Of a stretch of DNA of 64,000 bases, positions 1-64,000 are shown one piece after another. Both the position numbers and the translations under genes were made by a program. Origin of the DNA: Lingula anatina (lineage: Eukaryota > Animalia > Brachiopoda); assembly GCA_051362555.1 (NCBI GenBank), contig CM120643.1:23936848-24000847 (forward strand), given 5' to 3'. The notes below the pieces were generated by a model. The model saw only the letters and a list, made by a program, of their open reading frames with translations, was not told where the DNA came from and did not search any database. Positions within the stretch are counted from its first letter, which is position 1, and each line of letters starts with the position of its first letter.

Positions 1-153
1 ATGACCAAGAATCAACCAGAAGTTCTGACATTTTTCCCGTGTTCTTATTAAATATAAAAACAACAACAGTTTATTCAAATTACAAGTATTACACAGATCC
101 AAACGCAGTCTTGCGAAAATGTATATCTCACTTATAATCATTATGCAACTCAC

Positions 154-504
154 CATTTCGAAGTGAGAGTACGTCCCAATCAACTGCGGTTCCACCCAAA
201 GAGCATAGATCCCCGCTGCTCGGGAATTCATGTGACAGGCCCGAGAACCGTCTGACATCGTCTCCACGTCCATAGAATGGCAATGCGGGTTGTTGATGCA
301 TTTTTCTAAGCAACGGATCATTTTTCCTCTGGGATCCAGCATGACTGTGCCTAGTCGTAAGTTGGAAGGCATGGCGTAACCGTCGCCACACTGAGACGGC
401 TCGTAGACTGTAGTCACTGTGTTTGACAACTTTGAGGTGCAAAGCGTCATCAAGTTGAGGACGCTCACGAACGCCAGCAGAAAGTGATTGGCCGTCTGAT
501 CCAT
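154..504 (-). CDS. First coding exon of a secreted PAN/apple-domain protein (gene continues off the left edge)
   Basis: Minus strand: acceptor tttcAG at 507-506, ATG at 504, 117 open codons MDQTANHFLLAFVSVLNLMTLCTSKLSNTVTTVYEPSQCGDGYAMPSNLRLGTVMLDPRGKMIRCLEKCINNPHCHSMDVETMSDGSRACHMNSRAAGIYALWVEPQLIGTYSHFEM, then donor GTGAGT at 153-148. Hydrophobic leader plus C-x3-C-x5-C...C spacing typical of PAN/apple domains; locally GC-richer than its flanks. Confidence 0.75.
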
Positions 505-639
505 TCTGAAACTTTACAGAAACCATTTCGATAATTTGGCGTTGATGTAAGCGATCTAAATTATTCTATCTACTTGTTTTTATTTTCCGAATCTATACCA
601 CAGGCTACCGGTTTCACTTGTTATATATTCCTTTAGCTC

Positions 640-1036
640 AAAAAAGGGTATTAGCAAAAATGAGGATCAGTGATCATGAATTAGAAATTGAAAGAGGGCG
701 ATATACAAAACCAAAGAAGCCAATTGACAAAAGGAAATGCCCCCACTGCGACTCAGTAGAAGATAAAGCACACTTTTTTCTAGAATGCAGTGAACACAGA
801 GTCGAACGGGAAATACTGTTCGCTTCCATACCGGAGGTGAATTTGCAGGGTCCAACAGACAATAAACTCTATTTTACTCATTCCACTCTCTGCTCAGAGT
901 GTGATTGCCATATGTAAATTTGTTAACAGTGCAAATAAAAAGCGTGTATTCCTGCGTGGATGAGCATAGTTTATTACTTAAATTATTGTAAATGTAAACC
1001 ATTTCTTTGTGCTCAATAAATTATTATTGTTATTAT
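640..1036 (+). mobile_element. 3' fragment of a CR1/L2-group non-LTR retrotransposon
   Basis: Translation LAKMRISDHELEIERGRY...RKCPHCDSVEDKAHFFLEC matches the C-terminal zinc-binding tail of CR1/L2-type ORF2; followed by AATAAA and a (TTA)n-like tail near 1015-1036. Confidence 0.75.
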
Positions 1037-2110
1037 ATTCTATAAAGATTTGAAAGTTAGGCCCTGTGCCTATATCATGAATATGAAGCTTAGTAAAACA
1101 TGTATCTCCAAATAACAAAGCATGACAAACGTTTCGGAAATTAAATATAAGTCATAATATCAGGTATCAAAACGCACCTAGATATGAGGCGTGTTTAGAC
1201 ATTTTAAATTAAAAAGAACGTTTGATGTTTACCTGTACGCCAGAGCTACAACCAAAAACGTATTTCCAGTTTGTGAATGTTGCGAAGCAAACCGGTGTAC
1301 CCACAAAGTGTGCACAATCAACCCAATCTGTACCCCTCAGGAACTGACGGAAATCTGATGGCGAAAATCTGGCGGCAATCTGAAATGTCGCTGTCGCCTA
1401 TTGACCTCTTCTTTCATATATCATTTACTCCATGTAAAAACTCCATTTCCGTTAGTATACATATGTTGCATTGCTGCGGTGATCCATACATATTATGTAA
1501 AATTACATGGAGACAAAAGGGCAATCAAATTATAGATCAATTATCGTCGCCGATACAAAAAGGTGATTAAATCATTGATTAATCAACTAGGCAATGATTG
1601 GGGGCGCATGATATCAATATCTAGTATTATGTTAAGCATTGTTGTAAATTTTTGTACCGTGAACGTACAATTTCTAATAATTCTGTTGCCAAACAAACAA
1701 CAATAGTTTTGAAGAAATTTTAATTTTAGCTATATAAACTTTGTCTTAACTGTACCTTATTACATAGTACGTTTTAAGTCGACAAGATTGTTCGCGTGTA
1801 AAAACACTCAGTTGCTTGATCAATGTCAATCGAGACATTATTGATTTTTCTAATTTCTTTGTGTTGATCAAAGGACCATTGATCTGTCCGTCAAATGGGG
1901 GGGGGGCAGCAAGCAATTAGGGCTTGGTTATTGATTCTATTTCGATGTCTTTCACGAAAACAGATGGAAGCGTTTTCTTAAACAAAATAGACTTATTTCT
2001 ATTCCGCGCGTGCTATGTTGTAAATAAAGTTTCATGCATGTCATGAAAGTTTTGTTAGTTCAAAAATATAAGATGGTCCAAGAAAATGACCTTCATTGTA
2101 ATAGGCTAAG

Positions 2111-2143
<33 letters not shown>

Positions 2144-2588
2144 CGTTCTGGGGGCAAATAGGTCCGTTCGTATCAACTTCACTTTCGGCATTATTTCATT
2201 TTTTCTCAAAAATAAATAATGACTGAATAAATAAATAAATAAATAGGTCTAAATAAATAGCCTTAATAAAAAGTAATAGGCCTATATTTCAATATCTGGG
2301 TTTCACTTCGTTTTTGGTGAACGATGTTTCTTGTGATTCAGGAGAATCACTTTTTGTTGGAAGGGGGTAGTGTCATAATCTGGGTTTCGTTTAATCTTCA
2401 GTGAACGATGTTCAGAGCATTTTGGCTCTCAAGTTATCCGGTCCTGTCCAACATTTAGTCGGTGTCGAAGTCGGTATCGCCGACTATTCATGATCATTGT
2501 TTATCCTATTTGTTACCTTCAAAACTCGCCTGTATGCTGCCGTAACTTCCGTGTGGTCGCGAAAAATGGTTCGGATATACCTCTCCTT

Positions 2589-2596
2589 CCCCCCCC

Positions 2597-2627
<31 letters not shown>

Positions 2628-2671
2628 ACACTCACACACACAAACACACACACACACACACACACAAACAC
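2589..2671. repeat. Poly-C plus (CA)n microsatellite
   Basis: Seen directly. Confidence 0.9.
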
Positions 2672-3179
2672 GTTTTTTCTTCTAGTGAATTCAGAACAGA
2701 ACGTCATACTATTACACTCGGAACTACTTGGAATCAGCCGAGGATTGCCGATTGTCATACTAATGGGCGCAGCCATTACCCATTTTGGGAGTTGCTACGC
2801 GGGTCGAAGTTCACGCGGTGACGTAATCCCTGACGACTCAGAATAAGTATAAATAGGAGTCACTGATAGTCTATCCGTCAGTACTAGATCGTGGTTTGTA
2901 GGTTTATAGTTAGTACAGCTAATTTAGATAATGAAGGATGTTTATAAATTTTATTCTATGTCTTTAGTGCAATTTTCGTGACTAGTCTTGATCAGCGCTG
3001 CCGTCGCGGACGCTCCTTTTCCTTGCGTTAGTTTTTGTGAATTTTTCCTTTTCTTTCTCCGATACTTGAGGATTTTTTTAGGAATTATGTAATAGGAGAC
3101 AAGGCATTATTTTTCTTTTTAGTTTTCACATATTTATTTTATTTTATTTTATTTTTATTATTAGTTCATAACCAATCTT

Positions 3180-3325
3180 ATGGTCATATTATAATTTTCT
3201 CATCAGGTCACTGTCACTTTCTTATGTTCACGCTATAATTTTCTCATCAGGCCAGTCATTCTCATGTGGTCATATTATTATTTTCTCATCATGTCAGTCA
3301 CTCTCGTATGGTCATATATTATGGT
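3180..3325. repeat. Degenerate short tandem repeat (~40-45 bp unit)
   Basis: Recurring tatggtcatatt...ttttctcatca(g/t)gtca motifs. Confidence 0.55.
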
Positions 3326-4147
3326 CAATACACCGGTATATTATAACTGCACTGAGATTGTGAGATTGAAAGGGCTCCGCACGATTAATTTTTCCTGCGT
3401 GATGACATGGCATAAAATGACACGGCACCTGCTCGCCGCAGCCCGTACGTGTATGTAGCTGCTTACGATGTCAAAAAATTCGTAACATTCGTTAAATCGT
3501 ACACGATTTCATTGTACGACGCCCGCGGCAAATGTAATCTAGGCAGAAATCTTTATATAACCACACAGTACATGTAACTATATCATTTATTCTTACATCA
3601 AACAATTTGTAGACCAAAATTTAAAATTAAAATTACTGACCAAAATTTACACACTATATCAGTGACACATGTTAACATTAGAAATGTTTCAGCCAAAAAA
3701 ATAATAATAATCAAACAATCAAAAAGCTCCGAGACGTTATGTCAGATAATAGTCCAAACTGAATTGTATCCATTACTACATCAACAATTTTAAACATTGA
3801 AAAGACAACAATTGGAAGGAAAATCGATTAACAAAGAGAATACCAAAACGTCTGAATATATATATATGCCAGTATGTTTCTGTATGCATGTATGTGTGCG
3901 CATGTTTATGTGCGTGTGCATGCATGTGTGCTTGTGTGTGTCAATCCTGCTTCGGTTTTCTACCACGGTTGTTTTTAGAACATATTCAAAATACGATGGC
4001 AATATTGCAACCCCTAAATATGGACTTATCCGAGGCAGTCAATATGACCTGATTGTGAAACTGAACTGTTAAATCCGTTTCCATTTATATAGTGTCTGAA
4101 TATTTGCATTTATCTCGTGGCGGTGGTCAAATTATCGGTCGACTCAG

Positions 4148-5424
4148 TCATTCATCCTCATCTTCATCATCGTCATCATCACCATCGTTGTCATCCACGA
4201 ACTTTACCAACTTTTGAAGGAGCTGAAATGCCGACAATATTTGCCTCGATAAATTTGCATAAATTTGCATAATGCAACTGCAGTTCTTTTATGGAATGAA
4301 GTGAATTTCTACCTGATCATTCCATCTCCAAAATAATTTCTTGAATAAATATTACAGTAATATACTGATCAATATACACTTAGATTTTAGTAAAACAGTT
4401 ATATGAAAAATTGGACATACATGTAATATCGTATTTTGTCCATGATGAAAATGATCATATTTAAAATGGCATAAAATGAACAATTTCCAGCCTGTTTACA
4501 GATGTGAATTGTTAAATGTTCACTGCAAGATCATTTAAGAAATTTCAACCAGCATAACTAAATGAGACACAACAGTGATCGACTGTTCTTTATGATAACA
4601 TCACAGTTTTTACCTTCGCCAAGAAGGTCATGTCTTTCCGTCTGTCTGTTTGTCATCAACATAACTCAAAAAGTTACGGACCGATTTTGATGAAATTTTC
4701 AGGGTAGGTCAGAAATGGGTCAACTTAGAAGTGATTAGTTTTTGGTGGTGATCCGGATCAATAATCAATCAATAATCAATAATAATAAAAAAAATCGTTG
4801 CCTTGGCGGAGGTCTGCGCTCTCGGAGTGCTTTTCTAGTTAGAAATAGTATTAAAATGATAACATTTAATCCTTTCAGTAAGAAATGCATTAAAAAACTC
4901 CACTTATGCTCGACAGCGCTAGCGTTGTAGTAGTCAGATCGACCATATTCCGGTTTATAACTATGATGTGAAAGCTCTTACGTCGTCGCTGTCTCTCTCT
5001 CCCGCTTCCTGGCCGTCTTCCATCTGCGTGGCTTCGTCCATTGAGCGACGACGGCGACGGCGGCGGCGGCGGCGGCTGCGGCGGGTATTACCTATAAGCG
5101 GAATTAAAAACAAACTTTCTCTGCAATAACATACATGCGCTCTCATTTGATATCCCAAAATATTTTCTCTTGCCTTTAATGTCGTTTACTAAAATTCATT
5201 AGTTTCTCAAAGCATTTTTCCGACGGCACTAGTAACTTTAGTTGTTGCGCAGGTTTGTGAAGGAGGGTTATACACAAGACTCAATGAACACTGGGGAACA
5301 AAACCAAAACAGTTTTATCTCTCCTTTTATCCCACATAGTATCATGCTTACCTTCCGATTCCTCAGACATCTCCACCAAGAGCATGATGGTCAAAAGCAG
5401 AGCAAACCACTTCAGCTTGTTCAT
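4148..5424 (-). CDS. Secreted poly-arginine peptide precursor, copy 1 (3 exons, 85 aa)
   Basis: Exons 5424-5352 (MNKLKWFALLLTIMLLVEMSEESE+G, donor GTAAGC, phase 1), 5091-4982 (GNTRRSRRRRRRRRRRSMDEATQMEDGQEAGERDSDD, acceptor ttatAG, donor GTAAGA, phase 0) and 4222-4148 (LLQKLVKFVDDNDGDDDDDEDEDE*, acceptor tttcAG). Splice sites, phases and frame are conserved in three paralogs. Confidence 0.9.
4608..4840 (+). mobile_element. Non-autonomous Helentron/DINE-like (HINE) element in intron 2 of copy 1
   Basis: Starts tttaccttcgccaagaagg, has a (GTCT)-like microsatellite, the subterminal inverted repeat ccttggcggaggt, a 3' hairpin gcgctctcggagtgc and ends ctagtt. Absent at the paralogous site of copy 2 (~14920, acagtttttacaaacagtag). 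Confidence 0.7.
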
Positions 5425-5560
5425 AGTGAGTGTGTGGCAACGGGACAGCAGTTGTCCTTGCAAAGGGCACGCACAGGCTGAAGGCGAAAACGCCCAACTC
5501 TCAGTTTTGTACCCTTGGAAATATCAATGTTCTCAACGCATGCGCAGTAATTGCATTATT
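5425..5560 (-). promoter_or_regulatory. Conserved 5'UTR/proximal promoter block of the poly-Arg peptide genes
   Basis: Closely similar blocks lie upstream of all five ATGs (also 15531-15670, 32454-32595, 37192-37330, 45769-45905), with GCGCATG and a TACAAAA TATA-like box about 85 nt upstream of ATG (variant in copy 3). Function is inferred. Confidence 0.6.
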
Positions 5561-6001
5561 CGAAAAAAAAAACTGATGTTGTACGATATTGTATTATTTT
5601 GTAAAAAATTCTGTCACTCTTAGTATTAACTTACAGCCTACTCACTTTCTGATTCTCTCTGGGCCAATTTACATCATTCACCAGCAGAATTTCAAAGAAT
5701 TCATTGCAACTGTGTATGTATCGTTGGTGTCGAGTCACGCGTGGAGGTCTTGAGGACTTTGAAAGTCGGGGTGAAGTATTCGTTTTTTAGGTTGACGACA
5801 ATTAAACTCTGCATAGCATCCTCTAAGTATTTCAACTCGTTCTACCCAAGTCTCACTTTTATTCCAAACTGCGTTCTTTAAACTTCAGACAAAAAAACTC
5901 ATATTGTTACCTTTCGGAACTGAACAGCTCTGTGTTTGATTCAATCTTCAATAGTCAAATATAGCTGGGAATTGTAGCCACAGCGCCACAAAGGAGAAAT
6001 C

Positions 6002-6265
6002 AGCATCTATGCAACCTTTGCCTGGGCAAAAAAACTGTTTATAATGATAACGCCAGATATACTCTTAATAAAAGAACTGAAATAATTACCATGTGTCGGC
6101 ATAAGGTGACGTAACTGACACGGCGTGCGACGGAAGTGTCGTCACGCCGTGTAGATAAACGACTAAAGAACCATTTTCAAATAAACCTCCTGACGATCGG
6201 GCATACCTTCTCTCGGAGTCGGGGTTGATACATGTCTCTTTTTTTAATTTATTTAATTAATTTTA
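6002..6265 (+). repeat. ~260 bp direct repeat, second copy at ~8080-8330
   Basis: ctatgcaacctttgcctgg...aaaagaactgaaataattaccatgtgtcggcataa...ggagtcggggtt occurs on both sides of the Tc1 element. Confidence 0.8.
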
Positions 6266-6358
6266 ATTGTGCATAAATTTTAATTGTGCATAAATGCTCC
6301 GGACAGTTGAGCAGTTGAGCACTCTGTACCACACTCACGCTTGTTATATAGGCATATA

Positions 6359-8018
6359 CAGACTTGACATTTAATATGGAATATTTCAGTTTCAACGGTA
6401 TGCTTAGGTAAAAATGCGTTCTTTTTTCATAAAACTCAGATCTCATATAAGACATCTGACTGGAGAAGTGTGAAGTCAGGTGTGTCGCTACCAATTAACT
6501 GACTACCAAGTCTGTTGCACTGCTGCATTGTGTAATATGCAGTGATTTTATTGGGTAGTGCTCCTTTGGGCTGGTCAAAGCTTGGCTTTGGCGAAGCATG
6601 ATTCTGTCAAAAAAGTATCCATATGTCGGCAACTACTGAATAGAAGGATTAAAAAATTTGCATGCAAGCGGTCGGTTTTGCAGTGCGTAAAATGAGTTCA
6701 ACTATGTTTTACAAAGTTGTTAATCTGTGCCAGAATGGCGCGAAAAAGACAGACATTGCAAGACAGATTATTGTGGCAAACGAAATGGTCTGCACAGTTC
6801 TATGGAGTTATGCCCAGACTGATGTATCTACACAGAGACCACGCCCAATGTATTGACATTTTACCACCAGGGCACAGGACTCACTGTCCTTCAGGATATG
6901 CTGCTGCAACTAAACAAAAGCCACCCAGTCCGTTCAGAATGAGGGGCAAATTGTGACCAAAACGCGTTTTTCAATGCTCTTAGCGAATACCAAACTAGTT
7001 TTAGCAGGTTAGAATACTAAACGACCTCTGAGGAAGCCACTGTAAACAGCAAAACAGCGTCGTCCGTCTATCTAATGAATTGAGGACCATGGCCGTTTCT
7101 GGGTAGAACACTGAAACCGCGTGGCTTTCTTTATTGAGGTCAGATTTCACCTGTACCGCTTAACTGGTCAAAACAGAGTTTACAGACATCCTGAAGAGGC
7201 CTACGACAAGGCGTGTGTCGCTTCTAAAGTGACTAGGGTCATTGGCATCGTCAGTATTTGGAGTGGATACCACATTGGTGCCAAAACACCAATGGTAGTC
7301 ATTGATGAAAACCTAAACCAGATGAAATAAAGAAATAATCTGGGAACCATTTGACTATCATTTGATAGGGGGCACCTTAGGAACAATTTTAGGTTGCACG
7401 ATGAGATTACCCGTTCACACAGAGCACTTTTAATAGCAGATAACTTAAAGAACCAAGGGATTGAGCAGATACATTGGTCATCAAAATCGCCATATTTGAA
7501 CCACATAGACAACACGTGGGTAGGTTATTACTCGCCGAATCAACGGCCTGCATGTCCTACAACAATTCTGAACCAAATTGGACAAGTTTTGACCGTTGCC
7601 TGGATTTTTTTCCAGATTAAACTCTAAAAACCTATCCTAAGGAATGCCTTGCCGCTTGAAAGCTCTGGTAGCAGCCAGATGAGGTCAGGTGTAACAGCGA
7701 CCGTTGCTGTGGCAAGACACTGACATGAGGGTCCTTTGTGGGGCGTGTAGCACTTTTAAAGACGATAATTTGGAAAATATGGAGATCCAAAATATCGCTT
7801 TCAATGGTTGTCGTACGACTTAAAATAGGCAATGCATTTTTGTTTGCTTCACTGGCGAATTCAATTAATGAACTGATGTCACAATGACATCAAAGGGATA
7901 CATAAAAGTTATTAAAACATGATTTTAATCCCTATTTTCATTTATCAGTCAGCAAAATAGGAAAAAACTGATGAAAAATAATTTGGAAAAAAATATTCCA
8001 TATTAAATATCAAGTCTG
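6359..8018 (+). mobile_element. Decayed Tc1/mariner DNA transposon, copy A
   Basis: TA|CAGACTTGACATTTAATATGGAATA ... TATTCCATATTAAATATCAAGTCTG|TA terminal inverted repeats with TA duplication. Broken transposase pieces: HTH-like KKTDIARQ, FIEVRFHL...RVYR, and WSSKSPYLNHIDNTW (WPxxSPDLNPIE motif). Confidence 0.9.
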
Positions 8019-8322
8019 TATATATATATATACCCAGTATGACATCAGATGGGACATCATAAAGAAATCAGGAAAAATCGGCACCTATGCAACCTTTGCC
8101 TGGACGAAAAACTGTTAATAATGATAACACCAGATACTCTAAATAAAAGAACTGAAATAATTACCATGTGTCGGCATAAAGTGACGTAATTAACACGGCG
8201 TGCGACGTAAAACGGCTAATAAAACCATTTTCAAACAAACCTCATGACGATCGGGCATATGCCCGTGAAACTTGGAGTCGGGGTTATTGCATGTCTCTTG
8301 TTTATTTATTTATTTATTAATC

Positions 8323-8328
<6 letters not shown>

Positions 8329-8398
<70 letters not shown>
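8329..8398. repeat. (TA)n microsatellite
   Basis: Seen directly. Confidence 0.95.
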
Positions 8399-8401
<3 letters not shown>

Positions 8402-9057
8402 CGTTTGGTCAACAAAGTAGCAGGAATAATGAATAGTTTAAAGGTAGAAATTATCAGCATTCTTATTTATTCGACCAGAAATGGTGAAAGTTAGACAGTC
8501 ATTCTATGACAGATAAATATTTTGTACACAAAAGCATTCATTGGACCATGTATTGCTTGACATTTGAATGTAAAACATCTTATTGTAATGATACTGGTCT
8601 CGTATATTAACGAACCACACCTCTCCCTTGTTCTTTATGCAATAGTTCACATCTTTGTGAGATCAATTTGACATCCCGACCGCAGTTTCGACTTAGAGTG
8701 CTAGTTCTAACATGTTTAGGTATAGGTATGTTTAAGTATACTTGGGGGGAGGGGGTACTTTGAAAAGTATTATCAAATGTACACAGAAAGCACCTTGTAA
8801 ATATATCAATAAGACTATTAAATAGCCAGTACATGAACATCTGATTTCAACCATTCAGATTATTTATTACGACTGACGAGGGGCTTGGTATATGTTTTAT
8901 CTTTTCACGTCTCCCACATCTGCCTGTCTGAATTCATTCTTTAATATACCCTTTTTAAAACGAAGGATCTTCGTCGAATTTTATTACAGCTACACGGGCC
9001 CCTGGTAGTGCTTTTGTTTTTCGTCTCCCAAGGCGGTTGCTGTGTACATGCCCCGTC

Positions 9058-9479
9058 AATCATACACCACTAAAAGAGCGCATATGTATTTATTGTTCCT
9101 CTAAAGAAATTAAGAGGGAGAAACATTTTTTAATTAACTGCGAGCTCTATAAAGACATCAGAGAAGAGCTTTTTACCTTTGCAAATCAAATAGACGAACA
9201 TTTTAAAGCTTTTAATGACTATGAAAAAGTTTTTATTTCTTATGCGAAACGAACAAATACAATTTTATACATCGAAAAATGATGTGGAAAAGAAGCAAAG
9301 CTAACAACAAAGAGAGGAGTTGAAAAGTTTTATATATAATATCCTTTTTTATGTGTTTTATTGATAAGTAATAATTTTAAAGAACTTTTATGAATTTTAA
9401 ATCAAGTAGCACAGGTATTAATCTCTCATAACCCTCAGTAGGGTGGGTTTTATTTTTTAAAACTTGAGACGTTAATAAA

Positions 9480-9521
<42 letters not shown>

Positions 9522-9522
9522 T
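9058..9522 (+). mobile_element. 3' fragment of a CR1/L2-group LINE
   Basis: ERICIYCSSKEIKREKHFLINCELYKDIREELF zinc-tail motif, then AATAAA and a (TTA)n tail at 9481-9521. The paralogous site near 17975-17990 lacks the insert. Confidence 0.75.
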
Positions 9523-10059
9523 ATCATCAGCCAGGTTGTTTACAAGATCTGCCATACAGTATATTCATTATTTCCACTTTTTTTGTGCCATAGAATTATT
9601 TCTTTCAGTCACACTTTTCAATTTCCTTGTCAAATGATGGCAATATCAGATTATTAGGTTTTGGTGTCGTAAATGACAACATAAAGCCTGTATTCAAGTG
9701 ATACTCTTCATCACTGCAAACAAACGAGACCAGTGCACTGCTATTGAAGCTGCAGTAAATCTTTTGGCGCCGTATTGTCGATAACATATCTTCGAAACAA
9801 TATAGTTGTGACAGAAAGTGATACCCTAGCCTTCAGTGAAAATCGTGGAAAATTTTAAAATCCATGCCTTGTTAGTATGGGGAATTTTTCGTATTTAGTA
9901 ACAAAAGTTTATTTATGTACACTACCCGTGGTTCTAGATTTCGGTATTACCAACTCGATCTTGATTTCATATATAACCCACATCAGCAATACTGACTGTA
10001 AAGCTAACACATGAAAAAGTATTGTGAACCAGTTAGTTTTATAATGCCCTGACACTCAG

Positions 10060-10345
10060 ACAGGGGCGGATCCAGGATTATTTGAAGTGGGGTCCGAAAC
10101 GACAAACCTCAGATGCGAAGCCGACCATCGTCCCTTTCACGTGAGGCTCGGGGCCTGCTCAGGAGCCCCCAATTTTTTTTTTTTTTTTTTTGGTGTTTTG
10201 GGAGGGCAAACGGCGCCCTTTGGTACGGTTTAGAACTATGATTCAGTTAGTCAAAAATCTAATTTCAAAAGGGGAAAATTGATGTGATTTTTCGGAAACC
10301 GAAAGGGGAGGGGCAGCCCCCCCCCCCCCCCCCGACCCCCCACCT
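10060..10345 (+). mobile_element. Short interspersed MITE-like repeat (CAGGGGCGGATCCAGG family)
   Basis: Related copies at ~28931-29135 and, inverted, at ~32643-32925 share cctttggta...tagaa.ta..att.agctagtcaaaat. Confidence 0.65.
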
Positions 10346-11194
10346 CTAAACCCGCAATGCTCAGTGTAATGAACACTCAGCGTTTGCACCAAACGTATTT
10401 GCAGGTCACCGCTCACTACACCATGGGGAAATGTCATCTTATTTTGCCATCTGATTCGTTCCAAGAATACTGGAATATCTTTTGAGTTGCACTTGCTTTC
10501 ACAAATAAAAACAAAAGGCAAAAGCTGAGTACGATTAGCGGTCGTAAATTGCGCCATATTTTTGTTTTGTATTTCGAGTTTTCTCGTGCGAAGCATACGT
10601 GAGTGTTCAAAACAGGAAGTTAAAGCTGGAAATTTTCAGTGTTGGATTAGGTTTCGCTTCGCGTGTGTGAACAACAAGCGAATCGGATTTTTCAGATGGC
10701 AGTGTGAACGGAGTATTAGATATCAAGAAAAACATTTACATAATCATCCTAGTGTTAATTCTACATAAGTTGTAGGTAAAAAAATATCTGGGACTTTTAA
10801 ATCTCGTATATTAACCGGCTTTAATAAAATTACATCCGGATCTGTCCATGGCATGTCTGGACCTATTCGTGTGCCAGTAATACCCGCCCTGCTAACGGCG
10901 CTGTAATTAGGATTGCGTGAGAGAGCAGCCTCAACTGTCATAGCCACAACATACATGTACATATTATGCCACAGGTCTAAGAGCGTAAACGGTGAATTCT
11001 GTGTAAATTGATATTTTGTCCTCTTTATTGTCAAACTTTGCCAGTTACAGACACATAGATTCTAATATATTAAATGCAGTAAGGATGAACTTTGCAATGA
11101 ATGTGTACGTATGCCATACTGATAGTTTTAACAAGGTTGTGAGGTTAAAACATGTATTGTTCGTTCGTCAGAGAAGGATTTCATCAGCTGTGTT

Positions 11195-11452
11195 ATAATA
11201 AAATATTTTCTTCAATCAACAGCTAAGTACGAAAATTTTTAACCTTCAAAATTTCAATGTCTGTCAGAGCATCTTCATCATTGAATAATGCTATCCAGGG
11301 GAATAGCCTCTATTCAGGAGATATACTTGCCCCCCCCCCTCCCTCCCCTCCGCCAGTTGCCTTAGTAAAAGGGAAAAACAGAGAAGAGACCAAGCTACTG
11401 TCCATAACAGTTAAAACTTGAACAAAACATTACATTGTACTACACTACACGG

Positions 11453-11487
<35 letters not shown>

Positions 11488-12010
11488 GCTTACAACGGAC
11501 GTTTAACAAGTACAACATTTTCGGAATGCAGTGGTAAGTCCCAAAGACCCATTAGCCAACAATGAAAAGTGTGGAGTACATGTAGGTCTGAAAAGGAATG
11601 CGAATATATGGGTAAATCGGGAAGATCAGTGGCTGGAAGAATAGTAGAACACCAAAAATCAAGACAACTTGTCAGCATTAAGCCAGCACGGGGAGCAATC
11701 TGGACACAAAGTACCACATGGTCTCAAAATTGAATAAATCAATGTGATTGACAGCGGAAACGATCGACATCAAGAAGACAGGGACCATTCTGAACAGAAA
11801 TGCTGGTGCCATCCCTGATGTATATCTGCCTTTCCTTAGCAAAAAGGTATGTGTGTGACTGGGGGGGGGGGGGGGGCAAGTATATCTCCTGAATAGAGGC
11901 TATTCCTCTGAATAACCGCATTCCCTGAGGAAGATGCTCTGAGAGACATCGCAATATTGGAGGTAAACAATTTCAATATTTAGCTGTGAACTGAAAAAAA
12001 TTACTTTATT
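11195..12010. mobile_element. Inverted-repeat (foldback) element enclosing a Penelope-like GIY-YIG fragment
   Basis: gaatagcctctattcaggagatatacttgccccc (~11300-11340) is inverted at ~11865-11905, with more degenerate arms out to ~11195 and ~12010. The interior (+ strand, ~11525-11800) reads PKDPLANNEKCGV...EYMGKSGRSVAGRIVEH...SALSQH, a decayed Penelope GIY-YIG endonuclease. Confidence 0.6.
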
Positions 12011-12676
12011 GATATTGTTTGTTGTTTTCATTTTAGGTTCTCATGATGCTCTTGGTCCTCAGGTTGTATTCTTTGAACTATCAAGGTGTAAAAATTAAGC
12101 CAGTTCGTCATTAGTTGAAACTTCTTGTGTTCTTAGGCATTTTTTAGCATTTCTTAACAGTTTTATTTTTAAATAGTTATCGATTACCCCCTTTTATGTC
12201 TGTCTGAAGTTGAGTGGTATCTCCTTTGCGACAGTAACCCGACAAGTTTTCGTATTAGTCGACACTACTGAAAACACGATGAAGACGATATTAAAGCTGA
12301 TTTGTGAGATTGTGTTAGCTGAACCAATCCACCTTCCTCACACACATTTATGCAAACTTGCTTCTGGAGAGAATCTATATGGAGAGCACTCGAAGACCCT
12401 AGACCTCCGCCAAGGCAACTGAATTCTCATTATGATCAATTAATTATTAAAAAAAACATAGATATAGAGTCAAGTAATTTGATTAATGTATCATTGGCAT
12501 ACCAAGTACAGTAAAACACATACCTTGAGATGTTATGTGATCGATCGATTGTAAAACACTAACTGTCATCCCTAGTGAAATATGTCAGAATACCTCGAAC
12601 GAGAGCGAGACAGGTGCCCGAGAATTATTTCGTGGGAGGAAGGCGGCGCATTGTATCCCATACAGGAGACTTTGAT

Positions 12677-12967
12677 GCATTCACTACGAGTTGAGCCAGG
12701 CTTTACAAATCCCGGGGACTAAATATGGCGGACGTACATGAAAGAAAAACCGCCTAATCTTTTAATAGTCTCTCCTCTCACACGCCTCCCCATGTGTCGT
12801 CCCAATGGAGCCGAGATTTAATGACTGTCCCCCCGCAGGGACGACGTGTGGGGAGGCGTGTGAGAGGCGGAGAGACTATTAAAAGATTAGGCGGTTTTTC
12901 TTTCATGTACGACCGCCATATTTAGTCCCCAGGATTTGTAAAGCCTGGCTCAACTCGTTGTGAATGC
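12677..12967. mobile_element. Near-perfect palindromic MITE (~125 bp arms, ~35 bp spacer)
   Basis: gcattcactacgagttgagccaggctttacaaatcc... versus ...ggatttgtaaagcctggctcaactcgttgtgaatgc. Absent from the paralogous sequence near 30020-30045. Confidence 0.85.
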
Positions 12968-13973
12968 GATCTTTGTCACTGATTGTGCTAGATGATCGAA
13001 TGCAGTGGGCAGAAGTAGTGCAAAGGGATAGATTGTTATTTAAATTACGCACGTTGCGTTAATCTCTACTGGGTATTAAAAATATTATGAGAAACCATAG
13101 GGGTGGAGCTCATGGCAAAAGGAGACAAGACCGATGGAGGAAACGATGCTTGTGCAAGGCCGTGTTTCACTGATATACATGTAAATGGGTGGATGGTGAT
13201 ACGGAATACAAACACAATCTAAGAACCCTCAAGCCGTACTCAAGACAGCCCGTTTCGGACTTTTGCTAAAAATTTCATCAAAATACATTCATAACTTTTT
13301 AATTTCGTCTTTTTACAAGCTAGCAAACAAATAAACTCCTTGGCCGTGGTAGCAGGATTAAAGGTGTCCATTGTAAAGTATCCTCGCGAAAAACTCATAC
13401 TTAACACGTTTTGCTGGAGTAAACGACTATTTATTCGACCTAATACCATTTAATCGTTCTTCTCTGACACTCGCCATAACTAATAGTAGGTAAACTAGCT
13501 TTGGGAAAATTAAAAACCGGTGCTTAATCATGTCTAAATTGCGCACGATACAAAACTGTGTCAAGAATATTTTAAGGTGGCAAATTTTGGAATAGCTCCA
13601 AAGGTCAGTTTTTTTCTCTTTTAAAAAGCAATATTTATTGCAATTGAAAATTAAAATTACCCTTTTGTTTTAAGCACAATAAGGTGAAGCCAAGGTGTTT
13701 TCATGAACTTTCGGAAGCGTAAACCGATTCACACAAGATAATCGGCGACCACATGAATAGCGCGTTTTTGTACTTGACAGGTTCATAATGATATACAAGG
13801 AAAAATAAATACACCTAAAACTCTCTATCCTTCCATGCCGAGAGCCATTTTGTATTCATATGAACTGTTAACATGTAAAAAAATAGGGAATGCAAAATAT
13901 TCCCGCCTAAACGTTATCCCCATAACAGCAAAAATAAATAAACAAATAAATAAATAAATAAACTAAAATAAAA

Positions 13974-14004
<31 letters not shown>

Positions 14005-14501
14005 ACAAGAAAAAATAGCTCCAAGAGTAGATGTCAGATACTAATTCATACTGCCTTTGGAGATTTATTTAAAGAATCTAACCAAAACTACATCAACATT
14101 TTTTAAACATGAAACAGATAACAATTTGAAAGGAAAACGATCAGTAAAGAGAATAACAAATCGTCTGATTATACATGTATAGCAGAATGTCCCTGCATAT
14201 ATGTGTGCGTCCATGTGTTTCTGTGTGCGCGAGTTCGTGCATTCGAGCGTGCATGTGTGCCTGCTCGCGCTATCTACCATGGTGATCTTAGAACCCGGGT
14301 TCACTCAAACTTATTTAAAAACTTTGGCAGTTTTAGAACCTCTAAGTAAGGAATTGTCTGCGACAGTCCATATGATCTGATTGTGAAACAACACTGTTAA
14401 ATGCGTTTTCCTTTATAATATTGTGTCTGAATATATGCACTAGAAAATTTGTCATCAGTGTGCTTCTCTCGTGCCTGTGGTCAACTTATTGGTCGATTCA
14501 A

Positions 14502-15530
14502 TCATTCATCCTCGTCCTCATTATCGGCGTTATCGTCATCATCGTTGTCAGCCACGAATTTTACCAACTTTTGGAGGAGCTGAAATGCCAACAATATTTG
14601 GCTTGATAACCGCCTATACAATGTGCATAATGCAACTGCAGTTCTTTTATGGAATAAAGAAAATGTTTATCTGGACATTTCTTATCCAAAATCATTACTT
14701 GAATAAAGATTGCGGTAATATCCTAATCAGTATGCACTTAGAATTAATAATACCGTAATATTAAAATGGTCATATTTAAAATGACATGAAACGAAAAACT
14801 CACAGATTGTTGGAGTGATGTTAATTGTTAAATTTTCACTGCAAGATAATTTCAGAAATAGCAACCAGCATGACTAGATTAAATACAAAAGTAATAGGCT
14901 GTTCTTTATGATAACTTTACAGTTTTTACAAACAGTAGTAATATGATAACATTTAATCCTTTCGTGAAGAAATGCATTAAAAACCTACATTTATGTTCGG
15001 CCTGTGACTTGACAAAGATAGCGTTGAAGAAGCATCAAATTAGTTCCAACATACTCCTTTTTACAAATGAAATAACGATATGAAATCTCTTACCTCATCG
15101 CTGTCTCTCTCTCCTGCTTCCTTGCCATCTTCCACCGCAGTGCTATCGCCAAAGCCGCGACGACGACGACGGCGGCGGCGTCGGCGACGGCGACCAAAAA
15201 TACCTAAAAGTGGAAACAATTTTTTTCTCTACAGTAACATACACGTGCTCTCTTGCTTTCCCAAAATATCTTCCTGTGTCTTTTATGATGTTTGTCATAG
15301 TTCTTTAGTTTCTGAAAGCATTTTTCTGACAGAACTAGTACCTTTCATGAAGGATGATCATACCCCCCCCCCCCCCCCATACATGGTACTTTATGAAAAC
15401 TGAAAATAAAAAAAGCAAATTTATATCTCCTTTTAACCCACAATATCTTATGCTTACCTTCCGATTCATCAAACATCTCCACTAAAAGCATGATGGCCAT
15501 CAGCACGGCGAACCACTTCAGCTTGTTCAT
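14502..15530 (-). CDS. Secreted poly-arginine peptide precursor, copy 2 (3 exons, 86 aa)
   Basis: Exons 15530-15458 (MNKLKWFAVLMAIMLLVEMFDESE+G), 15203-15094 (GIFG-R12-GFGDSTAVEDGKEAGERDSDE) and 14579-14502 (LLQKLVKFVADNDDDDNADNEDEDE*). GT-AG introns, phases 1 and 0. Confidence 0.9.
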
Positions 15531-18500
15531 AGTGAGTGTTAGTTTACGGGATAGCAGGAATCTTTTCAACGGCCACGCGCAAACTGGAGGCGAAAACGCC
15601 CAACTCTCAGTTTTGTAGCCCAAGAAATGTCAAAGTTCCCAAGGCATGCGCAGTGATTCCATTCTTTGGAATAAAAAATAAAAGATGTTTTACGAAATTG
15701 TGATGAAGATATAAGACCTGTCACTTTTGGTGCAACTTTCAGACAACCTTGGTTAATTATTAATTATTGAAGCTTTGTGCATCGCTTTTAAAAAGTGTGC
15801 AAGTAATTTATGCCAACAATGTAAAAATGACTTGATAAGATGTGATAAGATTGTTAGATTTGATAATTTGATGCTTTCACTAAAAACATTCCACATAAAA
15901 CTTGTGTTCATCATTTTAACAGCAACGGTCTTAGTATCAAAGGGACAGAAATGAAAAATAGTTTCAAACAAAAAATGACATGACATTATTTGCATACAAA
16001 AACATTCATTCGACCGTGTATTGCTTGGTATTTAAATAAAAAAATACGGAATGTATTCTATTGTTAAAATTCTGACACTCTTAGCTTTAACTTACTGCAT
16101 GTTTACTCCCTGGTTCTCTCTGGGCCAATTCACATCATTCACCAGCAGAATTTCAAAGAACTCATTGCAACTGTGAATGTATCGTTTATGTCGTGCGTAG
16201 GCGTGGAGAGAGAGAGAGCATATCATCCTGAAGACTAAAAAAGTCGGGGTGAAGAGTTCGTTTTTCAGGTTCAAGACAGCTGAACTCCTCATTCTGCTTA
16301 ACAACCACTAAGCATTTCAACGCTTTCTACCCAAGTCTCACCTTTAAAGTTCAGAAAATATCTCATATCTGTAGAACCTCCCTTTTTGAACAGAAAGGTT
16401 TAGTGTTTAATTCAATTTTTAACAGTCAAATATAACTTGGAATTGTAGCCCACAGCGGTTATTCTGTCTACTTGAGCTCTGCTATATTAATTGCGGAGGT
16501 CGAACGTAATTGTTGTTTCTTTTTATCATGCACTATTCGCACAATTTTTATCATGCATATTTACGTATCTGACCACATTACAAACACAAAATACACTATA
16601 AGAGTGTGGATTTAACAGTGCCCAAAGCACAGGAACCGTGCATTACTGTGTCACCGTGTAACACGAAATGAGATGCTTTACCTTAGTTAAACAGTGATGT
16701 GCGCCACTATTAACAACACCATGGAAAATAGTCAAATACCTCATGTGACCGATCTAAAAAAAGACTTGTGTGCAAAGTACATTCTTTCACCGAAAAAAAT
16801 TATCCAGAAACGGTTTTTTTTTCTTTTGTGTGTATACATATAACAGCCATGGGGGTTTGGTCAACAAAATAGCAGAAATAATTTATGGTTTAAAGGTAGA
16901 AATTATCAGCATTCTGATTCATTCGACCAGAAACAGTGAAGTTAGACGGTAATCCAAAAGTAATAATATGACAGGATTTTTTTTTTTTTTTTTTTTTTTG
17001 CAAACAAAAGCATTCATTGGACCATATATTGTTTGACACTTGAATGACAAAAATCTTTGAGAGTAAACAAAAATAATACTTCACGTGCCGAAAACTGGCC
17101 CATCATTGAGCATTCATTCTGCAACCAAAGCCATGCTTGTGCCTTTTTCTACGACCTCAGCGATGTCAGTTTCATGGTCGAACAACGGACGCAGAAGGGA
17201 CGCCCTCCAGTGTAAAGAGGGTTTGTTTAATTCATACACTGGTACATTATACATGTACAACTGTATGTCAGTTTAAGTACTATCAATACGAGCAGACATT
17301 GAGAGTTATTACTGCAACTTTGCTGTGTTCGTTGACAAGTGAAATCTAACGGATCTAATACCAGGCCTGCCGCAAACTCTCTTGCAAAATTGCTGTAAAT
17401 TTGCCAGAACAGAGATACTTTCTTGCAAAATACCAGTTAAATTAAGATGTTTTTGGAAATTTGCTAGAATATAAAAACTTTCTTCTTGCAAATCTGCTTC
17501 AAACTAACGATGCTCTTGCAAATCTGCTGTAAATTAGATGAAATACAAAATTTTCCTGCAAAATGGTTGCCACAAACTTTTAGACTTTAAGTTTGCAGCA
17601 AATTGCTGCAATCTTTTCATTTTTCTAATGGTATAAAGTTATGTGTGCGTCTCAAGATAGAGAGAGAGACAAGGAGAATGAGAGAAAAAATATTGTCTGG
17701 AGAAGTTTGTAAGTCGGGATGAAGTTCTAGACTATTAAGCTGTTTATTCTAAACCACTAAACATTTAAACAAGTTCTGAAAAAGTCTCGCGTTTCAGCCA
17801 AATTCGCCTCCTTTAAACTTTTACCTAAATCAGAACAGCTCATTGTTCTTATATACTGGGGGTTCAATATACCCATTTTGAATGCAAAGAATCTTCGTCA
17901 AATTATGTTACACTTTCAAGGGCGCCTGGTAGTGCATTTTTTTTTTTGTCCCCAAGGTGGTTGCTGTGTACATGTCCTGTCAACTATCAGTTGGTTGTGT
18001 ACAAAAGCTCTCATGCATTCATTATTCCCATTTTCGAGATAATGAAAAATCGAGGTGCTAGACTTAAATTTAGATGCCTATTCTCCTTTCCGGACTTACG
18101 TTGTTTCAAAAATGCTCTTTTCAGTGGGACCTGTCACCACTTTTTTGTATCATAGATATCTCTTACCAGTACAACAGCCACGCTTTTCAATCTCCTTGTC
18201 AAATTATGACAATATCAGATTATTAGGTTTTAGTGTCGTAAATGACAACATAAAGCCTGTATTCAAGCGTTCCCCTCCAGCACTGCAAACAGAGACCAGT
18301 GCAATAAATCTTTTCACACTGTATTGTCAAGTACCTACACGGTAGTTATCTTCAAAACAATTTAGTAGTATTATTTTCATGCACACCATGTCGCACCAGG
18401 ACAGATATATAATGTCTACTCTAAGTCACACAGACGACTCGTGCAATATGATGTATTGTTAAAGACTAATAATTCTACAAAATTCACTAAGTAGATACCA

Positions 18501-18654
18501 GTAGGTACACCAATATGGACGTTCTTTGAGTCAATATAAATACCAACCTATCACAGGGAATTCCCTCGAAAATGCACAAATGATTCACATTTAACGGATC
18601 AAATTTAACGTTCCCTGCGGAAAATGCAACGATATTGTGGTTGGTATTTGTCAC

Positions 18655-19451
18655 GGTATCAGGACAATTCCCCCCCCCCCCCCCCCGGACTATTCCCCCC
18701 GGACAATTCCCCCCTGAAGAATATATATTTATATACAAATATAAAGTAAAGAGTACCAAGTTCAAATCTTTTCATCCATTTTATGGATATTTCTTAGTTT
18801 GATGTTGCAACTCGAGGATAGATAATATCAATTTTATAAAACAAAATATTTTTGTGGAGTTCAAGTACATACGATTTTGGAGATAGAAGTACACAACATT
18901 TTATTAAAAATCTGATCAAAGTATATCTCCAGGTAAAGGAGGGGTAAACAGATGATCTCACTCATCCAGGTAACCCTTTGATGAATTAACTGTTACTTTT
19001 AATTGCTTTATTACTCCCCCCTTGATTGAATAAGTCTTGAGTCAAGGTGCATCTCACATATTTAACTGTGGGGTAAACAGATTTTCTCACCTGTCCAGGT
19101 ATCCCTTTGACTATTTGTCACTTTTAATTGCTTGACTGCTACCCACCACCCACCACACTAAAATATTTATAAAATTTAGGTGGTTATACTTTGATTAGAT
19201 ATTTAATACATCTTCCTGTACTTGTACTCAATGAAAAAGGAATTTGTTATAATATATATATATTTTTTTCATGATGAAGTTGTATTATTACACAAAAATA
19301 TTTAAAAAATGGATGAAATGTTTTAAACTTTAGACTTTCTTCTCTATATTTGTAAATAAATATATTTCTTGGGGGGGGGGATTGTCCGGGGGGAGATTGT
19401 CCTGGGGGAATAGCCGGGGGGGATTGTCCGGGGGGGAATTGTCCTAGAATA
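18655..19451. mobile_element. Non-autonomous long-TIR DNA transposon (Mutator-like)
   Basis: ~130 bp inverted ends with repeated ggacaattccccc / gggggaattgtcc units, flanked by a 9-bp direct repeat ATTTGTCAC (18646-18654 and 19452-19460). Internal ~130 bp tandem duplication. Superfamily is inferred from the TSD length. Confidence 0.65.
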
Positions 19452-19617
19452 ATTTGTCACATTTGTCACAAGTTCTTTTCAATACTCCTTCTCAATATAT
19501 AGGTCCATTTGAAGAAAACAGAAAAGTGAAAAATGAAGTTATAGTTTTATTGCGTATTCTCCTTTTTTTAAATCCCTGATGATAAAATTTTTAAATTCGC
19601 GTCTTGCTAGTATGGGG

Positions 19618-20442
19618 TGTTACTGCCAGAGCAGTGTTTTATAGATAAATCTTATTTCTTTACTTCGGACGCGCTACTCACTTGTTTGTCGCATCGGTGT
19701 TGAATAACAATTGTTTTTAGCGCGCTTATGATAATGATGGGATAGAATGTGATTCCACGAGGAATGAGATCGGCTGATGTTAAATGCTGAGACAGCCGTA
19801 ATTACAAGTGTTTTTGTAACAGGAATCTGGCCCATAAGGTTAGCAATTAATTTTAAGTTATGAAAGTTCATTTAAAGATAATTGCGAGAAGATAAAATTA
19901 GTTTTCCATTGTAAACTGCAACTTTGAGTAGCGTTAGAAATGCCGGTCTGATGTACAATGCACAGTACATGTAACACAATCACTGTACCTTTCAGTATTG
20001 GAGTAAAGAAAGTTCAGTAAAGTGTAGTGTATTGTTTAGAAACGAGAATGTAGTTGTACTAGTTGCGAGTTAAAGATTGTTTGTTTTATGTTCGTAATCA
20101 ATGTTATTTTAAAAGCGTATTTTTTCATTGTGTTAGTTGCGCCAGATGAGATTTACTACACAATCATTTAGAACCCAGTCGCTTGCATTACACTAGAATA
20201 GCCCAAAGTCGGTAAGAGTTACTTATATTTTGGAGATAAAGATAGGATAACATGCAACTGTTAAGTAAAGATGTTATTTAAGTGACTTAATAGCATTATA
20301 TAAAAGAACTAGGGCAAGAATATGAGATGATTTTCATATTTTATTTCAATTATTCTTTTCAGTTGACGGTTTAAGGTTTAATAAATCAGTAAAAACGACG
20401 CAAAGCTGTTGTTGTTGTGTGTGAGTATTGCAAGTGGCTACA
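19618..20442 (+). repeat. 5' LTR of BEL/Pao element
   Basis: tgttactgcc...gtggctaca; direct repeat of 26581-27405. Confidence 0.97.
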
Positions 20443-21056
20443 GTCAACGACTGGGATTTGAGATAGCCCATACCAATAGTCCGCAACTAAAGCCCTGAGA
20501 CGGCCCGTACCGAACAACCGAACCAAGAAGACAGAATTTTTGACCTATTTCCAACCTGTGGTAACTCTAGATATCTGAGATGCCTGGAGCCAGTCAACAG
20601 CCATTATTTAGATGACCCGGCCCAGTCAAGTACTAGCAGTTACTGGTGGGACTGTAATTAAGGAAATTGAGCTAAGATCCAATCCGCAGCTTGCAATGAA
20701 GCTGAAATTGAGACTTTCTCGAGTATATGTTGACACTTGATTTCATATCCACAGATAACTATAAATACTAGTAGATCTCAGTGTAGCTGAATATATTATT
20801 GGCTATCTAAATATACATATGATTATTAATTTATTTGTTTGTTAAGATTAAGATACTCGGCAATTTTACATGTTTGCTGTTGATGTTCAAATGTTTTAGC
20901 TAGCTTATTACTTATAGAGAAACTGTCTACATTTTGAAATTTACTTGTCTTGCTTAGTGTAGATAAGTTTATTTGAGTTCAAATAAGTTACGCTGCCCAT
21001 ACCACCTGCCCCCTCCCTCCTTTCTAAGAATACGTGCTCACTGCTTGACATTAAAA

Positions 21057-24000
21057 ATGGATGCAGCTACCATTACCAAGATTCCCAGAACTAGGACAGT
21101 TCCTTTTCAGACACCAACTGACCAAGAAGTAACATTCAGAAACATATCGCCTAAAGATGATTTGAGAAGAAGACTAATTGAGGAATTAGATCCAGATGAC
21201 TCTGTCAGTCAAGCCGGCTCAAACGTATCTTTTAAGGAGCGACAGTTAGAAGAAGAAGCTAGACAGGTTGCTTTGAAGGAAAGGCTGAAGTACCTTACAG
21301 CACAGCAAGAAATAGAAGAGCAACAGATACGTTTAGAGCAGAGAAGAAAGCGGCTCTTGTTAGAATCAGAACTGAATGAAAGCAAGAAAAGGGAAGAAAT
21401 CTTTAGGAAAGCATTGGGAGGTGAAGATACTACTAAGAAGGAGTCAGACAGCGGCTATAGCCATGATGTTGTGAGGGCCTTAGAGAAGTTGAGCCTGAGT
21501 AGATTACCGATTCCAGAACCACCTGTATTTGAGGGAAATCATCTAACATATGTAACATGGCGACTAGCATTCAAGACTCTAATAGAAAGCAGAAATATCC
21601 CACCCAGTGAGAGGCTGTACTACCTAAAGAGGTACCTCGGAGGAGAAGCTAAAGAGACAGTGGATCATTTGTTTTACTTAGATTCAGAAGAGGCTTACAT
21701 TGAAGCCCTTGAGATACTTGAAGATAGATATGGTGATAAATTTTTGATAGCAGAGGCTTTCAGAGACAAATTAGAAAAGTGGCCCAAGATTAACAGTAGA
21801 GACAGTAAGGGACTTAGAAAACTATCAGATTTTCTCAGGCAGTGTTTAGCAGCAACAGATCATGTAGGAGAGTTGAAGATCCTGGACGACTGTCGGGAAA
21901 ATAGGAAGTTACTTCAGAAACTACCTGAATGGATCACACGAAGATGGGCCCGAATTGTCGAAGAATCACAAGGTTTCCCAGGCTTCAAGAGGTTTGTAGA
22001 GTTTGTAAAAAAGGAATCCGACATTGTAAATAACCCTGTTATGAGACCAGCTGAAACTGCATTTAGCAAGAAAACCCCCACTTCCACCAGCCTTATGACG
22101 AAAACGAGCGATCAAGCTATACCAACGCCTCCTGTCACGAAAAATGCCTGTACATTCTGTGAGAAAATAGGACACGACATCAGAGAATGCCGAAACTTCG
22201 AAAGAAAAACGCCACAAGAAAGAATGGAGTTTATAAAGAAAAGAGGTCTTTGCCTAAGCTGCCTTAGAAACGGTCACTTAGCCAAGGAGTGTAAAAGGAA
22301 GGAACAATGCAGTAGATGTGGTCGTAAACACCCTGCCATACTACATGGGGACTACGAAGCCCTACACCCAGAAGATCAACATGTAAGAACATTGTCAAGT
22401 ACTTGCCAAGAGGGAGCTATCAGTTCAATGACAATTCCAGTCTATGTATCTGTAGGAAATTCCGGGAATGAAATCCTGACATATGCTCTTCTAGATAGTC
22501 AAAGTGATGTTACGTTCATTAGCGACGAGTTAACAGCCAAGCTGAATGCAGAAAGCGTACCTACAAGTATCAGGATTTCAACAGTCAACTCCAGCTATGT
22601 AGTCAAAACTTCAAAGGTTCCAGGATTGACTGTAAGAGGTCTTAACTTAACAGAAACTATAGCACTACCAACCTGTTATACAAGAGAAAACATACCATTC
22701 AACAAGAAACATGTACCTAGACCATCGGATGCGAGAAGATGGAATCACCTGCAAAATATACAGAGCCAAATTGCACCGCTCCAGAATTGCGACGCAGGTT
22801 TACTTATAGGTTACAACTGCTCTCGTGCATTGGTACCCCTTAGTGTCAGAGTAGGAGCAAACGAGGAACCCTATGGAATACAGACACCCCTGGGATGGAG
22901 CGTCGTGGGAAGGACCGGACGAGAAGACACAGATGAATATCACCTCAGTCACAGAGTGATGAGGAAAGAAATACAAAAGGATTTGAGAGTCGATGATAGA
23001 GGAGAAGTGACTTTTGTCCACAGAACAAAGGTTAAAGAGACAGTAACTGAGCCAGAGATAATTCAGTTACTGGAAGCGGACTTCAGGGATGAGCACAAGT
23101 CAGAAGATTCCTTGTCCCAGGATGACTTGAAGTTCTTAAAGAAGATGAAAGACACAATCTATCAAGACCAAGACAATTTCTATACCATGCCTCTACCATT
23201 TAGAACTGATGCCCCACAGTTGCCTGACAACATGCCCATGGCCATGAGAAGACTTGAGCATCTGAGAAAGAAATTTGCAGACAAAGAATTTGCCGCCGAA
23301 TATAAGAAGTTCATGGACGCGATGATAGAAAGCGGAGAAGCTGAACCTGTTCTAGACAAAGATGTAGCTGGAGGACACAGATGGGTCGTGCCGCACCATG
23401 GAGTTTACCATAAACGTAAAGGAAAGCTCAGGGTAGTATTTGACTGCGCAGCGAGATATAAGAACATTAACCTGAATGAGAACCTCATCTCAGGTCCAGA
23501 CCTCACCAACAGTCTGATAGGATGTCTCCTGAGATTCAGAGAGGGATCAGTAGCCGTTGTAGGAGACATAGAACGAATGTTTTATCGGTTCAAGGTAGAC
23601 CCACGAGATCGTAACTACTTCCAGTTCCTGTGGTGGGATGGAGACCTAGAAGGCACACCTAAGCTATTTAGGATGACAGTTCACCTGTTTGGAGCTGCCA
23701 GTTCCCCTGCGTGTGCTAACTTTGCTTTGAAACAACTGGTTGAAGACCATGGAGAAGAATTTGATGAGAAGGTTTGCTGGGTAGCTGGTAATTGCCTTTA
23801 CGTAGACGACTTGTTATTAAGCATTGATTCTGCTGAGGAGGCAAAGCAGCTTATTGAAGGCGTACGTCAGCTATTTCAGAAAGCAAATATAAGACTTCAC
23901 AAGTTTATTAGCAACAACCAAGAAGTTTTGGAGAGTATTCCCGTATCAGAAAGAGGGACACAGAGCACCACTGTTGATTTGCCTTTACCTGCCACAGAGA

Positions 24001-26378
24001 GAGTATTGGGAATTCAGTGGGATACCCATAGCGACCAGCTCAGCTTTCAGTTAACACTGAATGAAAGACCGATGACTAGAAGAGGAATTCTTTCGACTGT
24101 TGCCTCTGTCTATGATCCCTTGGGTTGTATAGCACCATTTATCCTATTAGGCAAACAGATACTGCAGGAGATGTGTGCGTCCAAAGCCAGCTGGGATGAT
24201 CCAATATCAGAAGAACTCAGACCAAGATGGGAGAAATGGCTGCGTGAATTGCCAAAGCTAGCGGAAATTCATTTATCAAGATGCTATATTCCCCAAGACT
24301 TTGGAAAAATTGTCACAGCAGAGATACACCACTTTTCAGACGCAAGTACCAGAGGATATGGTCAATGCTCCTACCTTCGAGTAGTGAATAACAAAAACGA
24401 GTGCCACTGCTGTATCGTGTTGGGCAAATCTCGAGTCGCGCCACTCAAGATTACTACAATTCCGAGATTAGAGCTTACAGCAGCCACAATGTCGATCAAG
24501 ATGAGTACTCTGCTGAAGTCTGAAATTACCTATGAAAACCTCAAGGAGTATTTCTGGACAGACTCCAAGATAGTGCTAGGATATTTGAAGAACAATGTAA
24601 GAAGATTTCATGTCTTCGTAGCCAACAGGATTCAGACGATTCGAAACGCTTCTGACCCTAGTCAGTGGCACTACGTGCCAACCAATGATAACCCGGCCGA
24701 CCATGCTTCTAGAGGGCTGTATCCAGAGGAACTGATGGCATCAAATTGGTTTAAAGGCCCAGAATTCCTGAGAAACCCAGTTCTAAGCATGGTAGAAGAA
24801 AATCCAGAGGTTGATCCAAATGATCCAGAGTTGAAGAAAGCAACAGTAAATGCAGTGGAGACTACAGAAAAAGCAGGAACATTTACACAGAAGTTCAATA
24901 GATTTTCATCCTGGACCAATGCCATTACAGCAGTGACAACCATTAGAAAACGTCTACTCAAAATGGGTTCATCATTGTCTGCTGACCGACGAAAGGCAGA
25001 ACTTACTATTCTTAAGCTGCTTCAGGCTGAACGGTTCCAAGACGAAATTAGGCAAATCAAAGATGGATCGCTTCCGAAGAAAAACCCTCTCTCCAAGCTG
25101 GATCCTTATATTGACGAAGAAGGAACCCTGCGAGTAGGAGGACGTCTGACACGATCCTCACTCTCTTACGAAGTACAACATCCTGTAATTTTGCCAAAGT
25201 CAGGACATATTGTAGACCTAATTGTGCGTCATTGCCATCAGAAGGTAGCCCACCAGGGAAGAGGTTTCACTCTGAATGAGATACGTTGCCAAGGGTACTA
25301 TATCATTGGTATAGGCAAGACGGTTGCTTCTGCAATACACAGATGCGTAACCTGTAGAAAAAACAGGGGCAAAAGTGAAGAACAGAGGATGTCAGATTTA
25401 CCAAGGGATCGAACAGAACCTTCACCCCCATTCAGTTACTGCGGCATTGATTGCTTTGGTCCCTTCCCTGTGAAAGAAGGTCGCCGTGAAGTTAAGCGAT
25501 ATGGATTGATAGTGACCTGCATGGCGTCGAGAGCAGTACACATCGAATGCCTGGATGACATGACGACAGATAGTTTCATAAATGCTTTAAGATGTGTGAT
25601 AGCTTTGAGGGGTCCCATACGGCAAATCAGATGTGATCAGGGATCAAATTTTATCGGAGCAAGAGTCCTTTTAGATAAATCACTAGAAGAGGTCAAAAAT
25701 GACGAATTGAAGAAATTTATGATTGAGAACAAGTGTGATTTTGTGTTTAACAGCCCACACTCAAGCCATATGGGAGGTGTGTGGGAGCGACACATTAGAA
25801 CCATCAGAAGTATACTAGCAGCAATGTTGGAGCAACATGGTTCTCGTATTGACACAACCACCTTAAGAACCTTCCTATATGAAGTCATGGCCATTATTAA
25901 CTGTCGACCTTTGACCGTACAGAACCTACATGATCCACTTGGTCCAGAATCACTTACTGCGAACCATTTGTTGACAATGAAGCCAAAGGTAATATTGCCA
26001 TTGGGAGAGTTTGGACCTGAGCACCTGTATGCAAGGCAAAGATGGCGCCAAGTACAAGTGTTAGCAGATAATTTCTGGAGTCGCTGGAGGAAGGAATACC
26101 TTCTTAATCTGCAACAACGAACAAAGTGGAATGGGAAACGAAGAAACCTAGGAGTGGGAGACATTGTTTTGCTCAAAGATGAAGGATTATACAGAGGAGA
26201 CTGGCGACTTGCCAGAGTGACAGAGGCGAGCATAGATGAGGATGGATTAGTTCGCAGAGTGAAGATTCTTTTGGGGAATCCTGATCTTTCCGCCAAAGGC
26301 ATCCCCTCCTCTACGTCTACTATATTAGAACGTCCAATCCATAAACTAGTTTTGTTGTTAGAAGGGGATAAGTTGTAA
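21057..26378 (+). CDS. BEL/Pao gag-pol polyprotein (1773 aa from first ATG)
   Basis: Gag with three zinc knuckles (CTFCEKIGHDIREC, CLSCLRNGHLAKEC, CSRCGRKHPAILH), aspartic protease ALLDSQS, RT (KLRVVFD, LYVDD), Pao-type RNase H (HHFSDAS, TIPRLEL, NPAD) and integrase (HHCC, DCFGP, CDQGSNF, GGVWER). PR-RT-RH-IN order, no stops. The ORF track start at 20973 is a TTG; the first ATG is 21057. Confidence 0.96.
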   Translation: MDAATITKIPRTRTVPFQTPTDQEVTFRNISPKDDLRRRLIEELDPDDSVSQAGSNVSFKERQLEEEARQVALKERLKYLTAQQEIEEQQIRLEQRRKRLLLESELNESKKREEIFRKALGGEDTTKKESDSGYSHDVVRALEKLSLSRLPIPEPPVFEGNHLTYVTWRLAFKTLIESRNIPPSERLYYLKRYLGGEAKETVDHLFYLDSEEAYIEALEILEDRYGDKFLIAEAFRDKLEKWPKINSRDSKGLRKLSDFLRQCLAATDHVGELKILDDCRENRKLLQKLPEWITRRWARIVEESQGFPGFKRFVEFVKKESDIVNNPVMRPAETAFSKKTPTSTSLMTKTSDQAIPTPPVTKNACTFCEKIGHDIRECRNFERKTPQERMEFIKKRGLCLSCLRNGHLAKECKRKEQCSRCGRKHPAILHGDYEALHPEDQHVRTLSSTCQEGAISSMTIPVYVSVGNSGNEILTYALLDSQSDVTFISDELTAKLNAESVPTSIRISTVNSSYVVKTSKVPGLTVRGLNLTETIALPTCYTRENIPFNKKHVPRPSDARRWNHLQNIQSQIAPLQNCDAGLLIGYNCSRALVPLSVRVGANEEPYGIQTPLGWSVVGRTGREDTDEYHLSHRVMRKEIQKDLRVDDRGEVTFVHRTKVKETVTEPEIIQLLEADFRDEHKSEDSLSQDDLKFLKKMKDTIYQDQDNFYTMPLPFRTDAPQLPDNMPMAMRRLEHLRKKFADKEFAAEYKKFMDAMIESGEAEPVLDKDVAGGHRWVVPHHGVYHKRKGKLRVVFDCAARYKNINLNENLISGPDLTNSLIGCLLRFREGSVAVVGDIERMFYRFKVDPRDRNYFQFLWWDGDLEGTPKLFRMTVHLFGAASSPACANFALKQLVEDHGEEFDEKVCWVAGNCLYVDDLLLSIDSAEEAKQLIEGVRQLFQKANIRLHKFISNNQEVLESIPVSERGTQSTTVDLPLPATERVLGIQWDTHSDQLSFQLTLNERPMTRRGILSTVASVYDPLGCIAPFILLGKQILQEMCASKASWDDPISEELRPRWEKWLRELPKLAEIHLSRCYIPQDFGKIVTAEIHHFSDASTRGYGQCSYLRVVNNKNECHCCIVLGKSRVAPLKITTIPRLELTAATMSIKMSTLLKSEITYENLKEYFWTDSKIVLGYLKNNVRRFHVFVANRIQTIRNASDPSQWHYVPTNDNPADHASRGLYPEELMASNWFKGPEFLRNPVLSMVEENPEVDPNDPELKKATVNAVETTEKAGTFTQKFNRFSSWTNAITAVTTIRKRLLKMGSSLSADRRKAELTILKLLQAERFQDEIRQIKDGSLPKKNPLSKLDPYIDEEGTLRVGGRLTRSSLSYEVQHPVILPKSGHIVDLIVRHCHQKVAHQGRGFTLNEIRCQGYYIIGIGKTVASAIHRCVTCRKNRGKSEEQRMSDLPRDRTEPSPPFSYCGIDCFGPFPVKEGRREVKRYGLIVTCMASRAVHIECLDDMTTDSFINALRCVIALRGPIRQIRCDQGSNFIGARVLLDKSLEEVKNDELKKFMIENKCDFVFNSPHSSHMGGVWERHIRTIRSILAAMLEQHGSRIDTTTLRTFLYEVMAIINCRPLTVQNLHDPLGPESLTANHLLTMKPKVILPLGEFGPEHLYARQRWRQVQVLADNFWSRWRKEYLLNLQQRTKWNGKRRNLGVGDIVLLKDEGLYRGDWRLARVTEASIDEDGLVRRVKILLGNPDLSAKGIPSSTSTILERPIHKLVLLLEGDKL

Positions 26379-26580
26379 GTTTTCCAAAGAATAAGGTTCG
26401 AGTATGGTTTTTGTGATACATGATGTTCAAAGAACTGTTAAGTGAAGATCTAATGGTATTTGGGAGTACCAAAGCTATTGTATAGTGAGTTAATAGTTAC
26501 AGTTTACCAGTTACATTGTTTCATGTGTAAGTTAGTTTTGTTTGTTTGTATAGAAAATCAATTAGATTTTGGCTGGGGAG

Positions 26581-27405
26581 TGTTACTGCCAGAGCAGTGT
26601 TTTATAGATAAATCTTATTTCTTTACTTCGGACGCGCTACTCACTTGTTTGTCGCATCGGTGTTGAATAACAATTGTTTTTAGCGCGCTTATGATAATGA
26701 TGGGATAGAATGTGATTCCACGAGGAATGAGATCGGCTGATGTTAAATGCTGAGACAGCCGTAATTACAAGTGTTTTTGTAACAGGAATCTGGCCCATAA
26801 GGTTAGCAATTAATTTTAAGTTATGAAAGTTCATTTAAAGATAATTGCGAGAAGATAAAATTAGTTTTCCATTGTAAACTGCAACTTTGAGTAGCGTTAG
26901 AAATGCCGGTCTGATGTACAATGCACAGTACATGTAACACAATCACTGTACCTTTCAGTATTGGAGTAAAGAAAGTTCAGTAAAGTGTAGTGTATTGTTT
27001 AGAAACGAGAATGTAGTTGTACTAGTTGCGAGTTAAAGATTGTTTGTTTTATGTTCGTAATCAATGTTATTTTAAAAGCGTATTTTTTCATTGTGTTAGT
27101 TGCGCCAGATGAGATTTACTACACAATCATTTAGAACCCAGTCGCTTGCATTACACTAGAATAGCCCAAAGTCGGTAAGAGTTACTTATATTTTGGAGAT
27201 AAAGATAGGATAACATGCAACTGTTAAGTAAAGATGTTATTTAAGTGACTTAATAGCATTATATAAAAGAACTAGGGCAAGAATATGAGATGATTTTCAT
27301 ATTTTATTTCAATTATTCTTTTCAGTTGACGGTTTAAGGTTTAATAAATCAGTAAAAACGACGCAAAGCTGTTGTTGTTGTGTGTGAGTATTGCAAGTGG
27401 CTACA
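26581..27405 (+). repeat. 3' LTR of BEL/Pao element
   Basis: Same length as the 5' LTR and, by eye, the same sequence. Confidence 0.97.
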
Positions 27406-28930
27406 TGGGGAATGTTTTTAAAAATATCTACTTAAGAAGGTTTCAGGTGTTTTAGTAAAAAGAAAAACAACTCTTTTTGGGTAATATTTGCACGTTATTA
27501 ATACCAACATGAATTGGACTGCGCTAAAGGGGTACAACGAGATGTACGTCTATTTTTCTGACACAATTTATCTTGAACCCCAAGCAGGCCTATTATATAC
27601 TTTTATCACAACGTCTGGTTACGGAGGTGTTGCAAATTACAGTATGCTTTCCAATAATATGCAGTTTGCCGTGTTTCGTGTAAAATATTTAACTGTGCCC
27701 TTTCACCATATCGTCTAGCTTATCATAGATGTAACTGAATTGAAGATTTTATCAATGGCTAATATATTACATCAAAACATTAAAACATCAAACAACTAAA
27801 AATGATGACTTCACCAAAAGGCAGACGAAGGTTTTAGTATAAGGATTCACAATAAAAGCGGCCGGCATCGGCCAAGTTTCGAACATCATACTTGTGTTTG
27901 TCACTTTATTGCTCCTTTCTCGGCATCGTATTGAACCTTTAGATCAAGGAGACATAAAAATGATGACTTCACCAAAAGGCAGACGAAGGTTATTTTAATT
28001 AAAAACGGCAACACCGCGATATATAGTTATGTATTCTAATATAAAGACATTCTGTGAGGCGTGAGGCATCATTCTCGCTTCCTGACAAGTTGTAGAATTT
28101 CTACATGTACTTAAAGCAATAATAACTCTTCCTTTGAGATTCAAAATTCCGCAAGAAATACATTGTAAACAACGCATGGAAATATATTCTATTGCATTTA
28201 ACACTAAAACGGCCGTTATTGTAGTAAAACTAAAATCTGTGCTTGTCAGTAGGGCTTTCGATGCCTTTCTTCTCGGTCGTTAAGGCATCCGTTGCCAATG
28301 ACGTTAGGGTGTCACGCGGATTCTCGCGTTCATACGAGACCAAAATAACTTCTGGCGCCAAACGCCTGATGTAATACGCAGACGTAAGTTGTGAGTTTTT
28401 GCACAGTGCGTCGGATAACGAAAAGCCCAGAATAGCACACATTGTAGATATAAATGCATTTTGAGCAATAAGACGAATATATCTTATGAATCTTATATTA
28501 TTGTAATTTAATGTTGTTGTTGTCTACTTTTCCCGCGGTTTTAAGTAGGTCACCAGAAACTATTGCTCGATATCGCGTGACTATGCAATGTCAGAGAGGG
28601 CTCCGTCAGTTAAAATCTATTAAGAGATTTTAACAAAAAACCAAACGTTTAGGAAAAAAGCCCTGGACTAACTTTGAATGCAGGAATGGGATCGCTGACC
28701 ATTGGTAAGTACGAGAAAAATTGCCGTTTACTCCAGGAAAATCCAATTTTTGGCCAAAAGGAAGAGTTATTATGACTTTAATAAGTAAAAATTAACTATA
28801 TAGATTGAACTAAAGTTTAAAATTTAGTCTATCTATTATTTATTCATTTTTTTGCGCGAGAAAATATCAATTTATTACTTCAGTTATTTTTTAAGTTGCT
28901 AGACTGATGTTACTAAAGTTCCACTTTGAC

Positions 28931-29135
28931 CAGGGGCGGATCCAGGATTAGTTAAAAGGGGGGTCCGCGGATGCGAAACTGACCCTTCAACCCCCCCCCC
29001 CCTTTGGCGTGGGGTTCGAGGGCCCGCTGAAAGGGGGGGTCTGCGAAAATTTTTGGTATTTTAGAGGGCGAACGGTGCCATTTGGTACGGTTTAGAATTA
29101 TAATTCAGCTAGTCAAAATCTAATTTGAAGAGGAA
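28931..29135 (+). mobile_element. CAGGGGCGGATCCAGG-family repeat copy
   Basis: Similar to 10060-10345. Confidence 0.6.
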
Positions 29136-31301
29136 ATTTGCTGGCGAATCCAGTGTTTTGTTTTCTATATAGAAGGAATACTGATAAACAGCATTTTCAT
29201 TCGGCTTACTCACCCTCCAAACCTATTAGAGGAACGTACATGTAAATGTTAAGCAAAGTTGGGTGTTCTAGAATTAAATTTTCTTTTTAATCTGCTTATT
29301 ACAATATATTTTTCTTACGGAAAACCGTTTTATTTGTTCAATGGTAGGATGGCCGTCGCCATGTTGGATCTCATTCTTACACTTAATTATGGCCTGCACC
29401 ATATTGACGATACCTCAAATGGCCCATTATTAAGGGTAAAAATAAAAAGGGTAGAAAGCCCTTGGACAAGTGTGAGGAAGAGAAGTGAGGAACCTCGCAT
29501 ATGTAGAACATATTTCTTGCTTGTAGGGTATAATTGCCTACACATTTGTGTCAATAACGTCATTAATTAAATGTTGCAATTAATGTAATTCACAAGTTTA
29601 ACTAAATTTTCATATTAGTCGACACTATACATAAAACACGATGAAGACGACGTAAAAGCCAATGTGTGAGATTGTGTTAGCTGAACCAATCCACCTTCCT
29701 AACACACATTTATGCAAACTTACTTCTGGAGAGGATCTAAAATTTCAGTGGTAAATGGAGAACACTCGAAGAACGCAGACCTCCGCCAAGGCAACTGGAT
29801 TCTCATTATTCTCAAATTATTATGAAACAAATCACAGATATAGTGTCAAGTAATTTGGTAAATTAAGGCATTGGTGGTATACCGATTACAAGGGTAAAAC
29901 ACACACCTTGATATGTTATGTCATTGATCCATTTTCAATAAATAGTAACTGTCATCCAGAGAGAGATATGCAGAGACAGGTGCCCAAGACTTATATTGCG
30001 AGAGAATGGCAGTGTAGTGTATCCCATACAGGGCACGTTGTCATTGATTGTGCTATTGTTGTCAAAATGCAGTGGGCGGAAATGGTATAATGGGATAGAT
30101 TTAAATCATGCACATTGCATCTGTCTCGACTGAGAATTTAAGATTCATGTAAAACCAGAGGGGTGGAGCTTACGGCAAAAGCGTGACAGGACAGATAGAG
30201 AAAATATCCGCAAACGAAGCCTCTGCAATGTCGCGTTTTACCAATAAACCAGCATATAGGGTTAATGGTGATACGGATCACCACCAAAATCTAAGTACTT
30301 TCAAGTTGGCCTGCTTCGGACCTATTCTGAAAATTCCATCAAAATTCATCTATAAGCTTTTGAGTTAGGCTTATTACAGGCTAACAAACAAATAAACGGA
30401 GGTGAAAACGGAACCTTGGCGGAGCTAACAAGACTAAAGGCGTCCATTATAACTTATCCTCTCGAAAACCGGACTTTATTCGGCCTAATACCATTTAATC
30501 CTTCTTTTCTGACACTCGTTATAACTATAGTATGTAGCTATGGGAAAATTGAAAAAACTTTAACTGATGCTTAGATGTTTTTTTTTTAATTCGACCATTA
30601 CTTCGTGCACTGCCTTCCATATCCTGCACGATTAAAAATTGTGTCAAGGATGGTTTAAGGTGCTGAGCTTTGAAATACCTCGAAAGGTCAGTTTTTTATC
30701 CTTTTTTGATAAGTAATGTTCATTACAATTAAATACTGAAATCATACTTTCGTTCTAGGGCACAAAAAGGTGAAGACGGAGCTTAAAGTAAACGTCAATG
30801 CTTTGATGAACTTCGGTGGGGTATACAGATTTTTTTCTCACAAGATAATCGTCAACCACATAATGGATCCATTTGCCAAATGCTTTGGAGAGCTTTATAG
30901 TGCAAAATAAATACACGAAAAAAGGTGGATCTCTCTATCCTTACATACTGAGAGCCATTTTTATTCATATAAATTGTTTACATAAAAAGAAGAGGAAATG
31001 CAAAATATTCCCGCACAAACGTCATCCTCATAACATCGGCGAAAGTTAATAAGAAATATTCAAAATAGCTCCAAGAGTTTATGGCAGATATTAGTCCAAA
31101 CTTTATGGCAGATATTAGTCCAAACTTTGTAAAGAATCTAACCATTGCTACATTAACATTTTTGAACGTGAAAAAGACAACAGTTGGAAAGAAAATATAA
31201 TCAATAAAGAAAATAATAAACCGTCTGATTATATATATATATATATATCAGAATGTACCTGTTTATATGTATGCGTCCGTGTGCTTGTGTGTGCACGTGC
31301 C

Positions 31302-31337
<36 letters not shown>

Positions 31338-31607
31338 CATGTGTGTCTGTTTGGGTCAATCCTGCTCGCACTATCTACATGTACCACGGTGCTCTCAGTA
31401 CTCGGGTTCACTGAAACTTATTCAAAAATATTGGCAGTTTTAGAACCCCTACGTATTAATTATCCGCGGCAGTCCATATGATCTGATTGTTAAACTAAAC
31501 TGTTAAAAGCGTTTTCCATTAAAATTGTATCTGAATATATGCATTTCCAATTTTTGTCATCATTGTGCTCTCCTTCGTGACTGTCCTCAAATTACCGGCC
31601 GACTCAG

Positions 31608-32453
31608 TCATTCATCTTCATCTTCATTATCGTCGTCGTCGTCTTCATCAGCGTTTTCAGCTTCGAGGTTTACCAACTTTTGAAGGAACTGAAATGCAGA
31701 TACCATTCGCCTTGATAACCTTTTCAATGTGAGTACTGCTACTGCAGTTCTTTTATGAAATAAAGTAAACTTGTACCTGGACATTCAGTCTGGACATTCA
31801 GTCTCCAAAACAATTATTAAAATAAACATTACTCTGATATAATGATATGCACACAGCAATTTAGAGTACAGTAATTTAAAATGATCACATTACACATATG
31901 TTCGACTGGTGATTTGTCCATGACAGCGGAGTAATACATGCATCTAATCAGATCGACCATATTCTGTTTTAGAACTGATCTATGATGTGAAATCTCTTAC
32001 CTCGTCGCTGGCTTTCTCTCCCGCTTCCTGGCCGTCTTCCACCGCAGTGCTATCGCCAAATATGCGACGACGACGACGACGGCGGCGGCGGCGGCGGCGT
32101 CGGCGACGGTGACCTGAAAGTGGAATTCAAAAACTTTATCTGCATTAACATACATGTATATGCGCTCTCTCTTACTTTTCCAAAAATAAATTTCCATGTC
32201 TTTCATGTGTGTGTCCCATAGTTCATTAGTTTTTGAAAGTATTTTTTTTTCTCTGACAAAACTGGAAGCTTTTATTGTTGTAAAGGTTTGTGAAGGATAA
32301 TCATACACGGGACTCAATGAAAGCTTAAAAAAACAAGACAATTTTATGTCTTCTTTTATCCCACATTGTCTTATGCTTACCGTCCGATTCATCAAACATT
32401 TCCACCAGAAGCATGATGGCCATTAGCACGGCGAACCACTTCAGTTTGTTCAT
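31608..32453 (-). CDS. Secreted poly-arginine peptide precursor, copy 3 (3 exons, 88 aa)
   Basis: Exons 32453-32381 (MNKLKWFAVLMAIMLLVEMFDESD+G), 32113-32001 (GH-R15-IFGDSTAVEDGQEAGEKASDE) and 31688-31608 (FLQKLVNLEAENADEDDDDDNEDEDE*). GT-AG introns, phases 1 and 0. Confidence 0.9.
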
Positions 32454-32642
32454 AGTGAGTGTCAGCGTGGCCACGGGATAGCAGGAGTCTTTCCAACGGC
32501 CACGCACAAACTGGAGGCGAAAACGCCCAACTCTCAATTTTGTTGCCCAAGAAATGTCAAAGTTTCCGAGACATGCGCAATTATTGCATTTTTCCAAAAA
32601 TAAAAATACGTAATGCTGTACTACATGTAGATTGTTCTAAAA

Positions 32643-32925
32643 CAGTGACGGATTTAGAGGGGGGTCAGAGAGGGGTCCTGACCCCCCCCCCCTTCGGTTT
32701 CTGAAAAATATATCACATTAATATTCCCCTTTTGGTTTTAGAATTTTGACTAGCTAAATTATAGTTCTAGATTTTACCAAAGGACACTGTTTACTCTCCA
32801 AAACACCAAGAAATTTTCGAGCCCTTGAACAGGCCCCGAGCCCCACACCAAGGGGGCGATGGTCAACTTCGCATCCGAGGCCTGTCGTTTCGGCCCCCCC
32901 TTCAAATACTCCTGGATCCGCCCAT
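32643..32925 (-). mobile_element. CAGGGGCGGATCCAGG-family repeat copy, inserted just upstream of the copy 3 promoter block
   Basis: Ends cctggatccgccc; inverted relative to the 10060 copy. Not present at the equivalent position upstream of copies 1 and 2. Confidence 0.6.
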
Positions 32926-35900
32926 GCTAAGAGAAGGCCTGCTGTCATCACCTGGGTATAGGGACAATTTTCAGACGGCCAAGGTAAAATATTTAACATT
33001 AAAGCTTTGTGCGTTGTGTCTACAAAATCGGCAAATAATTCATGGCACCGATGTCACTCCACATTAACCTTGTTTTTATCATTTTGACAGCTGGTGGCTC
33101 TAGTATCAAAGGAACAGAAATAAAACACAGCTTCAACCAAAAACTTGCAGGATATTATTTGCACACAAAAACATTCATTAGACCATGTATTGCTTGGTAT
33201 TTGAATGAGGAATACAGAATTTTATGTATTTCATTGTTATCATGCTGACAAACCTTGTATTAACTTATTTCATGTTCACTTCCTGGTTCTCTCTGGGTCA
33301 ATGCACCTCATTATTAAATGACACCATTGGAACCGCTGGGGTCACAGGTCGAAAAGAACACGTCTACACATGGTCTATTTTGTTTCCATGCGGTAACATC
33401 TCTTCCTTGAGATAATTTTGAAATCGCATTAAGTTTTTTTTTTTTACTTAAACTGAATTCTTTGTTTGCTTTATTAAAATTTGATTTATAAGATCCAGGT
33501 TAAAGACAGTGCCAGGGTATGCCTTCCACTCTCATTCACCGTGCCTTGAAGTCAAGAATCCCTTGCTACCGGTACATTGGATCTGAGTGATTCTCTTGTA
33601 GAGTCAAACACTTGCATCAAGCGGAGCCCATCGTGACTCTACTTTGGAGTCGGGGACGGCGTCAACTTGTCTCCAATTGTGAGTTATTTTAGGCACCGTT
33701 GCTGGACACAAGCAGAATTTTAGAGTAACTGCTGCTACGGTGTACTTTATGTAAATCTATAACTACATGTGGAGAATGGAGAGAGAGAGAGAGAGATTGT
33801 ATTGTCCTTGAAAGTCGGGGTGAAAAGGTATTTTTCAGGGTAAATTAAGACAGTCAAACTGTTCATTCTGAATAGCATCCGCTAAGCATTGCAACGTTTT
33901 GCTACCCAAGTCTAACCTTTGGTCAATACTACGTTCTTCAAACCTTCGGAAACTTTTCCAAATCTTTACCTTTTCGAACAGAATGGCTCAGTGTTCGATT
34001 TAATCTTCAATAGTCAAATATATTTTCAAGAATTTGGAGTTGTATCCCATGGTTGTAGTTCTGGCCACCTTTGGGCTTCTATTAATAATGGAGGTTGAAG
34101 CATACTGTTGTTTTTTTTTTTATCATGCATTATTAATCACTACTTTTATCACGCATTATGACTTATTTGACCACGAAACAAAAACAAAATACACTCTGAG
34201 AGTATATATTTAACAGTGACTGCCTTAAACAAGGTGACCGTGCGTCACACCTACAATGTAGCGAAGTAAGCATTCTTATTTCATTTTGGACACCCATTCT
34301 GTAGTTATAATATGACAGGATATTTTATGTCTCCTTGATCTAAGCTAATTTGAATGTAACAACATGCTGATAAAGTAATGTGACAAACTCAAGTATGATG
34401 TTCGAAATTTGGCCGGTGACGGCCGCATTTATTGAAAGTCCCAATACTTAGAGAAATGAAGCAGACTAATAATAAACACTGAATAGTGTTGACAAATGAC
34501 ATTTAACATTAATGTGTGCGCCTGAAATATCTACATTTAAAATAAAATTTCCAAAGAAATAGTGCACATCCCTATTTGCACACAAAATCATTCATTGCAC
34601 CATCTTTTGTTTGACATATGAATGAAAACGTCTTATTTTATGCTGGACATGTCATAAATGTGCCCTTGTTCTTTGAGAGTCGGTTCACTATTTATGAACG
34701 GGGATGGTGTAAATCGCCATGGACCCTGTTTCCGTGCAGTGACATCTTCTTTAAGAGATCATTTTGACAAACCCAGTCGTGTCCCCGACACGTTACTAAC
34801 AGATCAGCTCATTGTTTGAGACAACTCTTATACACTGGGGGTACATGTAAATGCAGTTTCAAGTATACACCGAAATTGTAAATTGTAAAATATTTTTACA
34901 TTGTAAAAATATGAATAAGACAAAATACCCAAATAAGTTTCAACCAATTAGTATTCACGTCTTCCACATCTGCTGGTCCTCGTTCTTCAAGATGCCCTCT
35001 TGTAGGACGAAGGATCTTCGTCTTATTTTGCCACAGCTAGAAGGCCCCAGGTAGAGTGCAAGGTGGTTGCTATATACAGTAAATCACCTTGTCAGTCAGA
35101 TTGTTTTCAAGCATTGGCATTCATTTATTATTTTCATCTTCGAGATAATGAAAACAATTGCTTTGCGATGTCAAATGTTATAATAAATAACGGTACCTAT
35201 TCTCCTTTCCGGACTTACATTGTTGAAAAAATTCGTTTCAGTCGGTACTATCACCACTTCTTTGTGTCATATAATTATCTCTTCCTACAGACACACTTCA
35301 ATTTCCTTGACGTATAATGACAACCTCAAGTTAACAGGTTTTGGTGTCGTAAATTACAACATATAGAATTTATTTAAGCAAAACCCTTCAGCACTGCAAA
35401 CAAACGGGACCACTGTTATTAAAGCTGCAACAAATCATTGTCAAGTAGTTATCTTCGAAACAATTTAGGAGTTTTATTTTCATGCACAACCTAACGGACC
35501 AGGACAGATATAAGATGTCTACTCTAAGTCACACAGAAGACTCTTGCAGTACGTTGGATTGTTAGAGCTAGGCTATTAATTTCAACAAAATTTCACTCAA
35601 TAGATACAGTTGTACCAGTCGGTACACCAATATAGTGTTCTTATTTGAGTAATAATGGCCTGACATTCATCGTCAATGGTGAATTTTTACAGGTCATATT
35701 TTCTTATATACCTTGTACCGGCTGGATCGATCCACCTCCGCGGGGAATTTTCCCTTAAGTGCAATCAACTCGATTATCCATGAACATCTAGGGGGTAATT
35801 TGAGAAATCGATTTTTTAGTTTTTACCCCAATATTGCGATTATGACGTCACCCGTAAGATGGCATATATGTAAATGCTATTAAAGTTAGTCACTGAACAC

Positions 35901-37113
35901 TGAAGATGTATCTATCACCCAAAAGAATGTATGTAAGGCAGTAAGATAAGGAGTTTTGGGCGAAGGGTTACAATATCCTTAAAGTAAGTTTTTTTGATTG
36001 TGTTAGTTGAACGAATTTACGTTCCACAAGGAGTATTGTGGGGACACTACAGGTGCAATAAGATGTATGAACTGTATTCCAGTTACGGTTTACTAGTTCA
36101 GTTTTTTAACAAACACCCAACTTTTGCTCTGTTAAGCCTTTTTTTTTTTTGGGGGGGGGGGGGGGGGGAGGGGGCTATGGTCGAAAGCGATCCTGTGATC
36201 AGGTTATTTTTAAGAAAGCACTTAAAAGAAGAGATTGTAGGTATATGTAGATATTTAGTTGCGGAAGAGAGTTGATCTCGAGAATAATAGAAAGTAGCTG
36301 ATTGAATTACTGGGACATTTTGTGGAAATTTAAATTATGGTGTTGTTATAGTCAAAGTGTTTTTGAATGAGAGAGATATTCCCGATACATAAGATGGGGC
36401 CTTGTTCCCAATTTTAGAAAATGTTGTCTTTTGAGCATGCATTTTTATTCTATCATTAAGTGAAATCCAATTTAACTGCTCATGATCAATGACTTTAACA
36501 CTACTACAACTACTTTAAGCTACCGGTACATGTACTAGTGCAATTATACCAGTTTGGCATTGTAGTGAAGGTAAATAAGATAACTTCTCCAGTAACCACG
36601 GTAAACGGTTTGGTGGATAATGGGATTCAAAACTATAAACACTTTTTATCTTTTTAGATGTTTATCGATACAAACTTATATCATGTATTGTAGGTCGTTA
36701 TCTATGGCAAGGGAGTTGTTGTTCTGTACCGCATGTTGGCGGGAGAGTGGACGAATAAAAAATATTAATAAAAAGTATTTTGCCGCTGGCATACAAAAGT
36801 TACTTCGAAAAAAAAGTAGACTCGGGAAATCGGTGTTCAGCGCATTAGTGATGCAAAGAATAAAAAATGCGATACAGAATCACTGAAAGAAACGTCCTAC
36901 ACGTTTCAGATTGTGGCCTATTATGTATTATTTGGCCATGATAAATATGCCGCTAGAGTATACTTGGGAGCATAAATTTAACGGTGACTGAACAAAGCAC
37001 CGAATATCATAAAGGATGGTTAATACTTTTCCCTTTTGAAGAATTATACTTGTAACATAAACAATCAAAATCATAGTTTTGATTTTAGGCACAAAACCGC
37101 AAAAAAAAGATTG

Positions 37114-37191
37114 TTAGCAATATTGCTTAGAGTTCAAGAGCAAGAGCAAGAGCCAGGCCAAGAGCAAGGCAAACCACTTCAGCTTGTTCAT
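37114..37191 (-). pseudogene. Truncated poly-Arg peptide paralog (promoter plus first half of exon 1 only)
   Basis: MNKLKWFALLLA then diverges into (CTCTTG)n, giving WLLLLLLNSKQYC*. No GTAAG donor, and no exon 2 or 3 homolog downstream. The upstream block 37192-37330 is conserved. Confidence 0.8.
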
Positions 37192-39631
37192 GGTGAAGGT
37201 TAGTTGGCTAAGGGATAGCAGGAGTCTTTTCAACGGCCAGGCGCAAGCTGAAGGCGAAAACGCCCAGGTCTCAGTTTTGTAGCCCTGGAAATGTCAAAGT
37301 TCCCAAGGCATGCGCAATAATTCCATTTTTAGAAAGAAATTCAGTGACGCTGAACGTGATTGTGCTGAAAGAAGACACACCGTTGTTGCCTAGGTTTTTC
37401 GGGACAACTTAGAGACGGCCTAAGTTGGTTACCTATCACTGAAGCAATATAAGAAAGAGTTGATAAGAACATGCGAACAAAAAACATTCTACCATAAAAT
37501 TTTTATTGTTATTTATTTTGAACAGCAACTACTCAGGACGTGTTAATGACATAGGGACAGATAAAAAGACGAGTTTGGATTTGAAATCATACTTATTTAA
37601 ATTCATTGGAACAAAAGCTGACAGGAAAGTTTTGCACTCCAGAACATTTATTCGACCATGTATTGTTTGAAATTTGAAGAAGAAACAGAATGCATTTTTT
37701 TTATTATACTGACATATCACGTATTAAATAACTGCATGTCCATTGAGAGTCATTGATGTTCACTTGAACTTCTTTTTCAGGATCAAGACGATCAAACTGT
37801 TCATTCTGAATGGCAACCACTAAGTAATCGGATAAGCTAAGTAGATGTAACATTGTTTGCAAATAATTGCTCATGCTAAATATATAATATTTAGGATGAC
37901 GGATGTTATTTGACATTTTGGTGGTCTTTTGCAACCTTACAAACGAAATTTGCGCAAAATTGATTGTAAATGATAACTTTTGCTGACTCGTTGCATCATA
38001 AATTTTAGGATGATGAGTCGTATTGAATATTTGATACATATATTGATATGATAACCCATTGGCCATAACATTTAATCAAGGCAACAATTGTTATATTATT
38101 AAATGATTAGGACAGATGGGGTTATACTGTATTATAAAAGCGGCCTTGTATTTACTTATTCACTCCCTGGTTTTCTGCAGGTCAATTCACATTATTATCA
38201 GAAGACGCCGACAATGAACCCGTTGAGGTTACCAGTCGAACAGGTTATACATATGCTATTTTTGTCTCCTTGCAATGACAACTCCTTCGTGAGATCATTT
38301 TGACATCCCCAGCCGAATTTTACACTCCCAGTTCCAGTACGTTTTGTGCTATGCTCTGTCAGTTCTGCATTGTTACATGTGGCTGCCGTTCATGGATGTA
38401 GAGCCAAACTGTTGTGTCTTTTATCATTTCAGCGTGTTATGAACAAGTCTCCCCTTTTGGTCGAACTTTTTTTTTACCCAAAGTGTACATGCGCATTAAT
38501 TAACAGAACATCTCATTGTTTTTATGCAATGTTCATTATTCAAACATACTGCAAGAAGATGAAGAAGGATCAAATTAACAAGCATGCGTGCTTCACACAC
38601 TCGTACATATCTCCTTTGAAAAAATCAAATTATAAAAATACACAACAAATCTTCAGCTAAGAACACTATACATAGCGACTGAAAGGGTCTGAGATGTATT
38701 ACTTTGTCGGTTCATGTCTCCCACATCTGGTTGCTCATGAAAGAGATTGCAAATTGCAGTTTAAAGAGAAAAAGTCTTTAACTTTGCATGCTGCGTGCAT
38801 GAGAGGATACCGCTATTGTTTTTAAATTCTAAAAAAGAAAAAAATCGACTTGGTTTTCTTTTTTTTTCTTTTGCAAGATTTGTATTGTGACGTAGGTCTC
38901 GTTATGCTAATACAGGGCCCTTAGTTGGAGTAAAGTACTGCATAAAGTAAAAAAAAAACTTTATTTTGAGCACTGTCACTACCGGCGCATGTGAATATCC
39001 CCACCCTGCAGACATTAGAAGCATGTTATAGGAAGGCTGCAACACCTGACAAATATGCAAAGGCTGTGAATCCAAACACTGTTTCAGAATGTGGTTCTAA
39101 GTTTGATTTTCCAAGTGGATGCCGACCGCATTTTTGCTGATTCTGCATTCGATGTCAAATACCTGGCGTATAGTGACACGCAAGGCACAAATTAAGCCTT
39201 TATAATGATTCACAATTATTTGTTCATTTTGTCGTATTATGAACGCAGAATCAGATGACTTTGCTCTTAAATGCATGTACTTAGATTTATCATCGTTTAC
39301 ACCACATAAAATGTATGATAATATTTTAACATATAACCATAACATTTCCAGATTATTTTTTTATCAGTTGTGAAGCTACATGTACCCTCACCGTGTAAAG
39401 TCAACTCCACCACTACATGTACGAGTTTGAGTAATGAGCAGTATGGCCGCAGGTTTCGACATGGGGTACATTTCAACTCACAAACTTTTCTTAATTGCAA
39501 TAACAATTGCCCGATGATTTTGTATTGGAGGTTCATACCAAGGGCTTGGATTCCAGCTCCTAAAACATATACCTGTTTGAGTACAAGTTAAACATCTGTT
39601 TATTTAAGCAGACCACCAAAGCCCATTCCAA

Positions 39632-39673
<42 letters not shown>

Positions 39674-40599
39674 CCTCTGACAGTATTGAAACCCATACCA
39701 GGGTGAAATGTGAACAGATAACATACTAAGTGTCACAATGAAGTATGTCTTGTACTCACAATACAAAGACAAATGTAAAAAAGGTTTACATGCTACACTA
39801 CACACAGCACATGGCCGCGACACCAAACAATCCGCCATTTTCTTGTTTGGAAACAAGGCAATGCACGTGGAGGCGTATGTCAATCTATTTCACTGACAAC
39901 TCATTATACAACTGAAAAGTTAACTTGAAAATGGAATATAAGAACTCGAATCTAAGTGCATGGACGGACTGAACAGTGAACTGTGAGAAGGAAAAAATTT
40001 ACCCCAGGAAAATGTATTTTGACCGTATGAATGGCTTGGCACTTTCCTCCTCATGAAATGAGATTAATACAAGATGTGAAGACCTCCAATAAGTGACCCC
40101 AGGTGGCATGGATGATTTTGATTGAATATACTATAATGGCGTTGCAGTTGGTTGCTCCCAAGTCCTAACCAAACAATTTCCTTCTGAATAAGTGCAGGTC
40201 TCTCTAAATAATGTATCTTCCAGTACGTGAGAAAAAGGAGAAGACTACAGGTGGGGCTTCAAAACCCTTTTTTTGTGCAAAAACAGAGGGTGAAGTTACT
40301 TGGTGACGCAAAGATCCCCATCAATAGGCGGTATATACTAATTACCAGTATGTCATGCTTGTGCCATTTATCTCCTGCTGGCGTCTGGGTTTGTTTAGGT
40401 ACAGTGTAGGTTTATACATACAGGGGATACCAGTAAATCCTAGATTGCATATGCCACGGGCGCCGTGCGATGAAATCGTATACGATTTTTTGACATCGTA
40501 AGGGGCTACGGGCTATGCCGAGTATGTCTACATTTTGCAACACCACAAATGAAAATATTTGCACAGTTTGTTTTGATAATTATTTTTATGATATAACAT

Positions 40600-40960
40600 T
40601 ACGTAATTTTATGATGGCGTTCCACACACGGTGGGGGCAAATATAGAATGAGATCATTTTTGTTTGTATCCCTCAGTTATCCATTTCCGAGGATATCCCA
40701 CATATTCTTAATGAGTTTCTCATCAAGTGATTGAGCTGGTCATGGGGGCGGGGGCTTGGATCTGGTTCTCAAATAACTTATACAGTTAAACTGGTTGTAC
40801 ACGGAGTAGCATCATCATGCTGAAACATCAATGGATGGTCATGGACCACAAAGACACCCTCCACAGAATTCCGTTCTTTTCCAGTATTTGGATACAGTGG
40901 TCTGTGTTAAGGTTCCCGTTGACCACTGCCAGCTTGCCTACACCACAAGCTATGGCAGGG
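40600..40960 (-). mobile_element. Tc1/mariner transposase remnant (different family from 6359-8018)
   Basis: Minus strand reads MFQHDDATPCT (FQQDNAPxH motif), followed by a decayed SPDLNPIE region. About 55 bp of it is duplicated at ~41105-41160. Confidence 0.55.
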
Positions 40961-41169
40961 GCATAACCAGGCCTTTAAAAATGGTACGCACAGATTTTCA
41001 AAATTCCAAGTTACGGCTAAATGTAGACTTACGCAAACAGAAAAAGGGCGGAATCAATTAAATGTGCCAAATATCATAGCTCAGTTTTCACCAGTAATAA
41101 AATCATCAGTTGTACACGGAGTAGCATCATCTGCTGAAACATCAATGGATGGTCATGGACCCCTTTCAT

Positions 41170-41240
41170 AATTTGGCGGTTAGTCTGGCAATTTGGCGGT
41201 TAGTCTGGCAATTTGGCGGTTAGTCTGGCAATTTGGCGGA
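41170..41240. repeat. 20-bp tandem repeat (aatttggcggttagtctggc) x ~3.5
   Basis: Seen directly. Confidence 0.9.
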
Positions 41241-41712
41241 TGAAGACGCCCTCCAAGGGCAACCACTTGGTAAAAAAATGTATCCCTCTCACGTAGGAGG
41301 CACATATTTAAAAAGCATTAATATTGGAGTATTTCAATGGTTACTCTAGGTGGGTCAATGCTCTACTCCTCACATCTCCAATTTACACGATGCTCGGTTG
41401 CCTAGTTGCTATGTAAGAGAAGTTTAAAACAATTGTAGCAATGTACATAATTGCGGTAGGGTGGCACTTCTTTTGCTGTGTGGGAATACATTCCATTGCA
41501 CCTTCTCAAGAGCGCTAAATGCCCCAGTACTACCAGGGCGACGGATTGATTTTTCACAAATAATTCACATATATATATGTCTTTAAATAAATAGATGGTC
41601 ATTTAATTCTCTCTCACCCTGTGATGAAATCCCAAGAATGATTACATGGCTGGTAATTGTTTGTGTCAAAGCGATCAGTTTTATTTGCTTTATTGAACAA
41701 CACGAGTCAGGT

Positions 41713-42118
41713 CTGAAAATGCAAAGAATTGTCTCATTTCAAGACAACAAACTGGACAAGAAGGACCACGGCTTTCCTATGGCGCCATTTGGGAACAACT
41801 CATATTATTAACAACATGAAATTAATCAACTTAAAAGCAACTTAATCACAAGAATAAAAACATGAATAACTATACAACAAAATTACTTAACTAATAAAAC
41901 GAAATATTTCGAAAATAAACAAATTACAATAAATGCAACGAAATGGGAAGTAGGAAAAGAATGATAAAGGAGGAACAATAAGAAACCAAAAGTTGAATAC
42001 CAAACCAAACATAAAAAATTAAAACAGAAATAAACCCACGCCTACCTGAAAATGTAAAGAATTGTCTCATTTCAAGACAACAAACTGGACAAGAAAGACC
42101 ACGTCTTTCCTATGGCGC
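41713..42118 (+). repeat. Pair of ~70 bp direct repeats
   Basis: ctgaaaatg.aaagaattgtctcatttcaagacaacaaactggacaagaa.gaccacg.ctttcctatggcgc at ~41713 and ~42046. Confidence 0.8.
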
Positions 42119-43959
42119 GACTTGCGAACGACTGATATCTTTCCCTCGCGCGAAAGAGTCCTCGGACAGAGAAAAAAAACACACAAAATAATACGAAAAT
42201 TCAGGAGAGCCCAAGGAGAGCGCAACTAAAGCACTTCGCCTGTCACATTTGCAACTGCTCAGGCACTGCCAATTAACATGCCCAAGCCAAGTCAACTTGC
42301 CAGAAATCAAGACAGTTAATTACTCGGATATTAATCACTTGCTCTTTTGTGACAGATAAAATAACTCCTTCTGAATAGCTTGTTACTTAAGATTGAAGTT
42401 AACTGAGGAATCTCCTGTAGTAGCTCCCTACAGAGAGGGCACAATGCCATCTGCGCGCGTGCAAATTTTATTGCCTCCATCTAGCCAAAAGTTACAGGGT
42501 GGCTTTTGGAAAATGTGCCTTTAATATCTGCCGTCCTGGTAGAAAGTCATTGTCAATTGGTTTTTGTTGATTTGTGAATTTTCTTATTAAAATTAGCTTG
42601 ACAATAAAATTTAACTGCCATCTGTATTGAATAATAAACATTTTGATATGAACCGACAGAGACAATTAATTTCAGCTTATTTTAATTACTATTTTTTAAT
42701 AAGAAATTGTTCTTTATTATGAATGCCAAGCTGTTGTTTGTCAAAATATGTCATCATGGTTCTTTCAGATTAAATGCTCAGGTGAAATTTGCACGAAAGA
42801 AATCACTGTGTATGTATATCTTCATACATTATTGTTCATACTGTTTGGTGATTGACGTTGGGGGATCGAGTTGTTTGGATGAATTATATCATGTATTATA
42901 GACTAATAAACATTTCATAGATTAAGAGTCCCTGTTTTAACCGTTCTGAGATATTTATTTAGTAAGTTAAATGTTACGTTGTGTAAATTTTTAAATAGTG
43001 ACAAATAGTCAATGACGTTAAATCAGGTTTCTTAGATTGTGTTAGTTGAACCAATTCACGTTTCCCAAACACATTTATGTACCATAATTTCTACAAAGGT
43101 ACGGTAACTATTTTAAGACAGACAACGTGCGTTTAGAAGATGTTTTAAGCAAAATTATGATAATGCTTGCAACGCAGGTGATAGGTTTTGATTATTCATA
43201 ATATTTTCCGATCAAAATGGGTTTTTGAAAACTATGAAATAAAAAAAATAGAAAAAAAACCTCTGCTTAACAACATTTCGATCTCACCCAGAAGTATTCG
43301 GCTCTTGGTCACAATCCGAGACGGGATGTTTTTCTCAAACTCTCGACGAATTACGGGGCTCAAGAGATCAGCTTTTTCCAGCAGCCTGCCGGTTATCACA
43401 GTCAACATCAGGCCTACCCATCTACATGTACCAGACGAGACACCGTAGGATCAGGAATTCACTCGAAGATCGGATCGCACTACTGGTTTTCAAGGTGTGT
43501 AGTGCGTGTTTCACAGGATCATACCCCGAGCCAAATTTTGTACAGATGTACGACGACTGCAAGCTCTACCTGACTTCCGGGTATCGCGCCTCGTGAACAT
43601 ACATTGTAGACTGTTCGAGTGCTTCTTTTATGGTTTAGATATTTGTAACCTGAGTGTCCACCTTATTCTGGACAATTTTCAAGCACCAAACTTCCCCCAC
43701 ATCTCCAACTTGGTGCTTACATATACTGGTATTAGTCTATAAGGTCTTATATCTTAAGGAGTGTTAGCTACTCTAAATGTCCTAGAAGACGCGTGTGAGT
43801 ACTGCTAAACAACCAAGCCAGTTCCTTCAAAAACAAAAACAAAGGTCAAATAAGCATTATTACCGGAAAAATATTGCTTTGATTTCATGAATTTATGGTA
43901 GCGTAAACCGAAATTTTCTCACAACTTAATCAAAGTGCCGCGTAGGCCTACTATTAATG

Positions 43960-44340
43960 CGAAATCTGCGGTCTGTAGACCAATTGCTACTCAACCCAGT
44001 ATGCGATTAAAAACCTACGGTGATATATCTTTCAAAGCTGCAGGTCCAAAGGAATGGAATCTATTACCGCTGGAAATCCGAGCAATTCAGTCTACCAAAC
44101 ATTTTAAAAAAGAACTCAAAACATACCTTTTTAGGAAATATTTTGATTAACTCTTAATTGGTTTTATAAATTTTGTATTAATTGCATTTAATTGTATGGA
44201 ATAATGGTTGTTTTGCCTAGATTTTATTTATGATATTTTATGTATTATTATTTATGATATTTTATGTAAAGTCTACTGAACATTTTAAATGGATTTTAGA
44301 CTTAAAATAAATTTATCATTATTTATTATTATTGTTATTT
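43960..44340 (+). mobile_element. 3' fragment of an L2-group LINE
   Basis: LKTYGDISFKAAGPKEWNLLPLEIRAIQSTKHFKKELKTYLF is the typical L2 ORF2 C-terminus; AATAAA and a (TTA)n-like tail near 44305-44338. Confidence 0.8.
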
Positions 44341-44982
44341 TACACTCGAAAGTAATCCGGACAGCTTCACAATGTATTTGGAGATACGACAAATAAGCTT
44401 ATCATCATCATTTAAAATAAAAAAGAAAGCCACTTGGTATTCATACAAACTGTGAATCGTGAAAAGAGTAAGAATTGCAAAAGGTTCCCGCCAAAACGTT
44501 ATCCTCATAACATCAGCAAAAGACAATTAAGAAAACAACCAAGATAGCTCTGAGATTTTATTTCAGATGCTAGACCAATTTGCACTTTGAGAGTTACAGT
44601 AAGAATCTAATCATTTCTACATCAATATTTTTCAAAGATTTAAAACAACAATACTTGAAAGGAAAATTGAATCTATACCAGTATGTCTCAGTATTTGTGT
44701 ACGTGTGCGTGAGTGTGATTGTGTGTTTGCATGCATGTGTGCTTGTGTGTGACAATCTTCCTCGCGCTATCTACACTATGGTTGTTCTCAGAACTCGGAT
44801 TGACTCAAACAAATTCCGAAATACTTGGTTGTTTTTGAAACCCAAAGTATGAAACTGTTAAAATGAATCGTTTTTCATTAACGTTGTGTCTGAACATATG
44901 CACTTGAAATTTTGTCGTCAGTGTGCTCCTCTCTCTCTCTCTTTTTCATGGCCGCATGTCGTCAAAATATGGGTCGATTCAT

Positions 44983-45768
44983 TCATTCGTCATCGTCATC
45001 ATCACCATCCTCATCGTCAACTTCGTTGTCATCACTGTCATCCTTAAATTGCACCAACTTTTGAAGGAGCTGAAATGCCGATAACATTTACCTGGATAAT
45101 CATCTTTACATTGTGCATAATGCTACTGCTGCATTACTTTCATGAAATAAAGTACATTTCTCCCTGGTCGTCCAATCTCTAAAATAATTACTAAACTAAA
45201 GTAAACATTTAAATGATGTTATTTGATGATTTCAAAAAGATATCCATTAACTTCAATTATGTTTCTCTGATGATTTGGCAATGACAAGTGATCAGATTAA
45301 AAAACGGCTTGGAACTGATCTAATGATGTTTTGTGTGTAAGCTCTTACCTCGTCGCTGGCTTTCTCTCCCGCTTCCTGGGCGTCTTCCACCGCAGTGCTA
45401 TCGCCAAAGCTGCGACGACGACGACGACGGCGGCGGCTGCAGAGGCGGCGGCGCCGAAAGCCTAATTGCATAATTTGCGAAAACCCAGTAGTATATATGC
45501 CCTCCCTGTTGCTTAGCCAAAAAATCTTCCCATTTCTCAGTTAACCCTTATTCATAAGTTTATGCATTTTTTACTGACAATATCATTTAATTTAGTTTGA
45601 ACAGTTTCGTGAAGGATGATAATACAGAGAACGGAATACAGTAACAAAATCAAGGCACTTTTATTACTCCATTTAGTCCACATAGTCTTTCTTACCTTCG
45701 GATTCATCAAACATCTCCACCAAAAGCATGATAGCCAAGAGCACTGCAAACCACTTCAGCTTGTTCAT
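44983..45768 (-). CDS. Secreted poly-arginine peptide precursor, copy 4 (3 exons, 90 aa, single Cys)
   Basis: Exons 45768-45696 (MNKLKWFAVLLAIMLLVEMFDESE+G), 45461-45349 (GFRRRRLCSRRRRRRRRSFGDSTAVEDAQEAGEKASDE) and 45069-44983 (LLQKLVQFKDDSDDNEVDDEDGDDDDDE*). GT-AG introns, phases 1 and 0. Confidence 0.88.
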
Positions 45769-47703
45769 AGTGAATGTTTGGCTACAGGATAGCAGGAGTC
45801 TTTGAACCGGTCACGCACAAACTGGAGGTGAAAACGCCCAAAATCTCAGTTTTGTAGCCCACGAAATGTCAAAGTTCCCAAGGCATGCGCAATGATTGAA
45901 TTCTTCCAAATAAATTCAGTAATGTTGCACGTGATTGTGTTGAAAGAAGCTTAAAGTTGCCACCGAGCTTTTTTCGGGACAATTTTGTTAGTTACATATC
46001 ACTGAAGCTTTGCATGTCGCACGAACATAATGCAAAATGCGCAAATAATTCATGTCACCAATTTAAGAACTAGAACAATTTTACATAGAAAACATTCAAC
46101 ATAATTTTTTTATTATAATCATTTTGATCGGCAACTGCCCTGACGTTTTTATAACAAAGGGACAGAAATAAAGACAAGCTTGAAATGAAAACCCATACTT
46201 ATTTTGAATCATTCAACCAAAAATCATCAGGACATTTTTGTACTCAAGAACATTTATCTGACCATGCATTGCTTGACAGGATGGCCATAATTGTTATACA
46301 GTAATACTGACAAACCTGGTATTAACTTACTTCAAGTTCACTCCCTGGTTCTTTCTGGGTCAAAGCACCTCATTATTAAAAGACATCGGTATTGAAACCG
46401 GTGAGGTCACAGGTCCAACAGGTTCTTAAACACATGCTGGAGTGGTTTATTTAGCAGAGAGCTATCTTTAGTGAGATCATTTTGAGATTCCCAGCCGAAT
46501 TTTACACCTCCAGTACAACAAATTTAGTCGTCTAAGGTCTTCGATGGAAACTGCGTCCTTGAAACCTCTGAAATTTGTCCAAATCGGTACCTTTTCAAGA
46601 CAGATCGGCAGGAAGGTCTTAATGCATGCATGCATCATAAATCGAAAAAGTTTATCCCACACATTACAAACAAGCAATATACCCTGAGATACATAGCGAA
46701 GAAGTAAGAAATGACATTTCCCCTTTTTCTCGAAAAAATTGACATTCATTATAATCAATGACACCATGAAAAATAATCAAATACCTATGATATGAGAACG
46801 ACGATTTGCGTGCGAAGAATATTATTTTACTAAAAAAAACATTCTTCAAAAACGATGCATTTTTACTCATTTTGAACAGACGATGGCTTTTTATTAACAA
46901 ATGAACAGACGTAATTAATAGTTTGAAAAGAATAATTAACAGTATCCTAATCCATTCGGCCAAGAACAGTTAATGTTAATTCTTTTTAGGACGCTCATTC
47001 TATAGTTTTAAAATGATTACGCATCATTTGTTCACAAAAAACATCTATACGACCATGCATTGACAATGACCCTGTTGAAGTCCCCAGTCGAGCAGGTTAA
47101 AATATGTGGAGAGAGGGAGTATTGTCTTCAGCACTTTAAAGTCTGGATGAAGGATTAGACGATGAAGCTATTTATTCAATCACTAAACATTTCAAGGCGT
47201 TCTGCACAAGTCTCACATTTTGGTGAAAATTGGCGTACTTAAAAACCAACTTGATACCTTTTATTTACTAAAAGATCGGCTCATTGTTTTGATGCAATTA
47301 TCAATATTCAAATAACCTGGTTTACCTGTACATGTAGAAGTATTATCCACAAAGTTATAAATTGTGCATGTATGCGGTCGTTTTACACAACTTGTACACA
47401 TCATAAAAACAAATGTACAACAAACCCTCATTCATGAAGCTTGGAGAATACTTAGAGGACAGAGTGCGAATTATAAACTGAAAACAAAAACGTGAGATTT
47501 AAGTGGTGAAATAGATAATTTGAAGGAAAAAAACAACAACGCAGTATGATCTATGTTTAAAAGCATTTAAGAAGTGATCAGCTCTCTAATTATCCCTTGT
47601 ATTTCATCATTACGTCGCAGTTTAGATATGTTCACAGAATAAGCCAGAGAAACGAACGTGAACATCTAGAAAAATGCCAAACAGTGTCCTTGGTAGAGGG
47701 TAG

Positions 47704-47741
<38 letters not shown>

Positions 47742-47826
47742 AATAAAAGTCCAATGCAAACAATTCATGTCCGAGGGAATACAAGGTCAGGATCTTAGTT
47801 TAGTATTAGAATGTTTTGATGTGCAG

Positions 47827-48534
47827 ACTCCCGTTTCACAAAAAAAACTTAAGTCGCGTTCCCGGACTAAGAGCTTGGTTACCAACGTAATAAAGTCCTT
47901 ACGTCACTAAGTCCCCTTTCACAAAGAATCTAAAAGGCCGCTCACGTTTTTTTTTTCTTCGCTTCTGTCGACGAAGCCTAGCCACCTCGGGAGGAGACTT
48001 AAGTCGGCATGCTTAACTAAAAGTCAATAAATGAGAGTATTATCAACATACATTTTGAAAGTACATATAGCTTCGCCAAGATATTGTGTTATAATATCTT
48101 TGAATGTTACTGTAATTTATTTATTTAAAAATAAATAAATAAATAAAATGCAACATCACCCAGCCGATCTTGGGTTTGTTTATACTTTTGACCGCTAGGT
48201 GTCCGATGGCAGCGTTCAAGGATAAGCTAATTTTTACCGATACTTTAAAGTTGTAATAAAGTTTAACATAGTTCAATACCTATCTTAATTTACGTTTTGA
48301 CTGCTTTTATGGTTGACAAACGACCGTTCGCGGCCGAAACATCAAGGATTTTTGCATGTACACATCGTTTTCTGAAAGAGTTTCTCGTGCGTGTCGACTA
48401 CCGCAAGCAAGCCAAGCTAAAACGTTAGAGTGTTAGTGAAACACTCCTCGGCGACTGCAGCGCAGTCGACCTAGCTAGGTCACTCAGCTTGTGCTTGTCA
48501 ACTATGGATTTAAGATTCTTTGTGAAACAGGGAC
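47827..48534. mobile_element. PIF/Harbinger-like MITE
   Basis: Ends actcccgtttcacaaa...cttaag and taagattctttgtgaaacagggac are inverted; possible 3-bp duplication CAG. Confidence 0.5.
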
Positions 48535-49939
48535 CAGGGCAAGTTGTAACTGATCAATACACTTAGTGTCACAGAGAACCATGTTAAACTTCAACTTCAA
48601 CTTCTTATTTTTGCCAAGTCAGATCTTAAAAAAGATAAAACCTTTCAAATAAAAGTTTATCTGAAGCGTAAATTGTACTGCTATTATTATACCAGCCTTC
48701 TGCATATAATACCAGTGACCATTCATTCAGAACGATTGCTTATAGTAGTTTTAATCCCTTCGGTGCCATCTGGGGTCGCAACCTGGAGATCTGATTACCC
48801 TGTGGTATGTGAGTGTCCTGAAGAGGAATGTGCGGAAACCTTTTCAAATATTATAATAGTTTAATCAAATGTGGAAAACTGGGCGCCTACTGCAGAGACA
48901 AAATGGCGATAAGTCCTCTAAGAATGCCCTTCAGAGAAAGCTATTAAAGATTCGGCTTCTGACTGCCTGGTCGTGCTATTTAGTCATTTTATGAAGCCGC
49001 CTTTGCAGCCCATGAAAATTTTCACCAAGTGTTGTGAAGTGCAGCATGTAGAACACAATTTATCTTGTCAAAGTAGTGAGTGTGAGGCATGGTTTTCTGT
49101 GACACAAAGTTTATCGATTGATCATATTTTAACCTGGAATGAGTTTCAATTTAGTCAGAGAAAATAATGTACATGTAGTATTTCTGTAGTAGGTATGGGA
49201 ACCCAGTCAAAGTAACTAAAAGTTACATGGTGGGAGAACCAGGCTCATGCAGCGATCTATATGTAGGCCTACAATTCTTTCGCCACTGTAGTATGGTGGA
49301 TTGTGTAGTGACTAAAGGACAAAATATTATACGTGAAGAGGTAAGTTATGTCAATGTGACGAAGTATTAGGTACCGGTAATGTAACTGACTGCTTGCTGT
49401 CATACTTTAAAAACGAAGCCGGTTTCAAAAGTAGCACAAGGTGGGGCTGAACTGCATGCAAGCATCCCTGTGTCCTTGGTACTAAAGACTTAGCATGAAA
49501 ATTCACCCACATCACTATTGTCATTGACCGACAAGAACAGAAAGACTCGGTCCATGTCTTAGTGAGTGCCCCGAAAAGGAAGTCCTCAATGTTAATGCAA
49601 CACGGGCGTGCTTAATATATGGTTCATGACTCTCCACCGAAAAGAATACGAGTACTTTTCATTCTTAACGACTTACTGGTATTTAATTAAATACTTCAAA
49701 GATTAGATATTTAACAAAACACATGCTGAGAATATACTGTATTTTATTGCACCTCCACAAGAAGTCTTCAAATCCCTTACATTACGGTGTCTCAGATTTC
49801 TGTTTAATTGAGAAGGTAAAATTTGCACGAAGGAAATCACTGTGTATTAACAGAATCAGCATCTTCATGTTGTCCATACTGTTTGATGATTGACGATTGA
49901 GGGTTGGGTTGTTTGCATGAATTATGCATGAATCATGTA

Positions 49940-51770
49940 CAAACTTGACACTTAGACCCCATTTCCAGAGATTAGATCGATCTAATTTAGATCGACCTAA
50001 CTCCCTGGGGGTTGACGCTAAATAGCTGTCAGCCGAGCGGACACGAAAGTGTATTACCCCCTTGCAGCTTGTAGTAGGCGGGACGGACATTTAAGCCGGA
50101 CTATCTGACAGTAATCTAGTGAGACTCCCCGCGGGGATAGATCGATCTAAAAGCTCTGGGAATACAGCCTTAATATGGAATATTTCAGTTTTAAAGGTAT
50201 GCCTAGGTTAAAGTGCGTTCTTTTTTGATAAAATTCAGATCTCATATAAGATATCTGACTGACGAAGTGTGAAGTCAGGTGTGTCGCTACCAATTAACTG
50301 ACTACCAAGTCTGTTGCACTCTGCATTATGTAATCTGCAATGATTTAATTGGCTGGTGCTCCTTTGGGCTGGTCAAAGCTTGGCTTTGGCGAAGCATGAT
50401 TCTGTCAAAAAAGTATCCATATGTCGGCAACTACTGCATAGAAGGATTAAAAATTTGCATGCAAGCGGTCGGTTTTGCAGTGCGTAAAATGAGTTAAACA
50501 ATGTTTCACAAAAATGTTAATCTGTGCCAGAATGGCGCGAAAAAGACAGACATTGCCAGACAGATTATTGTGTCAAACGGAATGGTCTGCACAGTTTTAT
50601 GGAGTTATGCCCAGACTGATGTACCTACACAGAGGGCAACTCCCAATGTATTGACATCTTGCCCCCAGGGTACAGGACTCACTGTCCTTCAGGGTATGCT
50701 GCTGCAACTAAACAAAACCCACCCAGTCCGTTCAGAATGAAGGGCAAATTGTGACCAAAACGCGTTTTTAAAGGTTCTTAGCGAATATCAAACTGGTTTT
50801 AGCAGGTTAGGATACCAAACGACCTCTGAGGAGCCACTGTAAATAGCAAAACAGCGTCATCTGTTTCTCTAATGAATTGTGGACCATGACCGTTTCTGGG
50901 TAGAACACTGAAACCGCGTGTCTTTCTTTATTGAGGTCAGATTTCACTTGTACCGCTTAACTGGTCAAAACAGAGTTTACAGAAATCCTGCAGAGGCCTA
51001 CGACAAGGCGTGTGCCGCTTCTAAAGTGACTAGGGTCATTGACAGCGTCAGTATTTGGAGTGGATACCACATTGGTGCCAAAACATCAATGGTAGTCATT
51101 GATGAAAACCTAAACCAGATGAAATACAGGAATAATCTGGGAACCATTTGACTATCATTTGATAGGGGGCATTTTAGGAACAATTTTAGGTTACACGATG
51201 AGATTGCCGGTTCACACAGAGCACTTTTAATAGCAGATAACTTACAGAGCCAAGGGATTGAGCAGATACATTAGTCATCAAAATCGAATCAACGGCCTGC
51301 ATGCCCTACAACTAAACTGAACCAAATTGGACAAGTTTTGACTGTTGCCTTGAATTTTTTTTTTCCAGATTAAACTCTAAAAACCTATCCTAAGGAATAC
51401 CTTGCCACTTGAAAGCTCTGGTAGCAGCCAGATGAGTTTAGGTATAACAGCAACCGTTGCTGTGACAAGACACTGACATGAGGGTCCTTTGTGGGGCGTA
51501 AAACTCTTTTAACGAAAATTTCGAAAATATGGAGATCCAAAATATCGCTTTCAATGGTTGTCGTGTGACTTAAAATAGGCAATGCATTATTATTTGCCTC
51601 ACTGGCGAATCCAATTAATGAACTGATGTCACAATGACATCAAAGGGATAAAGAAAAGTTATTAGAACACGATTTTAATCCTTATTTCCATTTATCAGTC
51701 AGCAAAATAGGAAAAAACTGATGAAAATTAATTCGGAAAAAAATATTCCATATAAAAAATGTCAAGTCTG
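49940..51770 (+). mobile_element. Decayed Tc1/mariner DNA transposon, copy B (same family as 6359-8018)
   Basis: Colinear with copy A. Right TIR ...gtcaagtctg|TA; left TIR TA|caaacttgacactta is split by a MITE. The empty site atcatgTAttatagac is present in the paralogous segment at ~42888-42903. Confidence 0.88.
49955..50169. mobile_element. PIF/Harbinger-like MITE nested in the Tc1 left TIR
   Basis: TTA direct repeats at 49952-49954 and 50170-50172; imperfect inverted ends ...ccagagattagatcgatcta / tagatcgatctaaaagctctgg. Confidence 0.7.
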
Positions 51771-52924
51771 TATTATAGACAAATAAACATTTCATAGAAT
51801 AATAATCCCTGTTTTTACCTGACCGTTTTGAGATATTTATTTAGTTAGTCAAATGGGTGTTAACGTTGTGTAAGTTTTTAAATAGTGACAAATAGTTAAT
51901 GACGTTAAAGCAGGTGTCTTGGATTGTGTTAGCTGAACCAATTCACGTTTCCTAAACACATTCAGGTTTTAAGCAAATTTATGATAATATTTGCAACGCA
52001 GGTGATGGATTTTAATAACTCGTAATAATTTCCGCCCAACATGGGCTTTTGAAACTCTGAAATATTATATTAATAAAATAAGAATAGAAAAAATCTGTTT
52101 ACCAACATTTCGTTCTCACCCAGAAGTATTCGGCTCCAGGTCACAATCTGAGACGGTATGTTTTTCTCACACTCTCTAGGAAAAACGCGGCTCAAAAGAT
52201 AGAGTAACATTGATATAGAATTTAAATAACAATGATAATAATAATTGTATTTTGATAACGATTTGTTATCATAAAACATAAATGCAATCATGGATCACAA
52301 TAACAATGCATTCTTTTCTCAATACGTTTTTAATGCTTGGTTTTCAATTCTTTCTTCAGCTTTTTCCAGCATCCTGCCGGTTATCACAGTCAACATCAGG
52401 CCTACCCAACTACATGTACCATACGAGGCACCGAAGGATCCGGAATTCACTCGTAGATCAGATCGCGCTCCTGGTTTTCAAGGTGTGTATCAGTGCGTAT
52501 TTCACAGTATCATAACCCAAGACAAATTTTATACGATGACCGCAAGCTCTACACACCCAAACCCAATATAGAGGTGCATTTCACATGCTGAAGTGTCAAA
52601 AAATAAAAATGAATGAGTTCAAAATTGTATTCAATATTTCAAAACATATATGTGTATAGAACAAAAATCCACGACTGTCTCAACTGAAATTCAATTTTTA
52701 TATTTTACCATGTCTTTAACATTACGCAATAACGTATAGGCCTACTGGTAACGTTTGTTCCAAAAAACGTACGGTAACGTATGTTCCTTGACATTTAATT
52801 TTCATTTTTATGCTGCGTTCCGATATATTTTTTAGTGGTTCAGTCATGGTAAATTAGACATGACGTAAGGACGTTTTTATAAATATTTAAACTGTATCTC
52901 AAGGAGCTTTGCGTCATGGCTTAA

Positions 52925-55900
52925 AGGGGCCCGCACACGGTGAGCAAGAGATCAAAAAAATCAAACACGTGAAAAAGTTTGCTCAGCCGCGTGAGAGGCA
53001 AAAATCTCACCAAAATACCCCCGCACACGATGAGAAAACGGCGCAGCGCAAGTGGTGCGCGCCAAATGCTCACCGTGTTTGATTTTTTTGGTCTCTTGAG
53101 GCAAATGTCTCAGCGTGTGCAGGGTGCAAGCGCCGATTGCTCACGCCATGCTGACAATGCACATGTGCCAGTAGCCGGAAACAAACAAAAATGGCAGCCC
53201 CCAGCGAAGTCAACAAAAATTTACACAGTTATAGTTAGTCTGATTGATTAACGTGGTCACCATTATCCATTACTATCAGAGAAAAACAACAATATTAGGC
53301 CAGTAAACGAGCATATTTTCCCCATTGAGGTTGGAAAAAATTGGTGACAAAGGTTTCTCAACTGATTCTGGTCCGTAGAAGGCCCAATATAACCCAAAAA
53401 ATTTCCCCCATGAATCCCCCCATGGCAAAGTCTCGTTTTCCACAAAAATCCAAAATGGCCGCTATTGAATGGGGTGGGTGGACTTGAAATCCATAACTTG
53501 GGAACCCAATGTCACAGAAACATGTTTTAAGTATCAACTCCTACTAAGCGAGGGATCCCCAATCTTTTGCAACTAGTCTCAAGGTCACTGGAGGTCAAGG
53601 TCATGACCTTATTACAAGATCAAGGCATTTTTGGAGAAAAAACCCATAATGTCTATATGACAGTTTCCCAATGTCACAGAAACACGTTTAAAGTATCAAC
53701 TCCTACTAAGTGAGGGATCCCCAATTTTTTGCAACCACTTTCAAGGTCAAAGGAGGTCAAGGTCATGACCTAATCACAAGATCTATACATTTTGCGAGCA
53801 AAAAAATGACGTGATATCCATATATTGGTAACCTAATGTCACAAAAACATAATTTAGTCTTAACTATTATTGAATAATGCACCACCAATCTTTTGCAAAT
53901 TTATTCAGAGTCATTAGAGGTCAAGGTCATGACCCTAATTTCAAGGACACTGCATTTTTCGAGCAGAAAATTCCCATATTATCTAAACCTTTGTAATTGG
54001 ATGTCACAGAAGCATGTTTAAATATCATTTCCTACTAAGTGAGGTTCTTCGAATAATTTGTAAATGCTTTCTAGGCCACCAGAGGTCAATGTCATCACCT
54101 TATTTTCAAGGTCATGGCATTTCAAGCTTGAACAAAATGCCATCATGTCTATATTTTGATAACCCTATGTCACAGAAACATGTTGAAAGTATCGATTCAT
54201 ACTAAGTTACATATTGCCGATCATTTGAAACTTTTCCTAGGATCACCAGCGGTCAGGGTCATATCCTTATAACAAGGTTGTTATAACATTTAAGAAAAAT
54301 TGATTTTACACTAATCAAAAACAACACAGGTGATTGTTTAAAGAATATTTCATTACAGAAAAGGCATCGGCACTACTGCATGGTACTCATTTAAATCAAT
54401 GACATTCGGTTTACAAGGCTTAAGGGTATACTGTACCCATTTCAAAATCACTAAGTGTTATACAGATATATGTTTAAATAAATCTGTGTTTTACATTATA
54501 CAGGAACTAAAAGTGAAAAAAAAACATCAAGTACCTGAACCTTGTGTGAATATTCCACTATATGTCAGAACTACATTGTTCAAAACTTCCTATTCTATTG
54601 CAGGGAGGAGTCGAGCAATTTCATTTCTTCAAAAACTTCAGATACATGTGGGAGACCTTTAAAGCTTAATAACATGACATAAACTTGTTTCATACTGGGC
54701 AAAGACAGCCTATTACACAATAACCATTGTAGCCTCACATAAGACATATAAAAATTGGAATATTACAGCATTCTATAATACTGCAATGGGGGAATTAATT
54801 CATTTTGGGTACATAAACATTTAGATAAAATATTATAGAATTAGAAATGAGGACGTTTCATATTGGCCATAGGCTGGGGGGGAAATATAACCAGGTGGAA
54901 TGGCACCTTTTTATGGTATTTACCTTCTTGCCCAGAAGACAGGTTGCTACACCATTTGAACATCCGTAACCGTTTCTCTCCAGCTTTTAAAAACCATCAA
55001 ATGTTGATTTCTCATTGATATACACTTCCAGTGCTTCTCTCAAATCTTCAAACTTACTAGCCACAAGTTTTTACAATTGCTAGCTGTGGATCTCTATACT
55101 AACAGTAGGTCTACATGTAGTTGTGGGGTATGGGTCAAATAAAAGAGTCCCTTTCAGAGAAGAAATACATTTTCCTGGACAAATTCAAGGAGCAATTTGA
55201 CTGCATGATGGACAGTGGTTAAAAGGCAAATGTGTCTTCTGCAGGTAAGTTGGACTATTTACTTCAATGCAACTTGAGGATAAGGCAGTCTGCATTAATG
55301 CACAACATTCAATAAGCATTTATTACCACCTGATCAACTGATATTTGTTAGAAGGCTAGTTACATGAGACTAGTTACATGATGAGCTTCAAACTGAAGGA
55401 TACAAAGTCCTTTACATACGTGTTAGATCCTCGCCCACAGCTACAACTGTTTGTACATCCTTTGTCCTTGGTGCTTTGACCATCATATACAGGCCTGTAG
55501 CCAGTGGCATTCTGGGTAAAATTTTATCTAGGTACACAACTATTTCTAGGTCCACTTTTTTCAGAAAAAGCCCCCCTCCCCCCTTTTGAGACTGCTATCT
55601 TGTCATAATGACTGTCGAATTGAGCAAAGTAAACGAAGGATGATGGTGAGAGCCTGTAGCCAGTTTCCTATCCTAACAGACCTGATAAAAACTTCCAGTT
55701 TGCGATCATGTCTCAGTACTAGTTCTCCAATCTGACAGGAGCTGGCATGATATGAAAACATATAACTACTTTTGACACAGATGAGCACACCAAAAAACAG
55801 CAGCTTTAAAGTTTGTCGACCAAAACATATTACACTCTCTAATAGAGAGTTCACTTGTGGTGAACAAGTTCTCCCCAGCAAGTGGCCTGCTGCTTATTTC

Positions 55901-57840
55901 AGAATCCCACTGCAGGACCAAGAATTGGGATATTTAGGAAAACAGATGCCGAAAAGGGCACCATCTACAAGTTTGTCTTCACACAAGACAAGTTACTAAT
56001 TTTCCGCTCAGCACATTAAAATTACCCAATTAACCCAAGTATCGACTTGCGACAGCATGCTCAGTAGGCTTGGGAGAGGGTATAGCTTTTAGACCTCACC
56101 CATCCATGATGGGGCAGAGTCGGAGCTATAGGTATTGAATCAACCATTAAGAATCAACACATTTTACCATTGGCAATTCAGTAATGGATAGCCTTTGGTT
56201 GTCATAAAAGCAACCAAATACAGATAATGATTAAATGGGCAAATAAATGTGCTTTATCCACTATCTCCTCTCTACAATGGCACACAGATACTCCAAAGTA
56301 GATCATACATACAAAAGTGGGACAAGAAGGCTTTAGGTCAATCATTGGGCAGACAAGAAGAGAGCTTATGCCAATAGTACCGGTGTTAAAATGAAGTATT
56401 TACATCAAACAACAATGGGCTCAGGTCGCTCTATAAACTGTAACATTTGTCATAAAAAATGGAGATGCATATTTTGCTCTTAAACAATCTTATGTGTTGT
56501 ACTTAGATCACCCTAGAATCAAATTTTCATTAAATTTCATGATGACCTTGCAATAAGGTCAATCCTGTACCTCCTAGATTTTGGAAATAGTTGCAAATGA
56601 TAAACAGGACCCCATTTACAAGACATTATTGGCACGCTGAACACGTTTCTGTAACATTTGGTAATTGAGAAATTATGGAATTTCGACTGAAAATCTTACG
56701 ACCTTGTAATAAGCGGTCATAACCTTAACCTCTGGTGACCTTTAAATTAGTTGCAATTGATTGTTGACTTCTCATTTAGTAGGAATTGATACATTAAACA
56801 TGCATGTTTTAGTGACATACGGTTACCAAGCTATATATAATATGATATAATTCACTTGGAAAATACCATGTCCTTGAAATTTCTTCATAATTTTGGCCTC
56901 TGACCTTGAAAATAGTTGCAAGTGTTTGGCAGTGTCCCACTTGGTTGATATTGTTTCTTATAACATGTTTCTATGACAACAGGGGAACTGTCATATAGAC
57001 ATTATGGGTTTTTTTGCTCCAAAAATGCTTTGACCTTGTAATAAGGTCATGACCTTGACCTCCAGTGACCTTGAGACTAGTTGCATCAGATTGGGGATCA
57101 CTCACTTAGTAGGAATTGATACTTAAAACATGTTTCTGTGACATTGGGAAACTGTCATATAGACATTACGGGTTTTTTTTCCTCCAAAAATGATTTGACC
57201 TTGTAATAAGGTCATGACCTTGACCTCCAATGACCTTGAGACTAGTTGCAAAAGATTGGGGATCACTCACTTAATAGGAGTTGATACTTAAAACATGTTT
57301 CTGTGACATTGGGAAACTGTCATATAGACATTATGGGTTTTTTTCCTCCAAAAATGCCTTGATCTTGTAATAAGGTCATGACCTTGACCTCCAGTGACCT
57401 TGAGACTAGTTGCAAAAGATTGGGGATCCCTCACTTAGTAGGAGTTGATACTTAAAACATGTTTCTGTGACATTGGGTTCCCAAGTTATGGATTTCAAGT
57501 CCACCCACCCCATTCAATAGCGGCCATTTTGGATTTTTGTGGAAAACGAGACTTTGCCATGGGGGGATTTATGGGGAAAATTTTTTGGGCTATATTGAGC
57601 CTTCAACGGACCAGAATCAGTTGAGAAACCTTTGTCACCAATTTTTTCCAACCTAAGTTGTTTATTGACTGGCCTAATATGTAATGTTTCCTTAAACACA
57701 TGATCCCACAGTTCGAAGTGCGTCCGCTAGGGGCAGGCCGGGAGGCACCTCTGCTGAGCAAAGAGCGCAGCGTTTGCGGGGAGCTGAGGAGCCCGAGCAT
57801 CTTGCTCAGCGCAATTGGCGCTTACCGTGTGCGGGGTGCT
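52925..57840. mobile_element. Harbinger-like MITE split by a 4.4-kb nested insertion
   Basis: Left end aggggcccgcacacggtgagc and right end gcttaccgtgtgcggggtgct are inverted. The GC-rich halves 52925-53295 and 57677-57840 flank the nested element. Confidence 0.55.
53296..57676. mobile_element. Long-TIR DNA transposon with ~165-bp subterminal tandem arrays (possibly Academ-like)
   Basis: ATAT|TAGGCCAGT ... ACTGGCCTA|ATAT ends and several hundred bp of inverted identity (53328 onward versus 57654 backward). About 5-6 units of ~165 bp at each end, decaying inward. No intact ORF. Superfamily is inferred only from TAG..CTA termini and the 4-bp flank. Confidence 0.75.
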
Positions 57841-58285
57841 TAGAAAAATTGTCAAAATGTTTCATTTTGTTCAAGTACTTGTGTGCAAGAGATACAATGT
57901 TTTCTTTTGCTGACCGAACAATATATTGTGGTCCCATGATAACATGTAGTTTGACATTTCTGATATAATATTTGGATCATGAAGGGAATTTTTTTTTATT
58001 ATTTAATGCTTATTTTACTGTCGATATGTTGTATTTTCCCCATTTTTTTTAAATATTCTGTGACAAGCAAACTAAAGTCGCTCAAAAACAATTAACTGCT
58101 CTATACAGAAGATTATTATAATTTTTAGCAACGTTATAGGGGCCTACTTGTAGGAGATAAATCAATGAACAAAACCAGTGATGACTGAATTTCCAAAGTG
58201 AGTAGAACGCTTCACAGTTGGACGTTTTGTATTTGTGACAGTAAAGTATGTTCCTTTTTGGGGTAAAATGATGAATTATTTTTAA

Positions 58286-61200
58286 GAGCTTGTCCACGAG
58301 AGAACCAGCCCAGGGTGGCAAGGTGGGGGTCAGCGGATTTCAACCAAATTTGTTGTATGGAGGCATATTAGGAAGTTATTCATGAGTGAGGAAGGAATCC
58401 CAAAAATATCCTTTCTTCAGAGAATTATAGCCTATTATAAGTCATGGCTTATGTAGCCTCTTTGAGACTCCATTTTTACCTTGGAAAAATAATGATATAT
58501 TTTGTGTAAATTAAACAAAAATGGAGAAAACTAAAAAATATTAGACCTTACAAACATTGAAAACAATCATTTGGCTTGCCACAGATATATGTAGAATTCA
58601 GATAAGACCCTGCTTGGGCGGGCCACACCCATTTATAACACCCCTCTCCCCAAAGTCCAATTTTGATACTACCATCTTTAATTGCATATATCTCCATCTT
58701 CACAGGATTTACAGCTATAAAACTGCATGAATATTTTAGGCAGATATAGATCACTCCAAATCAAGTTTCAAAAGTTACTGCTGTATTAAAACAGGTACTG
58801 AAAAATACCCCCAAAGTTGGCCATTTTTAAGGCAAAAAATCGTGGTGGATTCATTCAAGTCTATGTAGACAATGGGTTTGATTAATTTATTAAACCATTT
58901 TGCTCTACAATGATGTTACTTAATTAATAGGACTGGTGAGCATGGAAAGTAGATGTGTACTACTACTAATGAATATCAGGTCAGTGGGTCATAGGTCAAG
59001 GTCACTGGGCTTCATATTTGTAAATTGCCATATATGGACTTTTTAATTTGTATGGACAAAAAGTTTAGAGGAAATAAATCTTAGATTCTGTTACTTTGGA
59101 TAGGCACTGGCAATTAACTTGAGAGTTTACATGATAATTTTAATATATATATTTTTAATATCATCAATTTGGTGAATACAAATTAAAATCTTAGTTTAGT
59201 AGCGATTTCTTTTTGGTGCAATATTTATCATGTAGAGATATGCCATAGTATTTATGAGAGCAAAGCCAGAACAAATCTTTTTTAATTATCAAGAGGTTTT
59301 TTTATTCATCCACACCACTTTTTGGTGACTATTTATGAGCATAAAGAAACTAAAAAATTATTCAATTTAGTTTATTGTTGTCTCAGATGAATAATTACAA
59401 ATAATAAAAAAAAAATCACAAAATTATAATACTGCAATACATGCAAAGCAATGCAACATTAGTTGTGATCATCACAAACTATATCATAATGTAGCAAAAC
59501 AAGATAATTTTCTATTCAAAAAGCAAAACTAACACAACCACAAAATATATCCTGGTGTTATGAAACATCTTTGCAGTTTTATATCAAACATTACAGCTCA
59601 TAACATCAAAGTTTTTAATACATTCAAAAATAAATGCCGATTTTTTCTTCCTGAATAGTCTGTTACCCTCCTTACTGACATTTCAATCTCATCTTCATGC
59701 TCACAAATGCTACGTTCTGCTGGCCTGTTTCTTGTGCCCTTCTACACACCTTCAGTAAAAACTCCTTTACTTTATTGGAATATAGTTTCAAAGGTTAAGA
59801 TGACTTTAAAGCTCATCCATTGTGTAACTCAGTGAGATATTCAAGAGGGTGGAATTCTCTCACAGCTGATGTGCTTTAAGTTTTTCTTTAGTCAGATTGT
59901 TGACCCACTAGACTTTAATTTGATCAAAAGCTGTTTTTTGGCACATTTCATAACTTAAAAAAAGGGCCACACAATTACTCTTCAGTCTTGGTAGCAAAAG
60001 ATTTCAGAGAAGACTTCTCTGGACAAGAAAAATTTCCTTGTTTGTGATCTTTTTTGGTATAGTCCCAGTTGACACATTTGCCTTTGAAAAACCCAAATTA
60101 ACTTTAACATCAGCATCACTCATGTTAAAACTGCTCAAGGAAGGGAGACACCTTTTCTCATGTTGTAGGAATCAAGAAAGCTAAATTGTTGTAACTGGAC
60201 ACTCCAGTCCACGCAGGTTTGGAAGATGTCTGTCTAGCTGGATGTAGAAAATGGCTCCAACTGCAGAAACTAGGGCCTCATGCATCTCCTCAGCATTTGT
60301 TATATTGTGGCTTTCATTTACATACATGCCTTTCTACAACAGCAGTCATTTCCACACTAGTTTCAGTTTCTGCAAGGCTTTGGACTCTTTTGCTGACCAT
60401 AAGATCACTGTGTGTCAAATAACACTTCTCAAATATGTCTGAAATATACATATAGCTTACTATAGACACATGAAAACACTTATCTGAAAGTTAATTGATA
60501 CATTGATGAAAAATAAATTATTATCCCATTTGTCCATGTTTTATAAGTAAGGCATGGTTTCGAATATTAATTATGATGAGCCTAGCAATTTTGCCAAGAC
60601 CAGCCATAGCTTCAATCTAATTCCAATTGTTACCCTTAAATTTATTTTACCCAAATACCATTAAACCTACATAAATACCCACACAAATATAGCTTAAAAG
60701 ATAAAATTATCACAGGTCCTTAGGCTGCAATTTCATTATTTGAAAGGGGGCATTTTTCTTTCGAAAAAAAAGAAAAAAAAGAAAAAAAAATGGACCGCTT
60801 ACCATTAAAAAATTACACCTAGATAATTTTTCTGAGTGAACTTTTTTTCTGACTTTTAGCCTGTATTAAAATACAAACAAACCCGTTTCTTACCTAAACC
60901 AAGTGGTACCAGTACATTCAAATGGCTTTTTGTCTACACTGGCATCTGCAGGTTAATCCCATGACATATTTCGTTATAGGCTCGTTTTTCCCTGTGTGGA
61001 TGGTTTCCAGCACAAACCAAGCCCATATCCCAGTGCTGGTCACATGGTGTAACCCATTCATTCTCCCAAAGATACTTGGAAATGTCCAATTACGATCATC
61101 GGAGACAAAAGAATCCACACCTGACAAGAATCAGTTTGCTTTCGTAACTCACGCTGTTTTGCTTCATGTAAACGCGACGAAGATGACTGTTAATATCTCT

Positions 61201-61300
61201 GTTGCAATTTCTCAATACACTACATGTTTTTTTATATCTGTACACAGAGTATTAACCACATGATATACGACTTCGTTGAGGAAGATTTGCAAACAAACAG
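58286..61300 (-). mobile_element. Decayed Sola3-like DNA transposon (other end not located)
   Basis: TTAA|GAG terminus at 58282-58288. Minus-strand remnants LRNCNRDINSHL...ESKLILVRCGFF and GINLQM...LVPLG followed by a donor (61250-60890), and FSCPE / G*ALK-like motifs (60050-59800), recalled from Sola3-type transposases; not verified by search. Confidence 0.45.
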
Positions 61301-62099
61301 TCTGCAATTTCCGCCATGTTGGATAATGACGTTGTGTTGTTCTGACGTTAGTACATTAGTTTCACATGATTTTAAAATGTGTTAGATGCTTGTTTTAACC
61401 AGAAAAAAAATTAAAATAAGTAAAATGAAAATAAAAAGTTCAACTTACAGTGTTTTAAACCATTTGTTGACTTGAAAGAGATAGCTGAAGTTGAGAGCAC
61501 CGATATATGTGTCCGGATATATTTACGAAAAATGAAGAAATGGGGAATACCAGCCCGCTTGGCGCCAGGTGTCGCTAGTGTGAATTCAGTCCTTCCTAGG
61601 TCGCCATGTTGGATATTGTATACGTTGGACTGTGGTACTGGCCTTAATAAACATGCCTCAGTATTGTTGTGTACCTGAATGTCAAAGTCGGCAAGGTGGG
61701 CATAATTTTCTTGAGGATTCAGGGCTTCGTTTGAAGTGAAGGGTTGCCCATGTCAACACACCTTCCATGTTAAAGGGTCAGTTACAACTTGACCCAGGAA
61801 CAGTAATTAGGCCCCTAAAGATAGACGAGTTGCCTCAAAAAGAATACACGTAAAAAGGTTAATTGATCTTGGCAAAACTTATAAAGTTTTGGAAAGAGAG
61901 CTCCATAGCAAGAAAGTGCCCCTAGGAGGTATGATTTATCAAAGTGCGTTTTCTTATGTCCGTAATTTCAGAAGAGTTGTCAGTAAATATATATAAGTCC
62001 CGGTAGCCTACTACCCGCATAAGGTTGTGTTATTAAGTAATATCCTTTTTTATTGATGTATTGAGCATGACCGGTAATGTTAATTAAATAGTTATTTTT

Positions 62100-62700
62100 A
62101 TTTAAAATCATTATTCAGTACCTCGTAAGAATCATAAAACTAGGTATAGTTAGATAATTTATTTGTTCATGTATAGATGCAATTTCTCAGCCAATGGAAT
62201 AATGCATGTTTGGAAATCTTTTTGTAACAGTTTAAGAAATAAAATTTAAAGAAAGAAAACATTTTATAAATGAACAGTTTTTGTTCTTTTTTTACAAAAT
62301 AGCACTTCTGAATTGTTTTACTTGAGTAGAAACACCATATTATTTCATCGCTCTGAAAATTCATTAAAAAGCAGCAAAACCAAATATTTTATTTAAACAA
62401 AATAATTATTCAGTCCATAGTAAAAACCATGAAACCATGTAATACTTAGATAATTTATTTGTGCTATAACTTTCCTGAATATATAGCTGCAATTTCTCAG
62501 CCAATGGATTACTGTAGGTATGGAAAACTTTTTGTAACAGTTTAAGAAATAAAAATTAAAGAAAGCAAACATTTTACAAATTAACAGTTTTTTGTTCCTT
62601 TTTACAAAATAGTACTTATGAATTATTTTACTTGAATAGAACCACCACATTATGTCATCACTTTGAAAATTCTTTAAAAAGCAGAAAAACCAAATTATTT
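62100..62700. repeat. ~300 bp AT-rich tandem duplication
   Basis: tgcaatttctcagccaatgga...tttgtaacagtttaagaaataaaa at ~62178 and ~62488. Confidence 0.8.
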
Positions 62701-62930
62701 GCTGTAAATACAACTAGCAATTTATTTCATCCCACTAAAATACTTTACAAAATAGCATCATGGGTATTTTTTCATTACAGTTAAATATTATTAAAAACAG
62801 CATAAACACATAAGTACTTTTTGTAAAGAATATAGCACCACCAAATTATTTCATTTTAGTGAAAACATTTTTTAAAATTGCACTTCAAAATTATGATTGC
62901 AGCTAAAACCATCTCATACAGGGGTACTTT

Positions 62931-63783
62931 CTATAAACTGGTTGACACATACTTCCTATAGTGTTTTTCATTAAAAAAAGTTATCCTGGGCAAAATACAT
63001 GTAGAAAAATATCCAGCGTCAGAATGAATCAACCCCACAAACAGATCTTTGAATGTAAACACAACAAAATAGCAGAATGGGCGATTTGTAATGAACATCT
63101 GGCCTTCTAACTTAGTATAGTATTCGCAGGTTTTCTTTAGGCCCAGATTCGTGCACGAGATACACATTCCAAAAAGGGGAAATCGGGTCCGGATCCAACT
63201 GTCATGTGTCTGCAATGGTTTTGGACACAACAATTATTCATACAGTTTGTTCATATACTTCTTCTCTGTAGCTGACATTATCTCTCCAAATCTGGAAGCA
63301 GTGATCCGCCATTGTCTCTCCTTGTGTCAGATTGCGCTCTTTCCTTGTTGTAACTTGCTATGCTCAGTGTCCTTCGCTGTTTGTTCCTCAACCTGAAATA
63401 GTCATATCCCATTAAAGCATGGTAGATGGTTACAGCATTAAATAGTTAAGATACAATTTTATATTTCTATGATGTCACACATCACCTAGTTTGATAATTC
63501 TTTCTCATATTTGGGCCTGATTCTTAATATTAGACCTCTGTTTTCACTTACATCATTCCCTCTATCCATGCATTATTGTTTTCATGGCACTTGGCAATAT
63601 TTGTTGTCCATCACAGCCGCCTGTAAGTCAGCTTTAGGGTAGGCATAACTGGTGGCTACATCAATCTTTGCCGCTGATGTGAAGTGACGGGTAAGATTCC
63701 TGAAGTAATCATTTTATCCTGCTCTTGAAGTTGGCTGTCCTGGGGTCCTGAAATCGACAGTTTCAGGCTTTGCCCCCAATATA
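62931..63783 (-). pseudogene. YqaJ / lambda-exonuclease-family pseudogene (transposon-associated)
   Basis: Exon after an acceptor near 63393 reads VEEQT...QGKSAI*HKERQWRITASRFGEIM (W-x3-R-x2-RITAS-x-F motif) and later LKKTCEYYTKLEGQMFITNRPFCYFVVFTFKDLFV (YYxQxQGQM motif). Stops present and the central catalytic part is missing. An upstream exon remnant lies at ~63590-63783. Confidence 0.7.
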
Positions 63784-64000
63784 TGGGCCTTCTTTGGGTA
63801 ACCTTATAAAGAAAAAAAAATAAGTACATTTACTAAGTATAAAAAATCTTCGTCTTTCGTGCTACTAAAACAAAATATGAGCGTAGGCCTACTCGTACCT
63901 ACAGTAGTCTACATGTACATAACATGTCAGATTTGACACACACACCTCGACTAATGTTCGATTTTTTTCAAGGAAAATAGTAAGCATTCTTGTTTTTCAA

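What the first reader, a model, noticed from the sequence alone, without database searches (positions are those of the whole stretch)
4148..45768. Tandem family of secreted poly-arginine peptide precursors: candidate natural R12-R15 host-defence or cell-penetrating peptides
Seen: four intact three-exon genes with conserved splice sites and phases, one module per exon. Exon 1 is a signal peptide ending ESE/D-G. Exon 2 starts with NTRRS-R10, IFG-R12, H-R15 or F-R4-LCS-R8, then an acidic linker. Exon 3 is an LLQKLV helix plus a D/E tail. Established: signal + cationic peptide + anionic C-terminal propiece is the layout of linear AMP precursors such as piscidins/pleurocidins, tunicate clavanins/styelins and mussel myticalins, and synthetic R8-R12 oligomers are classic cell-penetrating peptides. 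Protamines are Arg-rich but lack signal peptides and acidic tails. Inference: a secreted, nearly homopolymeric oligo-arginine effector family that I do not recognise as described. Alternative roles are polyanion/mineral binding, mucus or adhesive coacervation, or toxin. ORF finders miss it because exons are 73-113 nt.
Basis: partly seen in the sequence, partly recalled or inferred. Interest (0 to 1): 0.92.

Follow-up and report, generated by a model that had tools for sequence, protein, structure and literature searches.

The report
Lamp-shell poly-arginine peptide precursor family
Four intact tandem genes, likely from the lamp shell Lingula, encode predicted secreted precursors in which a short, almost pure arginine peptide is followed by an acidic tail; they likely serve host defence, but no activity has been tested.

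Summary
Four intact minus-strand genes have three coding exons each, at the stated coordinates; a fifth copy is truncated. Each encodes 85-90 aa: signal-like exon, 17-18-aa core with 12-15 Arg, acidic tail. The signal exon is under purifying selection (pN/pS 0.12). The only database relative found is an uncharacterised Lingula anatina RefSeq protein (XP_013400961.1) with the same layout, whose matches break at the predicted junctions, so the window is probably from Lingula. In three of four genes the core ends F-G-D, which would give an amidated peptide by clavanin/styelin-type cleavage (inferred). Best reading: host-defence peptide precursor (0.55). Against it: the cores are not amphipathic, and a similar secreted Ciona peptide (R8-His-rich-R9) had no or weak activity on E. 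coli, which also shows natural secreted oligo-arginine is not unprecedented. RNA support is thin: few reads in 1 of 4 runs, gene 1 only, no junction listed. The key Lingula immunity paper (Gerdol 2018) could not be read. The scan had not noted this elsewhere. Verdict: new variant of a known kind, interest 0.55.

The parts
5352..5424 (-). g1 exon 1, signal-peptide-like (24 codons + 1 nt), phase-1 donor
   Evidence: best 11-aa hydropathy window 3.05
4982..5091 (-). g1 exon 2: core NTRRS-R10-SM (12 Arg, no Gly before the acidic part) and acidic linker
4148..4222 (-). g1 exon 3: LLQKLV segment and Asp/Glu tail, stop
   Evidence: low read depth over this exon and the 3' flank in run X7
15458..15530 (-). 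g2 exon 1, signal-peptide-like
15094..15203 (-). g2 exon 2: core IFG-R12-GF, then G-D and acidic linker
14502..14579 (-). g2 exon 3: LLQKLV segment and acidic tail, stop
32381..32453 (-). g3 exon 1, signal-peptide-like
32001..32113 (-). g3 exon 2: core H-R15-IF, then G-D and acidic linker
31608..31688 (-). g3 exon 3: FLQKLV segment and acidic tail, stop
37114..37330 (-). g5: truncated fifth copy; conserved upstream block, ATG at 37191 and about the first 12-17 codons, then unrelated sequence and a stop; no donor site, no exon 2 or 3
45696..45768 (-). g4 exon 1, signal-peptide-like; 24 of 25 residues identical to XP_013400961.1
45349..45461 (-). g4 exon 2: core F-R4-LCS-R8-SF (single Cys), then G-D and acidic linker
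44983..45069 (-). g4 exon 3: LLQKLV segment and acidic tail, stop
15531..15660 (-). Conserved block of about 130 nt upstream of the ATG (given for g2; present in all five copies). A TATA-like word lies 32-33 nt before a CAG that is 55-59 nt upstream of the ATG: promoter and start site, or a splice acceptor after a non-coding exon (undecided)
   Evidence: function inferred

Best explanation
These are four intact tandem genes, likely of the brachiopod Lingula, whose spliced products are predicted to be secreted precursors that would release short, nearly pure arginine peptides likely used in host defence. Steps: (1) shown: gene structure, open frames, module per exon, selection on exon 1; (2) inferred: exon 1 is a signal peptide cleaved after S-E/D-G; (3) inferred: the acidic linker and tail (19-22 Asp/Glu against 15-17 Arg/Lys after the signal) neutralise the core during storage; (4) inferred: the tail is cut off before the first Asp, as reported for styelins and clavanins, and in g2-g4 the exposed Gly is used for amidation, giving 17-18-aa peptides that end in Phe-amide; (5) inferred: the freed polycation binds microbial surfaces and polyanions and acts by charge binding or entry into cells, not as an amphipathic pore-forming helix.
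For: Layout signal / cationic core / anionic C-terminal part is that of myticalins and of 17 of 22 Ciona candidate antimicrobial precursors. Conserved signal and tail around a variable core, in a tandem family with a truncated copy, is the pattern described for such families: here exon 1 pN/pS is 0.12 while cores differ in length and content across the 4 genes and the Lingula relative. G-D directly follows the core in 3 of 4 window genes and in XP_013400961.1; styelins and clavanins are cut before D or DD and are C-amidated. Ciona KH.C7.94, whose listed core ends RRRFGDTA, was active at 6.25 uM on E. coli, S. aureus and yeast. Myticalin C peptides carry consecutive Arg stretches. None of the Lingula shell-matrix proteins in Tables 25-26 of the genome paper exceeds 16% acidic residues, against 27-31% here.
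Against: The cores have only 1-4 hydrophobic residues in 17-18 and cannot form the amphipathic helix that defines the known linear peptides. The closest compositional analogue tested, Ciona KH.L63.9 (F-R8-His-rich-R9-W), showed no or weak activity on E. coli, and the Arg-rich KH.C7.94 was among the low-salt-resistance peptides; seawater salt would screen a purely electrostatic mechanism (inference). An Arg run is also a target for furin-type convertases, which cut at strings of basic residues, so the core may not survive secretion. g1 lacks the Gly. No tissue, induction or peptide data. For g1, exon 1 and 2 bins had reads in 1 of 4 runs only, at mean depth under 2.5, and no exon-exon joint is among the 15 rows shown (18 rows hidden).
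Confidence: 0.55

Rival explanations
1. Structural or matrix peptide: the Arg core binds phosphate, apatite precursors or sulphated glycosaminoglycans in the shell, pedicle cuticle or burrow mucus, and the acidic tail binds calcium or forms a complex coacervate with the core.
For: Lingula has a fluorapatite shell and expanded sulphotransferase genes; many of its novel shell proteins are small and basic; guanidinium-phosphate binding is established chemistry (own knowledge).
Against: The shell proteome paper reports no secreted acidic proteins, and no listed protein matches 27-31% acidic residues. Caveat: that proteome relied on gene models that may lack these genes, and trypsin would destroy an Arg run (inference). 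A variable core with an amidation-type Gly fits a released peptide better than a matrix polyampholyte.
Confidence: 0.15
2. The Arg run is a convertase substrate or inhibitor and not a microbicide: it is either cut and trimmed away, leaving the acidic LLQKLV-containing peptide as the product, or it survives as a natural inhibitor of furin-type proteases.
For: Furin cleaves at strings of basic residues, and polyarginines inhibit furin and related convertases (nanomolar for D-arginine amides). The start of exon 3 shows some constraint (pN/pS 0.44).
Against: A cleavage site needs 2-4 basic residues, not 12-15 (own knowledge). The conserved G-D after the core would have no use. The inhibition constants I read are for D-peptides or cyclic peptides, not natural L-forms.
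Confidence: 0.12
3. Reproductive secretion: a protamine-like polycation released in gamete granules or coats that condenses or binds egg-jelly polyanions.
For: Protamine-like composition; tandem, fast-changing family; g1 reads in only 1 of 4 runs suggests restricted expression (tissues are not given).
Against: No direct evidence; the layout with an anionic tail and G-D has its known parallels among defence peptides.
Confidence: 0.1
4. Not functional genes: a duplicated segment with a CGC microsatellite that happens to lie in frame.
For: The Arg runs use only CGN codons in blocks of CGC and CGT, as slippage would give; g1 reads are few.
Against: Four open frames with conserved splice sites and phases, exon 1 pN/pS 0.12, run lengths that change in whole codons, and a RefSeq relative with the same joins. 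Slippage probably explains how the runs change length, not why they are kept.
Confidence: 0.03

Closest known systems
Lingula anatina uncharacterised protein XP_013400961.1 (P0001, 101 aa)
   Same: Same family: signal exon 92-96% identical to g2 and g4, Arg runs with a C-S motif like g4, G-D, linker ending ASDE, LLQ segment and acidic tail; tblastn blocks end at the predicted junctions
   Different: Longer, His-rich core (11 Arg, 6 His in 30 aa); not encoded in this window; no function assigned, and its database name is uninformative
Tunicate linear cationic peptide precursors (clavanins, styelins, Ci-MAM, Ci-PAP, Ciona KH.C7.94 and KH.L63.9)
   Same: Signal / cationic core / anionic C-terminal part with a helix; no dibasic site, cut before Asp; KH.L63.9 has R8 and R9 runs; KH.C7.94 core ends RRRFGD
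   Different: Active members are amphipathic helices; no sequence homology was detected; different phylum, so likely convergent (inference)
Myticalins and modiocalins of mussels
   Same: Lophotrochozoan, linear, Arg-rich, three-part precursor, signal consensus ends E-C-E-G (here E-S-E/D-G), multigene family with pseudogenes
   Different: They have a Lys-Arg site before the tail, signal and core in one exon, about 31% Arg at most on average (subfamily C) against 67-83% here, and are restricted to Mytilida
Piscidins / pleurocidins of fish
   Same: Signal, cationic peptide, anionic C-terminal prodomain (recalled, not read in a call)
   Different: Amphipathic helices (recalled); no Pfam match to such a family
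Synthetic oligo-arginine cell-penetrating peptides and furin inhibitors
   Same: Runs of 8-15 Arg; amidated forms are the classic reagents
   Different: Synthetic; nothing here shows uptake or inhibition by the natural peptides

Membership tests
Linear cationic alpha-helical AMP precursors (Ciona LCAMP / clavanin / styelin type) | N-terminal signal peptide | tested here: met
   Basic N-region, 11-aa hydrophobic stretch (Kyte-Doolittle 3.05-3.31), Ser at -3 and Gly at -1. SignalP was not available.
Linear cationic alpha-helical AMP precursors (Ciona LCAMP / clavanin / styelin type) | Short cationic core after the signal | tested here: met
   17-18 aa with 12-15 Arg and no acidic residue
Linear cationic alpha-helical AMP precursors (Ciona LCAMP / clavanin / styelin type) | Core forms an amphipathic helix | tested here: not met
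   By composition: 1-4 hydrophobic residues, at the ends, around unbroken runs of 8-15 Arg
Linear cationic alpha-helical AMP precursors (Ciona LCAMP / clavanin / styelin type) | Anionic C-terminal proregion beginning at Asp | tested here: met
   Linker net -6 to -8, exon 3 net -9 to -13; Asp directly after the core or after one Gly
Linear cationic alpha-helical AMP precursors (Ciona LCAMP / clavanin / styelin type) | Proteolytic release and amidation of the core | not testable with these tools
   Only the G-D motif is seen (3 of 4 genes and P0001)
Linear cationic alpha-helical AMP precursors (Ciona LCAMP / clavanin / styelin type) | Antimicrobial activity of the core | not testable with these tools
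   Analogues point both ways: KH.C7.94 active, KH.L63.9 no or weak activity
Myticalins / modiocalins | Lys-Arg convertase site between core and anionic extension | tested here: not met
   Core is followed by F-G-D or M-D; no Lys-Arg
Myticalins / modiocalins | Signal peptide and mature peptide in one exon, phase-1 intron after the dibasic site | tested here: not met
   Here a phase-1 intron separates signal and core and a phase-0 intron splits the acidic part
Myticalins / modiocalins | Sequence similarity of signal peptide and tail | tested here: not met
   The exon-1 profile found 1 candidate, the Lingula protein (the search needs shared 5-residue words, so distant kin can be missed); only the E-x-E-G end resembles the published consensus
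Piscidin / pleurocidin, clavanin, styelin, LEAP-2 (Pfam families) | Pfam match at the curated cut-off | tested here: not met
   12 exon peptides: 2 of 12 gave a weak LEAP-2 signal-region match (E 0.22, 11.8 bits against cut-off 27), the rest none; P0001: 6 unrelated families, all below cut-off
Lingula shell matrix proteins (Luo et al. 2015) | Listed in the shell proteome | tested here: inconclusive
   No row of Tables 25-26 has more than 16% acidic residues or 85-101 aa, against 27-31% here; sequences are not given in what I read, and detection bias is likely
Protamines | Nuclear protein without signal peptide or acidic tail (recalled) | tested here: not met
   Conserved signal-like exon and acidic tail in all four genes

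The most novel reading that the evidence does not exclude
Lingula makes natural amidated oligo-arginine effectors (up to R15, some disulphide-linked through a single Cys) from dedicated secreted precursors with a built-in polyanion safety catch, and they work as cell-penetrating or polyanion-condensing agents, or as convertase inhibitors, not as amphipathic pore formers: a gene-encoded counterpart of the synthetic R8-R12 reagents.
Probability: 0.2. Interest if true: 0.85.

Novelty: new variant of a known kind. Interest (0 to 1): 0.55.

Why it matters
If the cores are released intact, they would be among the purest natural secreted oligo-arginine peptides, and would show what animals do with a chemistry known mainly from synthetic cell-penetrating peptides and furin inhibitors. 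They would also be candidates for linear defence peptides in brachiopods, for which a review calls the data on such peptides very fragmentary. The peptides are 17-18 residues and easy to make, so the question is directly testable. In an animal with an apatite shell, the matrix alternative would also be of interest. The value falls if Gerdol et al. 2018 already described the family or if the peptides are as weak as Ciona KH.L63.9.

Tried and rejected
No whole genome is held for this window, so copy number elsewhere and synteny were not examined. Run search on the g2 region: no RNA holder listed, 9 raw RNA runs offered by species label; not evidence either way. Reads were laid on gene 1 only, 4 of the 9 runs; genes 2-4 have no read data. 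In X1, X2 and X4 the depth at 4086-4231 comes from an unrelated GAT-repeat transcript (loose ends at 4152 and 4186) and was rejected; reads at 4524-4961 and 6276-8027 are from dispersed repeats. Protein searches with exon 2: no candidate for the g1 exon-2 frame; 0 of 1489 candidates scored with the exon-2 alignment against longer proteins; the 1.84-billion library gave 3 hits, all long repetitive proteins with no Arg run longer than 2, rejected. P0001 itself did not reach threshold, so these exon-2 searches are insensitive and their blanks say little. ESM Atlas: no usable feature hit for g3 exon 2 or P0001; structure rows are unusable at pLDDT 0.42. Rfam: 0 matches. A separate upstream non-coding exon was considered; the candidate donor is not conserved in the four-way alignment, so it is unsupported. 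No fold or complex prediction was run, since the chains are short and of low complexity. The 140 other open frames listed were not scanned. Earlier scan notes: none by sequence or place, one unrelated by words. Gerdol et al. 2018 (doi 10.1016/j.dci.2017.12.021) is not in the library and was not read.
Full report
Observation. A six-frame scan found four Arg runs on the minus strand, each followed 0.3-0.8 kb later by an L/F-LQKLV segment and an Asp/Glu tail. Exon 1 is 73 nt in all four, exon 2 is 110-113 nt and exon 3 is 75-87 nt. All 8 introns are GT-AG, with phases 1 and 0. Products are 85-90 aa. A fifth copy at ATG 37191 keeps the upstream block and the first codons, then breaks off.

Is it more than chance? 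The four runs are the only runs of five or more CGN codons in the window. Exon 1 is 82-92% identical between copies, the introns 58-80%. Exon 1 has pooled pN 0.054 and pS 0.44, ratio 0.12, over 6 pairs that are not independent. The linker (0.85) and the first 10 codons of exon 3 (0.44) rest on few sites and show little or moderate constraint. The Arg runs use only CGC, CGT and CGA, in blocks, so slippage probably changes their length (inference), always in whole codons.

Relatives and organism. Exon-2 searches found nothing usable, but they also failed to score the true relative, so they are insensitive. A profile of the five exon-1 frames found 1 candidate among 5.8 billion clusters at 13-107 aa: XP_013400961.1 of the brachiopod Lingula anatina, E 1.4e-11, named only 'uncharacterized'. 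It has the same signal, an Arg- and His-rich core, G-D, a linker ending ASDE, LLQ and an acidic tail. tblastn against the window matches all 12 exons, and the blocks change at its residues 25/26 and 73/74, the predicted junctions. This is independent support for the splice model, though I did not see that gene's exon structure. The window is 37.6% GC; a Lingula anatina assembly is 36.5%. I infer Lingula or a close lingulid. The four window genes were not among the candidates, so they seem to be absent from that protein collection.

Expression. Reads were laid on gene 1 only, from 4 of 9 offered runs. Run X7 has mean depth about 10-15 over the 3' flank and exon 3 bins, about 1 over the exon 2 bin and about 2.4 over the bin holding the 3' part of exon 1. 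The purely intronic, non-repeat bins (4232-4523, 5108-5253) are empty in all four runs, which fits mRNA. Against a firm reading: X1, X2 and X4 have nothing on exons 1 and 2; the tool skipped the Arg repeat at 5042-5090; no exon-exon joint is among the 15 rows shown (18 hidden); and all 22 reads at 4033 differ from the window, so they may come from another allele or a paralogue. Tissues are not given. Genes 2-4 are untested.

Anatomy of the product. Exon 1 reads as a signal peptide: basic start, 11-residue hydrophobic stretch (hydropathy 3.05-3.31), Ser at -3 and Gly at -1 (SignalP not available). The cores are 17-18 aa with 12, 12, 15 and 12 Arg. After the signal there are 15-17 basic and 19-22 acidic residues, net -3 to -7, so the tail can neutralise the core. 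In g2-g4 the core ends Phe-Gly-Asp; in g1 the Gly is replaced by Asp. Styelins and clavanins are cut before D and DD (PMC7387483, Discussion) and are C-amidated, a step that needs a terminal Gly (PMC10608444, passages). I infer peptides ending in Phe-amide for g2-g4. g4 and the Lingula relative have one Cys in the core, which could link two chains as in dicynthaurin; this is untested.

What it works like. The three-part layout, the conserved signal around a variable core, tandem copies and a broken copy match myticalins (PMC5577615, passages; PMC12294457, passages) and the Ciona precursors (PMC7387483, first fifth of the text, passages, Discussion and supplement search). I put host defence at 0.55. 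Two results count against it. The cores cannot be amphipathic helices. And Ciona KH.L63.9, a segment of a predicted secreted precursor with R8 and R9 runs around a His-rich stretch, showed no or weak activity on E. coli; the figure itself I could not see. KH.C7.94, with short Arg runs among aromatic residues and a listed core ending RRRFGDTA, was active at 6.25 uM but had low salt resistance. If the Lingula peptides defend, they likely do so by charge binding or entry into cells, perhaps inside low-salt granules or phagosomes (inference).

Rivals. Matrix role (0.15): Lingula has a fluorapatite shell, but the genome paper found no secreted acidic shell proteins, and no row of its Tables 25-26 exceeds 16% acidic residues, against 27-31% here (PMC4595640, passages and supplement part 9); trypsin and missing gene models could hide these peptides. 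Convertase substrate or inhibitor (0.12): furin cuts at basic strings and polyarginines inhibit it, with nanomolar values for D-forms (PMC4482483, passages). Reproductive secretion (0.10): no direct evidence. Non-functional repeat (0.03): contradicted above.

Membership. It is not a myticalin (no Lys-Arg site, different exon layout, no sequence match), not a member of any Pfam peptide family and not a protamine. It fails the amphipathic-helix criterion of the Ciona class while sharing that class's precursor plan. It works like these families without belonging to them.

Is it in print? Ten literature searches (seen as listings and abstract starts unless named above) returned no paper on a Lingula or brachiopod oligo-arginine peptide. 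Two reviews of marine peptides have no occurrence of 'brachiopod' (PMC13518417, PMC10608444), and two Lingula genome papers none of 'antimicrobial' in the main text. PMC7203481 (passages) calls data on such phyla very fragmentary and cites Gerdol et al. 2018 on Lingula immunity. That paper is the most likely place for a prior description and I saw nothing of it, so novelty is provisional. PMC9985452 (passages) was used only for the status of polyarginine as a synthetic cell-penetrating class. The scan's own notes hold nothing like it.

Verdict. Real, intact, lineage-restricted gene family; new variant of a known kind of precursor; function inferred, not shown. Interest 0.55. The bolder reading, natural cell-penetrating or convertase-blocking oligo-arginine effectors, has probability about 0.2 and would merit 0.85.

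Noticed in passing
window 19618-27405: Intact-looking BEL/Pao LTR retrotransposon between g2 and g3: 1803-aa frame with Peptidase_A17, RT and integrase matches, terminal repeats of about 825 nt at 99.9% identity and a 5-nt target duplication, so a very recent insertion.
   Followed up: partly
window 37114-37330 (-): Truncated fifth family copy: upstream block and start of the signal exon only, then a short 6-nt repeat and a stop.
   Followed up: yes
window 45349-45461 (-) and P0001: A single Cys inside the Arg core (R4-LCS-R8; R5-HCS-R6 in P0001) could link two chains; P0001 adds a His-rich stretch like Ciona KH.L63.9.
   Followed up: no
window 5759-5963, about 16240-16620, 33808-34218, 47109-47220: A second conserved non-coding block 0.3-1.5 kb upstream of each gene; a distal regulatory element or non-coding exon is possible, but no donor site is conserved.
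   Followed up: partly
window about 4640-4840: Small dispersed repeat inside g1 intron 2 that attracts many RNA reads from other loci in all 4 runs.
   Followed up: no
window 6371-8026 and 50170-51777: Two copies of a 1.65-kb element at 90% identity, with diverged RNA reads in all 4 runs on the first copy; probably a transposon remnant.
   Followed up: no
window 53328-54341 and 56480-57654: Arrays of a 162-165-nt unit in inverted orientation to each other, about 2 kb apart.
   Followed up: no
window 12244-18526 vs 29604-35642: Flanking blocks around g2 and g3 align at 66-79%, showing that the family grew by duplication of multi-kilobase segments.
   Followed up: partly
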